In this document: piece by piece, positions 1 through 64,000 of the stretch
Numbering within the stretch: position 1 is the stretch's first letter
Layout: every line of letters starts with the position of its first letter
Source: Chiloscyllium plagiosum
Lineage: Eukaryota
Length of the DNA: 64,000 bases
Assembly (NCBI RefSeq): GCF_004010195.1
Contig: NC_057734.1
Location: 22,559,736-22,623,735, forward strand
Reading direction: 5' to 3'
Translations under genes and position numbers: made by a program
Notes under the pieces: model-generated
Told to the model about the DNA's origin: nothing
The model's database searches: none
Seen by the model: only the letters and a program-made list of their open reading frames with translations

Positions 1-754
1 AGTTAAAGTGTACAGTTAGCATAATTTGAAGAAACAAGTATTTTGAAAAGACTTTAGCCTCCAGCAACATCTCCTTCGCAATTTCATGCACACTGCCTCC
101 TCTATAATAAACAACACAACAACAGACTTCATGCCAGAGTACTTCTGTACAAAATCAAAGCCAGTATTTTCAGCTGACACTCATAATGCTGTCCCCTTGC
201 CACCAATTCCAATCCATTTCCTGGTCGTTGTCTCAGGCTACACCCTACAGCTTGCAATTTGAACATTTTATTTCGCCTTTCATCAAGTTTCCAAAGAAAC
301 ATCTCCAACGCCAACACCACATAGTTGTACCTCATAAGATCATCCACATCTATCGCCATGTCAACCACCTGCAACTGATGCCTCGTACATAAAAGGTCAC
401 TTCCAGAGTTAATGGAGTAAAAAATAATTTGGTGCCTTATTTGAGCTTTTCATGGTCCAGAGTGTTGCAATCAACCTAGCTACTCTACTCATTCCCAGTT
501 CAGAATAGCTAAGTTAGCACAGGCCAGGTACCAAACATAGGAATTCTTACTCTGCAATGCATCTAACACTAAGACTCTGCAGGAGCACAGTGCTTTTTTA
601 AGCAGTCATTTTTTTTAGAAAACTCTAATTTTAGCAACAGCAAGAGCACACTCCAAAAAGAAGATAAGTGCTGGTCCTGTATCATTGTTGATTTTAATCC
701 ATTCACATGTAATTTCTTACTGTTTATCTGATAAAGGGATAACTCAACACTTAC

Positions 755-850
755 CCAGTTTAGACATTCTGTAGATGCATGGTCCACATCATAAGCTCGT
801 GAAGCTTCAGGCAGGGTAGTCCTTCTCGTGGGTCCTGCAGCTTCAACACT
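755..850 (-). CDS. Candidate 96-nt in-frame cassette exon (SVEAAGPTRRTTLPEASRAYDVDHASTECLNW)
   Basis: tctcttgtgttag acceptor and G|gtaagt donor. Only phase 0 is open, matching the phase-0 end of the upstream exon. No homology recognised. Confidence 0.25.
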
Positions 851-1089
851 CTAACACAAGAGACATTGTTAAAGTTGCACATTATAACACTTAAATAAAT
901 CAAGTTGCTGTCATTTTCACAATGTGCTTTCAAACTTAGATTAGACATCTATATTGAGGTTGAAACAGCATGTTTAGCTTCTGTTGCTCTGCACACAGCA
1001 GCAGTTGGCTTGATATTTGATCTAATAGCAAATATTGAAATTATTAATATTTGCTTGGTGATAATATCGACAATGTACATTAACTGACC

Positions 1090-2222
1090 ACACTCCACTC
1101 CTTTCTGAGCCCAGAGGTTGGCAGATTTAAGTCCCACTCAAAAGAATTCAGCCCAAATAAACCAGGTCTGGCAGCTTAGTTCCAGTACTGAGAGAGTTAG
1201 AACATAGAACAATATAGCGCAGAACAGGCCCTTCGACCCATGATGTTGTGCCGAACATTTGTCCTAACTTAAGTACCTATCCATGTACCTATCCAATTGC
1301 CGCTTAAAAGTCACCAATGATTCTGACTCTACCACTCCCACAGGCAGCGCATTCCATGCCCCCACCACTGGGTAAAGAACCTACCCCTGACATTCCCCCC
1401 TATACCTTCCACCCTTCACCTTAAATTTATGTCCCCTTGTAACACTCTGTTGTACCCAGGGAAAAAGTTTCTGACTGTCTACTCTATCTATTCCCCTGAT
1501 CATCTTATAAACCTCTATCAAGTCACCCCTCATCCTTCGCCGTTCCAATGAGAAAAGGCCTAGCACTCTCAACCTATCCTCGTACGACCTATTCTCCATT
1601 CCAGGCAACATCCTGGTAAATCTCCTCTGCACCTTCTCCAAAGTTTCCACATCTTTCCTAAAATGAGGCAACCAGAACTGCACACTGTACTCCAAATGTA
1701 GCCTTACCAAGGTCCTGTACAGCTGCAACATCACCCCACGACTCTTGAATTCAATCCCTCTGCTAATGAACGCTAATACACCATAGGCCTTCATACAGGC
1801 TCTATCCACCTGATTGGCAACTTTCAAAGAGCTATGAACATAGACCCCAAGATCCCTCTGCTCCTCCACCTTACTAAGAACCCTACCGTTAACCGTTAAT
1901 CCTGCATTCCGCACTATCAGGGGAGGCTTCCTTCAGATGAAATGTTAAATTGTGGCCCTTAGTGCCCCCTCATAAAGATCTGATTGCACAATCAGAAGTG
2001 GAAGTCTTGTCAGTTTCATGGCCAACATTTATATCTCAATTGATATATTATCTTGTCGTCATCACATTGATTTTTGTTTTCAGAATTTGCTCTGTGCAAA
2101 TTGGCAGAGCAGTTTCCTCTGTAAGAACAGTGACCACACTGCATAAGTACTTCATTAACTGCAAAGCACTTTGGAGAGCCCTGAGGTCACGAATGGTTCT
2201 TTATGGATGCACAATCTTTCTT
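1090..2222 (+). mobile_element. Deu-domain SINE (SacSINE1/AmnSINE1-like) split by a CR1 insertion
   Basis: tRNA-like head at about 1090-1196. The body resumes near 1912 with ctgtgcaaattggc...gtgaccacactgcataagtacttcatt...aaagcactttgg. Confidence 0.7.
1197..1911 (-). mobile_element. CR1 LINE 3-prime fragment
   Basis: ORF 1381-1914 carries CR1 ORF2 C-terminal motifs (RDLGV, LYRTLVRLHLEY, LEKVQRRFTR, GLFSLERRRMRGDLIEVYK). Short repeat tail at 1197-1215. Confidence 0.92.
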
Positions 2223-2574
2223 TGAATTGAACCTGCTTATAAACAAAGTGCAGTGGAGCACATACCCAGAGAGCTGCTTGCAGGATGAGAACATTAATAT
2301 GGTTCACATGAGGTAAGCTGCTCAAGTTCTGTATTCCTTGCTCATGACTATTACCTGACATTGCAAACATTTTGAAACTTTAGTTTTTGATTCCATATGA
2401 TACATAAACGGAGATTAAACAAATATAAACCAGCAGTGTCATTGAACCACCCGGGGGTGGAATCATTAACATATAGGTAGGTGTTTGTACTTCTGAGATC
2501 AGTCACAACTTGAATAAGTCATTAGAGCACCTAAAAGTGCCCCAGTACAATTCCCACATTTGCTTTCTGAAGAC

Positions 2575-2893
2575 TTAGATTAGATTAGATTACTTACAGT
2601 GTGGAAACAGGCCCTTCGGCCCAACAAGTCCACACCGACCCGTCGAAGCGCAACCCACTCAGACCCATTCCCCTACATTTACCCCTTCACCTAACACTAT
2701 GGGCAATTTAGCATGGCCAATTCACCTAACCTGCACATTTTTGGACTGTGGGAGGAAACCGGAGCACCCGGAGGAAACCCACACAGACATGGGGAAAATG
2801 TGCAAACTCCACACAGTCCTGAGGCGGTAATTGAACCCGGGTCTCTGGCGCTGTGAGGCAGCAGTGCTAACCACTGTGCCACCGTGGTGCCCA
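2575..2893 (-). mobile_element. HE1-type V-SINE
   Basis: tRNA head with A box TGGCACAGTGG and B box GGTTCAATT, V-domain core, CR1-like tail and (TCTAA)n. Near-identical copies at 56415 and 61849. Confidence 0.9.
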
Positions 2894-3236
2894 ATTAGGT
2901 GCTGTTGGATCTATCGCTCTACTATTTGGTTGCTTGGCATAGCCCAGAAATATTCATAAGACCTGCCCCAAACTGTTTCAACATTCAGATAGGGTAGAGA
3001 AGGCTTTATATGGACCAGAAGGGTGGAGGGCTCTGCAAAGGACATACGTGGCCTTGTGAAGTCTTACTAGGCAGCTATTTAGGTCATGCTGTCTCATGCA
3101 GCTTTCTACACTTCAGGAGGAAGGACATGCACAGAATCTAAGGGTCTATATCCCACCTTTGAGGAGGGGGATTGAAAATTCCTCAGAAGGTTCACGGTCG
3201 CATTACTCCCCTGCACCCTCCACCGGTGCACTCCTA

Positions 3237-4075
3237 CATTGTAGAATTTCTTAGGTTACAGGAGGATATCGATGAAGTAGTCAGAGGGCAGATCAGTGGC
3301 AGGTAGAATTTAACCCTGATTAGTGTGAGGTGGTGCGCTTTGAAAGAAGTCACAAGACAGGGGAGTACTCAATGAAAGGTAGGACACTAGGAAGCTCAGA
3401 GGAACAGAGGGATCTTGAGGTAGTTGACCACAGATCCCTGAAGGCAGCAGGATAGGTTGACAGGGTGGTTAAGAAAGCATACATATCAGTCATGGCAGAG
3501 ATTATAAGAGCAAGGAGGTTATGTTAGAGCTGTTCAGGAATCTGGTTCAGCCACTGGAGCACTGTGTTCCATTCCGGTTACCATAATAGAGGAAGGATGA
3601 GATGGCACTGTTTGGGATGCAGAGGAGTTTCACCCAGAGTGTTGCCTGACACAGAGCTAATTAGCTAGGAGGAGGGGCTGGTTATTTTCGTTACAGCAGA
3701 GAGGGGACCTGATTGAGGTATATACAGTTGTGAGGGGCATGAACATGGCAAACAGAAAGCAGCTGTTTCCCTTAGTTGAAGGATCAATACAAAGGGGCAT
3801 CATTTTAAAGTGAAAGGCAGGAGATTTGGAGGGAATTTGAGGAAAAACAAATTCAGAGTGTGGTGGGAATTTGCAATGCACTGCCTGGGAGACTAGTTGA
3901 GGAGGGAAACCTCGCAACCTTTAAAACGTTATTGGATGAGCCCTTGAAATGTTGCAAAATGCAAGGCTATGGGCCCAGCGCTGGAAAATGGGATTAGTGT
4001 CGATTTGGAGTGTTTCTTTGGTACAGAATTGATGGGCTAAATGGCCTCTTCTGTACTATATGATTCTATGAGTCT
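3237..4075 (+). mobile_element. Decayed CR1 LINE 3-prime fragment
   Basis: CR1 ORF2-like motifs, ending tatgattctatga. Confidence 0.8.
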
Positions 4076-4454
4076 GAGGTTGGGTATTCATTCACAATCT
4101 AAGGAAGGCTGTGACATCTGGGGCCTCTGACAGTCAGAGGACTGGGAGAGACCACACTAAACTGATCACAGGCCTCAGGTGTTTGCCAGACAGACTATGC
4201 TGCATATGCAGAAACTGTGTATGACCACATGTGAATTATAGGAAAGTCTATCCATGCTGTGAGTGCTGCTCTGTCTCAGATACACATACATGCGGCCAGC
4301 GCCATCAAGAGATTGACAATGGACAGCCATGGGCAGCAGAACAGTCAATGGATGTTGGAAATGTGTTTAGACTTGCATCCCATAGCCTTGGTTCTCTGTA
4401 ATGGCAAGGTTAGACAGGACAGAGGCTTATAGCCTCCTCCAGCTCCAGAAGATA

Positions 4455-4750
4455 GGGAGGCAATGGTCTAGTTATATTATTGCTGGACTGTCAATCCAGA
4501 GAGCCAGATAATGTTCTGGGCATCCACCACAGCCAATGGTGGAATTTGAATTCAATAAGCTGGAATGGAATCCACTGTCGATTGCCAGACAAGCCCAACT
4601 GATTCACTAATGCCCTTTAGGGAAGGAAACTACCACCCTTAACTGGTCTGTCATACATGTGACTCCAGATCCACAACAATGTGGCTTACTCTTAACTGCC
4701 TGTGGGATGGGCAATAAGTGCTGGCCTAGCCAGGGATGCCCTCATCCCGC
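4455..4750 (+). mobile_element. tRNA-derived SINE with LINE-shared tail (gggcaataagtgctggcc); minus-strand copy at about 12175-12515
   Basis: Body ggaatttgaattcaataa...agggaaggaa...acatgtgactccag...actcttaactgcc. The same tail ends LINE fragments near 18720 and 29225. Confidence 0.7.
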
Positions 4751-5029
4751 AGGGAGGGAGGGCAGTCCACCAGCCAAAAAGCTCAGAATGTGGACAGTGG
4801 CTCCTCAGTCCCTCTGTCAGTGACCACAATGTCTCCAGTAGCTGTGATGATTCTGGCCCTGTGAAGGATCATGGCAGGGTCCTTCAAGTCTCAGGCAGCT
4901 AGAGGACAGCTGCCAACGTCATCCCAGGCTATAAGGCAGCCCCCTCACTTACTGCCCTCCACTCCAGCCGTAAATGCAGGGGAAATACTCCATGGCAGCA
5001 CTTCCAATAAGAAAGAAGTTACATGAGGG

Positions 5030-5232
5030 ATAAAAGCACAAAGTGCGAGAAATCCTCAAGGTCCAGCATCATCTGGGGACAACAATAGCGTTAACATTTT
5101 GAGGTGAATTATAATTCTTCCTTAGAGCATATTGGACTTAAAACATTAACTCTGTTGCTCCAAGATGCTGCCAGACCTGTTGAGTTTCTCCAGCATTTCC
5201 TGTATTTGTTTCTGATTTCCAATGTACGCAGT
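5030..5232. mobile_element. Old fold-back element resembling PLE terminal repeats
   Basis: Imperfect inverted arms (cagcatc...gttaacattt / aacattaac...gatgctg). Confidence 0.5.
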
Positions 5233-5754
5233 ATTTTGCCTTTAGTTTAGCTGCACAAAATCCTCGTTGCTGTTGAAGGGTGTTGGCACCATTTTCAATA
5301 AATAATTGACAGGTTTAGGGTTGCTGATGCAGTGAATGCTGTCTTATCTAAAGCTGAAGCCTGCTCTCCCACTCCCCCGCACCCCCCACCCCTCACTCTG
5401 TCTGTGTCAGGAACAGGCCGAGTCTCCTCAGATGTGGCAAGGGGATAAGTAATGATGAGATGAAGAATGTCATGTCAAAGTAGGCAGAAGTCTTTATTGC
5501 ACGGGCATTTCTGGAGCATCGCAGTTGCAGGAAGCATGTAATGGGATTGTTCCCTTGTAATCATTGCTCAGGCCCCGATACATGGGAGTCACTGACCAGT
5601 CCTGTCTGTTCTGACCCTCCTCCACAAATGCCTCATCCAGTAAAGAGTTCTTCAAATCCTCTAGTTGCAAGGGCCCTCCCACTCCACAGGACACAGCAGA
5701 TGATGATAATATGGAAGACCCTCACAGTATAGGCTGGAATGTCATCCTCAGCAT

Positions 5755-5942
5755 TGCTGCGCTTGTGGTTCACTCAAACCAGAAATAGAACACGAGGTAG
5801 ACGGAAGGTAAACCTGAACAGGGAATACTTTATTGTGCATCTGTTCAGCTCCATAGTATGATCTAGACTGCGTCCTGCCATCTCCAGCTTTCAGGTCACC
5901 TGACCTGCTCTCTTAAAGGAGAAACAACCAACTACACACATA
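5755..5942 (-). repeat. 3-prime LTR of the Gypsy element, with adjacent polypurine tract
   Basis: Shares gtggttcac...aaccagaaatagaacac...ctcttaaag...ccaactaca with 9806-9988. The tttccctttccc at about 5943-5954 is a minus-strand PPT. Confidence 0.85.
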
Positions 5943-8900
5943 TTTCCCTTTCCCAATATATACATCTAACAACTATTATACAAGCACTGTGGCTAACATA
6001 TAAATATTGTCAGGAATATTTCCAAAAACATGGAAAAGAAAATGACTCTTCCGTTGTTTACACAAACATGATCAGTCTCTCAGGAGGATTGCGATTCCTA
6101 GGAGACCATTTCCTTGCCTCAAGAACCTTTTCTGGTGTAGTCTCCCAGACTGCCAGCAGCTCACATTGTTCTGTTGGTAGCCCTCTGATTGGCTGCTATT
6201 GCCCTAAGATGCTGTTATTGGCCCTCCCTGGGTATGGTCAGCCCTGGCTCAGAGACACATGATTTGGTCGTCACCCCTGGCCCCATCTGGCCAGCTCAGT
6301 GTTATGAGGGACATCCCCCATTGCTGAGGTGCAGTGACCAGCTGGTTCATGTGTCTCCTCCAGGCCAGTTCATCCCGAGTCTGTACCGAATAGGACAACA
6401 ATCCTGTTTGAGCCACCCCACCACAGGGATCGATTTTTCCCCAGACATCTAATTCTGGGCCAACACGGAATACTCCTCATTAGAATACCTCAACTGCAAG
6501 GTTCCTACCCTTCTGGCCATCTGTCTTTCATGATTTCGCTCTACCATCTGTCAGGTCTCTTCCGGCCAAACAGTAAGCCAAACACGGTTCTCAGCTGGTA
6601 GTTGAAGATGAAGGATACTGGTGAGCACTGGGTCATCGTGTGTGGCGGGTTCCTCTACATGCTGAGGAACTTGTTAATTCACTGTTGTAGTGACCCCTCC
6701 CTTTGTGAGGCCTTTAAGGCCAACTTCAAGGTTTGAACAAATCTCTCCACCTGGCTGTTCATCACAAGGTGATATGGAGCCGATCTCACATGTATGACTC
6801 CAGCTACACTTGCACAACAAACTGTGGACCATTGTCACTCAGAACTTGCTTATGGTTCCCAAACCTGGCAAATATTTCATCCAGTCAGTATATTGTTGCT
6901 TCTGCTGATACTGACTTTGTGCCCACCAGCTCAAGTCACTTGGAGCGGGCATACATGACCACAAGTAGGATCTGTTCCACCTACTAGTCTGGCAAAATTG
7001 ATGTGAATCTGCTGTCATGTTGTTTAAGGCTGTTCCCAAGGGTGAAGGGGTGAAAACAGCAGCACCTTCCTTACTAATGCACAGGATTCACAGGATTCCA
7101 CTTTCTCCTCAATCTGGGAGTCCACCTTCAGCCGAAAGTAGCTCGTGGCTCTCTCCTTCATTGGCACCTTGCCTGTTGCCTTGTGCACATTCCAGCATTT
7201 TTCCTCTTAACTGGGATGAATAACAAATCTCATTCCCCACATTAAACACCCATCTGATAGAGACAACTCCCACATCCTGGACAGGTAAGGGGATAATTCT
7301 AGGTGAGTTCTATGACAAGTCCTTCCTCTCAGGACTAAATCCATGATACAGCTCGAGACCGGGTCATTCCAAGTAACATTCTGCACTGCCTTGCTGACAT
7401 GGGTACCTTGTCTTCCTGCATAGTTTTCAGGTTCCAGTCAGAAACACCCTCATTTTCCAGCAGTGGTAGCTTTAACAAAGCATCTGCATTGCCATGTTTC
7501 TCTGCCTGTCGGTATTCGATCTGTGACTGACAAAGCCAGTGCCCATCTCTGCAGGTGTGCTGCCGCATGGTTGCCACATCTGCCATGAACTTGCCATCGT
7601 AATTCACAAGTCTCAAGAACGATCTTAGTTGAGACACATTCTCTGGTCTGGAGCATTCCTGATAGCCTCCATCTTCTTGGGAGCCTTGTGTAGTCCTTTG
7701 CCATCGATTACATGGGCCAGGTACTCTATGGCATCCTTAAAAAAAATTGCATTTTCCATTTTTACTTGTAGTCTGTGTTCCTGCAACCTTTTCAGGGTTT
7801 CTTCTGGGTTTTTCCAAATACTCCTCTTTGGAGGTTCCAGATAACATCGGACACTTGGCAATCCATCACAATGTGGTCTATCCCTCTGAAATAGAGCCAG
7901 CACTGACATGATGCCAAAAGGAAGTCACTTGTAGTGGAACAGTTCCCTGTGTGTCACTGTCATCAGTGGCGGCTGGGACTCCCTAGTGACCTCCATCTGT
8001 AAGAAACCTGCGACAGATCAATTTTTGAGAATTTTGTTCCCCAGTCAGAGTACTAAACAGGTCCTCAATGTGTGTAAATGGGTATTGATCCACACTCAGG
8101 GCTAGGTTGACTGTGGCCTTAAAGACACCACAAACCCTCACCATACCATCTATTTTTAAGATTGGGATGATTGAAGTGACCTATTTTTTGGTGGTTATGG
8201 TTCCAATGCTCCCAGGTTCGCCACCCATTGCAGTTCCACCTCCACTTTATGTCATTAAAGTATTGGACATGCCTTCAGACACCTTGAATGAGGCTCCTGC
8301 TTCAAACAAAGTTTAATTTCTGCTCCTTTCATTTCCCCCTTGAAGCCATCCTTATATCTTTCCAAAATTTCTTGCAACCTCATCTTTGAGTCCACTGGCC
8401 TATTAACCATGCCCCAATTTCTCTATAATTTCTGTAACCTGGAGTGTCTGAATAACGCAGGGCAGTCGCCTTTCACTATGTACAAAGGCAGTTCAGCACA
8501 CTGCTCTCTTAGCTCCACTGTGGCCAACACATAGGCCTTCAGTGGTACCACTTGTTCTGTGTATGTCCAGAGTATAACCTCGGCAGGCTTCAATGGCAAA
8601 GCCTTTAACTTTTCCCTAAATATTGATTCAGACATCACTGCTTCTTATCCACTTCCAACTCTACTGTCTTCCCCTCTAATTTGGGAAAAACCCAGAAATG
8701 ATCAGCTTCTTTCCACACCGACAGAATGTTTAACTGAAACTCTGCCAACTTGGGGCATTCTGCTTCTCCCACAGACCGTGCTGACCCCCAGACTACTCAC
8801 TGGCTGGCGATATGTACCTCGTGCCATGTCCTCTGAATTATCTCCTTCAGATACCCCTTCTCTTGCTTTAGTTGTACCCAGCTATTTCGGGCATTATGGC

Positions 8901-9786
8901 ACACTCACTTACACTGGCAGCACTGAGCTTCTCAAGTCCAACACGTTGATCTCTTGTGGCCGCTCTTGCCATGTCGGTAGCATTCTATGGTTGGTACAGC
9001 ACTCTGCCGGATTTCCACTACTTTATGCCCCAGGGCATCATCACTCATTGGGTTGCTTTTCCACCGGCAGCCAATTCCATCTCGCAATTTCAAAACCTGC
9101 TTTGAAATCCAGGTTTGTCCTTCCTAGCAGCTTCTACTGGATGGCTTCATATTGAAGGCCACAAACCAACACAAGGCATCTTGGAGGACCCCGCCGAATT
9201 CGCAATGACTTGTTAACCTCTTTAAGGTGGCCATAAATTGGGCGATGGACTCTCCTATGTGCAGTACCCATTTATAAAAACATTATAAAGAAACATTCCG
9301 CGATCATCAATGGCTTTGGTGCAAACTAACTTTCCAACATTCCATGTTGTTCTGGGCATACAGGTTTCTCTGTTTGTACCTGACTCCTTACAATCGCCAT
9401 GGTCTTACTCCCTCTGGTACTCAAGAAAACCAGTACCATTATGTCTTCAGCCACCTTATTCACTGCGTTGTGCGCAGGGTCCAATATTCTGTCTCTTGGT
9501 CAAATGGTCCCATTGCTCCAAATTGGCCCGTCATTTTGTTTTCCTGCCACACGGTCTAGTGGTTGTTCGCAGCCCGAGTCCTCTCAGTGAACATTCTCTG
9601 TGCCGGCCACTCCCTCCCCAACTTTGAAAATGTACTATTTTTCTCTAGTCTCGCCCGTAGCCTGAGTCCCCTTATGACTGTTCCCCGCAATATTACCTCC
9701 ACAATTCCATGATATTTTCAGAGTGTGGGCAACATCCTTCTTCCCAACAATCGAAAGTAATGTTCACACGTGATTTGTGGCGTTGA

Positions 9787-9988
9787 CCCAACCCTCGTTG
9801 TCATCTGTTGTGTTTGTGGTTCACGAGAACCAGAAATAGAACACAAGGTCGCTGGTGGGTAAATTAGAACAGAGAATACCTTATTGTGCGTGGTCTGAGC
9901 TCCACACCTGACCACCCCTCTAGTTCCCCCCTCTGTACATGGGTACATTCTCTTAAAGAGCCACACACATCCAACTACATACATAACA
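9787..9988 (-). repeat. 5-prime LTR plus degenerate tRNA-Ser(GCU)-type primer binding site
   Basis: Minus strand at 9803-9787 reads TGACAACGAGGGTTGGG versus TGGCGACGAGGATGGG, the complement of the tRNA-Ser(GCU) 3-prime end. Confidence 0.75.
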
Positions 9989-10570
9989 AGCATGTCTGCT
10001 TGAAGGTTGCTCAGGTGAGCACTGGCTGACACTGTCATGCTCCTCGGTTGCGATACTGCAATGCATTGAGCAGATAACCTGATGTCTCTCCTCTGATCCG
10101 ATGGCCCACGATGCCTGTGCACTGTGTATTTTTTTCAAAACGGCAAATGGCTTCAGCAGGGTTGTACTGAAAGTCAATGATAACCGGTACAATTGTCTTC
10201 CTGTCCCTGGAGTGCCAACATCACATTGTCAGGCTTTCCATCCAGCTCATCTCCTTTCAGTTCGACAGCAGCAGCACCCCAGCCCTGCCTCAAAGCTGCT
10301 CCTGAGGGTCTCAGTACAATCACCCTTTACCTACATGGTATTCAAAGGTCAATGAATGAAAAAAACATTACAATAAGTGCCTGTCATTCGAAAAGAACAA
10401 TATTTAAAGGGTGTGGATGCCACTTTCAGGAAGTTTAAAATCTGAAAGGAATGCAGAATGGCAATGAACATTTCAACTGACAGCCCTATTTATCTAAACT
10501 CTATAGCTTCTCAATTTATAAAGCCATCTGAAGACCTTTGTTGCTTGTTTGTAACGATCTTGCTGATATA

Positions 10571-10582
10571 TGACAGCTGTCA
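10571..10582. promoter_or_regulatory. Palindromic TGACAGCTGTCA (TGIF/MEIS/PKNOX dimer motif)
   Basis: Exact 12-bp palindrome in a repeat-poor stretch, with extra TGACAG half-sites near 10478 and 11014. Confidence 0.35.
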
Positions 10583-10781
10583 GGAAAGCAGAGATCAGGC
10601 AGCCTCCACAGTGCAGTAAAGGTGATAAAATCTTTAGGATCCTCCAGGTATAATATTACAATCACTTATCAATTACATTATACTTTCTGCTTCATTGTAT
10701 CTTTCTCTTATGCTCAAATGTCTTATGCTGTTTTTCACCAATTTACAATTGCTGAAATCAAAATAGGTGTTATCATTTTAA

Positions 10782-10862
10782 ATGGCTATTCTTCGAAATG
10801 GCTTCAAGTTCAATTTCGGCTTGTTTGAGAAGTACGCCCATCATTCTGTTGCTGCAGTGCAG
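10782..10862 (+). CDS. Candidate exon 1 of a nested antisense small ORF
   Basis: ATGs at 10782 and 10798 (gaaATGG), both open to a CAG|gtaagc donor. Confidence 0.25.
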
Positions 10863-13082
10863 GTAAGCAAGGTGTATAACATAATGTGCTCAAGAAACGA
10901 TCTGCCTATACTGCCAGCTATTTACATTTCAATATCCGTGTGGCTTTTATGTGCACTGCTGCAGGAGACTAACGAGTTGCCTCTGGACTGGGTTTAACCT
11001 GCCCAGAACTCTGTGACAGCTCAGATTCCAAACCTGACTGATACTCAACAGAGGCAAAGTTTCCTTATTGGGACATCAATCTCAGTGCCAGGAGGCTTCT
11101 AAGGGTGGAATATTGAAAAAGTCATTAGCTGCATAATGAGCTCATCAAATGTGTCAAGTAAAAGCAAGAAACTACAAGAAATACACAAGTCAAGTCGATC
11201 TGAAGGTGCCATCAATTGAAACGCTTTAGTGCACTGTGGAAATGCTGTCTTGCATTCAGTGCAGCGTAAAATTGATATCTGTTGTGTAACAACATAGGCA
11301 AAATATCTAAATAAAGCACACAGCAACAACAATAAGACAAGATGCTTCATGTGAAAACAAATCTGGGACAGTTATCAGTGCATGTCCCGATCATTATTAT
11401 TGGTTAAGTTTAACTGGAAAAATCGTATTAAAGACACAATTCCACAATTATTTCCTAGTTGTCACATTTGAGCACTATTCCTTGCTTTGTGTGTTAGCCC
11501 TCACTTTATTTGGTCTAACTTTTGCCAAATTTCTCTGCTATCTTAAAAAACACAAACCGCCTGTTTCCTCAGAAGCAGACACCACCAGTCAATGCAAACT
11601 GTAAGAAACACTGAGTGAGTCACTACACTCTATGCCATCCATTTATTTAATAAGTAAGAAACAAACACTGATTTATTGCCTCACTGACAAGTCAGCAGGA
11701 ATCCAAAGAAGAGTATTTCTCAATAAATTTCCATGACATTTCTAGCAACTTAAGAGTAATTTCCATTTGCCCAAAACTCATATAAATGCAAAAGGTTTAG
11801 CTTGATTTATGAAATCTATCTTAAACCATAGCAGTTTGGGGTGGAAGGGGTTCAGTGGCCTGCTTTGTGCTGTAGCTTAAAACCTCTCAGTGGCATGTGG
11901 AGTTTTACTCAGAGGTGAGGAAGGAGAGGTACTGGACTGAGGAGGCCTCCCTCAGGACCTGTCAGATTTAACAATGGGAACTCAATTGATCTGCTTTCTC
12001 TGCAGCCAGATTGAGAGGTTTGTCATTTTCTGGTGCAGGTAGGTCACAAATCAGGGAATGAATCAGAGATCACTGGGGTGAAGGTGGTCAGCGGAGCCTG
12101 GGATTCCAGGGATTAAAAACCAGAGACTCCTGAAGGTGAGGGGTGTACGCAAGGTCAAAGGCTGGAGCCTTGTTTTGATTCATTCATGAGAGTGTAGGCA
12201 TTTCTGGCTCAGCCAGCATTTAATGTCCAGAGGGCAGTTAAGAGTCAACCACATTACCGTGGTTCTGGAGTCACATGTAGGCCAGACTGGGTAAGGATAA
12301 CAGATATTCTTCCCTGAAGGAATTTAATGAACTAGATGGGTTTTTACCAACAATTGGCAATGATTTCATGGTCATCATTAGACCATTCATTTCATAGTCT
12401 TTATTGAATTTAAATTCCACACCTGACATGGCAGGGTTTGAACCTGGGTCCCCTGAACACACCTAGGTCACTGGATTAACAGAGCAGTGATTATACTACT
12501 AGGCCATTGCCACCTACAAGATAAGAAAATTTGTGGGACAACTGGGATGAGGATGGGAAGGGTTGAAGAGTATCCAAACAGAGCTTAGATTCCCTGTTCC
12601 TACCCTACCATTAACCAACTGGAGGGCACTGACTGTCAAACCAAACCCAAGAGACAGAATGAAAGATATCTTTATTTATAGAGTTTATTAATTACTCAGT
12701 CTTACAGTTCCACCCACACACCAGCTTCACAGAGTCCCCCTTCTTACCTACCCAGTCAATTAACAACAATCATCTGTTTAATACTTGCAGTGTTACCATT
12801 TACAGCTTTATAGGCAAAGGGTAAGGGTAAAGGAATATGGCAGGTCAACATTAAACTTGAAATCGTGAAAGACAATGTATCTACCAGCTTGACTGTAATT
12901 TTAAATTCCCAGCCTGCCTCCTGCTGGCAGCTTGGCCACACACTTTCTCCCCATCTCTTGCGCACACACACACACCGCATTACCCCCTCCACCCAATGTT
13001 TGGGTTTTTAATTCCTTATGTTCCAATCTAATACAAATTTCCCCTATTTGCAGGGAGGGTGATGTTAAATTGCTCCAGAAAT

Positions 13083-13456
13083 TAGAGTGTCAGAGGCTCA
13101 GGGGTGACCTTATGGGAGTTTATAAAATCATAAGGGACAGAGATAGGGTGAACTCCCCAGGGTAGCAGAGTCCAAAATTAGATGGCTTAGATTTAAGGTG
13201 AGAGTGGAAAGATTTTAAAGGGACCTAAGGGGGTAACTTTTTCATGCATTATTGGAACCTGCTGCCAGAGGAAGTGGTGAAGGCTGGTACAGTCACAATA
13301 ATTAAAAGGCATCTGGATGGCTCCATCAATAGGAAGGGTTTAGAGGGATATAGGCCAAATGCTGACAAATGGGACGAGATTAATTTAGAATACCTGGTCA
13401 GCATGGACCAGTTGGTCTAAAGGGTCTGTTTCTGTGCTGTACATCTCTCTGACTCA
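13083..13456 (+). mobile_element. CR1 LINE 3-prime end
   Basis: RLRGDLMGVYKII motif, with a 3-prime UTR like the copies at 28134 and 46400. Confidence 0.85.
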
Positions 13457-13639
13457 TAAAGAAATGAAAGAAGAACTTTCCCATGTTCCACATCAGCCCA
13501 CAGCTAATCCCAGGAGTCAGTCAATGCTGCTGTCTACTGATAAGAGGTTATTGAAATAAAGCGTCAACTCTGTCACTCTCTCCACAAATGCTGTCTATCC
13601 TGATGAACATTTCCATCTTCTGTTTTTATTTCAGACTTG

Positions 13640-14860
13640 CTGCATCATCCATGACATTTTGCTTTAATACTAAAGAGATCATTCCTTTGAATACTACGGG
13701 GTCTTTGACCAGTTCACTCCTGTACGACTGATTATTTTGCCTGAAAAGGGCTACCTTCAAAAGAAGAAATGATTCAAGAACACTCAAGTCTCTTCCCTCA
13801 AAGGGAAACATACAGCGAACAAATTCAGAACTCCCTGAATGACAAAAGAGACAGAAATGATGATAAAGATTTTAAAGAAGTGTTTATGACAAGTTTTAAA
13901 ACACAATCGAGAACCAGGCTGAATACAGAAGGTTCAGAAGGGCAGTAAGAAAATGAAGCGAAGAGGGAGTGTGAACAGATACTGGCTGTTAACTTAAAAG
14001 GAAAATCCAAAGTCCTCACTAGATATTTAAATAGTCAAGTGCAATAAAAGGTAGAGTGAGGCCAATTAGTGACCTAAAAGGGGATTTATACATGGAGCCA
14101 GACGGCATGGTTGAAATATCGAATTGCTGAATCACATCTGTTTTTAGCAAAGAGGAAGATGCAACAGACCATGGAGAGAAAGAGGACGTTCCATTGCTAG
14201 AAGGATTCAGAATTAAGAAAGAGTTATTAGATAGGCTGCAAATGCATTCAAGGACACTAAGGGAAGTGAGAATGGAAACAGTGGAGGTCCAGCCAATAAT
14301 TATTCAGTCTTCCTTAAACTTCAGGGTGGTGCCAGAGACAGGAGGATCGCAAACATTATGGCCTTTTCACAAAAAGAGTACAAGGAACTAAACTGGAGAA
14401 TTGTAACCAATTTTGGGTTCTGGACTTTAGGAAGAATGTAAAGACATTTTAGTGAGTGCAAAAGAGATTAGTGAGATTGATTTCAGAGATGTAGAATTTC
14501 AGTTATGAAAATAGATGGGAGAAGCAGAGACTGGTTTCCTAAGAGAACAGAAAGCTGAAAGAAGATTTGAACTATTCAAAACCATGAAAAGTCTGGACAG
14601 ATTAAATACATAGGTGTTCACTCTTGTGAAAAGATCGAAAATGAGAGAACACTTATTTAAATTAATTAGTGAAAGAAGCAAAAGTGATATGAGGAAAAGT
14701 CTTTCCATGTAATGAGTAAAGATAGGGTCTACGTGGTAGAGAAAGGGCCCATCAGGGCATTCAAAACAGAATTAAATTATTAATTGAGGATCAATAATGT
14801 ACAGCGTTACAGGTAGAAAGCAGGAATATAGCACGAAATAGATTGCTCATAACAATTATG
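13640..14860 (+). mobile_element. Old, internally deleted CR1 remnant
   Basis: Purine-rich decayed ORF2 motifs (RTLREVRMETVEV...IIIQSSL). Confidence 0.6.
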
Positions 14861-15843
14861 TGATTCTTTGAAATTCACTTCAAATTGTACAGTTGGTAAC
14901 CCCAATCTTAATCAAGCTAGTATGTCTTCTTCTGTCTGTTTACTCTGTAACTGTAATTAACTTTGGAGTTACCTTCTAACCAAGGCAGCCACTAACAGCC
15001 TTTCCTAAGCTCTCCAGTCATTCCATGCCCTTTCAGTTCTGTTATGAGGATTCCGACTGTGATAGCAGATTATTGCACTATCAGTCACTTCACTTATTAA
15101 AGCTACAGTTCCAAACAATTCTTCCTCAAGAAGAGTTTAGTCAGTCTGAAAGTTTTAAAGAAATTCAACCCTTGGGTGATGTATCATTTTCTTCAGTCTC
15201 CGGACAAATGCAGATCTGACCCACTGCGCTGCAATATCCACACTAGAAAGGCAAGAGGTAGATCCTGAATCCATGCCAGAATGAAGATCAAACCCAATGT
15301 TGTTAGCACCAATCTGATAGCACTGGCTATCCAGCCTATTGAACTATCCAGCCATGAAGACTGAGTTCTGTGGCAACCTGCACATTGTAGTGCTGGGGCT
15401 GCACATCGTGATGGCAGAAGCTTCAATTTCTACCCATCATATGTCTTGCAATCTCTCCCACATTGACCACCTGCCATTGGTAAAAGATGAAAGTTTGGTC
15501 ACATTAGGAACACACCTTTCTTGGACATCCAGTCCTGCAGCGGGACATGTGGAAGGCTACTTTGTCCAAGCCCAGAGCATACCCACCAGGAGGTCCTCTG
15601 AGCCCTTCACAAAGAGGCCACATAAATCAGCAGCATGGGACTGAGTGAGGAATGGAGAGAAATGTAGCCGGCAAGACTGAGTGTGCACTGAGGGAGCACA
15701 ATGAATTACTATTTAATGGCTTAACCACTCAGCCACAATCACAGGTCCCAGCATCACTCTATCACTGTCGATGGATTTAATGATACATTTAATTTAGTAT
15801 AGATATTTCTAATTAGATAAATCAGCACTTTTTTTGTTTTTAG

Positions 15844-15946
15844 AAAGAATACCAGGTATTCATTCCAGATCCGACAGAAGGCTTTGAAAAGTGGACAATG
15901 GGACCTAGTTGAACAAACCTTTACTAATCAAATCAATGCAAACTAA
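15844..15946 (+). CDS. Candidate terminal exon of a nested antisense small ORF
   Basis: Branch-like ttctaat, long T tract and tag acceptor. Open in both frames offered by the candidate exon 1. AATAAA near 16177 and 16492. Confidence 0.25.
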
Positions 15947-18094
15947 TACAACAGATGGCCAAAAATTGCAAACACTCTGCATCAATCAACACAAATATTT
16001 CTGTAAAACGTGGTGTTCATTTTACAACAGTGTTTTCCTGACAATGCAAATCTGATGGAAACTATTCCGTAGAGATTTATTTCCTCTGTGAGCAGTTTCA
16101 GATATTAATTACGTTGTACAATTATTAAAACTCTGGATTTCATTTGAAGTCAGTGAAATGAAAATTAGATGGCATCAATAAAGGTTGATTGACCTCCCCC
16201 ATCCCCTTACCTTGGTGGTGAAAAATGAAATGACGTCTCTGGTCCCAACTGTAAGGACTTTGCCCTTGAGATCCAACAAACCTCAAAGTGGCCTGAGTTG
16301 ATGTCAATTCAGATTAAAATATAGACAATGAACTACTTCTTTTACCAGGATGTCTAAACTTCCCACCTTTCTACTTTAAACACAGGCTGCAGAAATAAGC
16401 TATATTTCACCATCTAAAATTACCTGACAATTTGGAAGGGGCATTAATCAGCAATGGGAGTATTTCCCCTTTATGCTATGTCTAGCAAATCAATAAATGC
16501 ATTTCCTTATAAATAAGTCCATGGTTTTAACATAACTAATGCACATGGAATTTGTGCCCATTGTTGCATCAGAATCATTGGAAACTCCTTATGTATACAT
16601 AAATATAAATATATTTTACTTAATCACACACTCCAGTGGCATTGCTCATGGGAGGTATGTACATTCATAAGGAATGATCAATGTGACATGTTGAAGCAAG
16701 TTATTTAATGTATAAGTTAGAGACTGGGGCAGGTGTGGCCATAATTGTGTGGGTGGGAAGTGACGAATTGGAAAAGTAGTAATTACCAGGATGAAAAATA
16801 TTTAGAATTTGTGCAACGTAAGATTACAGAAATAAATTATATTTAAACAGTGTTTAATTCCATTATTAGGACATTGGGCAACATCCTCATTCAATGAATG
16901 GGGTGAAGTCACAGTTGCACATAAGTAAAACCAGCAAGGTCACACACATAGCAAAGTCATGAATGGGAGAGAATGTGTTTTTGAATGTGTTGTTTACAGA
17001 AGTGTCAGAGAGGATTAGAAACTCTGCACTTTTTCTTCAGTAGGCCATAGGAGTTTTGAAACCTGCCTCAACATGAACATAGGCATTCACCATTGAGACT
17101 CTCGAGCTGAGAGAGATGGACGAAGGATTTTTATTAGTCAGCATGTGGCAGGTTGTGGGAGGTGGTGGAGACTTTGATGTGCCAAAACGTCATTTGGGAA
17201 GTGCCTGGAAGATGCCCTGGCAGTAGGTGATCTACCCAGAGGCAGGAATAGCAGACCGGCCAGGGCCCCTCTCTACTTCCTTGGCTGTTGGCATGTTGCT
17301 AGGTTGAGTTCTCATACCATTGTGTAGGGAGTCAACCAGCTCCAAGGAAAATATCTTCCTGTGATTCCCTGGCAAGGAAGAAATGGGGTGGAGTGAAGCC
17401 AGAGGCCTACTTTAATCCTGCAAAAGGTAACTCTCTCCCACCCTTCCCTTGCTGCCTTACAGTGGCCACTTCTCTCAGGATGATGTTACAAGATTGCAGT
17501 GCTGCTGGCTGAAGGAACGTGGCTATAAGCTTTATGGTTGGGAACTTGTGCATTGCACTTCCCATAATGATGTCAGAGAATACATCAGTGAAAAATGTGG
17601 GTGTAAGATGGATTTTGATCATGACTTCAGCAGTGGAAGATAGAATTGTGTAAAGCTGGGCAACGTCCCAAGAAGCTTGTTATTGATTGATCTCAGCATT
17701 GGCTCATCAATCTCTCTAAAGCTAGATTAATCAATAAATAACACTGACCCTCTGATTATACTATGCCAACAGCATGCCCCTCTTCCTGAATTCACCACAT
17801 CCCCCATCAGCCAATTCTTGCATGTTTGCCTCCTGGCGGTATCATGGGGGAGATCCTGCCTCCCCTCTGAATGTGTGGCACAGCCCAAAACTCCCCACTC
17901 CCAGTTCTTGGATGATCCTGCCAAGGGGCTCAGTTTAATGACTCATCCAAAGGACAGCACCACTGGAAAGCTGGCATCAATCAGCACTGCAGTGCAGCAT
18001 CAGCCTAACTTACTCACACCCAGAATCAGTCTTCAATCTTGATAGCAATTTTAGGTAATTGGCAGTTGAATGAATGAGCAGGATGACAGAAGGT

Positions 18095-18765
18095 GAAGTT
18101 TATTTTTATTCATTCATGGGATGTGGGCGTCACTGGCTGGGCCAGCATTTATTACCAATTCCCAGTTGCCCTTGAGAAGATGGTGGTGAGGTACCTTTTT
18201 GAACCGTTGCTGTCCAATGCTGTCGATAGACGCATAATGCTGCGAGGGAGGGAGTTCCAGGATGTTGACCCTGTCACAATGCAAGAATGGCACATACTTC
18301 CAAATCATGATGGAGAGCAGCTTGGGGGGGGGAACCTGCAGGTTGTGATGTACCCAAGTACCTGTAGCTCTCCTTCTTCTAGTGGTTGTGAGTTTGGAAG
18401 TTGTTGTGTGAGGAGCCTTGGTGAAATTCTGAAGTGTAAGTTGTAGATGCTCAAATGTAGAAATTTAGGCTCCTTCATGTGCACCTTCCAAACTCACAAC
18501 CTTCACCATCTAGAAGGACAAGGGCAGCAGACACATGGTAACACTACCATCTGTGAGTTCTAAATGAAGGAATTGTACCAACATTGCTTTGGTGTTGCTG
18601 GGTCAAAATCTTGGGATTCACTTTCTAACAGTATTGTGGGTGCCCCTACATATCATGGACTGCAGCAGGTCAACAATGTAGATCACTACCATCTTCTCAA
18701 GGGCAATGGGAGATGGGCAATAAGTGTTGGCCCAGCCAGTCATTAATACATGCTGTGAATAAGTT
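18095..18765. mobile_element. Two opposed 3-prime fragments of a second LINE family (tail cttctcaagggcaa...gggcaataa)
   Basis: Minus copy at about 18095-18440 and plus copy at about 18465-18765. Related pieces at 27760-27930, 28720-29280, 31370-32040 and 48840-50260. Confidence 0.65.
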
Positions 18766-19391
18766 TTTAAAGGAAACATTCATCCTTAAACTCTGCTCCT
18801 CTTTAAACAGATGCTGCCAGATCTAGTAAGCATTTCCAGCTTCTATCGTCTTGATTATTAATGACATAACTGACTATTTTGGGGGCTCTGGTTCAGAGAA
18901 GGCTACTGGTCAAGACCTTAGCATAACTGTCTTCTCTTCATTGAGTAGTGTTATGGGATTTTTTTTACATCTACCTACATAAACCAGGGCTCAGGTTCTT
19001 GCTCTGTGCCAAGCACAGTGTACCATTCAGCTTTCCTGGAGGGTTACTGTTGTGTGAGGGAATGATTTTGAATGAGTTAATGTCGGAGTTGCATTTGCTC
19101 CACCCAATCTGATTGTGTCATACAGTCTTTTGGCGAGAGAAACATTTTGTCTTGGATGAGGTTCTGATGGATATAGACATGACATGTTTGGTACCTGATA
19201 GTTCTAACTGTGCCAAACTAGTTAATCTTAATTGTATCTATATCTATTATGTTATGTCAGACAAGTTCCTCTTCTTGTTAAGTCTCTCGAGTAGAGTACC
19301 CTCGATCACAGATAATTAAAACAGCTCTTAGACTCAGCGTAGTTAGGATGATTAATGGCAGCAAACTACACCTGACCACAAGCCACAGATT

Positions 19392-19553
19392 CCAAAATGT
19401 GTTGCTGGAAAAGCGCAGCAGGTCAGGCAGCATCCAAGGAGCAGAAAAATCGACGTTTCGGGTATAAGCCCTTCTTCAGGAATGTAGAAGGAGGAAGAGA
19501 GCTTCTTCAAGGATATAACTCTGATTCTTCAGCATCTGCAGTCCTCACTTTTT
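19392..19553. mobile_element. Mini PLE-derived insertion with hammerhead motif and 16-bp TSD
   Basis: TSD ccacaagccacagatt at 19376-19391 and 19554-19569. Minus-strand CUGAAGA-GGGC/ACCC-GAAACGUC at about 19448-19483. Confidence 0.85.
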
Positions 19554-22076
19554 CCACAAGCCACAGATTGGCAACTACATCCCAAGTATCAGCGTAAGTT
19601 ATATGTTCACCTCAATTAGGAGGAAACTGAAAAGTCCAATGTAAATGAAAAGGCAAACAATAGGTAAAAGAGGAATAAAAACATTGCCAGTGCACGTCCG
19701 AATATTAATCAGCTTTCAGAATCCAATCCAATCCAATAAACTTTCATTCCCCTTTTATAAAATGATGTGAATTCTTTAAGTGGACTGCCATCTTAATTTG
19801 TTCCTGAGTTCCTTATGTCAGCTACCTGACAGATATATGAATAATATTGCACTTATAAGTGAATTGTTTATTCAATGTAGCACTCTTCTTATCCCTTAAA
19901 ACAATTTCAACTTTGGCCAGATGCCATACTCTAGTAAGATTCCTCTCTCTAAATGGAGTGAGCTTTTTTGCCAACTGGAATTGGTCTGTCAATATGGTTG
20001 ACATCAAAAACTGCTCTCCTCATAGAATAACTGACAGCAAGGGAACATGCCAATAAAAATCATTAAAGAAACAGCAAGTCCTAAATGTATCCATCACTTA
20101 TGTGCATAAGAAATGATATAAGTTTGGACCTTCGCCCAAGGCTCCAGTACATGCTCAGAATCCAGTCATTTTACGCAGTCATCCAAAACCCTATGAGTAT
20201 CCCTCCAGCCATCTGCTACATCCTACGGAATACATGAGAAATATCTGTGGAAATCGGTTTGACAGAAAAATACAACAAAGAACAAGTAAAATGGAAGGAG
20301 AAATAATTAATTATGTGTACATTCCCTGTCTACCATGTTCTGATATGCTTTACTCTACACTTTACATAATTGACTCCCAAGTGCAGTGGGGCTGTACAGT
20401 GTATGTTCGGTGTGGCAGCGAGCCCGCTGAGGAAGATTGCAGGATCTGTTAAATCTGCAAAGGGGGTGGAGTGGCCAGCAATCGCTCATAGGAAGCCTGG
20501 GTTAGAAGCCTGCTGCTGGTGGGCATGCGGAGGTCAGAATCCTGTGGTGGGATCAGGGGCACTGGGATGAAGGTGATGGTGAAGCAATAGATCACAGAGG
20601 CTCCTCTGGCAGGCCCTTGGTCCCAGGAGGATGGATTCTCTCTCATCCTGAATCTGTCAGTTTCTCATCTCAAAGAAGCAGCCAGGCTTTTCAAGGAGAA
20701 CCAGCCAACCTGAGTGTGAGGTAAAAAAATGGAATGGCAATCAGGTTTACAGCCTGATTGTCCTTTGTAAACAGCGTTCACAGAGAAATTGGTAACCTGA
20801 GCAACTTCAGGCCAGAGTTAAAGCTGTAATTGGATGGGAGGAGGTGGACTTGACTCACCTGATCCAAACCCAAACCAAAACTCCAGCCGTTCACTCTGTC
20901 AAACTCCTCTATGAATTCTCTCTCAGACACTGCTCCAGGTAGAATCAATACTCGCATCAGTTGCAGTTTGCATCAACTAGGGCAATCTGGTCCAAATAAT
21001 TTGAGCAACTTCAGACTTTGGGTGTACAATCCACTTTCTTGTTACATGCAGTGGGTTATCAAATATCTGAGATGTGAGGCACGTTAAGGGAGATTGTTCT
21101 GCCAAGGGCTCTGAGTCATGTATTAGATACTTTTCTTTAAGTGGACTGCCATCTTAATTTGTTCCTGAGTTCTACTAAATCCACTCGACTCACAGTCTCA
21201 TGGAGTATCTACAAAACCTCTGATTCAGGCCACAGAAAGTCTACTCCATTTTGTTTCTGACCTGCTGACCTGGCAGCATTTTCATCCTTTCCAATGGATT
21301 ACCACACACCTCTCCATCTTGAACTTAGGTTTTCCCATTCACTTAGAATCAAAGAATCATAAAGACGTAGATGGAGGTCATTCAGTTCATCAAACTTATT
21401 TGGGACACTCTGTGTCCCTTTAAAAGATTCCGATACCATTTGCACCATAATTAATTTTGGTCCCATGCAATTAGTCATATCTTCATCTAATTGATTATAC
21501 AAAATGGTGAAAAGTTGAGACTGCAGAATACCATTTCTCACACCTGAGTATATATCTTTACCCCCATTCTGATTCCTACCTGTCACCTAATTATAAACCA
21601 AAGTCAAATAACTGCCTCTATTTCAGGGCATTCTCATGTTTTGCTCATGATCTGCTTTATGGAGCTTCGTCAAATGCCTTCCAGAAAGCCACAAAATGGA
21701 ACACCCACAGGCACTCCCTTGACATCCTTGGAAAAGTCAATGAGATTATCAGATGCAACATACAATTAACAAAGTCGTGCTGGACTCTCTGTCCATGTTA
21801 TACAAAATAACTTCACCACAACTCATGCAGGAAGTGTTGTTATTTGCCACTAGCATTTTGAAACTGTGTTCGGAGGAATAAGAATTAGTTTACAGAGACA
21901 TTAAGCTAGCAGCATCATGGTCACACAATCTTTCAATAAGTTTATTTAACTGAGTTAAGATGAACCATTTGAATTGAAACTTGATAAACTCTGGCACACC
22001 AACACCGAATGGAAATTATTTAGTTTATTTTACATCCATTTCAATGTGTTAACAGGACAGAGTATCAGATACTCAC

Positions 22077-22194
22077 TTTGGCAGGAGAGATCACAGGTTC
22101 CACCAAGAGGTCGATCAGTGGCTGATAGTACATTGATGGTAATATCCGGTCCTCTGCCAACCTGACTTTTAATCGCAATGCTCCTAATTTACCA
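22077..22194 (-). CDS. RASAL1: RASAL1 internal exon: GKLGALRLKVRLAEDRILPSMYYQPLIDLLVEPVISPAK
   Basis: 118 nt, tcacag acceptor and gtgagt donor, phase 2-0. Matches the recalled human segment GNLGALRVKVRLIEDRVLPSQCYQPLMELL. Confidence 0.93.
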
Positions 22195-22399
22195 CTGTGA
22201 AAATACAGATAATACGACAATGACATTGACACTTTCCATCTGGAGTTGGTAAAAGATATCACTGACCTTTGTAGGTATGTCTTATGTAATTGCTCAGGAT
22301 TTATACATGAAGTTCTGCATTCTGTTTTAAGTACTGATGTAGACCATCTAGAGCATAGTGACCAGAATACATCACACATTAGGATGATCTAGAGGATGC

Positions 22400-24417
22400 A
22401 AGTATAACTAAGAATTATGTCAGTACATTGAACACATTTGATGAGCTGAGAATAGAACTTGTGAAAACAAAACGGGCCACAATATCTGCAAACAGCAAAG
22501 TAGACCAACAATGGGCAAGGGTTAGAACAGTTTTCAATAACAGCGCAGGAAAAATATTCTGCATTAAAAGGAAAGAAATTAAAACTATTGAGACTTTATT
22601 GATGAATAAAGGTACGAGACAACAATTGAGAGTACGGAAAGAGGCATACATTAAGTAGACAGACGACAGTGGATAGTAAGAGAGAACACAAAGAGATTAA
22701 GAGAAAAATAAAGAAAGGGAAAGAGGAGCTATGCCATCAGGGAACATAGAATTAACTCACAAAATATTTTATAGACCCATCAGTAGAAGGTGAAGAATGA
22801 GATGACAGTGAGACCATTAGTGGAGAAGTCATGATGAAAACATTGCAGATAAAAATAAAGAGTTTACAGAAATATTAACTAATTATTTTGCGTAAATAGT
22901 CACCAGAGAGATAACAGGTCAGCATTACATTGAATGATAAGATAACTAATGAGATAAGTGTGGAAAAAGTGAGGACTGCAGATGCTGGAGATCAGAGCTG
23001 AAAATGTATTGCTGGAAAAGCGCAGCAGATCAGGCAGCATCCAAGGAGCAGGAGAATCGACATTTTGGGCATGAGCCCTTCTTCAGGAATGAGGAAAGTG
23101 TATCCAGCAGGCTAAGATACCTTCCTAACCTGCAATCTTCTTCCTGACCTCTCCGTCCCCACCCCCACTCTGGCCTATCACCATCACCTTAACCTCCTTC
23201 CACCTATCCATTTCCAACACCTCTCCCCCAAGTCCCTCCTCCCTACCTTTTATCTTAGCCTGCTTGGCACACTTTCCTCATTCCTGAAGAAGGGCTCATG
23301 CCCGAAACGTCGATTCTCCTGCTCTTTGGATGCTGCTTGACCTGCTGCACTTTTCCAGTAACACATTTTCAGCTAATGAGATAAGTGTGTTTAGATTTTA
23401 AAAATGTGATGCATTAAATGAAACAATCAAATTAAGAGGATAAAACCCCAGTTTGGATGGATTGCATCTCCACGTTTTAAAAGAATCAAGAAAAGAGATA
23501 GCAGAGACACTCCTACATATATTTAATAATTTATTCAAGAAAGTTTACAGCCAAAGGACTAGGGGATACTAACATTATACCTATATTTAAGAGGAGAGAC
23601 AGGGCACATTTAGCGAATTATAGACCAGTTAATTTATCTTAACTGGCAAGAAAAGTAATGAAATGCCCACTAAATGAGAGAAGAGGAGAATACCTACGAC
23701 TAAAAAAAATGTAGTCAGCACAGATTTCAAAAGTACAGCAGATACAGACAAGGTTCACCAGGATGTTGACTGGGATGGAGAAACTGAACTATAAGGAGAA
23801 AATAGATAGGCTTGGACTGTTTTCTTTAGAACAGAGAAGACTGAGGGAAGGTATGTTTGAGGTGTATAAGATTATGAGGGGCATGGACAGAGTGAATAGA
23901 CAGCAGCTGTTTCTCTTGTTGAGGGGCCAATCATGAGAGGGTAATTGGTGTATATTTTGGTTTAAAAGTGAGTTTGAGATAAAATAGAATATTGGACTTC
24001 ACTTCATGAGGCTCAGAAAACAAGGGTAGTGTGGTTATGGTCCAATTGAACACAGATTTCGTCCAGTGTTCGATTGTACTAAAAGGTAGAGATCAGATTT
24101 TCCACAATCACATGGAAACTTAAGTAAGGGTTAAATTATGAGGACATGCTGCATAAACATAGCTTGAATCACCTTGAATTTAAAAGGCTGAGAGACAATC
24201 AAACCAAGGTATTTAAAACAATTTAAAGAAGGTTCTGATGGGGACATCTCAAACAGAAAAGCAATATTAGGAAATAAGGGTTACACAAAGGGTGGTTGAA
24301 ATCTGGAATTTACTTCCATTAAGTTGTGAAATTCAGGTCAATTGAAGTTATGGAGAGTCTTATGGTATGCATCAAGGGATATGGATCAAAAATAGATTGA
24401 TGGGGTTGTGGTTCAGA
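22400..24417 (+). mobile_element. Old CR1 ORF2 remnants hosting younger insertions
   Basis: Decayed motifs such as cctatatttaagagg...aattatagaccagtt and tgttttctttagaacagagaagactgagg. Confidence 0.65.
22963..23372. mobile_element. Fold-back PLE terminal-repeat element with two opposed hammerhead motifs and 17-bp TSD
   Basis: TSD ctaatgagataagtgtg at 22946-22962 and 23373-23389. Inverted arms of about 120 bp. Intact core at 23284-23311. Confidence 0.88.
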
Positions 24418-26490
24418 TCAGAGGAAGAAAGATCCTAAGGGGAGGCAGGGGCGGCCATGGCTGACGAGGGAAGTTAAGGACTGTATAAAGGTAAAAGAGA
24501 AGAAATATAACATAGCAAAGATGTGTGGGAAACTGGAGAACTGGGAAACTTTTAAAGAGCAACAGAGGATAACCAAAAAGGCAATACGCAGAGAAAAAAA
24601 ATGAGGTACGAAGGCAAACTGGCCAAAAATATAAGGGAGGATAGCAAAAGCTTTTTGGGGTATGTGAAAAGAAAACAAATGGTTAAGACTAAAATTGGGC
24701 TCTTAAAGACAGAAATGGGTGAATTTATTATGGGGAACAAGCAAAATGCAGAAGAGTTGAATAGGTACTTTGGATCTGTCTTCACTGGGGGAGACACAAG
24801 CAATCTCCCAGATGTAGTAGTGGCTGAAGGACCTAGTGTAATGGATGAACTGAAAGGAATTATATTAGGCAGGAAATGGTGTTGGATAGACTGTTAGGTC
24901 TGAAGGCTGATAAGAGGCCGGGACCTGATGGTCTGATTCCCAGGGTGCTTAAGGAGGTGGCTCTAGAAATCGTGGATGTATTGGTAATCAATTTCCAATG
25001 TTCTATCAATTCATAATCAGTTCCTATGGATTGGAGGGTGGCTAATGTTGTCCCACTTTTCAAGAAGGGAGGGAGAGAGAAAACAGGGAATTTTAGACCA
25101 GTTAGCCTGACATCAGTGGTGGGAAAGATGCTGGAGTCAATTATAAAAGCTGAATTAACGACTCATTTGGATAGCAGTAACAGGATAGGTCAGAGTCAGC
25201 ATGGATTTACGAAGGGAAAATCGTGCTTGACTAACCTTCTGGAATTTTTTGAGGCTTTAACTATGAAGATGGACAAGGGAGAGGCAGTGGATGTAGTATA
25301 CCTGGACTTTCAGAAAGCCTTTGATAAAGTCCCACATAGGAGATTAGTGAGCAAAATTAGGGCACATGGTATTGAGGGCAAAATACTGACTTGGATAGAA
25401 AATTGGCTGACTGACAGGAAGCAAAGAGTAGTGATAAATGGGTCCCTTTCAGAAAAGCAGGCAGTGACCAGTGGAATACCACAAGGTTCAATGCTAGGAC
25501 CACAGTGGTTTACAATATACATTAATGATATAGATGAAGGCATTAAAAGTAATATCAGCAAATTTGCTGATGACACAAAGCTGGGTGGCAGGGTGAAATG
25601 TGAGGAGGATGTTAATAGAATACAGGGTGACCTGGATAGGCTAGGTGAGTGGACAGATACATGGCAGATGCAGTTTAATGAGGATAAATGTGTGGTTATC
25701 CACTTTGGTGGCAAGAACAGGAAGACAGATTACTATCTAAATGGAGTCAAGTTAGGTAAAGGGGAAGTACAACGAGATCTAGGTGTTCTTGTACACCAGT
25801 CAATGAAAGCAAGCATGCAGGTACAGCAGGCAGTGAAGAAAGCTAATGACATGCTGGCCTTCATAACAAGAGGAATGGAGTATAGGAGCAAAGAGGTCCT
25901 TCTGCAGCTGTACAGGGCCCTGGTGAGACCACACCTGGAGTATTGTGTGCAGTTTTGGTCTCCAAATTTGAGGAAGGACATTCTGGCTATTGAGAGTGCG
26001 CAGTGTAGGTTCAGGAGGTTAATTCCTGGATGACGGGACTATCATTTGTTGAAAGATTGGAGCGACTGGGCTTGTATACACTTGAGTGTAGAAGAATGAG
26101 AGGGGTTCTGATTGAGACGTATAAGATTATTAAAGGATTGGACACTCTGGAGGCAGGAAGCATGTTTTTGCTGATGGGTGAGTCCAGAACCAGAGGACAC
26201 AGTTTAAAAATAAGGGGTAGGGCATTTAGAACAGAGTTGTGGAGAAACTTCTTCATCCAGAGAGTGGTGGATGTATGGAATGCTCTGCCCCAGAAGGCAA
26301 TGGAGATCAAGTCTCCGGATACTTTTAAGAAAGAGATGGATGTAGCTCTTTAAGGTAGTGGAATCAAAGGTTATGGAGATAAGGCAGGAACAGGATACTG
26401 ATTGTGGATGATCCGCCATGATCATAATGAATGGTGGTGCTGGCTCGAAGGGCAAAATGGCCTACTCCTGCTCCTATTGTCTATTGTCTA
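24418..26490 (+). mobile_element. Young 5-prime-truncated CR1 LINE with RT domain
   Basis: 335-aa ORF 25026-26033 with NFRPVSLTS, YLDFQKAFDKV, QGSMLGP and KFADDTK. Few disruptions; ctattgtctattgtcta tail. Confidence 0.96.
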
Positions 26491-28133
26491 GTGATTTACT
26501 TTCAGTGACAAAACAGGATTGAGGCATTGAATGGCCTATTCATTTTCCTATGTTTCTATTAAAATGTCACCTTTAATGTATCACAGTCCAAAACATAAAT
26601 ATGGCTCCATGGAGGAAATTTTGAGGTTTTACAGCCAGCCTCACCCAGTGACTGGAAATATTAGAAAACTGCTTCTGACCATTTGAAGTAATGACGGGAA
26701 AGTAGTACATTGTCTGCACCTGTATTTCAACATGCACTCCTCACTGGAGGCACTCCCCATCAGCTAGGCAAGCTTAGAGAATCATCTTTCCTGTTTAAAC
26801 CAATTGGGTTCAGAATCACTTAGTGATTATAAATTTCATTCATACAATTTCCCAGAAGCTTTACAGAGTATTCCAATGGAAAATTACTCCAGCAGGACCC
26901 CAAAACAACCCAGACAATAAAACCTCGAAGATGCTATTCTTTTAAACCATTTGGTCAAAGACCCATAACAATATGAAAGGAGGCCATTCTGCCCCTAGAC
27001 CCATCGTGTGCCTTTATAGAGCAATCCGTCCCATTCCCCCTTTCTATCTGCACTTTCTCTCAAGTGCCCATCCAACTTTTTTTTAAGAAACCCGGGTCAC
27101 CTAATTCTTGTGCCATCAACTAATGGGACAGCCTTCCCTTGTTGAGCTGTCGGTGTCTTGTACAACTCCAATAAATTTCTCCAAGATCCCTTTTGCTCCA
27201 AAGAGAACAACTTTAGTATCATTTCAAGTGAAAAAGGGATGGATTCAGTTTTGCAGAATTATCCTATTCTTGTTAGGAGAATAGCAGACAAAAAATACCT
27301 GTCCAATTTCATGAAAGGCAAGCATACAATAGGTTTGATTAGCAGAGGAACAGAGTTTAAATAGAGAGAAAAGGTGATGATGAGCTGATGGTGTTATTCT
27401 GAATAAGACTAATTATACCTTTTCTGGGGTGTTGAGTATAAATGTCACTATGAAAGTCAAAGAAGATACATACGGGATGATTCTACAAGAATATGTTCCC
27501 AACACAAGGCCTTGCTCACTGGTCATGCCTGATGGAAATGGGACTGCATTGCTCACATTTCTCTGCCAATTAAAAAGTGGTTGAAATTGTTCACAATATG
27601 AAGGATTCAAAAATTCGGAGAAATCGTGCAGAATTAGAATTAAATCAAGTATCATGTTAAGTAGGTTGATGGTTTTATACTCATGGTAATAGGCACCTGG
27701 AAGAAACTATTGGAAATCAAACAGAATAAATTAGTTCAACAAACTAAGTTCTGCAATCCTGCCACACCCAAATGTAAATAATAGTGGACAATTAAGGAAT
27801 TCATTGAGGGAGGAGGCTCCACATATATCCCATCCTCATTAACAGAGGAGCCCAGCTCATCTGTGCAAAAAAGACAAGGCTGAAGCATTTGCATCCATCT
27901 TCAATCAGATATGCTAGGTATTTGATCCATCTGAGATGAGGAGGAATTTCTTCATTCAGAGGGTGGTGAATCTTTGGAGCTCATTGTCACAGAAGGCTGA
28001 CTGTATTTAAGACAGAGATAGATAGGTTCTCGATTAGTAAGGGGCCCACGGGTTCCGAGAAGAAGGCAGGAGAATGGGTTTGAGAAGTAGATCATTGTGG
28101 TGCAAACTTGATGAGCAGAATGACCCACTTACG

Positions 28134-28703
28134 GTCATAGAGTCATAGAGATGTACAGCATGGAAACAGACCCTTTGGTCCAACTCATTCATGTCAACCA
28201 GATATCCCAACCTAATCTAGTCCCATTTGCCAGCATGTGGCACATATCCGTCTAAACCCTTCCTATTCATATACCCATCCAGATACTTTTGAAATGTTGT
28301 AATTATACCAGCCTCCACCACTTCCTCTGGCAACTCATTCCATATACGCACCACCCCTTTCATGAAAAAGTTGCCCCTTAGGTCCCTTTTATATCTTTCC
28401 CCTCTCACCCTAAATCTATGCCCTCTAGTTCTGGACTCCTCCACCCCAAAGACCTTGTTTATTTACCCTATCTATGCCCCTCATGATTTTATAAACCTCT
28501 ATAAGGACACCCTTTCAGTCTCTGATGCTCAAGGAAAAACAACTCCAGCCTATTCAGCATCTACCTATAGCTCAAATCCTCCAACCCTGGTTAAATGCTT
28601 ATAAATCTTTTCTGACACTTTTGAGTTTCATGACATCTTTCCAATAGGAAGGAGACCAGAATTACACACAAAATTCTAAAAGTGGCCTCATCAATGCCCT
28701 GTA
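28134..28703 (-). mobile_element. CR1 LINE 3-prime fragment nested in older LINE sequence
   Basis: ESRTRGHRFRVRGERYKRDLRGNFF, with a (gtcataga)n tail. Confidence 0.9.
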
Positions 28704-29644
28704 CATTTTGGTTCACTCCATATGTTATCAAGACATGACTAAAGACACTGGATACTGCAAAAGCAATGGGGCCTGACAACATTCTGGCAATAGCATTGAG
28801 GATTTGTGTTCTGGAACTAGCCATATCCGAAGCCAAGTTGTTCATAGTACACCTACAACATTGACATCTACTAGACAATGTGGAAGATTTCCCCAGTATG
28901 TCATGTTTCCAAAAATAGGGTAAGTCCAGCCCTGACAGTTACTGCCCTATCAATTTCTCTCAATTATTACCATAGTTATGTAAGAAATCATCAACAGAGC
29001 TATCAGATGGTACTTTCAAAGGAGTAACTTTGAATGCTTGGGAACTCAAACATTTCTTTCCAAGCAACGTGTCATCTTGAATTGGAAATGTACTGTTGTT
29101 CATTCATGGTCACTGGGTCAAAATCCTGGAACTACACTCCCAACGCAGTGTGCCAAACAACACCCCATTGAATGCAATGGTTCTAAAAAGCAGCTCACTA
29201 CCAACATCTTCATGGTAACTAGGGATGAGCAATAATTACTGGCCTAATCTACATTGCCCACATTCCATGAATGAACCGTTAAAAATCAAGAAATGAGGTA
29301 TGCTACTGATTAACATAGAGACAGATGGCTTTGATACAAGGCATGAAACTGGAGATTGAAATTAACCAAAAAGAGGTGGAATTATTGGATCAAATGCATT
29401 TAGTTCATAGAAACAGTTGAATTCCATTTGATCCAACATGGATTACTCACCTTTTGAAAAGAATTTGTTCACACAATAATATCGCTGACCGTATTTTGAA
29501 GTTCACCTGTTACCAGCCATGTGCAAGTTATGCCACTTAGCTTTGTGACAAGGTTATAATGGTATACATGCCTTATGGCTAAAACATAATCATCTACATG
29601 TGACAGCAGAATTCCAAAGCCACGAATTAACAGGAACTACTTAC

Positions 29645-29736
29645 CCTTCATCGTCTTCATTTTTTTCAAAAGGCAACAATCTAAACCAACCCTTGGTCAC
29701 TTGAGTCTTCAAAAGGGCATCTAGATTGAAGTCAAC
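29645..29736 (-). CDS. RASAL1: RASAL1 internal exon: VDFNLDALLKTQVTKGWFRLLPFEKNEDDE(G)
   Basis: 92 nt, cag acceptor and gtaagt donor, phase 0-2. KGWFRLLPF matches the end of RASAL1 C2B, and the phase fits both neighbours. Confidence 0.93.
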
Positions 29737-30223
29737 CTGTTTAGCAAAGAAATAGGTATATTGCTTTGCATGTGTACAAACAAGAACAAGCAGTGAAAAC
29801 ACAGCTATGAACGTAAACTAGTTGGTGTTGATCTAATGTTTCTACTTGTAGCTGCAATGACATCTGGAAGCTCAAAACCACTTACAACAGAGCAGTCTGT
29901 TTTATGAGTACATTGATCACTGGCCTCAGGATCTATCTATTACCTCAGTGGAAACAGTGGTTCAAGAAAGCAGCTCACTACCACATTCTTCATGGTAACT
30001 AGGGCTTCAGTGTGTTCTGCCTAGAGGATGTATTGCACCAACACGCTGAGCTCGGTTGAATAGCACCTCCTGTCTTTAACAAGAGTAGCAAAACCAATGA
30101 CTTCAAGGTCCCCTACAAGTACCTCCAAGCTTAGACATGTAACTTGGACATGTAGTTCCAATCCTGGAATTCCTCACAATAATCCTTGTGAGGAACCATG
30201 TCCCTCACAAGGATTATGGGCAA

Positions 30224-30791
30224 TGAGTTTTGAGATTTGTAGCTCAGGTTGAGGTTCTGGATGTAGGTTTGCTTGCTAAGCTAGAAGGTTCATTTTCAGA
30301 CGTTTCGTCACCATACTAGGTAACATCTTTAGTGAGCCTCCGAACAAAGCACTGCTGATGTTTCCTGCTTTCTATTTTACATATTAGGGTTTATTTAGGT
30401 TGGTGATGTCATTTTTGTGGTGATTTCATTTCTATGGTGATGTCATTTCCTGTTCTTTTTCTCAGGGGCTGGTAAATGGGATCCAAGTCAATGTGTTTGT
30501 TGATAGATTTCCGGTTAGAATGCCATGCTTCTAGGAATTCTCATGCATGTCCAACCGGAACTCTATCAACAAACACATTGACTTGGACCCATTTACCACC
30601 CCCCGAGAAAAGAACAGGAAATGAATCACCATGGGAAATGACATCACCAACCCAAAGAAACCCAAACATATAAATAGAAATCATGAAACATCAGCAGTGC
30701 TTCATCCGGAGGATCACTGAAGATGTTACCTAGTATGGTGATGAAATGTCTGAAAATGAACCTTCCAACTCAACAAGCAAACCTACATCCA
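30224..30791. mobile_element. Inverted PLE (second family) with two hammerhead motifs and 12-bp TSD
   Basis: TSD gattatgggcaa at 30212-30223 and 30792-30803. Long inverted arms. Minus-strand EFLEAWHSNRKSINKHIDLDPIY resembles a GIY-YIG C-terminus. Confidence 0.88.
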
Positions 30792-33083
30792 GATTATGGG
30801 CAACATTGGCTGTAACTAATTAGCAGTGACCAGCTCCTGAGAGCAACTTTAAAACATAAACTTGAGTGCTAGACTAATCAAGGAAAACGTGAAAATTTAG
30901 TTCACAAGTGTTCTATTTTCTTCTCATACTACATAGATATTTAGAGCAAGTTACTTCTGCATTTCAGTACTGACTAAATCTCAGGAAATTTGAAAATTAG
31001 AATCCTGCAAATGAATAATAACTGCAATTATTCTATTAGATTCTATTGGAAAATTGCAGCTATATTTTAGTAGGAATACTTACAGGATTCATCAGATCAG
31101 TTATTTCAGTTCGTAGGAGTTGCAGACTAATGAGATAGAAGAGTCCAGCATGAACCACACCTTTTTTTATTGCATGGTACAGAAAGGATGAAGCAAGATT
31201 AGAATACAACAAAGTAGACAAGACTGGTACAACTTTTACACTGAAGTGGTCCATTTACACTCCAATTCACAGGATCTGCAAGCTGCAATAAAATTCCTTC
31301 CGATTTTACAGTGAACCAGTGCAGCCTGCAAATAGTCTGCAAATAAATACCAAGTTACATTCTCAACAGACCTGTCTCAGGCAATGACCACCTGCAAAAG
31401 GACAAATTCTAACCATCATTCCTTGGCATCACGAGCATGACTATCACTATCTCCCACAATCAACACTCTCAGGGATTACCACTGATCAGACATTTAGCTG
31501 GACCAGTCACATCAATATCACAGCAACAAGAGCAGTTCAGAGACTACGAGTCCAGTAAAGGAACTCATTTCCTGATTCCCTAAAGTTTGCACCACCTGCA
31601 AGGCACAAATCAGCAAGGTGATGGCATATTTTCTAATTGCCTGGATGACTGCAGCAGACCATCTCGTACACAGAGCCCTATTTACCATCGTAAAGACTCA
31701 TTGCCTCCACCATCGGTACACTGTGACTGCAGTGTGTACTGTGTATGTCAGATACACCACAGCAACTCAAACACCCTTCAACAAGCACCTTCCAAACTTA
31801 TGACCTCGAGAATTTACAAAGGCAACAAGTCCAATGGAGCAACATTCCAAACTCCCCTCATGTCACCCACCATCCTGATTTGGAAATCTGTCACCTTTCT
31901 TTCATGGTTGATGGGTGAAAATCCTAAAACTCCCTCCCTGACAGCACTGTGGGTCTACATATACCAAACGGACTGCAGCAGTTCAGGCATGTGGTTCACC
32001 ACCACTTTCTCAAATGCTATTAGGAACAGAAAATAAATACTAGTCCAAAAACTATGTTAAAACTAAAATGTGCAAATTACTGGTGCAATTGGGGAACTGA
32101 AGTAATACAAATAAAGAAAGGGGACTCTATTCTTATCCCTTAGGTTCTGATGACATTGGAGATTACTTTCAATGTGTGGGCTTTTTAGGTTCAGACTGTT
32201 TTTCAGATCAGCCTCTGATCTTTAGCTGACCAACTGTGGGTTCCACAAATTGTACTTGGTTAGGCCCAATTTCTGCAGGAATGACAAATCTTACTGACAT
32301 ATTACTGGAGCAGACAACTGGAGACACTCAGTCCCCCACTGACGCAGCAGAAGGCTTTGACATTCTTCAGATAATGTTGCCAATCAGTGGCAATGAATTA
32401 TCCATCATTTTGATTCAACCAAATGTAGCCACACTGAGGAGGAGCATATGGAGCTCATGGGTTACAAGAATAGCATACTGTGAGAGAGATCATTTTTCTT
32501 GCACTTGACAAAATGAATATGAATGACACAAAAGTAAAAATTTTTTTTACGTTCAGCCTCAGTGGTTTATAGGAAAGAACTTGCATTTGCATTGGCATTT
32601 AACATAAAAATGTCCCCATAAGAAAATTGAAAAATATATAACCTCCTTGTAAGACTTAATTTTTTTCAAAGAGACAGGTTTACAGAAATTGCTACAGTTA
32701 GAGAGCAGTAATGGGGCAAAGGAGTCAAGAAAGGCAGATAGAGCACACGTGACGAAGGATCTTTCCTCTTTGGTGTCATGGGATGGAGGGGATCAAAAGA
32801 CATGTAGAAGGCCAATATGTGGCGGCCAGAGAGCATGGGTGTACGGCTGTTAAGAGGACTTTGAATGAGATACTTTAGGATTGAGAGAGCTGTATAGATC
32901 AATAGGTTTGGGCAATCTGAAGGATTCACACAGTAGATTTTTGAAAAAGTCAGATGACGTTCAGTAGGCAGGCTAGGAAAGTATTAATGAAATCTTCTAG
33001 CCCTGACAGTGGGATGGATAAATGCTTTTTTCTGGTGGATGGATTAAGAATGAAGTCAAGTAACAATAATAGTCATAAAAATG

Positions 33084-33429
33084 TCCAACCAGACTGCATC
33101 ATCGTCGACTTCACCAGTTTCCAATCTCCCCTTCCTCACCTCATCCCAGATCCAACCCTCCAACTCGGCACTACCCTTTTGACCTGTCCTACCTGTCCAT
33201 CTTCCTTCCCACCTATCTGCTCCAACCTCCCCACCGACCTATCACAATCACCCCCCCATCCGCAACCACCTACCTTCCCTCCAGCCCTATCCCCACCCTC
33301 CTATTTATCTCTCAGCCCCCTTCCCCCTCCACATTCCTGATGAAGGGCTTATGCTTGAAATATCTACTCTCCTGATCCTCGGATGTTGCCTGACCTGCTG
33401 TGCTTTTCTAGCGCCACACTTTTCAACTT
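33084..33429 (+). mobile_element. PLE 3-prime terminal repeat with degenerate hammerhead
   Basis: LQPDCIIVDFTSF-type ORF end, C-rich tract, ctgatgaagggcttatgcttgaaa, and a possible taaaaatgt TSD. Confidence 0.8.
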
Positions 33430-34148
33430 TAAAAATGTAAGAGCTATGTATCCTGAAGCTTAACTAGGAATCCCACAAGATGTCAAAACTGCAGAGCATC
33501 GTTTGGACTAAGCATGTAACGAGGGAGGGAGATACATCAGTGCTAAGGGAACAAAATTCATCAACACCTGATTGTTCGAGCTCCATTTTGTGCATGTGTT
33601 AACTTTAGAAAGCAAAAGATAGTGATAGGGATAAGGGAAGTGGTTAAAATTAGAGCTAGACAGATGGAGGTTTATCCTATAACTAAGGTTTGTTTCAGGG
33701 TGATTAGTCATAGAGAGCTGCAGCACTGAGAAAGGCCCTTTGGCCCATCATGTCCGTGCCGGTCAAAAACAAGACACAACTAATTTAGTCTGGGATAATG
33801 GACTGGTTGGACTGAAGGGTCTGTTTCTGTGCTGCATGACTCTCTGACTCTATAACTATTCTAATCCCATTTTTTCAGCATTTGGCCAGGCCTTGTATAT
33901 CTTGGTATCCCAAGTGCACATCTAATTACTTCTTAAATGGTATGAGAGTTTCTGCTTCTAGACTCTGCCCTTCAATCCACTGATTGAAAAACATTTTCCT
34001 CATACCTCCTGTATAAACCTCCAATCCCTTACTTTAAATCTATGCCCCCAGCCATTGATCCCTCCATCAAAATTACTTCCTGTCTATCTTAACTATACCA
34101 CACATCTCAGTTATGTCGCCTCTCAGTCTCCTCTGCTGAGAGAGAAAC

Positions 34149-34383
34149 TGTAGTGATTGTAATGAGGTCAGCCAGATGGACCTCATAGAATATGAGTTTC
34201 CTGACTGGGGCTGTTAATCTGGTCCAATCAGGGTGCCCTGGCTGACAGATAAAAAGAGGAGAGTCAGAGATTTTGGTACACTGAGAGCTGACTCTGAAGA
34301 GGTAGTATTAGAGGCAAGGGCTGTTCAAGTGTTAATAAATGGTGACTTGGTAACGGGATACCAGCCTCTGTGGGGTTGTTTCA
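34149..34383 (+). mobile_element. Solo LTR inserted in a minus-strand CR1 (about 33700-34620)
   Basis: TG...CA ends, CCAAT, GATAAAA and AATAAA. Flanks gaaac/aaaac. CR1 sequence continues on both sides. Confidence 0.7.
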
Positions 34384-34790
34384 AAAACAACTCCAACTTG
34401 TCCAATCTCTCTTCATAACTGAATTTCTCTAACCCAGGCAACATTCTGGTCACTATCCTCTGTGCCCTCTTCCATTCTATCACATAATGTGGATTCCAGA
34501 ACTGCACACAATACTCTGGTTGTGACCTAACCCAGTTTTAAACAGTTCCATCATAACCTCCCATGCCCTTACACTGTACGCCTCAGCTAATAAAGGCAAG
34601 TATAGCCTATGTCCTCTTCCAAATGATTCTTCCAATACTTCATTAAATGTAGTTTTGACTTGCCTTTTTGTACCAGTTTTAAAATGTTAATTCACAGCAG
34701 AGAATAAAACAGCAAATTCTCAGTATTGCACCAATTATATCATTAAGAGGTTTTTAGATTAGATTACTTATCTCTGACTCTCCTCTTTTT

Positions 34791-35112
34791 TTTTCGTAGC
34801 CGCGGAAGAGGGGCAGGCAGTCGGCCCTAACGACCCCCTCCACGGCCCGCTGCCTGGACCTGTTGATGGCCAGTTTGGCCGGGCCCCGGAGCAGACCCAC
34901 GAGGAGGTCTTCAGATCTGCCCTCCTTCCTCCACCCTCCTGTTTATTTTTTTTTTGTGAATCTCCTGTTTATTTTTTTTTTAAACCCCCACACTACCACC
35001 TAAGTGCGGTAGTGCTTATTTTATTCCCCAGCACCCATGGTGTGTGTGTGCAGGTGTGAGACACAGTGAAAGACACAAAGTGCACGAAACTTTATTCAAT
35101 TTCCACCACCAG
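34791..35112 (-). mobile_element. Tx1/L1-clade LINE-derived composite insert with 15-bp TSD
   Basis: Minus strand reads GRSEDLLVGLLRGPAKLAINRSRQRAVEGVVRADCLPLFR (Tx1-like ORF2 end). T tracts present. TSD gactctcctcttttt at 34776-34790 and 35113-35127. Confidence 0.65.
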
Positions 35113-38100
35113 GACTCTCCTCTTTTTATCTGTCAGCCAGGGCACCCTGATTGGACCAGATTAACAGCCCCAGTCAGGTCTCCGATTGGAATCCAAATTG
35201 CAATCATTTAAATTTTGTTCTTAAACTGTTCTTGCTTCTTGATGAACTCTGTTTTAAAATGGAAGCAATAGTAAGCCTGGCTTACTCTTGCAAAAAGTAT
35301 AATGAAATAATTGGCTTTATGGTTTTAGTCATGCCAAGAAAAAAACACTCCAATTGGGTATGCTTTAGTCTTGACAATGGAAACAGGTAATCTTTCTACT
35401 GAAAAAAAGCAGAACTGCTGATAATATATTGCAGCCAATTGCAGATGAGGTAACACCACAACACACAGGCTGCCTCACCCACATTCTACATTATTGTACA
35501 AAATACGTGTATACACAAATAAACAGCAGTGGTAGTGGTTTTAACATGTTATGACAATGAAGGAAATGTGTGCCATTGATGCACTGTCTGTGCATGACAG
35601 CAGTTGTAATTTTTAAATAAAATCTGCAAGTCTACCACATCTTTCTCTACAAAATAGTCTGAAGAAAAGTGCAAAGCAATTTAAGGCTTAAAAGATTGTC
35701 ACTTTTGAATAAACGAGGATGCACTATTTATTCAATACAAACCTCAGAAAAATAATCATCCCACTTAATCACTAGAGAAGCAAATAACAAAAACAATTGT
35801 TGAGACAGCTCATTACTGTGTGTTACTTAAGGAAAGAAAATCTAAAATACTCAGATATGGAAGAGGTTGAGACTTTTTTTAGCAACCATAAGTTCAACAG
35901 ACATCTCAATAACAGGCATTGATATTGCCTCAACAGCAGGAGACCAAAAGAAGCCACAAAAACTTTAGAATATTGTTATCTATCTGGTAAGACTGTCTTC
36001 AATGTTTGCAGCATTGCAATACAGGCTGACAAAGCTCAAGATATGCTCTCTGTCCAGTGTACGTGGTAGCGCCTTTAGAAATGCTAAGAGCATTGGAAAC
36101 CTAAATGCAAGCTATAGGAACACAGGAATAAGTACAGACCATTCGGCCACTCCAACATGTCCTACACTTCAATGTGATCACAGCTGATTGTATTCAACTT
36201 TGTCCTGCTGTGGTTTCATATCATTTATAGGTGAATTACTAGGCGAATAAAAATCTGTCCATCCAAAATTTAATGTGATAAATTGAAGTGTATATATATT
36301 GCACTTTGTGGGAGAAAGCTCCACACTTCCTCTACGGTGAAAGTGAAGAGGTGTTTCCTAGTTTTCTTCCTGAATGGCTGAGCTTTGTTTTTAAAATTAT
36401 ATCCCGGCGTCCTAGATTCCTGTTTCTCACTATATTTCATGGCAATCAAATCACCCTTTCACCTCTTGTATTCCAAGGCATACAAGCTGAATTTATATAA
36501 TCTTTCCTCATACTTTAATCAGCTGCACTGTACACATTCCACCACCAATTTTCTGTGAAGAAGTGTCCAGAACTCCAGATGTGCTCTAACCAGGGTTTCA
36601 TGCACTTGGACCAAATATTATACTCCAGTCCTATAGTTAGCACAGCTAAAGTTCCATTAGCCTTTGTCATTACTTTTTATACATGATTATTACATTTTTG
36701 AATCTGAATATTAAAGCTGTGTTAATTATATTGAGGCTTCAATAACTAGGGCTAGACCCTATACTTCATTCCCTTGCTTAGGAGGCCTAGAACCAGGTGA
36801 CACAGTCTCAGACTAAGTAGTATGCTATTTTACATTAGGGGCAGACATTTCTTCATTCAGAGAATAGTAGGTATCTGAAATGTTCTGCCCCAGAGGGCTG
36901 TGGACCCTCAGTCATTGAGTCTGTTAGAGATTGTTAGATTTTTAGATTGAAAGTTATCAAGGAATATGGGGATAGAGCAGGAAGGTGATGTTGATGTAGA
37001 ACATCAGTCATCATCTAGTTGAATTGCAGAACAAGTTTGAAGGGTTGGATGGCTTACTCCAGCTCCTATTTGCCATGTTCCTATGTTCCAGTTGCAGAAA
37101 ACTACCTTACATTTCACTAAGTGTTTGCTTCCCAGCATCTTCCGGGCAAGGAGCAGTTTGATCTGTGCTGTGCAAAGCTACAAATTTGGACTGCAGAGGT
37201 CTGAATTATTCTAACAATAGTTTGCGTATTCATGCACAAACACAGTCAGGTACTCAAAACCAACAAGGCAAATTTACTCTAATAAGATTCATTTTCATCT
37301 GGCATTTATAGTTGTGATATAGAGGAATCAAATGTCGAAATTATCTGTGGAAGTGCTATCAAGCATGAGAAAATATGCAGTGTTAAACCTTTAAAAAGTA
37401 CAATTTTCACCCAGTGTATTTGGATGGTGCATCTCTGCAGTTGAGCACGCCTTTATAACAGGTTCATTTAGATTTTATAAACAGGTGCTGTACTACACCT
37501 CCTTTAAATAACTTGCACTGACTGATCTCCTTAAGGTTATTGCTGGAGAATTGCAAAAACTGGTTTCTCAAATAGGTCACCTTGGACTAATTAAAATACA
37601 CTGCCTTTGACTCAGACTCTGATTAGTTTCCAGTTCCTTATTTGAGTCCAGGTACTTCATAATGTATGGCATGGAGAGAAATCAATATGAGTGAGCAGAT
37701 TATAGCACATTTCTCAACATTATAAAACATGTCTCACTGTTCAGTCTGAAGCCCAGCTTTATTACAGATAACTGCTCTCATCCAGCATTCATTACTGCTA
37801 CACTTGTCTGAATTTATGCTTGCTCTTCTGCCAGTATCAATTGTTTCAGCTTTTATCTTGTACATCACCCACACCTTGAAAAAGAAGCCCATGCATCAGT
37901 TTAAGAATAAAGTTGCTTTTATAATGCTAAACAGGAAGAACAGAGCAAGGGTTCAAAAAAGTGCCATAAGCTTGAATAACAGATGCAAAGGAGTCAGAAT
38001 TAATCAAGTGCAGGAAAAATCCAAAAAATGACGGCAGAGTGACATTAGCATCAACACTGACAGAAGAGAGGCTTTATCTCTAGACCACCTTTTGGGTGCA

Positions 38101-39421
38101 TGGTATCTTTCGCATCTGTTTTGAAGTAAAGTTGTGCGAGGGAGAAAGAGAGAGGGAGGCAAAATACTCAGCACTTTGAAAGGAAATGATTGGTGAGCAG
38201 CCAGAAAATATTTTGTTTTAGTCTTAATTTTACTTCTGTTAATTTAGTTAATAATCCAACAAATACAAGGATGGTACACACCTCAGTCCCTTGAAATACA
38301 CATCCCGTACCATATGGAAATTCCAGTCTGCTTCCTGTGTTCTGGAAAAGTGTATGTGTAGGACACGTGATCAGCTGCAGGCGATCAAATTTTGGGGTTT
38401 GCAGCTGAGTGAGCCATTTTACAGGGAAGGAATTCAAAGGTGGCCACTCCAGAACTAAAGAGTGATGAACAGAGAGGAAATGGGTGACTACCAGAGACAC
38501 CACTGTCTCTTAAATGCATCTTTCTCTCCACCTTGGTATCTAATTCTGAATACTGGTGAGATCAATGGATCTTTGGGAATGCAGCCATAGCCAAGTCCAC
38601 TGCACCATGGGCAGGGGGAGGGGCTTGGCTGTACCAATAGCTGAGTAAACGGCAGTGAGAAATTAGACAGGTTATATTGCTAGGTGATACTAAGTTAGAA
38701 CATTTCTGTGGCTGCAGACATGACTCTGGGATGCTGTGGTGCCTTGTTGGTATGAAGGTCAAAGATGTCACCGTGATCAGATGGATGCATCTAAGGATGT
38801 TGAGGTAGTAAGGGCTGGAATTGAAGAGGCAGTAAGTATGACCTTCCAATTGTTTGTAGGTACAAGGAAGGTGCAACATGCTGCAGAACAGCAATCCTTG
38901 CTCACAACAGATTGTAAGAGAAACCAAGCAGCTGCAGGTCAATGAATTGAACATCAAGTTGGGGAAACATTTGGAAACAGTGATCTGGAACAAAGCTAAC
39001 AGTAATTTGGAAAAGTGTGGATTAATTATGTAAAACTCTCATACATCTAATAAAAATAAATTCCACTTAACGAACTTGATTGAGTTTTTTGCTGAGGAAC
39101 AGAGAGGCTCGATGAGTTTAATGCAGTTGCTGTGACATGGACTTCCAACCAACGATCATAAAGGACCAGATGATGGGCTATTTGGCAATTTTGAAGCCCA
39201 TGGAATACCAACAACATTGGCAGCTATGATCAACATTGCCTGGTGTGAGGAAAGTAAGAGTTGTGCTGAATAGCTGCTTTTCGGATCAGAGCAAGATATA
39301 CAGTGGTGTTGCTTGGGCCTACTGTTCTTGTTAGTTTATATCAATGAACTAGGATTGAGTGTACAGGGCACAATTCGCAACTTGTCAAACAACATAAAAC
39401 TTGGAAACCTTGTGAAGAGCT

Positions 39422-40610
39422 TAAAAATGTGTTTCTGGAAAAGCGCAGCAGGTCAGGGAGAATCGACGTTTCAGGCATAAGCCCTTCTTCAGGAATGAGG
39501 AAGGTGTGCCAAGCAGGCTAAGATAAAAGGTAGGGAGGAGGGACTTGGGGGAGGGGCATTGGGAATGCGATAGGTGGAAGGAGGTTAAGGTGAGGGTGAT
39601 AGGCCGGAGAGGGGGTAGGGGCGGAGAGGTTGGGAAGAAGATTGCAGGTCAAGAAGGCGGTGCTGAGTCCGAGGGTTGGGACTGAGAAAAGGTGGGGGGA
39701 GGGGAAATGAGGAAGCTGGAGAAATCTGCATTCACCCCTTGTGGTTGGAGGGTTCCTAGGCGGAAGATGAGGCGCTCTTCCTCCAGACGTTGTGTTGCCA
39801 TGGCCTAGCGATGGAAGAGGCCAAGGACCTGTATGTCCTTGGCGGAGTGGGAGGGGGAGTTAAAGTGTTCAGCTATGGGGCGGTTGGGTTGGTTAGTGCA
39901 GGTGTCCCAGAGGTGTTCTCTGAAACATTCCGCAAGTAGCCAGCCTGTCTCCCCAATGTAGAGGAGGCCACATCGGGTGCAGCGGATGCAGTAAATGATT
40001 TGTGTGGAGGGTCAGGTGAATTTGTGATGGATATGGAAGGATCCTTTGGGGCCTTGGAGGGAAGTGAGGGGGGAGGTGTGGGCACAAGTTTTGCATTTCT
40101 TGCGGTTGCAGGGGAAGGTGCCGGGAGTGGAGGTTCGGTTGGTGGGGGGTGTGGACCTGACAAGGGAGTCGCGGAGGGAGTGGTCTTTCTGGAAGGCTGA
40201 TAGGGGAGGGGAGGGAAATATATCCTTGTGGTGGTGTCTGTTTGGTTGTGGCGGAAATGACGAAGGATGATACGATGTATCTAGAGGTTGGTGGGGTGGT
40301 AGGTGAGGACCAGTGGGGTTCTGTCCTGGTGGCAATTGGAGGGGCGGGGTTCAAGGAAGGAGCAGCGGGAAGTGGAGGAGATGCGGTGGAGAGCATCGTC
40401 AACCACCTCTGAGGGGAAATTGCAGTACTTGAAGAAGGAGGCCGTCTGGGTTGTTCAGTATTGGAATTGGTCCTCCTGGGAGCAGATGCGGCGGAGACGA
40501 AGGAATTGGGAATATGGGATGGCATTTTTACAGGGAGCAGGGTGGGAGGAGGTGTATTCTAGGTAGCTGTGGGAGTCAGCCGGTTTATAGTGAATGTCCG
40601 TGTTGAGTCG
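39422..40610 (-). mobile_element. Penelope-like element 3-prime portion (RT end, GIY-YIG endonuclease, terminal repeat with hammerhead)
   Basis: HSYLEYTSSHPAPCKNAIPYSQFLRLRRICS and PCNRKKCKTC linker, with frameshifts. Hammerhead core at about 39461-39496. Confidence 0.92.
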
Positions 40611-40821
40611 GCTGGCTGATTTTCTCTTGCAGAGAGCTGGCATGGCCATGACAGGCCAAATAGCCTCCTTTTGTGCTGTAACCATTCTATGATTGAATGA
40701 TGGCTGAACAATTCAGAATTACAAATGAACTGCTGCTGAAATGACAAGTGGAAACCACTCTTTTGGGGGATTTGCTGACAATGACAAGTTCTACAGCTGC
40801 CAGCATGACACGTTCAGTTGA

Positions 40822-41110
40822 CAAGGTAAAAACAATGACTGCAGATGCTGGAAACCAGATTCTGGATCAATGGTGCTGGAAGAGCACAGCAGTTCAGGCA
40901 GCATCCGAGGAGCTTCAGCAAAATCAACGTTTCAGGCAAAAGCCCTTCATCAGGAATAAAGGCAGAGAGCCTGAAGCGTGGAGAGATAAGCTAGGGGAGG
41001 GTGGGGGTGGGGAGAAAGTAGCATAGAGTACAATAGGTCAGTGGGGGAGGAGATGAAGGTGACAGGTCAGGGAGGAGAGGGTGGAGTGGATAGGTGGAAA
41101 AGGAGCTGGG
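40822..41110 (-). mobile_element. PLE terminal-repeat fragment with hammerhead
   Basis: Minus strand CUGAUGA-AGGGC-UUUU-GCCU-GAAACGUU at about 40922-40957. Confidence 0.8.
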
Positions 41111-44100
41111 CAGGTCCATGTTCAGTTGACACCAAGCTGGGCATCTCTCTTCAACACAGGCAAGGCCTGACAAGTGCCCCTGTAAGCTACTTCTTACCCC
41201 AAAGGGTAGATTCTCTCCTGCAATCAAAAATGGCCAGGTCTCACACACTGGACTCTTCCAGAACTGCTTCCGTGTAAAGGGGGCATTATCCTGTCAACAT
41301 ACAGAACTCAAACGCAACAATATTCCAGGAGCATTTTTGACTTAGTGATGCCACAAGCCAAAATTATATGAGACCCGAAGATCAAAAGCCCCTGGAATGG
41401 TTAGTGCAGAAATGGTGTTGTTCCAGTTGACCACTGTACCACAGAATTCAGACAAGTCTGTTAGTGTACACAGGTTTAGTGAAAACTACCCTCTGCCTGC
41501 TGCAGGAACAAAATATCATTGAGGAGAATGAGCTGCATTTCGAAACGTATTTTCAACCAGTTAATCACACAATTTCTTTTCCTGTAACTTGCAACAATTT
41601 TTAGACTTGTGTATCTTCATATTTTCAAGCTGACAGAGAAACTTCCAATCTGGAAATCTTTATTTAAATGACATTCATCTGACTGGTGAAAGTGATGGCT
41701 GACATAGAGACGCGTGAAAATTCTGAGCATCAGTGGAGGTGGAGATGATTAGCTTTACAGGATGCGGTACATGTGGGCGTACAGACTGCTCTCCCGCGCA
41801 GCTATTGTAGAGCTGTAATTTAAAATAATGGTCTGATGCATCTGGAGTATGCTTTAATCTATTCTTTGTTGCATGAAGTGCTGGCAGGAAGCGGTGATGC
41901 AGGACAAAAAGGTTCCTCACCAAGCAATTTCTCAGAGAATACCGTTCTTTGGGGATTAGAAGCTGAACATTACTGGCTGCAGAACCGGGTGATTTTAAAG
42001 GTTTCAAATTTATAACACATGTTGGAATTTGATTTTTAAGCAATCCAATTGATCTTTCGCTTGCAAGAGTGCTCTTCTGCTTGTAAATTCCAATGAACCA
42101 TTTTGCAGAGGCAATTCTCAAAACACTTTATTTATGAGAAAGATCTTTTCCATCACACTGATCTTTGGCAACTGTTGCATGTAATTTTTCTCTTTTGTTG
42201 ACAATGTAAGAAGAAGTTAATCTTTTTGGCAAGAGGCTGAGTGTTACCTGACAGGTTAGGGATTTATCTTTTCTATTCATTATTCTAATTTATTTCTGAA
42301 TAACCTGACTCTTCAAATAAACAGCGTCTTAATGATCATCAAAACGTATGTTGCAACTCTTGCAATAAATCCTCCAGATGAAACAGTTCCTGGTTCACAG
42401 TGTGTGACTGACTGGACCTTGCACCAAAGGCTCTGCCACACCTTCTCTCGTACGTCTAGTTTGTGATTAGTAGAACTTTTGTATGCCTTTTCTCAGATCC
42501 CTTGTGTAGAAGGCAGCCTGCACTCATTATCTAAGTGAAAGATTCTCCCCTTGAGCTATTACCTTGAATATCCTCATCCCAGCCAGATATTCAACACCTC
42601 CCAGCCACTTACTGGAATCTTGGAGCATACCGCTCCTGGTGCTTTTGCTCAACTACTTCCCATTGGAATGCTCAAGTTACAATTCACTGGGCTGAATTTT
42701 ACCAGAAATTGTCAATTTTGGTGAATTTCCTTGTGGGTTTCTCTCTGCGAGCCCTCGCGAATTCTCTCATGTTATCTTCTCCAACTCACCTCATTACCTA
42801 CACTCTATGTCACTGTGGTGCCCTGCTCATACATTCCCACCCATGGAAATACTGGTCACTGCTGGCACCTTGAAAAGATTTCTGGCGCAAGTGCCATTTT
42901 TAAAACTCAGATGTGTACCTGGTTAAGTGTTGGCGGTCTGTAGCTACCCCACACAATTCCTGTCAATTGACCCAGACGTGTTGGGCAGGGAGAAATTTGC
43001 ACCTTGCTTTGCATTCAGGGACTTGGAAGTCCCGGTGGATGGAGTAGGTGGTGGTGGGGGGGTGGGGTTGGGTGGGGGGGGATGTTGCATGTGGTCACTG
43101 CCCATGGAGTGTACCCTGAGATGTTGATGATTGATGGAGGTCTGGACGAGCAAGGGGGGAGCTGGAATCACCAGGATTACCATTCTGCCTTTCTCGTCGG
43201 GAATTGTCAGCATCTAGTTTCTCTCTGGCAGGTGAGAGATTGGGAAACTGCATACCAATAAGGCGGGTGGTGTAATAATGAGACGTTAATGCATGCTAAT
43301 AGGCCTCTCGCTCCACACTGGTGCGAATCTCATCTCACTGGGTTGGAATCTCATTCAGCGCTGGGTTGGAAAATGGGACTTACTGCTCACAGCATGGAAA
43401 GCTCTTCACTGGCAATCTCATTTGATTTTCCCAACTTTCCTGCTATTGCCACATCACTCAGGGGCTGGGAGATGGAATATATATGTAGCCCTACAATGTT
43501 CAGCTGAGGAGACAATCTATTTCAGCTCTGCTCCAACAACGAACTAACTTTCCTTTCTGAATCGTGAAGTATTTACATTTACAGCAGAAATCACATCCCC
43601 ACCCAAACCTGCCTTTACCACCAATCATGTAACATCCCTCCTAACATCTGCCATTGTTTTCCTTGGTACCACAATGCCTCCAATTCTGTGTAATCCCTCT
43701 CCTCATCACACCTGAAAATTCTAAAATGAGGAATTTTGAGCTGTTTCCTGCACTCAGTTTCCTAGATCTTCCATGTTCACTTGTTAATTTAGTCCATTCA
43801 TCTGGGATGGATTCAAATTGCATTCTCAGAGCTGAAAGGATACTTCCACTGCTCCATCAGCCCCTGTGAAAATATTGACCCCTTGTAATATGCACCCAAA
43901 CCTTCTCCCCGATTGTCATTTTTTACATCGATATTTCTAATCAACCTGTTCAGAGATGTTATGACACCCCCCCAGAGCCAATGGGACGTGAACCTAGGCC
44001 TACTGGTTTAGAGATAGTGACACCGCCACTGTACCAGTAGAGCTCCTCAGAGTCAACTAATATAATGACTAAGTTACCACATACATCTGCAGTGCCAAAT

Positions 44101-45281
44101 TTTAAAATTTACTTCACGCAATGAAACAATGAACCAAAGTTCAATTCAAGCAGCTGAGTTTTGAAATCCCATTCCACACCCTTCACTGAAGCAACTAGAG
44201 ATGATACAGATCCCAAACCACATCACAGCACTAGCTAAAACAGATCACTTACCAAGATTGATCGTCCCGCACAATGATACAAGTCATATCTGGAGATTGA
44301 GTGGAATGGGTCTTTCTCCCTGGAGTTTCGCAGTATCAGAGGGTGCCTCATTGAAACATGGAAAACTGTTAAATGGGCTTGAGAGAATTTATTGCTAAAA
44401 GGTTCGTTCTCTGGGCTAGGGTTTGTTGAACTAAGGGGTCATAATCTCAGGATTAGAGGTCAGCCATTTGGGGCTCAGACGAGGATAAACCTCTTCACTC
44501 AGTGGTGGTTGTGAATCTTGGGAGTTCTCTTCCCCAGCTGGTTGTGGTGCTTAGTATGGTCAAGATTGAGTACTTTATTATTTTTATGCACGAGGAATAT
44601 TAGAATAGAGCAGGAAGGGAGAACTGATGTAGAATATCCATTATTTTATTGAGCGTCAGAGGAGAGGTGTGGGGTATAGAGTCCACCTCTACTCTTTGTG
44701 CCCATAATCTTATAAGGAAGATCAAATAGACTACATGATGCTAAGAGATCTGGTTTCTTTCAAAACCACTGAACATTGTTGTCTATCTGCAGACAGAAAT
44801 GTATATTTTACCACTCATCATCGCATCTAACTCACCCACACCTCAAAAAGATAATGGCAATATCTCATTGGGTCAGACTGATGTTTTCTTAAGAATTTTG
44901 GAGGACAGAGAGATATAAGCATAATTAATGCATTTTCTGGATTAAATTGCGTCCTGCCATACAGAAGTACAACTGGTTCAAATTAGTTGCTTTATTATTT
45001 CTACCCCAAAGGTGAACACTGAGACTAAATGCGCAAAGAACTGGCCAGAGGATAAGGTTCTAGAAAATTAACTGGCAAAATATCTGCAATAAGCTCAGTG
45101 GTCAGTCTTCTGATAAGTAACTGCAGCTTCTTTGATACACGACATTCACAAAAATTGTTAGATTCAAAGCATTCAGAAAGAGATACGCTGTTGCATCCCT
45201 TGCCAGTGATGAGTTAAGTAATAGACAACCTCTGTTAAAAGGGAGTTTAATTTGTTCTTACTTATTTAGTGTTATGTAGTG

Positions 45282-46513
45282 TATTTGAAGAAGTAACAAA
45301 GAGGATTGATGAGGGCAGAGCGGTAGATGTGATCGATATGGACTTCAGTAAGGTTTTCAACAATGTTCCTCATGGGAGACTAGTTAGCAAGGTTAGATCT
45401 CATGGAATACAGGAAGAACTAGCCATTTGGATACAGAACTGGCTCAAAGGTAGAAGACAGAGGGTGGTGGTGGAGGGTTGTTTTTCAGACTGGAGGCCTG
45501 TGACCAGTGGAGTGCCACAAGGATCGGTGCTGGGTCCTCTACTTTTCATCATTTATATAAATGATTTGGATATGAATATAGGAAGTATAGTAGTAAGTTT
45601 GTAGATGACACCAAAACTGGAGGTGTAGTGGACAATGAAGAAGGTTACCTCAGATTACAACAGAATCTTAATCAGATGGGCCAATGGGCTCAGGAATGGC
45701 AGATGGAGTTTAATTTAGATAAATGTGAGGTGCTGCATTTTGGGAAAGCAAATCTTAGCAGGACTTATACACTTAATGGTAAGGTCTAGGGAGTGTTGCT
45801 GAACAAAGAGACCTTGGAGTACAGGTTCATAGCTCCTTGAAAGTAAAGTCGCAGGTAGACAGGGTAGTGAAGAAGGCATTTGGTATCCTTCCCTTTATTA
45901 GTCAGAGTACTCAGCACAGGGGTTGGGAGGTCATGTTGTGGCTGTACAAGAAATTGGTTAGGCCATTGTTGGAGTATTGCGTGCCAATCTGGTCTCCTTC
46001 CTATCAGAAAGATGTTGTGAAACTTGAAAGGGTTCAGAAAAGATTTACAAGGATGTTGCCAGGCTTGGAGGATTTAAGGTATAGGGAGAGGCTGGGGCTG
46101 TTTTCCCTGGAGCATCGGAGGCTGAGGTATGACCATATAGAGGTTTATAAAATCATGAGGGGCATGGTTAGAATAAATAGACAAGGTCTTTTCCCTGGGG
46201 TGGGGGAGTCCAGAACTAGAGGGCATAGGTTTAGGGTGAGAGGGGAAAGATATGAAAGAGACTTAAGGGGCAACGTTTTCACTCAGAAGGTGGTGAGTGT
46301 GTCAAATGGGCTGCCAGAGGAAGTGGTGGAGACTGGTACAATTGCAACATTTAAAAGGCACCTGGATGGGTATATGAATAGGAAGAGTTTGGAGGGATAT
46401 GGGCCGGGCGCTGGCAGGTGTGACTAGATTGGGTTGGGATATCTGGACGGCGTGGACAGGTTGGACAAAAGTGTCTGTTTCCATGCTATACATCTCTATG
46501 ACTCTATGACTCT
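45282..46513 (+). mobile_element. CR1 LINE RT and 3-prime fragment
   Basis: [23 protein letters not shown] and LERVQKRFTR, with a (ctatgact)n tail. Confidence 0.95.
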
Positions 46514-46721
46514 AAACGTCCAGGCTAGGGAGTGGTGGACTATGAGCTGAAATGTCCCTCGAACCAGTGTGAAGCTGGCATTCTATTACCACAATTATGA
46601 GAGGCACAAGCAACACATTGCAGCAGTGAGATGAACTGAAACATATTGCTAGATTGGACTGAGTGTGGTCCCTTTCAGCAAAAGCAAATTTCCAGATTCA
46701 TACTAAAATAAATGGAAAATA

Positions 46722-47165
46722 AAGAAAGACTTGCATTTTTACATCTTTTTGTGGACACTGGGCATCTCAAAGCACTTGCAACAAATGAAATAGATTTTGG
46801 AATAAAGTTACTGCTGCAATGTAGGAAAGTCAGCAACTAATTTCCATTCAGCATATTCCCACAATGTCATGTGATAGTAACCATACTTGTTTTGCAAAGT
46901 TGATTGATGGGAAATATTGGTCAGGACAACATGGATAACTCCACCAGTCTTTGAAAACAAAAGATGAAAGGGATGTTTAACATCCACCCAAGCTGACAGA
47001 TGTGACTTCAATTTAACACCACATCCAAAAGATAGCACCTCTGACAATGCAATGTTTCCTCAATTCTGTGCTGAGCTTTGAGTTTTGTGTTCAAGCCCTG
47101 GAGTGGGATTTGAGCGGTGAATACTGTGACTCAGATACACGTGTGCTACCTTATGAGTCATAGCA
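46722..47165 (-). mobile_element. Deu-domain SINE
   Basis: Reverse-strand homologue of the 1090-2222 element. Confidence 0.7.
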
Positions 47166-47689
47166 GAAATACTTTATACAGGGATAGAGTTGAAACGTTG
47201 CAATGTTTGAACTGTGAAAGCTACTCCTAGAGACTGATAATGTAACATATTTATAAAATTTGTAGACAGAGCTAAACTCATCACATCTTAAATATCTGTC
47301 CCCTGGTACTTCTGTACCAAAGATGGTGCTATGATGAGGCAACTGTAAACTTTTCAATGTACTTACTTGAATACATGTGACAATAATGCTAATTCAATTG
47401 TGGCCTGATCACTTTCCAAACAGTTTTTTTTAACCTATTTTTCCTCATCAACCTGTTCAGAGATGTTATTACACACCTCTGGAGCAGGTGGGACTTGAGC
47501 CCAGGTCTCTCGGTCCAGGAGTAGGGACACTCCCATTGCGCTATTATAGTCCCTCAGTTTGATTGGTTTATAAATACACCATTTCAATGACAGCCACGAC
47601 TCATTCCATATTAAATATTCAGCCGAACTCAATTTGTGAAAACACAAATAGCGTGAATGTAACTGCTAGGTCAAACAACAGCAGCTTAC

Positions 47690-47830
47690 CTTGCCTAGAA
47701 AATCATTCTTTCCCACCATGTCCCAGTCCCAAACTTCCACAGTGAACATCATTCCTTCTGTCGGTAAGCCATCCTCCAGTTCAAACTCAAATACTTCATT
47801 CCAGTGAGGAAAACGAGTCTTCTTTATAGT
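47690..47830 (-). CDS. RASAL1: RASAL1 internal exon, C2B domain: TIKKTRFPHWNEVFEFELEDGLPTEGMMFTVEVWDWDMVGKNDFLGK
   Basis: 141 nt, ag/gtaag, phase 0-0. Contains TIKKTRFPHW and the Ca2+-loop motif WDWDMVGKNDFLG typical of RASAL1. Confidence 0.95.
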
Positions 47831-50539
47831 CTAGAATTTACAAAGAGTTACCAAATATTAGAATATGTATTAGAAATGAATTCTGTAAGGAAAATGGTAT
47901 ATAGTTAATGCAGAAGTTGTATTATAATAATAGGTTTAGTCTTATCTAAGAGGAAATAAAGAGATTTTTAAAAAATCATAATAGTGACAATGAAGCTTTT
48001 GGATGGTTTAAAAAGCCTTTTACAAGTGCCCTTTTGAGAATGATACCTGTCCTTCTTACCCTGTCTTGTCTATATTTGTCTCCAGATCCACAGTAATGTG
48101 TTGAACTTGTACTGTGCTCTTAAACTGCCTAGGAAATTATGCATTTGTATCAGAACTGCTACAAAAAAATTAGTTTTTAAAAAATGCCGAGCAGGCACCA
48201 GAGTCAGAAGTGACAGAAATATATAATCCTATCCAGCTGTTATATACAGCTTTTATCCATTATGGTAAGTTTACCAAGGGGTCCACATTTTGCTAGGACC
48301 CCCGAAGTCACAGACCATATAACCCTTTCAATAAGCCTGCCCTAGTCATCATACTCAATAAACAATTAGGGAACGTGTTACAATTGGAGTATAATGCATC
48401 TGGACATCACTGTATTATGAATACAATACCATGTGGACAGACTGATAGTGACAGCTCTGTTATGAGTCTCTCCAGTGTTGTACAAGTTATTGAACTGGAC
48501 TAATGCCAATCAAAACAGAGACCAATCTCCGGATCCCTTTCAAATGCATTTTATTTTACAATTAACATGCACATTGCCCCTTCTCAATTCTTTTTATCTC
48601 CATCTTATCATCATTGTCTACAGCAGATGGTTAACCAAATAACTTTCTGCAATGAAAATTGAATGCCAGTGATGATGACCATGAAACTCCCAGGTTGATA
48701 TAACCCCATATGGTCAGACTCATAGCAAGGCAGTTGACTCAGAACTGCCCTCTTAAATTGCCTAAAACCATTCAGTTGAACAGGTATCAGGACCACTACA
48801 AAATATACAACAAGAATAAAAACAGATGGAATGCTCAGCAATACCGTAAGTAGGGGATTTTGAGATGAAAAAGACACACCTCGCTCTGCAAAGTCTTTTC
48901 ATCACCATTCTGGGGTTGCTGTAAAATCACAAGTATCACAGTCCAGTCAAGTAATAACCTAATATGTTCATACTCAGACTTATATCTGTCTACCAATGTC
49001 CAGAACTCTTGTATCACCATTCCTGGGTACATTCTGTCTTATTGTCAGGACTGGTCTACCAGAATTGATGGCACTTGGGTGCTGTATACAGTTGTGAGTG
49101 AGCGGCTGCATGAATCACCAACATGAAAGTCTTCTTACATTAGGTCAAACATTCATCGGATGAGTTTGCACTCCTCCATATTGCGCACCATGTACAATAA
49201 GCACCGTGTGTATTCTGGAAACGGACTTCAATGTATATCAGTAGAGCCACTGTTGGTCAAGTTCTGAAGGATCTGTCGACCAGACTAGGCCTTGGTATTG
49301 GTGAGAGAACCACTTAAGGTAAAATCTAACTTAAATACATATGCAAAAGCTAGGGACACTGACAACATCCCATCCGTACATCTGAGAAGTTGAGTTCCAG
49401 AAGTGCCATAAATCTAGCCAAGCTGTTCCAGTACAGATACAACACTGACAAATACTTGAAAATTAGGAATATTTCCACTGTATTCTCCTATCTACCAAAA
49501 AAAATGCATCCAACCAGTTATCACCCCAATAATCTACTCTTGATTATATGCAAACTCCTGGAAAATGTTGTCAACAATACTGTCAGGCAACACCTAATAA
49601 TGACCTGCTCATCAAGGCTCAGTTTGGGTTATGTGCTCTAGACCTTACTACAACCTAGGTCCAAACAATGCCATTGGTGATACTGAGAGTGATTGCTCTT
49701 GATATCAATCCAGCAGTTGACAAAATGTGGCACCAAGGAACCCTGTCAAAATTGAAGTCAATGGAAATCAGTTGAAAAACTCTTTATTCACTCGAATCAT
49801 AATAAGTATAAAGGAAGATGTTTGTGCTTTTTGGAGGTTAATCACCTCAGTCACAAGAGAGAGTTGCCAGAGTTCCTCAGGTAGTAGCCTGCATTCAGCC
49901 ATCTTCAGCTGCTTCAAAATGGCCTTCTCGCCATGTAAGACCAAAAGTAGGAGCATTCACTGTTAATTTCTCAGTTAGCAATTTTCAGTTCTCCTTGTAA
50001 CTCCTCAGACACTGAAGCAGCAAGACTAATATCTCCCTTTGACATTCAATGGCATTACCATCATCAAATCTCCTTCTATCAATATTCCGAGAGTCATAAC
50101 TGACCACAGAATTAACAGCTACATAAATAACTACAAGACCTGAGGGTGAGCAAGTGACTCAACTCCTGATTTCCCAAAATGTGTCCACCAGCAACAAGGC
50201 AAAAATCAGGAGTGTGATGGAAAACTGCTTATTTGTCTGGATAAACAGCAGTCCAATAAATTGATTGATTGATGATTTATTGTTGTCACATGCACCAAGT
50301 GAAAAATGTTTTTTTGCATACTATTCTGACAGATCACACCATACAGGCAGGGAATAGATGGATATGGGGACCTTGTGCAGACAGATAGAATTAGTTTAAA
50401 ATGGCTTCATGGTCAGCACAGATGTGATTGGCTGAATGGCCTGTTCATGTGCTGTACTGTCCCACGTTCTAATATTGAGTTTCTGAATTGCAATAACAAA
50501 TTTGGGAAGGCTCTTCTAAGTATAAAGATTAATGTATAG

Positions 50540-51500
50540 GGTTTGGTCCTTGAACCCCAGCTTTTTACAATCTCCATTAACTTGGATACAGGGATAGAAG
50601 TCTCTAAAGCCAAATTTGTGGACAACACAAAAATAGGTGGGATGGTAAATTGCAACGAGGAAATCAGAACCTTACAAGTGGATATAGATAGGTTGGGAGA
50701 GTGGCCAAAATGTGGCAGATGGAGTTTAATGTGGGTAAGTGCGAGGTCATGCATTTTGCTGAAAAAAATGGGAAGGTGACCTGTTATCTAAATGGGCAGA
50801 GACTTCAGGATGTGCTGGTGCAGAGGGATCTGAGTCACAGAAAACTAGCATGCTGGCACAGCAGATAATAAAGAAAGCAAGTGGAATTGTTTTTATAACT
50901 AAAGGAATAGAATTTAAATTAATGAAGTATTGTTGCAACAAGGCATTGGTGAGACCACACCTGGAGTATTGTGCACAGTTTTGGTCCCCTTATTTGAGGA
51001 AAGATGTAGTGGCATTGGAGGTAGTTCAGAGGAAGTTCACTAGATAGATGAGGGGTTTGTTGTATGAAGAGAGATTGAACAGTTTCGGCCTGTACTCTCT
51101 GGAATTTAGAAGATAGAGGGGAGATCAAATTGAGGCATTCAAGATGATAAAAGGTGTGGATTAAATAGACATGGAGTGGATTCTTCCTGTTGTGGGGAAT
51201 TCTAGAATGAGTGGTCATGGTCTTAGAATAAGGGGTAGCAAGTTTAAAACAGAGTTGAGGAGAAACTACAGGTTGTGAATTTATGGAATTCATTACCCCT
51301 AAGAGCGGTGAATGCTGGGACAATGAGGAAAATAAAAGAGGAGTTACTCAGACATTTAATTGGTAATAGGTTGAAGGGATTCGGGAAGAAGACAGGAAAA
51401 TGGGGGTGAGGAACATATCAGCCATGACTGAATGGCAAATCAGATTTGAAGGGCTGAATGGCCTAATTTTGCTCCTGTATCTTATGAACTTATGATCTTA
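50540..51500 (+). mobile_element. CR1 LINE fragment
   Basis: KFVDNTKIGG and ALVRPHLEYCAQFWSP. Confidence 0.9.
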
Positions 51501-51725
51501 TGAAATACTAAATTAGAGGAATTACCAAAATAATGCATTTTTATACAAATAATTCTACAGTGAAAATTCAAACGTGAAGGTTTTAAAGATTAATTTGGAA
51601 CTAAACAGTTGGTAAAAGTAATATTAAAGTAGCTGTTTAGTGGTAACAGGAGAAGGGTTCTTATAATTCTGTTATTGGCTGATCATGTGATATCTGTTGC
51701 CAAACGCAAGTCTTTAAAGCTAATC

Positions 51726-51818
51726 TTTCCTGAAGAAGGGCTTATGCCCGAAACGTCGATTCTCCTGTTCCCTGGATGCTGCCTGACCTGCTGCGCTTTT
51801 CCAGCAACACATTTTCAG
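51726..51818 (+). ncRNA. 93-bp retroposed unit headed by a minimal type I hammerhead ribozyme
   Basis: CUGAAGA at 51730-51736, stem II GGGC/GCCC, GAAA at 51750-51753, GUC at 51755-51757. TSD ctttaaagctaatc at 51712-51725 and 51819-51832. Confidence 0.8.
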
Positions 51819-52602
51819 CTTTAAAGCTAATCACACAATGCCAATGAGGTTCAGATTATACTTCAATTTGAATGGGAAGCATAAAAAAGGAATTTTTGGA
51901 ATCAAACACATTTACAGTAAATACAAACCAAGCTAACATTTCCATCAGCAAAGTCAAATTTTGTTATGATACTAAAACAGGAGTCAAATGTGGTAAATCA
52001 AAGCAGCTTTTGTTTGCATGCAAAACATAACAGACGGCTGCTTCTACATCACACTCAGAGTAAAGAAGTAGGTGTTCTTGTGAAGTAGCATACTTCAGAA
52101 TTGAATTATTATTGTCTGCATCAAGTCTGAGTTCTGAACATTAGATTCTACAACTGTCTAATTTCTCACAATTACATTTAGCAATTAAACTTGTTATTAC
52201 TGACAAAGTTTTCTTTCCTTATCTGAACAAGCCTCCATTCATAGTAAATATCATTCTAATGCCAAACAACATGGTCAAATTTATTAGAGAAGCAAAATTA
52301 AAATGTGATTTGGGTCAACTGATGCTGATAAACTGAGTGATATTAACTATGCAAAATGTTCAAGGAGAACAATGCTACTTATTAGGTCAACATTTATTGC
52401 CGATCACTAATTGTTCTTGCAAAGGTGATGATGAGCTGCGTTCTTGAACCAAAACCAGTCCATGTGGTGAAGGTATAGCTACAATGATGTAAGGAGAGGA
52501 ATTCTAGGAGTTTGATACACTGACAGTGAAGCAAAAATGATAGACTTCCAAATCAGAAATGATTGGCACCATGTACAGTTGAATAACTGTTATATAAAGT
52601 AG

Positions 52603-52719
52603 GAGAAATTGAGGACTGCAGATGCTGGCAAGCAAAGTTAAAAAGTATGGCACTGGAAAAGCACAGTAGGTTGCTGGCTGACCTGCTGTGCTTTTTCAGC
52701 GCCACACTTTTTATATAAC
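52603..52719. mobile_element. Mini fold-back PLE insertion with 17-bp TSD
   Basis: TSD actgttatataaagtag at 52586-52602 and 52720-52736, enclosing opposed terminal-repeat pieces. Confidence 0.75.
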
Positions 52720-55627
52720 ACTGTTATATAAAGTAGTTGAGTAAATTAATGTTTACATCAAAGTTCTCTCATTGCAAGTTTAAAATTTGTTGTAACCTTC
52801 AGCTGCTCCCAGAGTTCCAAGTTTCTAGTAATTTCATAGCAAATACCTTTACCAACAACAAGCACTGATTGCTTTGTTCCTGATTTTGCAATTTTAAGAT
52901 TGTTGATGTTTACCATCAGAATCAGGATCAAATTTTGTGAAGTGATTAAAATAGTATTTGGCTTTGCAAATCAGTAAGGAAAAGAAAGGAACAAGTGGTT
53001 TAAAATGTTTGATTTCTGGGTTCAAAAGGTTGATTAACATAGCATTAACAATTATCACATGGTCTTAAGGTACAGTTAATTAGCAGACTTAACTTTCTGT
53101 GACAAGTTCAATGGAAAATTAATATGCAAATCCACCAAGCTCTTAGAAATCACACGGAGCCTAAGGACAAGATGCTGCTTTTGCAAAACAAAAGATGGAG
53201 TTACATAATTCAACCAGCAAGTTCTGAAGATTCACAATACTCAGTATACCTTTTAACCACCTGAATTTTCTGGCAGAGTTGCACTTTAATTACTTGGCAG
53301 TGGATTATGTGTCATAATTTCTCCAGCAAGATTTGGCCCATTATGTTTTGTCAGACTATTTCAGGGGAATGGCTTGATAGTTAAGCAATAATACTTTTAG
53401 GTTTTTTTTTGTATGTTAGTCAGCAAGTTTTAATGAATTATAACTTGTAAAGGAAAGTAAAAGGAAAGTAAACCAGATAATCTAAACTCGGTTGCAATTT
53501 TATTTGTTAAACACAGTGTGTTTAGCCAACAGTCTATGGGCTAGAAAATTACTTTTTGAATGATCTCATCCAATAGAATATTCTGAAACAAATGGCCATA
53601 AACGAATCAGAGTTAATAGTTTATACAAATGCAGGCATCCAACTTGCAGATTGTCTTAATGTTAATCAACATATCATTTTTTCCATAATTTATTTTGTTA
53701 CAGGGACATTAACTCATTTCCATTTGCTTCACACTCCCACAGCTAGTGATCTGACAACTCTCAAAATATTAAGCATTAATAATTTGTTACAGAAATAGCT
53801 TAAGTTTTCACTTTATGACTCATCTGAAATTTCTAAGGTTTACAATCCAGCATCTTAGGCCGCAGATTATTGAAGCAGTTTCTCCCTCAGTTGTTCCATA
53901 ATTTGGATAAGAGTCAAATCGTCAGTGAAGCCTCCGTGCATTTTTAAGGCAATATTTTTCATACTTGTTTTTTTCAGACCCTATTTAGAGAATTATAGCA
54001 GTAGCAAAACGTCTTTGGAAAGAGAAACACCTCTTAGTAAGTAAGAACAAGTATTGGATAATGTGCTGTGTTTTCAATATCTTCAATCCAACTTAAAGTG
54101 GTACGTTACTAAACATGCTGGTTTTACATTTTCCTCACCAGCATTTATTACCCTCTAACGTTTTGACCATTTGCTGGGATGTAATTTTACAGGCACTAGT
54201 CATGTTGCTGGTGATAATTTTAATGAATCTGTTCAAAGGTTATAATATACACCTCTGGTGCAGGTGGGACTTGAACACGGAACCTCTCAGCCAGAGGTCG
54301 GAACATTACCACTGCAACACAAGAACTCCTCAGCATTTTGCTGGATCTCATTCAGATGAACATTATTCACCTGAATGATATACCAGATGTTAACAAGCTA
54401 TCATAAATGTCAACACAGTCAAGCTATTACCTGTTTCTACATGATGACTATAAACACAAACATACTCATGTACACAAACAAAACAATGCTCATACATTTG
54501 CAATAGGGGTCAGCGAATAACAATAAGATGAAAGAAGTCTCATCAACATTTCCAACCCTAATCCAGTTGAAGTGGTTAACTGGTTAATTTAGTATTAACT
54601 GAACAAGTGCCAGTTAAAATGTGACTTTCTGGTTTGAGTAGATCTTGGGCTAAATCCACTGAGACATAAAGAGAACTGTGTTTTTGTTCTCAAAACTATC
54701 ATATCACATACTCATAACAGTAAGACTGCTATTTAAGAAAGGAAATAGGAAGAATATAGAGAACTACAGGTCAAGTGGGTTAGCATCAACCAGCAGAAAA
54801 TGCTGGAATCCATCATTAAGGAGGCTAACGGGTACCCAGAAGACTATAACATGATTTGGCAGAGTCAACATGGTTTTATGAAGGAGAAGTCAATTTATTA
54901 ATTTTTTAAAATAATTCCTGGGATCAGAGGGCTGCCCTCTGAAGAGAGGTTGAGTAAAATGGATCTACTCTCCCTGGAATTTAGAAGAATGAGGAGTAAT
55001 CTCACTGAAACAAATCTTCTGAGAAGGCTACAAATTCCCAGGATAAGGGATCTACTATTTTTTACCCATTCATGGGATGTGGACACTGTTGGCTAGGCCA
55101 GGATTTATTGCCCCTGTTGCCCTTGAGAAGGTGGTGGTGAGCTGCCATCTTGAACCATTGCACTTCATCTACTGTGCGTGGACCCATAGTGCTGTTAGGG
55201 AGGGAATCTACTGAGATGAGGAAAAATTTCTTCACATAAAGGATTGTAAACGTTTGAAGTGCTTGCTCCAGAGGGAGGTAAATCTTCAGTCACAGACTGT
55301 ATTCAGGATTAATATTGATAGTTGTTTTGGACGCTAAAGGAAACTGAATGATTCAGGGAGTGGCCAGAAAAGTGGCAACAAGATTTAAAAGATCAGTCAT
55401 GAGTTTATTGAATGTTGGAGGATATACAAGAGGTCTGTGGCCCATACCCGCTCCCTATCTTTTACCTTCTGATGTTCTTATTAACATATTACTCAATATT
55501 CTAAGATAAAATATGGCATAATTTCTCCACACACATTTTGTCCAATAGTCACACTTTAGGTGTGATAAATGTTACATTCAACTCTTGAATGTTGAGTGCC
55601 TTCTATGTAAGTATAAACGCAGTTCCT

Positions 55628-55742
55628 AGGGTCTTGTGGTCTGGTGTTAATAGTGTCCTTAACCCTTGACCAGAAGGACTGGGTTCGAATCCCACCTCTC
55701 TCGGAGGTATGCCATAACATGTCTGAACAGATAGATTAAAAA
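55628..55742 (+). mobile_element. Short tRNA-derived SINE (about 110 bp); minus copies near 43945-44045, 47450-47550 and 54228-54330
   Basis: B box GGTTCGAATCC and a shared ...cataacatgtctgaacag end. Confidence 0.65.
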
Positions 55743-55823
55743 TTATTTAATTGTGACTTGTTTGGTGATAGTGACATCTCTAAGAATGAATATAACAGAA
55801 AAATATAAAGACGAAAAACTCAC

Positions 55824-55905
55824 AGCTGTTTCTGTAGTCTTGTTGTTAAATACCAGTCTTGCAAATGGATCGGATGTGCCAGAAATATCTCTTGGTGCGA
55901 GGTCT
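55824..55905 (-). CDS. RASAL1: RASAL1 internal exon, start of C2B domain: (R)DLAPRDISGTSDPFARLVFNNKTTETA
   Basis: 82 nt between a tctccttag acceptor and a gtgagt donor, phase 2 to 0. Closely matches the recalled human RASAL1 segment DLAPRDISGTSDPFARVFWGSQSLETS. Confidence 0.92.
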
Positions 55906-56414
55906 CTAAGGAGATAATAAAGAATAAAAGAATAAAAGATCCATAATACTTTCTCAGGTCACAGCCAAAGTAGTAAGTTATTAAATTGCAGTCTGAGCAC
56001 ACAGCTTCACCACAGTTAATTAGCAGTGATAAGATAATAGAAGTAAATCCATCAGGAATATCTGAGCAGCAGCAATGAGCATAATGAGGCCAACCACCTC
56101 CTCTCCTCAGTTTAGTCAAAAAGTGAATTGAGTTTCACCTTGATCTGCAAAAGGCTCTGAATGGGCACTCCATTTGGAGTTCTTCCTATCTTGTGGGAAT
56201 GCATGAAGGATTGCCAATCACTTTTTCAGGGAGAGGTGTCTCTGTGCGTAAGATGGAAAGCACGGACTATCTACTTCACATGCTGGCTGCCTCCAGCTAA
56301 AGCTCTTTAAGCATGTTACTGGAGACAACAGTCTTTCCTCAGGTATTGGTGGTCCCAACTTCTTACTCCAATGGAAAGGTATGTTGAAAATGATGAAAGT
56401 TAAAGGGACACATG

Positions 56415-56746
56415 ATTAGATTAGATTAGATTAGATTAGATTAGATTAGATTAGATTACTTACAGTGTGGAAACAGGCCCTTCGGCCCAACAAGTCCACA
56501 CCGACCCGCCGAAGCATAACCCACCCATACCCCTACATTTACCCCTTACCTAACACTATGGGCAATTTAGCACGGCCAATTCACCTGACCTGCACATCTT
56601 TTGGACTGTGGGAGGAAACCGGAGCACCCAGAGGAAACCCACGCAGACACGGGGAGAATGTTCAAACTCCACACAGTCAGTCGCCTGAGGCCGGGTCTCT
56701 GGCGTTGTGAGGCAGCAGTGTTAACCACTGTGCCACCGTGCTGCCC
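56415..56746 (-). mobile_element. HE1-type SINE with expanded (ATTAG)n tail and internal B-box deletion
   Basis: Near-identical to 2575-2893 but lacks the attgaac segment. Confidence 0.9.
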
Positions 56747-56989
56747 ACCCCATCAGTTCCTGGGGATTTATTAACTTTCAGCTCCATTAATTTCTCTAGT
56801 TCTCTAGTATAATCTTCTTACTGATGCTAATTTCTTTTAATTCCCCAACCTCTATGGCCGCTAAGATCTCTAGCGCTGGTACATTTCTGGTATCTTCCTC
56901 AATGAAAACAGACACAAATCATCATTCAGCTTCTCTGCCATTTCTCTATTTCCCATTCTCCTGAATCTGCCGATACTGAACGAATGAAC

Positions 56990-59370
56990 AAAAAACAGAA
57001 ATTGCTAGAAAAGCTCAGCAGGTCCGGTGACATCTATGGAGAGAAATCAGAATTAACGTTTCGTGTCCAATGATCCTTCCTCAAAACCGATGGTAGTTAG
57101 GAAAATGTCAGAAGATAGGGTGAGAAAAGGGGGTAAGGAGTAAACAATAGGTTGGGATAAAGCCCAAAGAGAGAGAAGAACAGTTGGACAGATAAAAGAG
57201 TGGATAATGATCTGGCTGAGAGGGTGAATGGAGACTGTTAGTGGCTAACAATGGGTTGTGTCTAATACTGGACTATAAGATAACAAGATCTGGTGTTGGG
57301 GGTGGTGGCTTTGACATGGGAGAGTTCAAGCTTAAAAGTTATTGTCTCGATATTGAGTCTGGAGGGCTGCAGGATCCCCAAGCATAAAATGACATGTTGT
57401 TCTTCCAACTTGTGCTAAGCTTCACTGGAGCAAAGCAGCAAGCGTGAGACAGAGCTATTGGCCAAGGAACAGAGTGGTGTGTTAAAGTGGCAGGCAACTG
57501 GAAGCTTAAGGTCATTCTTGCGGGCAGAACATAGGTATTCTGTGAAGCCGTCACCCAGTCTATGCTTCGTATCCCCAGTGTACAGAAGGCCGCATTGTGA
57601 ACAGACAATGCAGTAGACTAGGTTGTGAGAAGTGCAGTAAAGTGCTAGTTCACCTGGAAGGTATGTTTGAGCCCTTGGATACTGAGGAGGAAGGATCTAA
57701 ATGGGCAGCTGTTACACATCCGGCAGTTGCAAGGGGAAGGTACCGTGGGGCTGTGGGGGAGGTGTAGGAAGAGTGGGTCAGGGTATCCTGCAGAAGGCGG
57801 GCGAGGGTAATATGTGTCTGTTGGTGGCATCTCACTGGAGGTGGCGGAAGTGGCAGCTAATGATCTTCTAAATGTGGATACTGATGGAATGGTAAGGACA
57901 AGGCCACAATTTCCTCTCCCACGTGGTCGATGATGCCCTCCAGCACATCTCATCCACTTCCCGCACCTCTGCCCTCGAACTCCACCCCTCCAACTGCAAC
58001 AAGGACAGAACACCCCTGGTCCTCTTCTTCTACCCCACCAACCTCCAGATACATAGCATCATCCTCCGCCATTTCCACCACCTACAAACAGACCCCACCA
58101 CCAGGGATATATTTCTCTCTCCACCCCTATCTGCATTCCGTAAAGACCATTCCCTCTGCAACTCCTTTGTTACGTCCACAGCCCCCACCAACTCACCCTC
58201 CCCTCCCGGCACCTTCCTCTGCCACCACAAGAATTACAAAACCTGCACCCACACCTCCCCCTTATCTCCATCTAAGGCCCCAAAGAAGCCTTCCGCATCC
58301 GACAGAGATTCACCTGCACTTCCACACACATCATTTATTGTGTTTGTTGCTCTCGATGTGTTCTCTTTTACATTGCAGAGACAGGACACCTACTTGCAAA
58401 CATTTCAAAGAACATCTCTGGGACACCCACACCAACCAACCCCACCTCTCCATTGCTGACCAGTTTAACTTCCCTTCCCACTCCCCCAAGGACATCCAGG
58501 GCCAGGGCCTCCTCCATCACCAAACTCTTACCATCCAATGCCTGGAGGAAGAACACCTCATCTTCTGCCATGGGACCCTCCAAACACATGAGATCAACTT
58601 GGATTTCACCAATTTCTAATTTCCCCTCCCCCCATCTTATTCCAGATTAAACCTTCCAACTCAACACCGCCCTCATGACCTGTCCTACCTGTCCATTTTC
58701 CTTCCCACTCCAGTCTCCTCTCCCACCTATCACCATTACCCCCAACTCCATCCATCTATTGCACTCTCAGCTACCTTGCCCCCAGCCCCAGCTCCACCCC
58801 CCTCCCATTTATCTCCAACCCCCCTCCCACAAGCCTCATTCCTAATGAACAGCTTATGTTTGAAACAACATTCTCCTGCTCCTCAGATGCTGCCTGACGG
58901 GTTGTGCTTTTCCAGCACCACACTCTCGACTCTGATCTCCAGCATCTGCAGTCCTCACTTTCTCCAAGGACAAGGGGAACGCTATTGCTGTAGCAGGACG
59001 GAAGAGAGGGGGTGAGGGCCGAAGTGTGAGAGGTGAGTTGGACCCAGTTGAGGGACAAGTCAACAATGGTACTGGGGAATCTTAGGTTGAGGAAGAAATT
59101 GGACATTTTGTAGTCTTCCTTGACGAAGTTGGCACCGTCGGAACATTTGCAACAGTGACGGAGGAACTGGGAGAACAGAAAGCAGGGTGGAAGGATGTAT
59201 AGTCCTGATAACTGAGAGTTGGTGGGTTTGTAGTAGATATTAGTGGCCAGTCTATCTCCAGAAATAGAAACAGAAATGTCGAGGAAGGGAAGGGAGGAGT
59301 CAGAAATGGACCAGGTGAAAGTGAAGGAGGGGTAGAAATTGGAAGCAAAATCAAGAAACCTTTCCAATTC
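56990..59370. mobile_element. PLE cluster: an older minus-strand element interrupted by a plus-strand PLE (about 57902-58965)
   Basis: ORFs 57923 and 57930 (RTPLVL, RFKEHL-like, LEEEHLIF) and 58771 (FTWSISDSSLPFLDISVSI). Hammerhead remnants near 57055 and 58840. Confidence 0.88.
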
Positions 59371-60208
59371 CAAACGAGAGAGAAGAGTACCCATGTGGAT
59401 ATAATGAACTGACATGTGTTTTACTCAAACGTTTCTGTTTGACATCCCTAAAGCAGCTATTACAATCTGCTTTTATGCTCTTTGCTAGATTGAATTCATA
59501 TTCTATCCTCTCTTTCCTTTTCAGTTTTTTGATCTTCCTTTGTTGCATTCTAAAAATCTAACAATCCTCAGAATTACTGCTATTCTGGTAAATGTTTAGG
59601 TCTTTTCTTTTAATCTTACAGAATACTGAACATCTTGATCCACAGTTGACTGACATCTTTGAGTTTGTGCACCTTGAAGGAGTTTATGTAGGTGCTGTAA
59701 CTCACATAACAGCTCTTTAAAGACCATCTATTACCCGTGCCTTTTAATGCATCTTTTTAATTCACCTCAACCAATTAATGTTAATGCCTTCATGATTTCC
59801 CTTATTCAAAATTAACACTCTTGCTTTAGACTGAAAAACTTGGCTCTCAATTACAATATAAAATTTCATCATCGCGTCATTCATCTCAAAAGATTATTTA
59901 CAACAAGCTTGTTAATTAGCCCCTTTTGATTATATAATACTGAATTTAAAATAAGGCGTCCTCTGTTGGCTCAACATACTGCTCCACCAAAGCATCCCTA
60001 ACACACTCCAGAGAACTGTTTTAGTGCTCAGTTGGTTTACTCAGTCTACGTGCAGATTGAAGGCATCCATTTTAACCATGTTGCCTAATCGACATGCTTC
60101 TCCTGGTTGATACCATGCCCCACGTAGAAACTGAGTGATGCCAACAGTGTGGGTTCAATTCCTGCTTGCCTGAGGCATGGTGACTCTTAGGTTAAACTCA
60201 TCACCAGT

Positions 60209-60210
<2 letters not shown>

Positions 60211-60241
<31 letters not shown>
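60211..60241. repeat. (TC)15 microsatellite
   Basis: Read directly. Confidence 0.98.
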
Positions 60242-60242
<1 letters not shown>

Positions 60243-61621
60243 ACAAGAGCATAAGGTCATTTCCCTTCACTATCACTATTATTTTGTGGCCCGTAAAGAA
60301 CTCCAAGCAATGTCTGCTGCCACTTGCTACTTTTTAGTTCCACCCAAACAGATTCCATACCTTCCTCTTCCAGTCTGAGACCCGATCTTATAATGCACCT
60401 GTCCAATTTCATATTATCAGCACAACTCCAACTCCATTTTGTTCTTACCTGTCCACCCTAAACATTAAATGCCCTTGATTATTCAGGTCCCACTTCTGGT
60501 CACCATGCAGTCATATTTCTGGTAATGGTAATTAGATCATAGCCCTGTATCTCTATTTGTGCCTTTAGATCATCTACCTTGTTGTGAATGCTGTTTGCAA
60601 ATTGCTATTAACTTTGTATTTTTAACATCATTGGTCTTTTAAAGCATGCACAACGCTCAGCTTTGTTTCCCGTTTTCTAGTCTCCCTCGTGTCTTTTTGA
60701 CTTCCTGTTCCCACCTTTACTTCCTTCCAGTTTGGGTTACCTTGAGGTTCCCATCTTCCTGACGAATTAGTTTAAACCCACCCCAACAGCATTAGCAAAT
60801 CTCCCTGCAAGGATATCATTTCCAGTCCCAGTAAGGGGTAACTTATCCAGTATGTACAGGTCCCAGCTTCCTCCAACCCAGTCCCAATTTCTCAGAAATC
60901 TGATCACTTCCCTCCTACATCAGTTCCACAGCCATGTATTCAATAGATTGATCCTTTTGTTCTTACACTCTCTAGAGTAAGGCACTGGGAGTAATCCTGA
61001 GATCACTGCTCCTGAATTTCTACTTTTCACCCTAACTACCTGAAAACTGCTATCAGGCCCCCATCCCTCTTCCTATCCATGCTGTTGGTACCAATGTGGA
61101 CCACAACCTCTGATGGATTACCCCCACCCCTGCATCTGCTCCATGACATCCTTGACCCTGGCTACACAGTATCCTGAAGCCATTTTCACTGCCACTAGAA
61201 AGTCTATCTCAACCCCTGACTATGATTATTGCTTTTCCATTCTTCGTCCTCCTTCCCTGTGCTTTCCATAGCGCTTTGGGTTTGGCTATGGCTACACCCC
61301 CCCCGATTATGTGTAGCCCCTATGGCTACACATAATCACTTTCCAAATGGAATACCAATGAGCAAGCATGGTAGACTTGGGGAATCCTGCATTGCCTGTT
61401 TTTTCAGACTGCCTGCTAGTCACCCATTCCCTCCCTGCCTACACACTTCAAATCTATGTTCTGACCACTTTTCTTACTTTGTGTCTGTGTAGAAGGAGCC
61501 CAGCACTTAACAATGTCATGCCTAACTGTATCAAAGTGACATTAGATCCTAAACATTATGAGATCTTATTCACACTCAATACTGAGGTTTCCAACCATTT
61601 CTGGCATAATATAAATACATT

Positions 61622-62970
61622 AGGAGAAAGTCCGGACTGCAGATGCTGGAGAATCAGAGTTGAAAAGGGTGGCGCTGGAAAAGCACAGCAAGTCAGGCAG
61701 TGTCCAAAGAGCAGGAGAGTTGATGTGTCAGGCATAAGTCCTTTCATCAGGAATGTGGAGTGGGAAGGGGATAAATAGGGGAGTGGGATTGGGCTGGGGG
61801 GGAAGATAGATGTTCAAAGTTGGGAGAAGATTTGTAGCTCAGGTGCTTGTTAGATTAGATTAGATTCCCTACAGTGTGGAAACAGGCCCTTCGGCCCAAA
61901 AAGTCCACACCGACCCGCCGAAGCGCAACCCACCCAGACCCATTCCCCTACATTTACCTCTTCACCTAACACTACGGGCAATTTAACTTGGCCAATTCAC
62001 CTAACCTGCACATTTCTGGACTGTGGGAGAAAACCGGAGCACCCAGAGGAAACCCACGCAGACACAGGGAGAACGTGCAAACTCCACACAGAGAGTCGCC
62101 TGAGGCGGGAATTGAACCCGGGTCTCTGGCACTGTGAGGCAGCAGGGCGGCACACTGTGCCACTTTGCCACCCACCAGCTCCTGACAATCGGAAGCAGCA
62201 GATACAAATCACTATTAATGCTGGAGGAAACAACACAGAAGCGCTTCACAGGAGGCTCCCAAGCATTGAGGATGTCACCCAGACAGGGGACGAAACGTCT
62301 GCAATACAAATTCCCAGCTCGGCGAACAGAACCACAACAACAGGAAGATAGATGGGAGGGCGATAGGTGGATGCAGGTGGGGGTAATTATGATAGGTAGG
62401 AGGGGAGGTTGGAGTGGATAGGTGGGAAGGAAGATGGACAGGTAGGACAGTTCAAGAGGGAGGTGCCGAGTTGGAAGGATGGATCTGGGATGAGTTGGGG
62501 GTAGGAGAGATTTGGAAACTAGTGAATTCGATGTTGATGCCGCATGGTTGAAGGGTCCTAAAGGTGGAAGATAAGGCATTCTTCCTCCAATTGGTGGGTG
62601 GCTTTGATTTGGCAGTGAAGGAGGTCCAGGACTTGCATGTCTTTGGGGAAGTGGGAGGGGGAGTTGAAGTGGTCGGCCACAGGATGGTGGGGCTTGTTTG
62701 GTGCATGTGTCCCAGAGATCTTCCCTGAAACTTTCTGTGAGTAGGCATTCTGTCTTCCTAATGTAGAGGAGACTACACCAAGAGAAACGGATGCGACAAA
62801 TGAGGTGTTTGGATGTGCAGGAAAATNNNNNNNNNNNNNNNNNNNNNNNNNNNGTCCCTGTGGAACGCACATAGGGATGAGGAGAATCTGATGGTGGGGT
62901 CTGACTGAAGGTGGCAGAAGTGGTGGAGGTTATTGCACTGTATTAGTGGGATGGAAAGTGAGGACCAATA
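61622..62970 (-). mobile_element. PLE containing a nested second-family PLE (61813-62342), which contains an HE1 SINE (about 61849-62160)
   Basis: TSD ggaagatagatg at 61801-61812 and 62343-62354. GIY-YIG remnants (HPVADHFNSPSH, LEEECLIF). Confidence 0.88.
62827..62853. other. Assembly gap (27 N)
   Basis: Read directly. Confidence 1.
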
Positions 62971-63654
62971 TAAATATATGTCTTTCTCTTGGCTTTACCC
63001 AAAGGTAACAGTAGAGAAGGCTCAAGTGGAAAGTCAGCTGTAGGCTCATTATTGCAATCTGCAGCCGTTCCTATTGACGTGCACTCAGTGAGTCCCTTTC
63101 TCACTGCCACAATGCCGTGACCACCTCAGCCCTCTTTGACCACCTGAAGAAACAAACTCGATACTACAGCCATGTGACATTCCTCAGCTGCTGTCTTCGC
63201 AACCATCTTGCCTGCCTACTGAAAAGCAAAGCAGTCAGGAGAAACCAGGTCTGTATGCTGACATATGCCTGTATGGCACACATTGCTTTCAACTGCAATC
63301 CAATTCAAAATTTCACTCGTGTTGGAAGAAATTCAGGGCTCCATGCCAGAGTGATGGATTTTGTTCCTGTATGGAGAGGAGAGTTTCTCCTTTCCTCCAA
63401 AGAGATAATACCAGTCACAAAATAATTGAAAATAAACTGTGCAGAATCCCTCTGATAACAAGTGTTGGCACAGCTGGAGCATGATTCGATATTTGACATG
63501 TGTTTGCTCCTCTGTGCTGCTGCAGAGCCAAAGCTGCTGTGAGAAGCCATAGTTTCGAACACCTCTGGGAGGCTCCTCAGGGCTCTCCGTGTATCCACAC
63601 TGCAAGATCTGGGGAAGGCGGACATTTTCAAGCTTTTGACAGGAATGGAGTTAA

Positions 63655-63735
63655 AAATCACACAACACCAGGTTATAGTCCAACAGGTTTAATTGGAAGC
63701 ACCAGCTTTCGGAGGGCTGCTCCTTCATCAGGCGG
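63655..63735 (-). mobile_element. PLE terminal fragment of another family with hammerhead motif
   Basis: Minus strand CUGAUGA-AGGAG...CUCC-GAAAGCUGG; the cleavage triplet is mutated. Confidence 0.7.
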
Positions 63736-64000
63736 ACAGGAACGGAACCAGAGAACCATATTAACTGATTACGAATCTTAAACAGTTCAAATGCCAGTTA
63801 GTTCACCTCCACACCAGAACATTAGGGGAAAAGAGGAAGCTCAAACTTTTTTTTTGCATGCCATTGTGAAGGAATAATTTAAATGGGCTCAAAAGATAAT
63901 TGGTTGCAATTCCATGGACAGAAGAATTCAGGGATATGAGACAACAAAGATGTGGGAGCATGAAATACAGGCCAAGTTAGTGGGCCCAATGGCTCTGAAA

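Follow-up and report, generated by a model that had tools for sequence, protein, structure and literature searches.

Minimal hammerhead motifs of PLEs in introns of a shark gene, their number in the genome and the probable run-off origin of short copies

Fourteen minimal hammerhead motifs in a 64,000-nucleotide stretch of the Chiloscyllium plagiosum genome (NC_057734.1, positions 22,559,736 to 22,623,735; hereafter the window) are almost certainly those of PLEs. On the explanation that we consider probable overall, the sites are PLE ends with a known motif that is selected in active elements, and their short copies were produced by run-off. The kind of motif is already known (PMC4209133, PMC11167929), and the novelty lies in shark members at a very high count.

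The original prediction of a recurrent hammerhead core at about 14 positions was checked against the sequence, and the motif was found at 14 of 14 (Table 1). For minus-strand sites, the prediction had given the cut-side end, at most 4 bases off. All core bases were intact at seven sites, and seven sites carried core changes. The strict descriptor had six matches in the window versus 0.05 in 20 shuffles. An Rfam scan with E values up to 10 returned no hammerhead match, and none of eight motifs folded as a single strand into a full hammerhead alone (z-scores 0.2 to -1.4, which carry little information). The palindrome ACGU or AGCU, to which helix III had been predicted to be reduced, was intact at nine sites and altered at the other five. 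The four stem-II types proposed to mark about four families were real, and the site at 57084 represented a fifth; the window sites were the ends of five PLE families (A–E). No head-to-tail tandem unit was found among the 14 sites. Short two-unit partial tandems were present elsewhere in the genome.

Table 1. PLE insertions and host-gene exons in the window, in window coordinates; the fourth column gives position 3 of each motif (C3 unless changed), and cuts are predicted positions
Feature	Position	Strand	Position 3	Core	Remarks
Family A PLE end with minimal hammerhead	19394..19483	-	19479	Intact	Cut after 19452; one stem-II pair broken; upstream joined to scrap of ORF start
Family A head-to-head pair	22963..23372	.	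23086 (-); 23284 (+)	G12A (-); intact (+)	Long tail on minus arm, short tail on plus arm; 17-base target-site duplication at 22946 and 23373
Family B palindromic pair	30224..30791	.	30332 (-); 30717 (+)	G5A (-); intact (+)	12-base target-site duplication at 30212 and 30792
Old family A 3' end	33084..33428	+	33337	Intact	Helix I lost
5'-truncated family A PLE	39424..40620	-	39492	Intact	Cut after 39465; RT thumb, CX4CxxC linker, GIY-YIG endonuclease, 3' UTR, hammerhead; tblastn E 6e-40
Separate family A insertion, TTTT-loop subfamily	40825..41110	-	40953	Intact	Cut after 40926
Young 93-base family A stub	51726..51818	+	51730	Intact	Cut after 51757; starts at hammerhead 5' edge; 14-base target-site duplication at 51712 and 51819
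Family E PLE end	56990..57636	-	57084	C3U	Decayed hammerhead, stem II broken; GIY-YIG remnant 57328-57636
Old family A PLE 3' part	57899..58966	+	58842	G5A, U16.1A	Decayed hammerhead; GIY-YIG remnant
Old family A end	61623..61760	-	61750	A14C
Family C end	62170..62340	+	62266	C3U	Helix I GCA/UGC
Family D stub	63640..63740	-	63731	N17=G	AGCU palindrome
Host exon, C2 domain first part	55824..55905	-			Pfam C2 weak, E 0.18
Host exon, C2 domain	47690..47830	-			Pfam C2 E 2.7e-10
Host exon	29645..29736	-			AG/GT-bounded open frame
Host exon	22077..22194	-			In phase with previous exon

The prediction that these minimal type I hammerheads lie in PLE terminal repeats was supported by GIY-YIG remnants directly upstream (families A, E and C). 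The sites at 39492 and 58842 were preceded by an RT thumb, a CX4CxxC linker and GIY-YIG, and the site at 57084 by GIY-YIG. Copies of B/C, F and G outside the window also had GIY-YIG matches upstream. The proteins nearest to the PLE family RT were from elasmobranchs, and its full-length relatives contained RVT_1 and GIY-YIG. The Neptune-clade linker CX2-5CxxC was present as CX4CxxC (39480-40620, minus strand), and by this linker in its predicted protein family A is Neptune-type. The ORF started approximately 140 bases downstream of the motif. No ORF of its own was found upstream of 46 copies of family D (63731); its tail, inverted arms and 5' pile-up matched those of the other families. An inverted 5' copy was joined to 87 of 199 family A arms and 52 of 98 family D arms. 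The 3' ends of arms fell at two points about 35-40 bases apart (+55 to +66 and +96 to +101), and target-site duplications measured 12-17 bases. Each of the 20 RT and 30 ORF-start loci was either truncated or interrupted by an assembly gap, and none was an intact full-length element with two repeats around one ORF.

The core CUGANGA ... GAAA ... UH was present in all family majorities, the family F palindrome aside. A single unpaired base between 9 and 10.1 and a G10.1-C11.1 pair were shared by the majorities of A, B, C, D, E, F and G, and family B2 (three copies) had G-U at 10.1/11.1. There was no helix III, and the 15.2-16.2 palindrome was ACGU or AGCU in every majority except F (eight old copies), where ACAU took its place. 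Helix I was short (3-4 pairs) and covaried among families: CG/TA/GC/AT in F, TA/TA/GC/AT in E, TA/CG/GC/AT in G, and AT/CG plus TA, GC or CG in B, C and B2. Helix II likewise varied by family with its pairing preserved. Pairs were counted by script, as MAFFT left families B and C out of register. The main subfamily of A, the commonest family, had one U-U mismatch in helix I; the GAAU subfamily paired fully. In family G (995 exact copies), U3-A8 replaced C3-G8, with A8 in 100 of 100 among the matches listed and U3 in 9 of 10 sampled. Since the helices covary across families, including the U3-A8 swap, active elements appear to have kept the fold, and selection likely preserves the motif in active elements only.

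Great abundance in the shark genome, as predicted, was borne out. Spaced samples totalling 776 kb contained 57 strict motifs in 775,880 bases, which extrapolates to approximately 250,000, and one family A pattern had 109,432 genome matches. The predicted local swarm was not found: six motifs in 63,973 window bases are in keeping with the genome background (P=0.33). The genome count is about twice the 126,247 type I hammerheads of the far larger axolotl genome (PMC7229834), although the descriptors differ between the counts, and compares with approximately 4,000 in coelacanth and 9,000 in Xenopus (PMC4209133). As for the premise that such ribozymes were uncharacterized in sharks, a literature search, with subscription journals, Repbase reports and some supplements outside its scope, found no shark description, and sharks are not named in the accessible portion of PMC4209133. 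PLEs of fish, coelacanth and frog, however, are known to carry the same motif (PMC4209133), and one chondrichthyan with hammerhead repeats is listed in a preprint of 2026 (bioRxiv 10.64898/2026.07.22.740005).

With so many type I hammerheads in one genome, the copy junctions can be read as a record of RNA templates. The 5' ends of copies were mapped for families A (199 arms kept of 221) and D (98 of 115); 1 of 33 (A) and 4 of 21 (D) reference long copies were not truly long, which can at most contribute a few false 'long' arms. In both families the ends piled up at the 5' edge of the motif, not at the cut site. Per base and 100 arms, family A had 0.53 ends at the cut, 4.67 at -40 to -29 and 0.44 further up, and family D had 0.22, 4.95 at the edge peak and 0.61, respectively. 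A G stood before the peak base in 18 of 26 cases versus 46 of 186 elsewhere, and an extra G was found at the peak base in 26 of 44. For family A arms joined to flank DNA, the G excess was weak, at 11 of 50 unconditioned (P=0.86) and 11 of 24 with arms still matching set aside (P=0.039). At inverted joints, the G may derive from the other arm.

Untemplated G is a mark of the cap (PMC3287187), and 5' ends at the motif edge, often behind an extra G, point to run-off on capped, uncut RNA, which we regard as a reasonably likely origin of the short copies. Reverse transcription would start 55-100 bases downstream of the motif, within the tail, and then run off the capped 5' end of an element RNA that was presumably uncut, yielding most short copies. 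Internal priming, with uncut RNA as the main substrate, is described for a PLE of Anolis (PMC11167929). The extra G and an initiator-like context suggest that the 5' edge of the motif is the transcription start, 32 bases before the cut in family A and 37 in family D; helix I would then begin at or near base +1, and the hammerhead appears to be, probably, the first structure of the element RNA. No RNA start at -32 was seen in the RNA reads.

Some features of the ends would also be expected if reverse transcriptase stalled or switched template past a folded, protein-bound hammerhead, the pile-up then reflecting structure and not an RNA 5' end. Ends became more frequent already within the motif (0.87-0.93 per base and 100 arms at -28 to -3 versus 0.24 downstream), the start zone was broad (30 family A arms ended at -40 to -33), and more than half of the short arms met an inverted arm at a joint with short shared letters. 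A stall is, however, expected at the 3' side of the stem and not beyond its 5' end, it does not predict the extra G, and arms passing -41 continued with few stops. We consider this origin unlikely.

PMC4209133 proposed that the hammerheads cut and that unit-length RNA is circularized and copied, by which many copies would come from cut RNA. This agrees with the core and helices kept across families, compensating core swap included, and with a modest genome-wide excess of joints at the cut site, about four times a control site (510 versus 211 matches; approximately 2,000 versus 480 after correction). By eye, however, about 80 of 100 cut-site joints listed followed element sequence with shared letters; ends at the cut were confined to 5 of 187 A arms and 1 of 92 D arms; and the partial tandems rejoined at the -32 edge. 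The RNA ends predicted just 3' of GUC were also missing, with no pile of ends at the cut site in the RNA reads. An origin of many copies from cut RNA is quite improbable; as a minor route it has about an even chance, and as the main route we reject it. On the run-off explanation, cutting would require a dimer or help from the protein of the element, as has been published for other PLEs, and by this analogy the predicted self-cleavage may take either form.

A further reading of the capped RNA, which we put forward tentatively and think rather doubtful, is that its hammerhead acts as a conditional decapping switch. Protein binding or palindrome pairing of two RNAs would trigger the cut, which would strip the cap and the first 32-37 bases, so that the message became a template or a dead end. 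In that case the quarter-million stubs would be strong-stop-like cDNAs in which each family's transcription start is recorded, and jumps from the cap back to the ORF start would seed two-hammerhead tandems and, from these, retrozymes.

It is also conceivable that the motif persists chiefly for a DNA promoter function, as an initiator with a downstream element, and resembles a ribozyme incidentally. An initiator-like TCATTCC at -32 would suit such a role. So would the family A ACGT at +28 to +31 from the inferred start, the place of the downstream element RGACGTGY in Drosophila Penelope (PMC2377424). The swap from C3-G8 to U3-A8 and the compensation within helices I and II, however, make sense only for an RNA fold, and the related motif of Anolis cuts, with rescue in a double mutant (PMC11167929). 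A mainly promoter function is very improbable; a double role as promoter and ribozyme is possible.

The min-HHRs of metazoan PLE pLTRs described in 2014 (Cervera and De la Pena, PMC4209133) share with the motifs here the core, one unpaired base before helix II, G10.1-C11.1, a palindromic 15.2-16.2, a short helix I and a U3-A8 variant family; in both, a genome contains many families, and most copies are single or on opposite strands. Unlike those, helix II here often has only 4-5 pairs, and copy 5' ends are not mapped in the accessible portion of that paper. The Poseidon element PAc of Anolis (Frangieh et al. 2024, PMC11167929) likewise carries its hammerhead where pLTR and ORF meet, and has two internal priming sites giving an optional tail, uncut RNA as the main substrate and no RNA-seq ends at the cut site. 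In contrast to PAc, family A is Neptune-type by its predicted linker and its ORF starts approximately 140 bases past the cut, that of PAc lying in stem II; PMC11167929, as far as accessible, does not describe run-off at a capped 5' end. EN+ PLE insertions (Craig et al. 2021, PMC8557442) resemble those here in strong 5' truncation, an inverted adjacent copy, a 30-40-base tail at one end and partial tandems, whereas here both arms often measured 90-130 bases, with the joint at the hammerhead 5' edge. Metazoan non-LTR retrozymes (PMC7229834; bioRxiv 10.64898/2026.07.22.740005) are likewise mobile non-coding repeats that derive from PLE ends and carry type I hammerheads. They form tandem arrays with mostly canonical hammerheads and are expressed as circles (PMC7229834), whereas the copies here are stubs, dispersed singly or as head-to-head pairs. 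PMC8557442 and PMC11167929 leave the role of hammerheads in PLEs open; the junction record, by which the template seems to have been largely uncut and was probably capped directly at the motif, reduces the range of models and points to particular bases for a test.

The predicted intronic setting was correct. All 14 sites fell within introns of a minus-strand gene with a C2 domain, which has four coding exons inside the window and more on both sides. A role for the copies in these introns was not supported, given background density, half of the sites broken, no strand bias and a core that decays almost like its flanks. Over the host gene as a whole, there were 13 sense and 12 antisense sites (intact, 5 and 6). 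Among 112,626 family A matches, 3,194 differed at four core sites (0.73% per site), and three flank sites changed at 1.08% per site, short of the better keeping of the core in place that marks a domesticated intronic hammerhead. As core sites changed one third less than flanks, slight selection may act on inserted copies. A 33-copy comparison of core and flank (1/330 versus 18/1617, P=0.23) was too small a sample; its CpG changes were 4/66 in the core and 6/99 in the flank.

The sense-strand copies might nevertheless be functional and act on the host pre-mRNA by cutting or regulating it, in the manner of the domesticated hammerheads of amniotes (RECK and others; PMC6155905), which are also intronic. 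Eight of the 14 sites were on the host sense strand, and the sites at 39492 and 40953 could conceivably form a dimer, since both have an intact core and the ACGU palindrome, with a distance of 1.46 kb between them on the same strand. Core changes in five of those eight sites argue against this possibility, as do the background density and the lack of strand bias. At least one copy seems species-specific, the young stub at 51726..51818 seeming absent in two related organisms, and monomers were inactive in PMC4209133. The amniote hammerheads, moreover, are single, canonical and conserved across species, and those here are repeats, minimal and decaying. We find such a function scarcely credible; the intronic copies are very probably inert, of no service to the host gene, for which they resemble ordinary repeat litter.

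One RNA run had zero reads over the host exons, two other RNA runs yielded nothing, and a run search with 47000-50300 listed no RNA dataset. A Pfam search of 228 open frames of at least 55 residues (of 499 listed) missed these exons, and its weak matches, such as Teneurin_ABD (E 0.006), were dismissed as chance. A candidate plus-strand exon was noted near 53980-54040.

All 14 hammerhead sites of the original prediction were present in the window; the motifs were real, correctly named and ordinary for this genome. Seven sites retained the full core, and the core changes at the other seven were chiefly transitions, at CpG or elsewhere. A strict descriptor requiring CUGANGA, at least four helix II pairs, GAAA and NNUH matched six times in the window versus 0.05 times in shuffled sequence, while an Rfam scan of the window returned no hammerhead match. 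Decayed copies beyond the 14 sites turned up in searches with the tail only. Across 80 evenly spaced 10-kb stretches of the genome, the descriptor matched 57 times in 775,880 called bases, giving an extrapolated total of approximately 253,000 strict motifs (192,000–328,000). The predicted high abundance in this shark genome was thus borne out, and direct pattern counts agreed (family A: 37,054 matches to one exact motif and 109,432 to a looser pattern; family D: 10,995). The local "swarm" was not, as the six window matches fit the sampled rate (P = 0.33). Family G, with 995 exact genome copies (e.g. in stretches L098 and L039; none in the window), escaped the descriptor, having U3-A8 in place of C3-G8 in the core and a full four-pair helix I. 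The same core swap is reported from Schistosoma (PMC4209133).

The motifs belonged to Penelope-like elements (PLEs). An RT thumb, a CX4CxxC linker and a GIY-YIG endonuclease were encoded upstream of 39492(-) and 58842(+), and GIY-YIG upstream of 57084(-). Outside the window, GIY-YIG remnants preceded family B/C, F and G copies; no GIY-YIG was found upstream in 46 family D copies examined. The proteins nearest to the family A RT were from sharks and rays. Downstream of the family A motif came a tail, then an ORF start approximately 140 bases past the cut site. Copies were flanked by 12–17-base target-site duplications and were often head-to-head pairs of a long-tailed and a short-tailed arm, matching the known anatomy of EN+ PLE insertions (PMC8557442, PMC11167929). 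Old family E-type head-to-head arms lay just left of the window (offsets 59484 and 59616 in stretch L012).

The positions at which copies begin were mapped on arms picked by tail sequence alone, downstream of the cut. Of 223 family A arms found, 221 were aligned; 22 of these were discarded because identity was below 88% or the joint contained N, leaving 199. For family D, 98 of 115 were kept. In family A, the rate of ends (per base and 100 arms at risk) was 0.24 downstream, rose from 0.53 at the cut through 0.87 in the motif to 4.67 at −40 to −29 (bases before the cut site), and fell to 0.44 beyond; the family D rates were 0.24, 0.22, 0.93, 4.95 and 0.61, respectively. The −40 to −29 peak persisted in arms without an inverted partner (3.39 and 3.33, respectively). 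Ends peaked at −32/−31, the first bases of helix I, in family A, and at −37 and −33 to −30 in family D. The peak A was preceded by G in 18 of 26 arms versus 46 of 186 elsewhere (P = 1e-5), and in non-inverted arms in 8 of 15 versus 13 of 68 (P = 0.018). In a wider, overlapping set, G was found in 11 of 50 flank-joined family A arms (P = 0.86); with arms still matching at that base set aside, the figures were 26 of 44 overall (P = 7e-6) and 15 of 28 for non-inverted arms (P = 0.002). Helix I of families E, F and G likewise had four pairs, starting with A.

We infer a template that was uncut and was capped at the 5' edge of the hammerhead. PLE RNA would begin, capped, at the hammerhead; priming in the nearby tail would yield run-off cDNAs of 90–130 bases, and the quarter of arms reaching far upstream would derive from tandem elements, at their 3' repeat. 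An internal promoter is described for Drosophila Penelope (PMC2377424). The junctions provide one useful mechanistic clue. In partial tandems of approximately 200–350 bases (L258, L259, L271, L272), the ORF start ran directly into a second hammerhead at its 5' edge, which gave them two same-strand motifs; several rejoined at the −32 edge. Such tandems could possibly seed retrozymes.

Signs of cleavage by these candidate ribozymes were looked for in genomic joints and RNA ends. Foreign letters directly preceded the cut in 510 family A copies genome-wide, versus 211 copies at a control position lying 8 bases further along, or approximately 2,000 versus 480 joints after correction for pattern pass rates (approximately 0.25 and 0.44); cut-site joints made up ≤2% of family A. 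Because approximately 80 of 100 cut-site joints among the matches listed followed element sequence sharing letters with the joint, template switching explains much of this excess. RNA ends did not accumulate just after GUC in approximately 2% of one single-cell run, a library weak as a test, whose same-species reads followed the DNA depth profile. Minimal hammerhead monomers are described as inactive and dimers as weak (PMC4209133), and the Anolis motif as cutting only with its protein and being dispensable for insertion in vitro (PMC11167929). The 39424–41110 pair is the sole conceivable dimer in the window.

The hammerhead fold was selected between families: helix I and II letters varied, pairing was preserved, family G carried the U3-A8 core swap, and subfamily differences among 33 long family A copies were confined to non-core positions. 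Within inserted copies the fold was hardly selected and the core not protected. Freeing four core A/T sites added 3,194 matches to the 109,432 of family A (0.73% per site), and freeing three flank A/T sites added 3,556 (1.08% per site). The gap is real in the counts, but is as minor subfamilies differing at flank sites would give. On the original prediction's own refutation terms (no cleavage, and core bases kept no better than flanks across copies), the outcome was thus half against it.

The 51726–51818(+) stub seems absent from two related organisms, judging from records that continue past the joint and from a depth of one contig on either side; family A was abundant in both. In the literature searched, no characterisation in sharks was found, as originally stated, but a 2026 preprint names one chondrichthyan that has both hammerhead repeats and PLEs (bioRxiv 10.64898/2026.07.22.740005). 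This kind of motif is already known; new are the shark families, the number of motifs, and the junctions as evidence that the template was capped and uncut.

All 14 sites were intronic, as predicted, since minus-strand host exons lay inside the window and beyond both its ends (approximately 8 and 37 kb to the left; 31, 43 and 59 kb to the right). Together, the four window exons coded for a portion of a protein with a C2 domain (Pfam C2, E 2.7e-10). Their peptides are similar to RasGAPs of the GAP1 family, for example RASAL1 or RASA4; the C2-C2 gene is probably a member of that family. This gene extended over >160 kb (window 22077–55905(-) plus flanks L012–L024). Eight window sites were sense and six antisense to it; over the 160 kb there were 13 sense versus 12 antisense sites (intact, 5 versus 6), with three double listings removed.

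Host exons, PLE arrangements and other repeats in the window
Feature	Position	Strand	Remarks
Host exon	55824-55905	-	AG/GT-bounded
Host exon	47690-47830	-	AG/GT-bounded
Host exon	29645-29736	-	AG/GT-bounded
Host exon	22077-22194	-	AG/GT-bounded
Family A pair	39424-41110	-	two separate insertions; two intact hammerheads, same palindrome, 1.46 kb apart, host sense strand
Family A head-to-head remnant	52602-52717		joint downstream of hammerhead, so motif absent from both arms
SINE-like repeat	2575-2893		TTAGA-repeat end
SINE-like repeat	56441-56747		TTAGA-repeat end
SINE-like repeat	61850-62174		TTAGA-repeat end
CR1/L2-type LINE fragment	1381-1932		
CR1/L2-type LINE fragment	25017-26300		RVT_1 match at 25017-26033, E 3e-34
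CR1/L2-type LINE fragment	45700-46500		
CR1/L2-type LINE fragment	50300-51350		
Inverted repeat	34200-35178		66 bases, perfect; copies 847 bases apart; like small DNA transposon ends
Decayed frame	7335-7736	-	presumably Gypsy-type pol-like; no Pfam match

An Rfam match to mir-263 was spurious, being caused by the family A head-to-head remnant. RNA reads covered the SINE-like repeats heavily, with a strand bias at 56207–56547.
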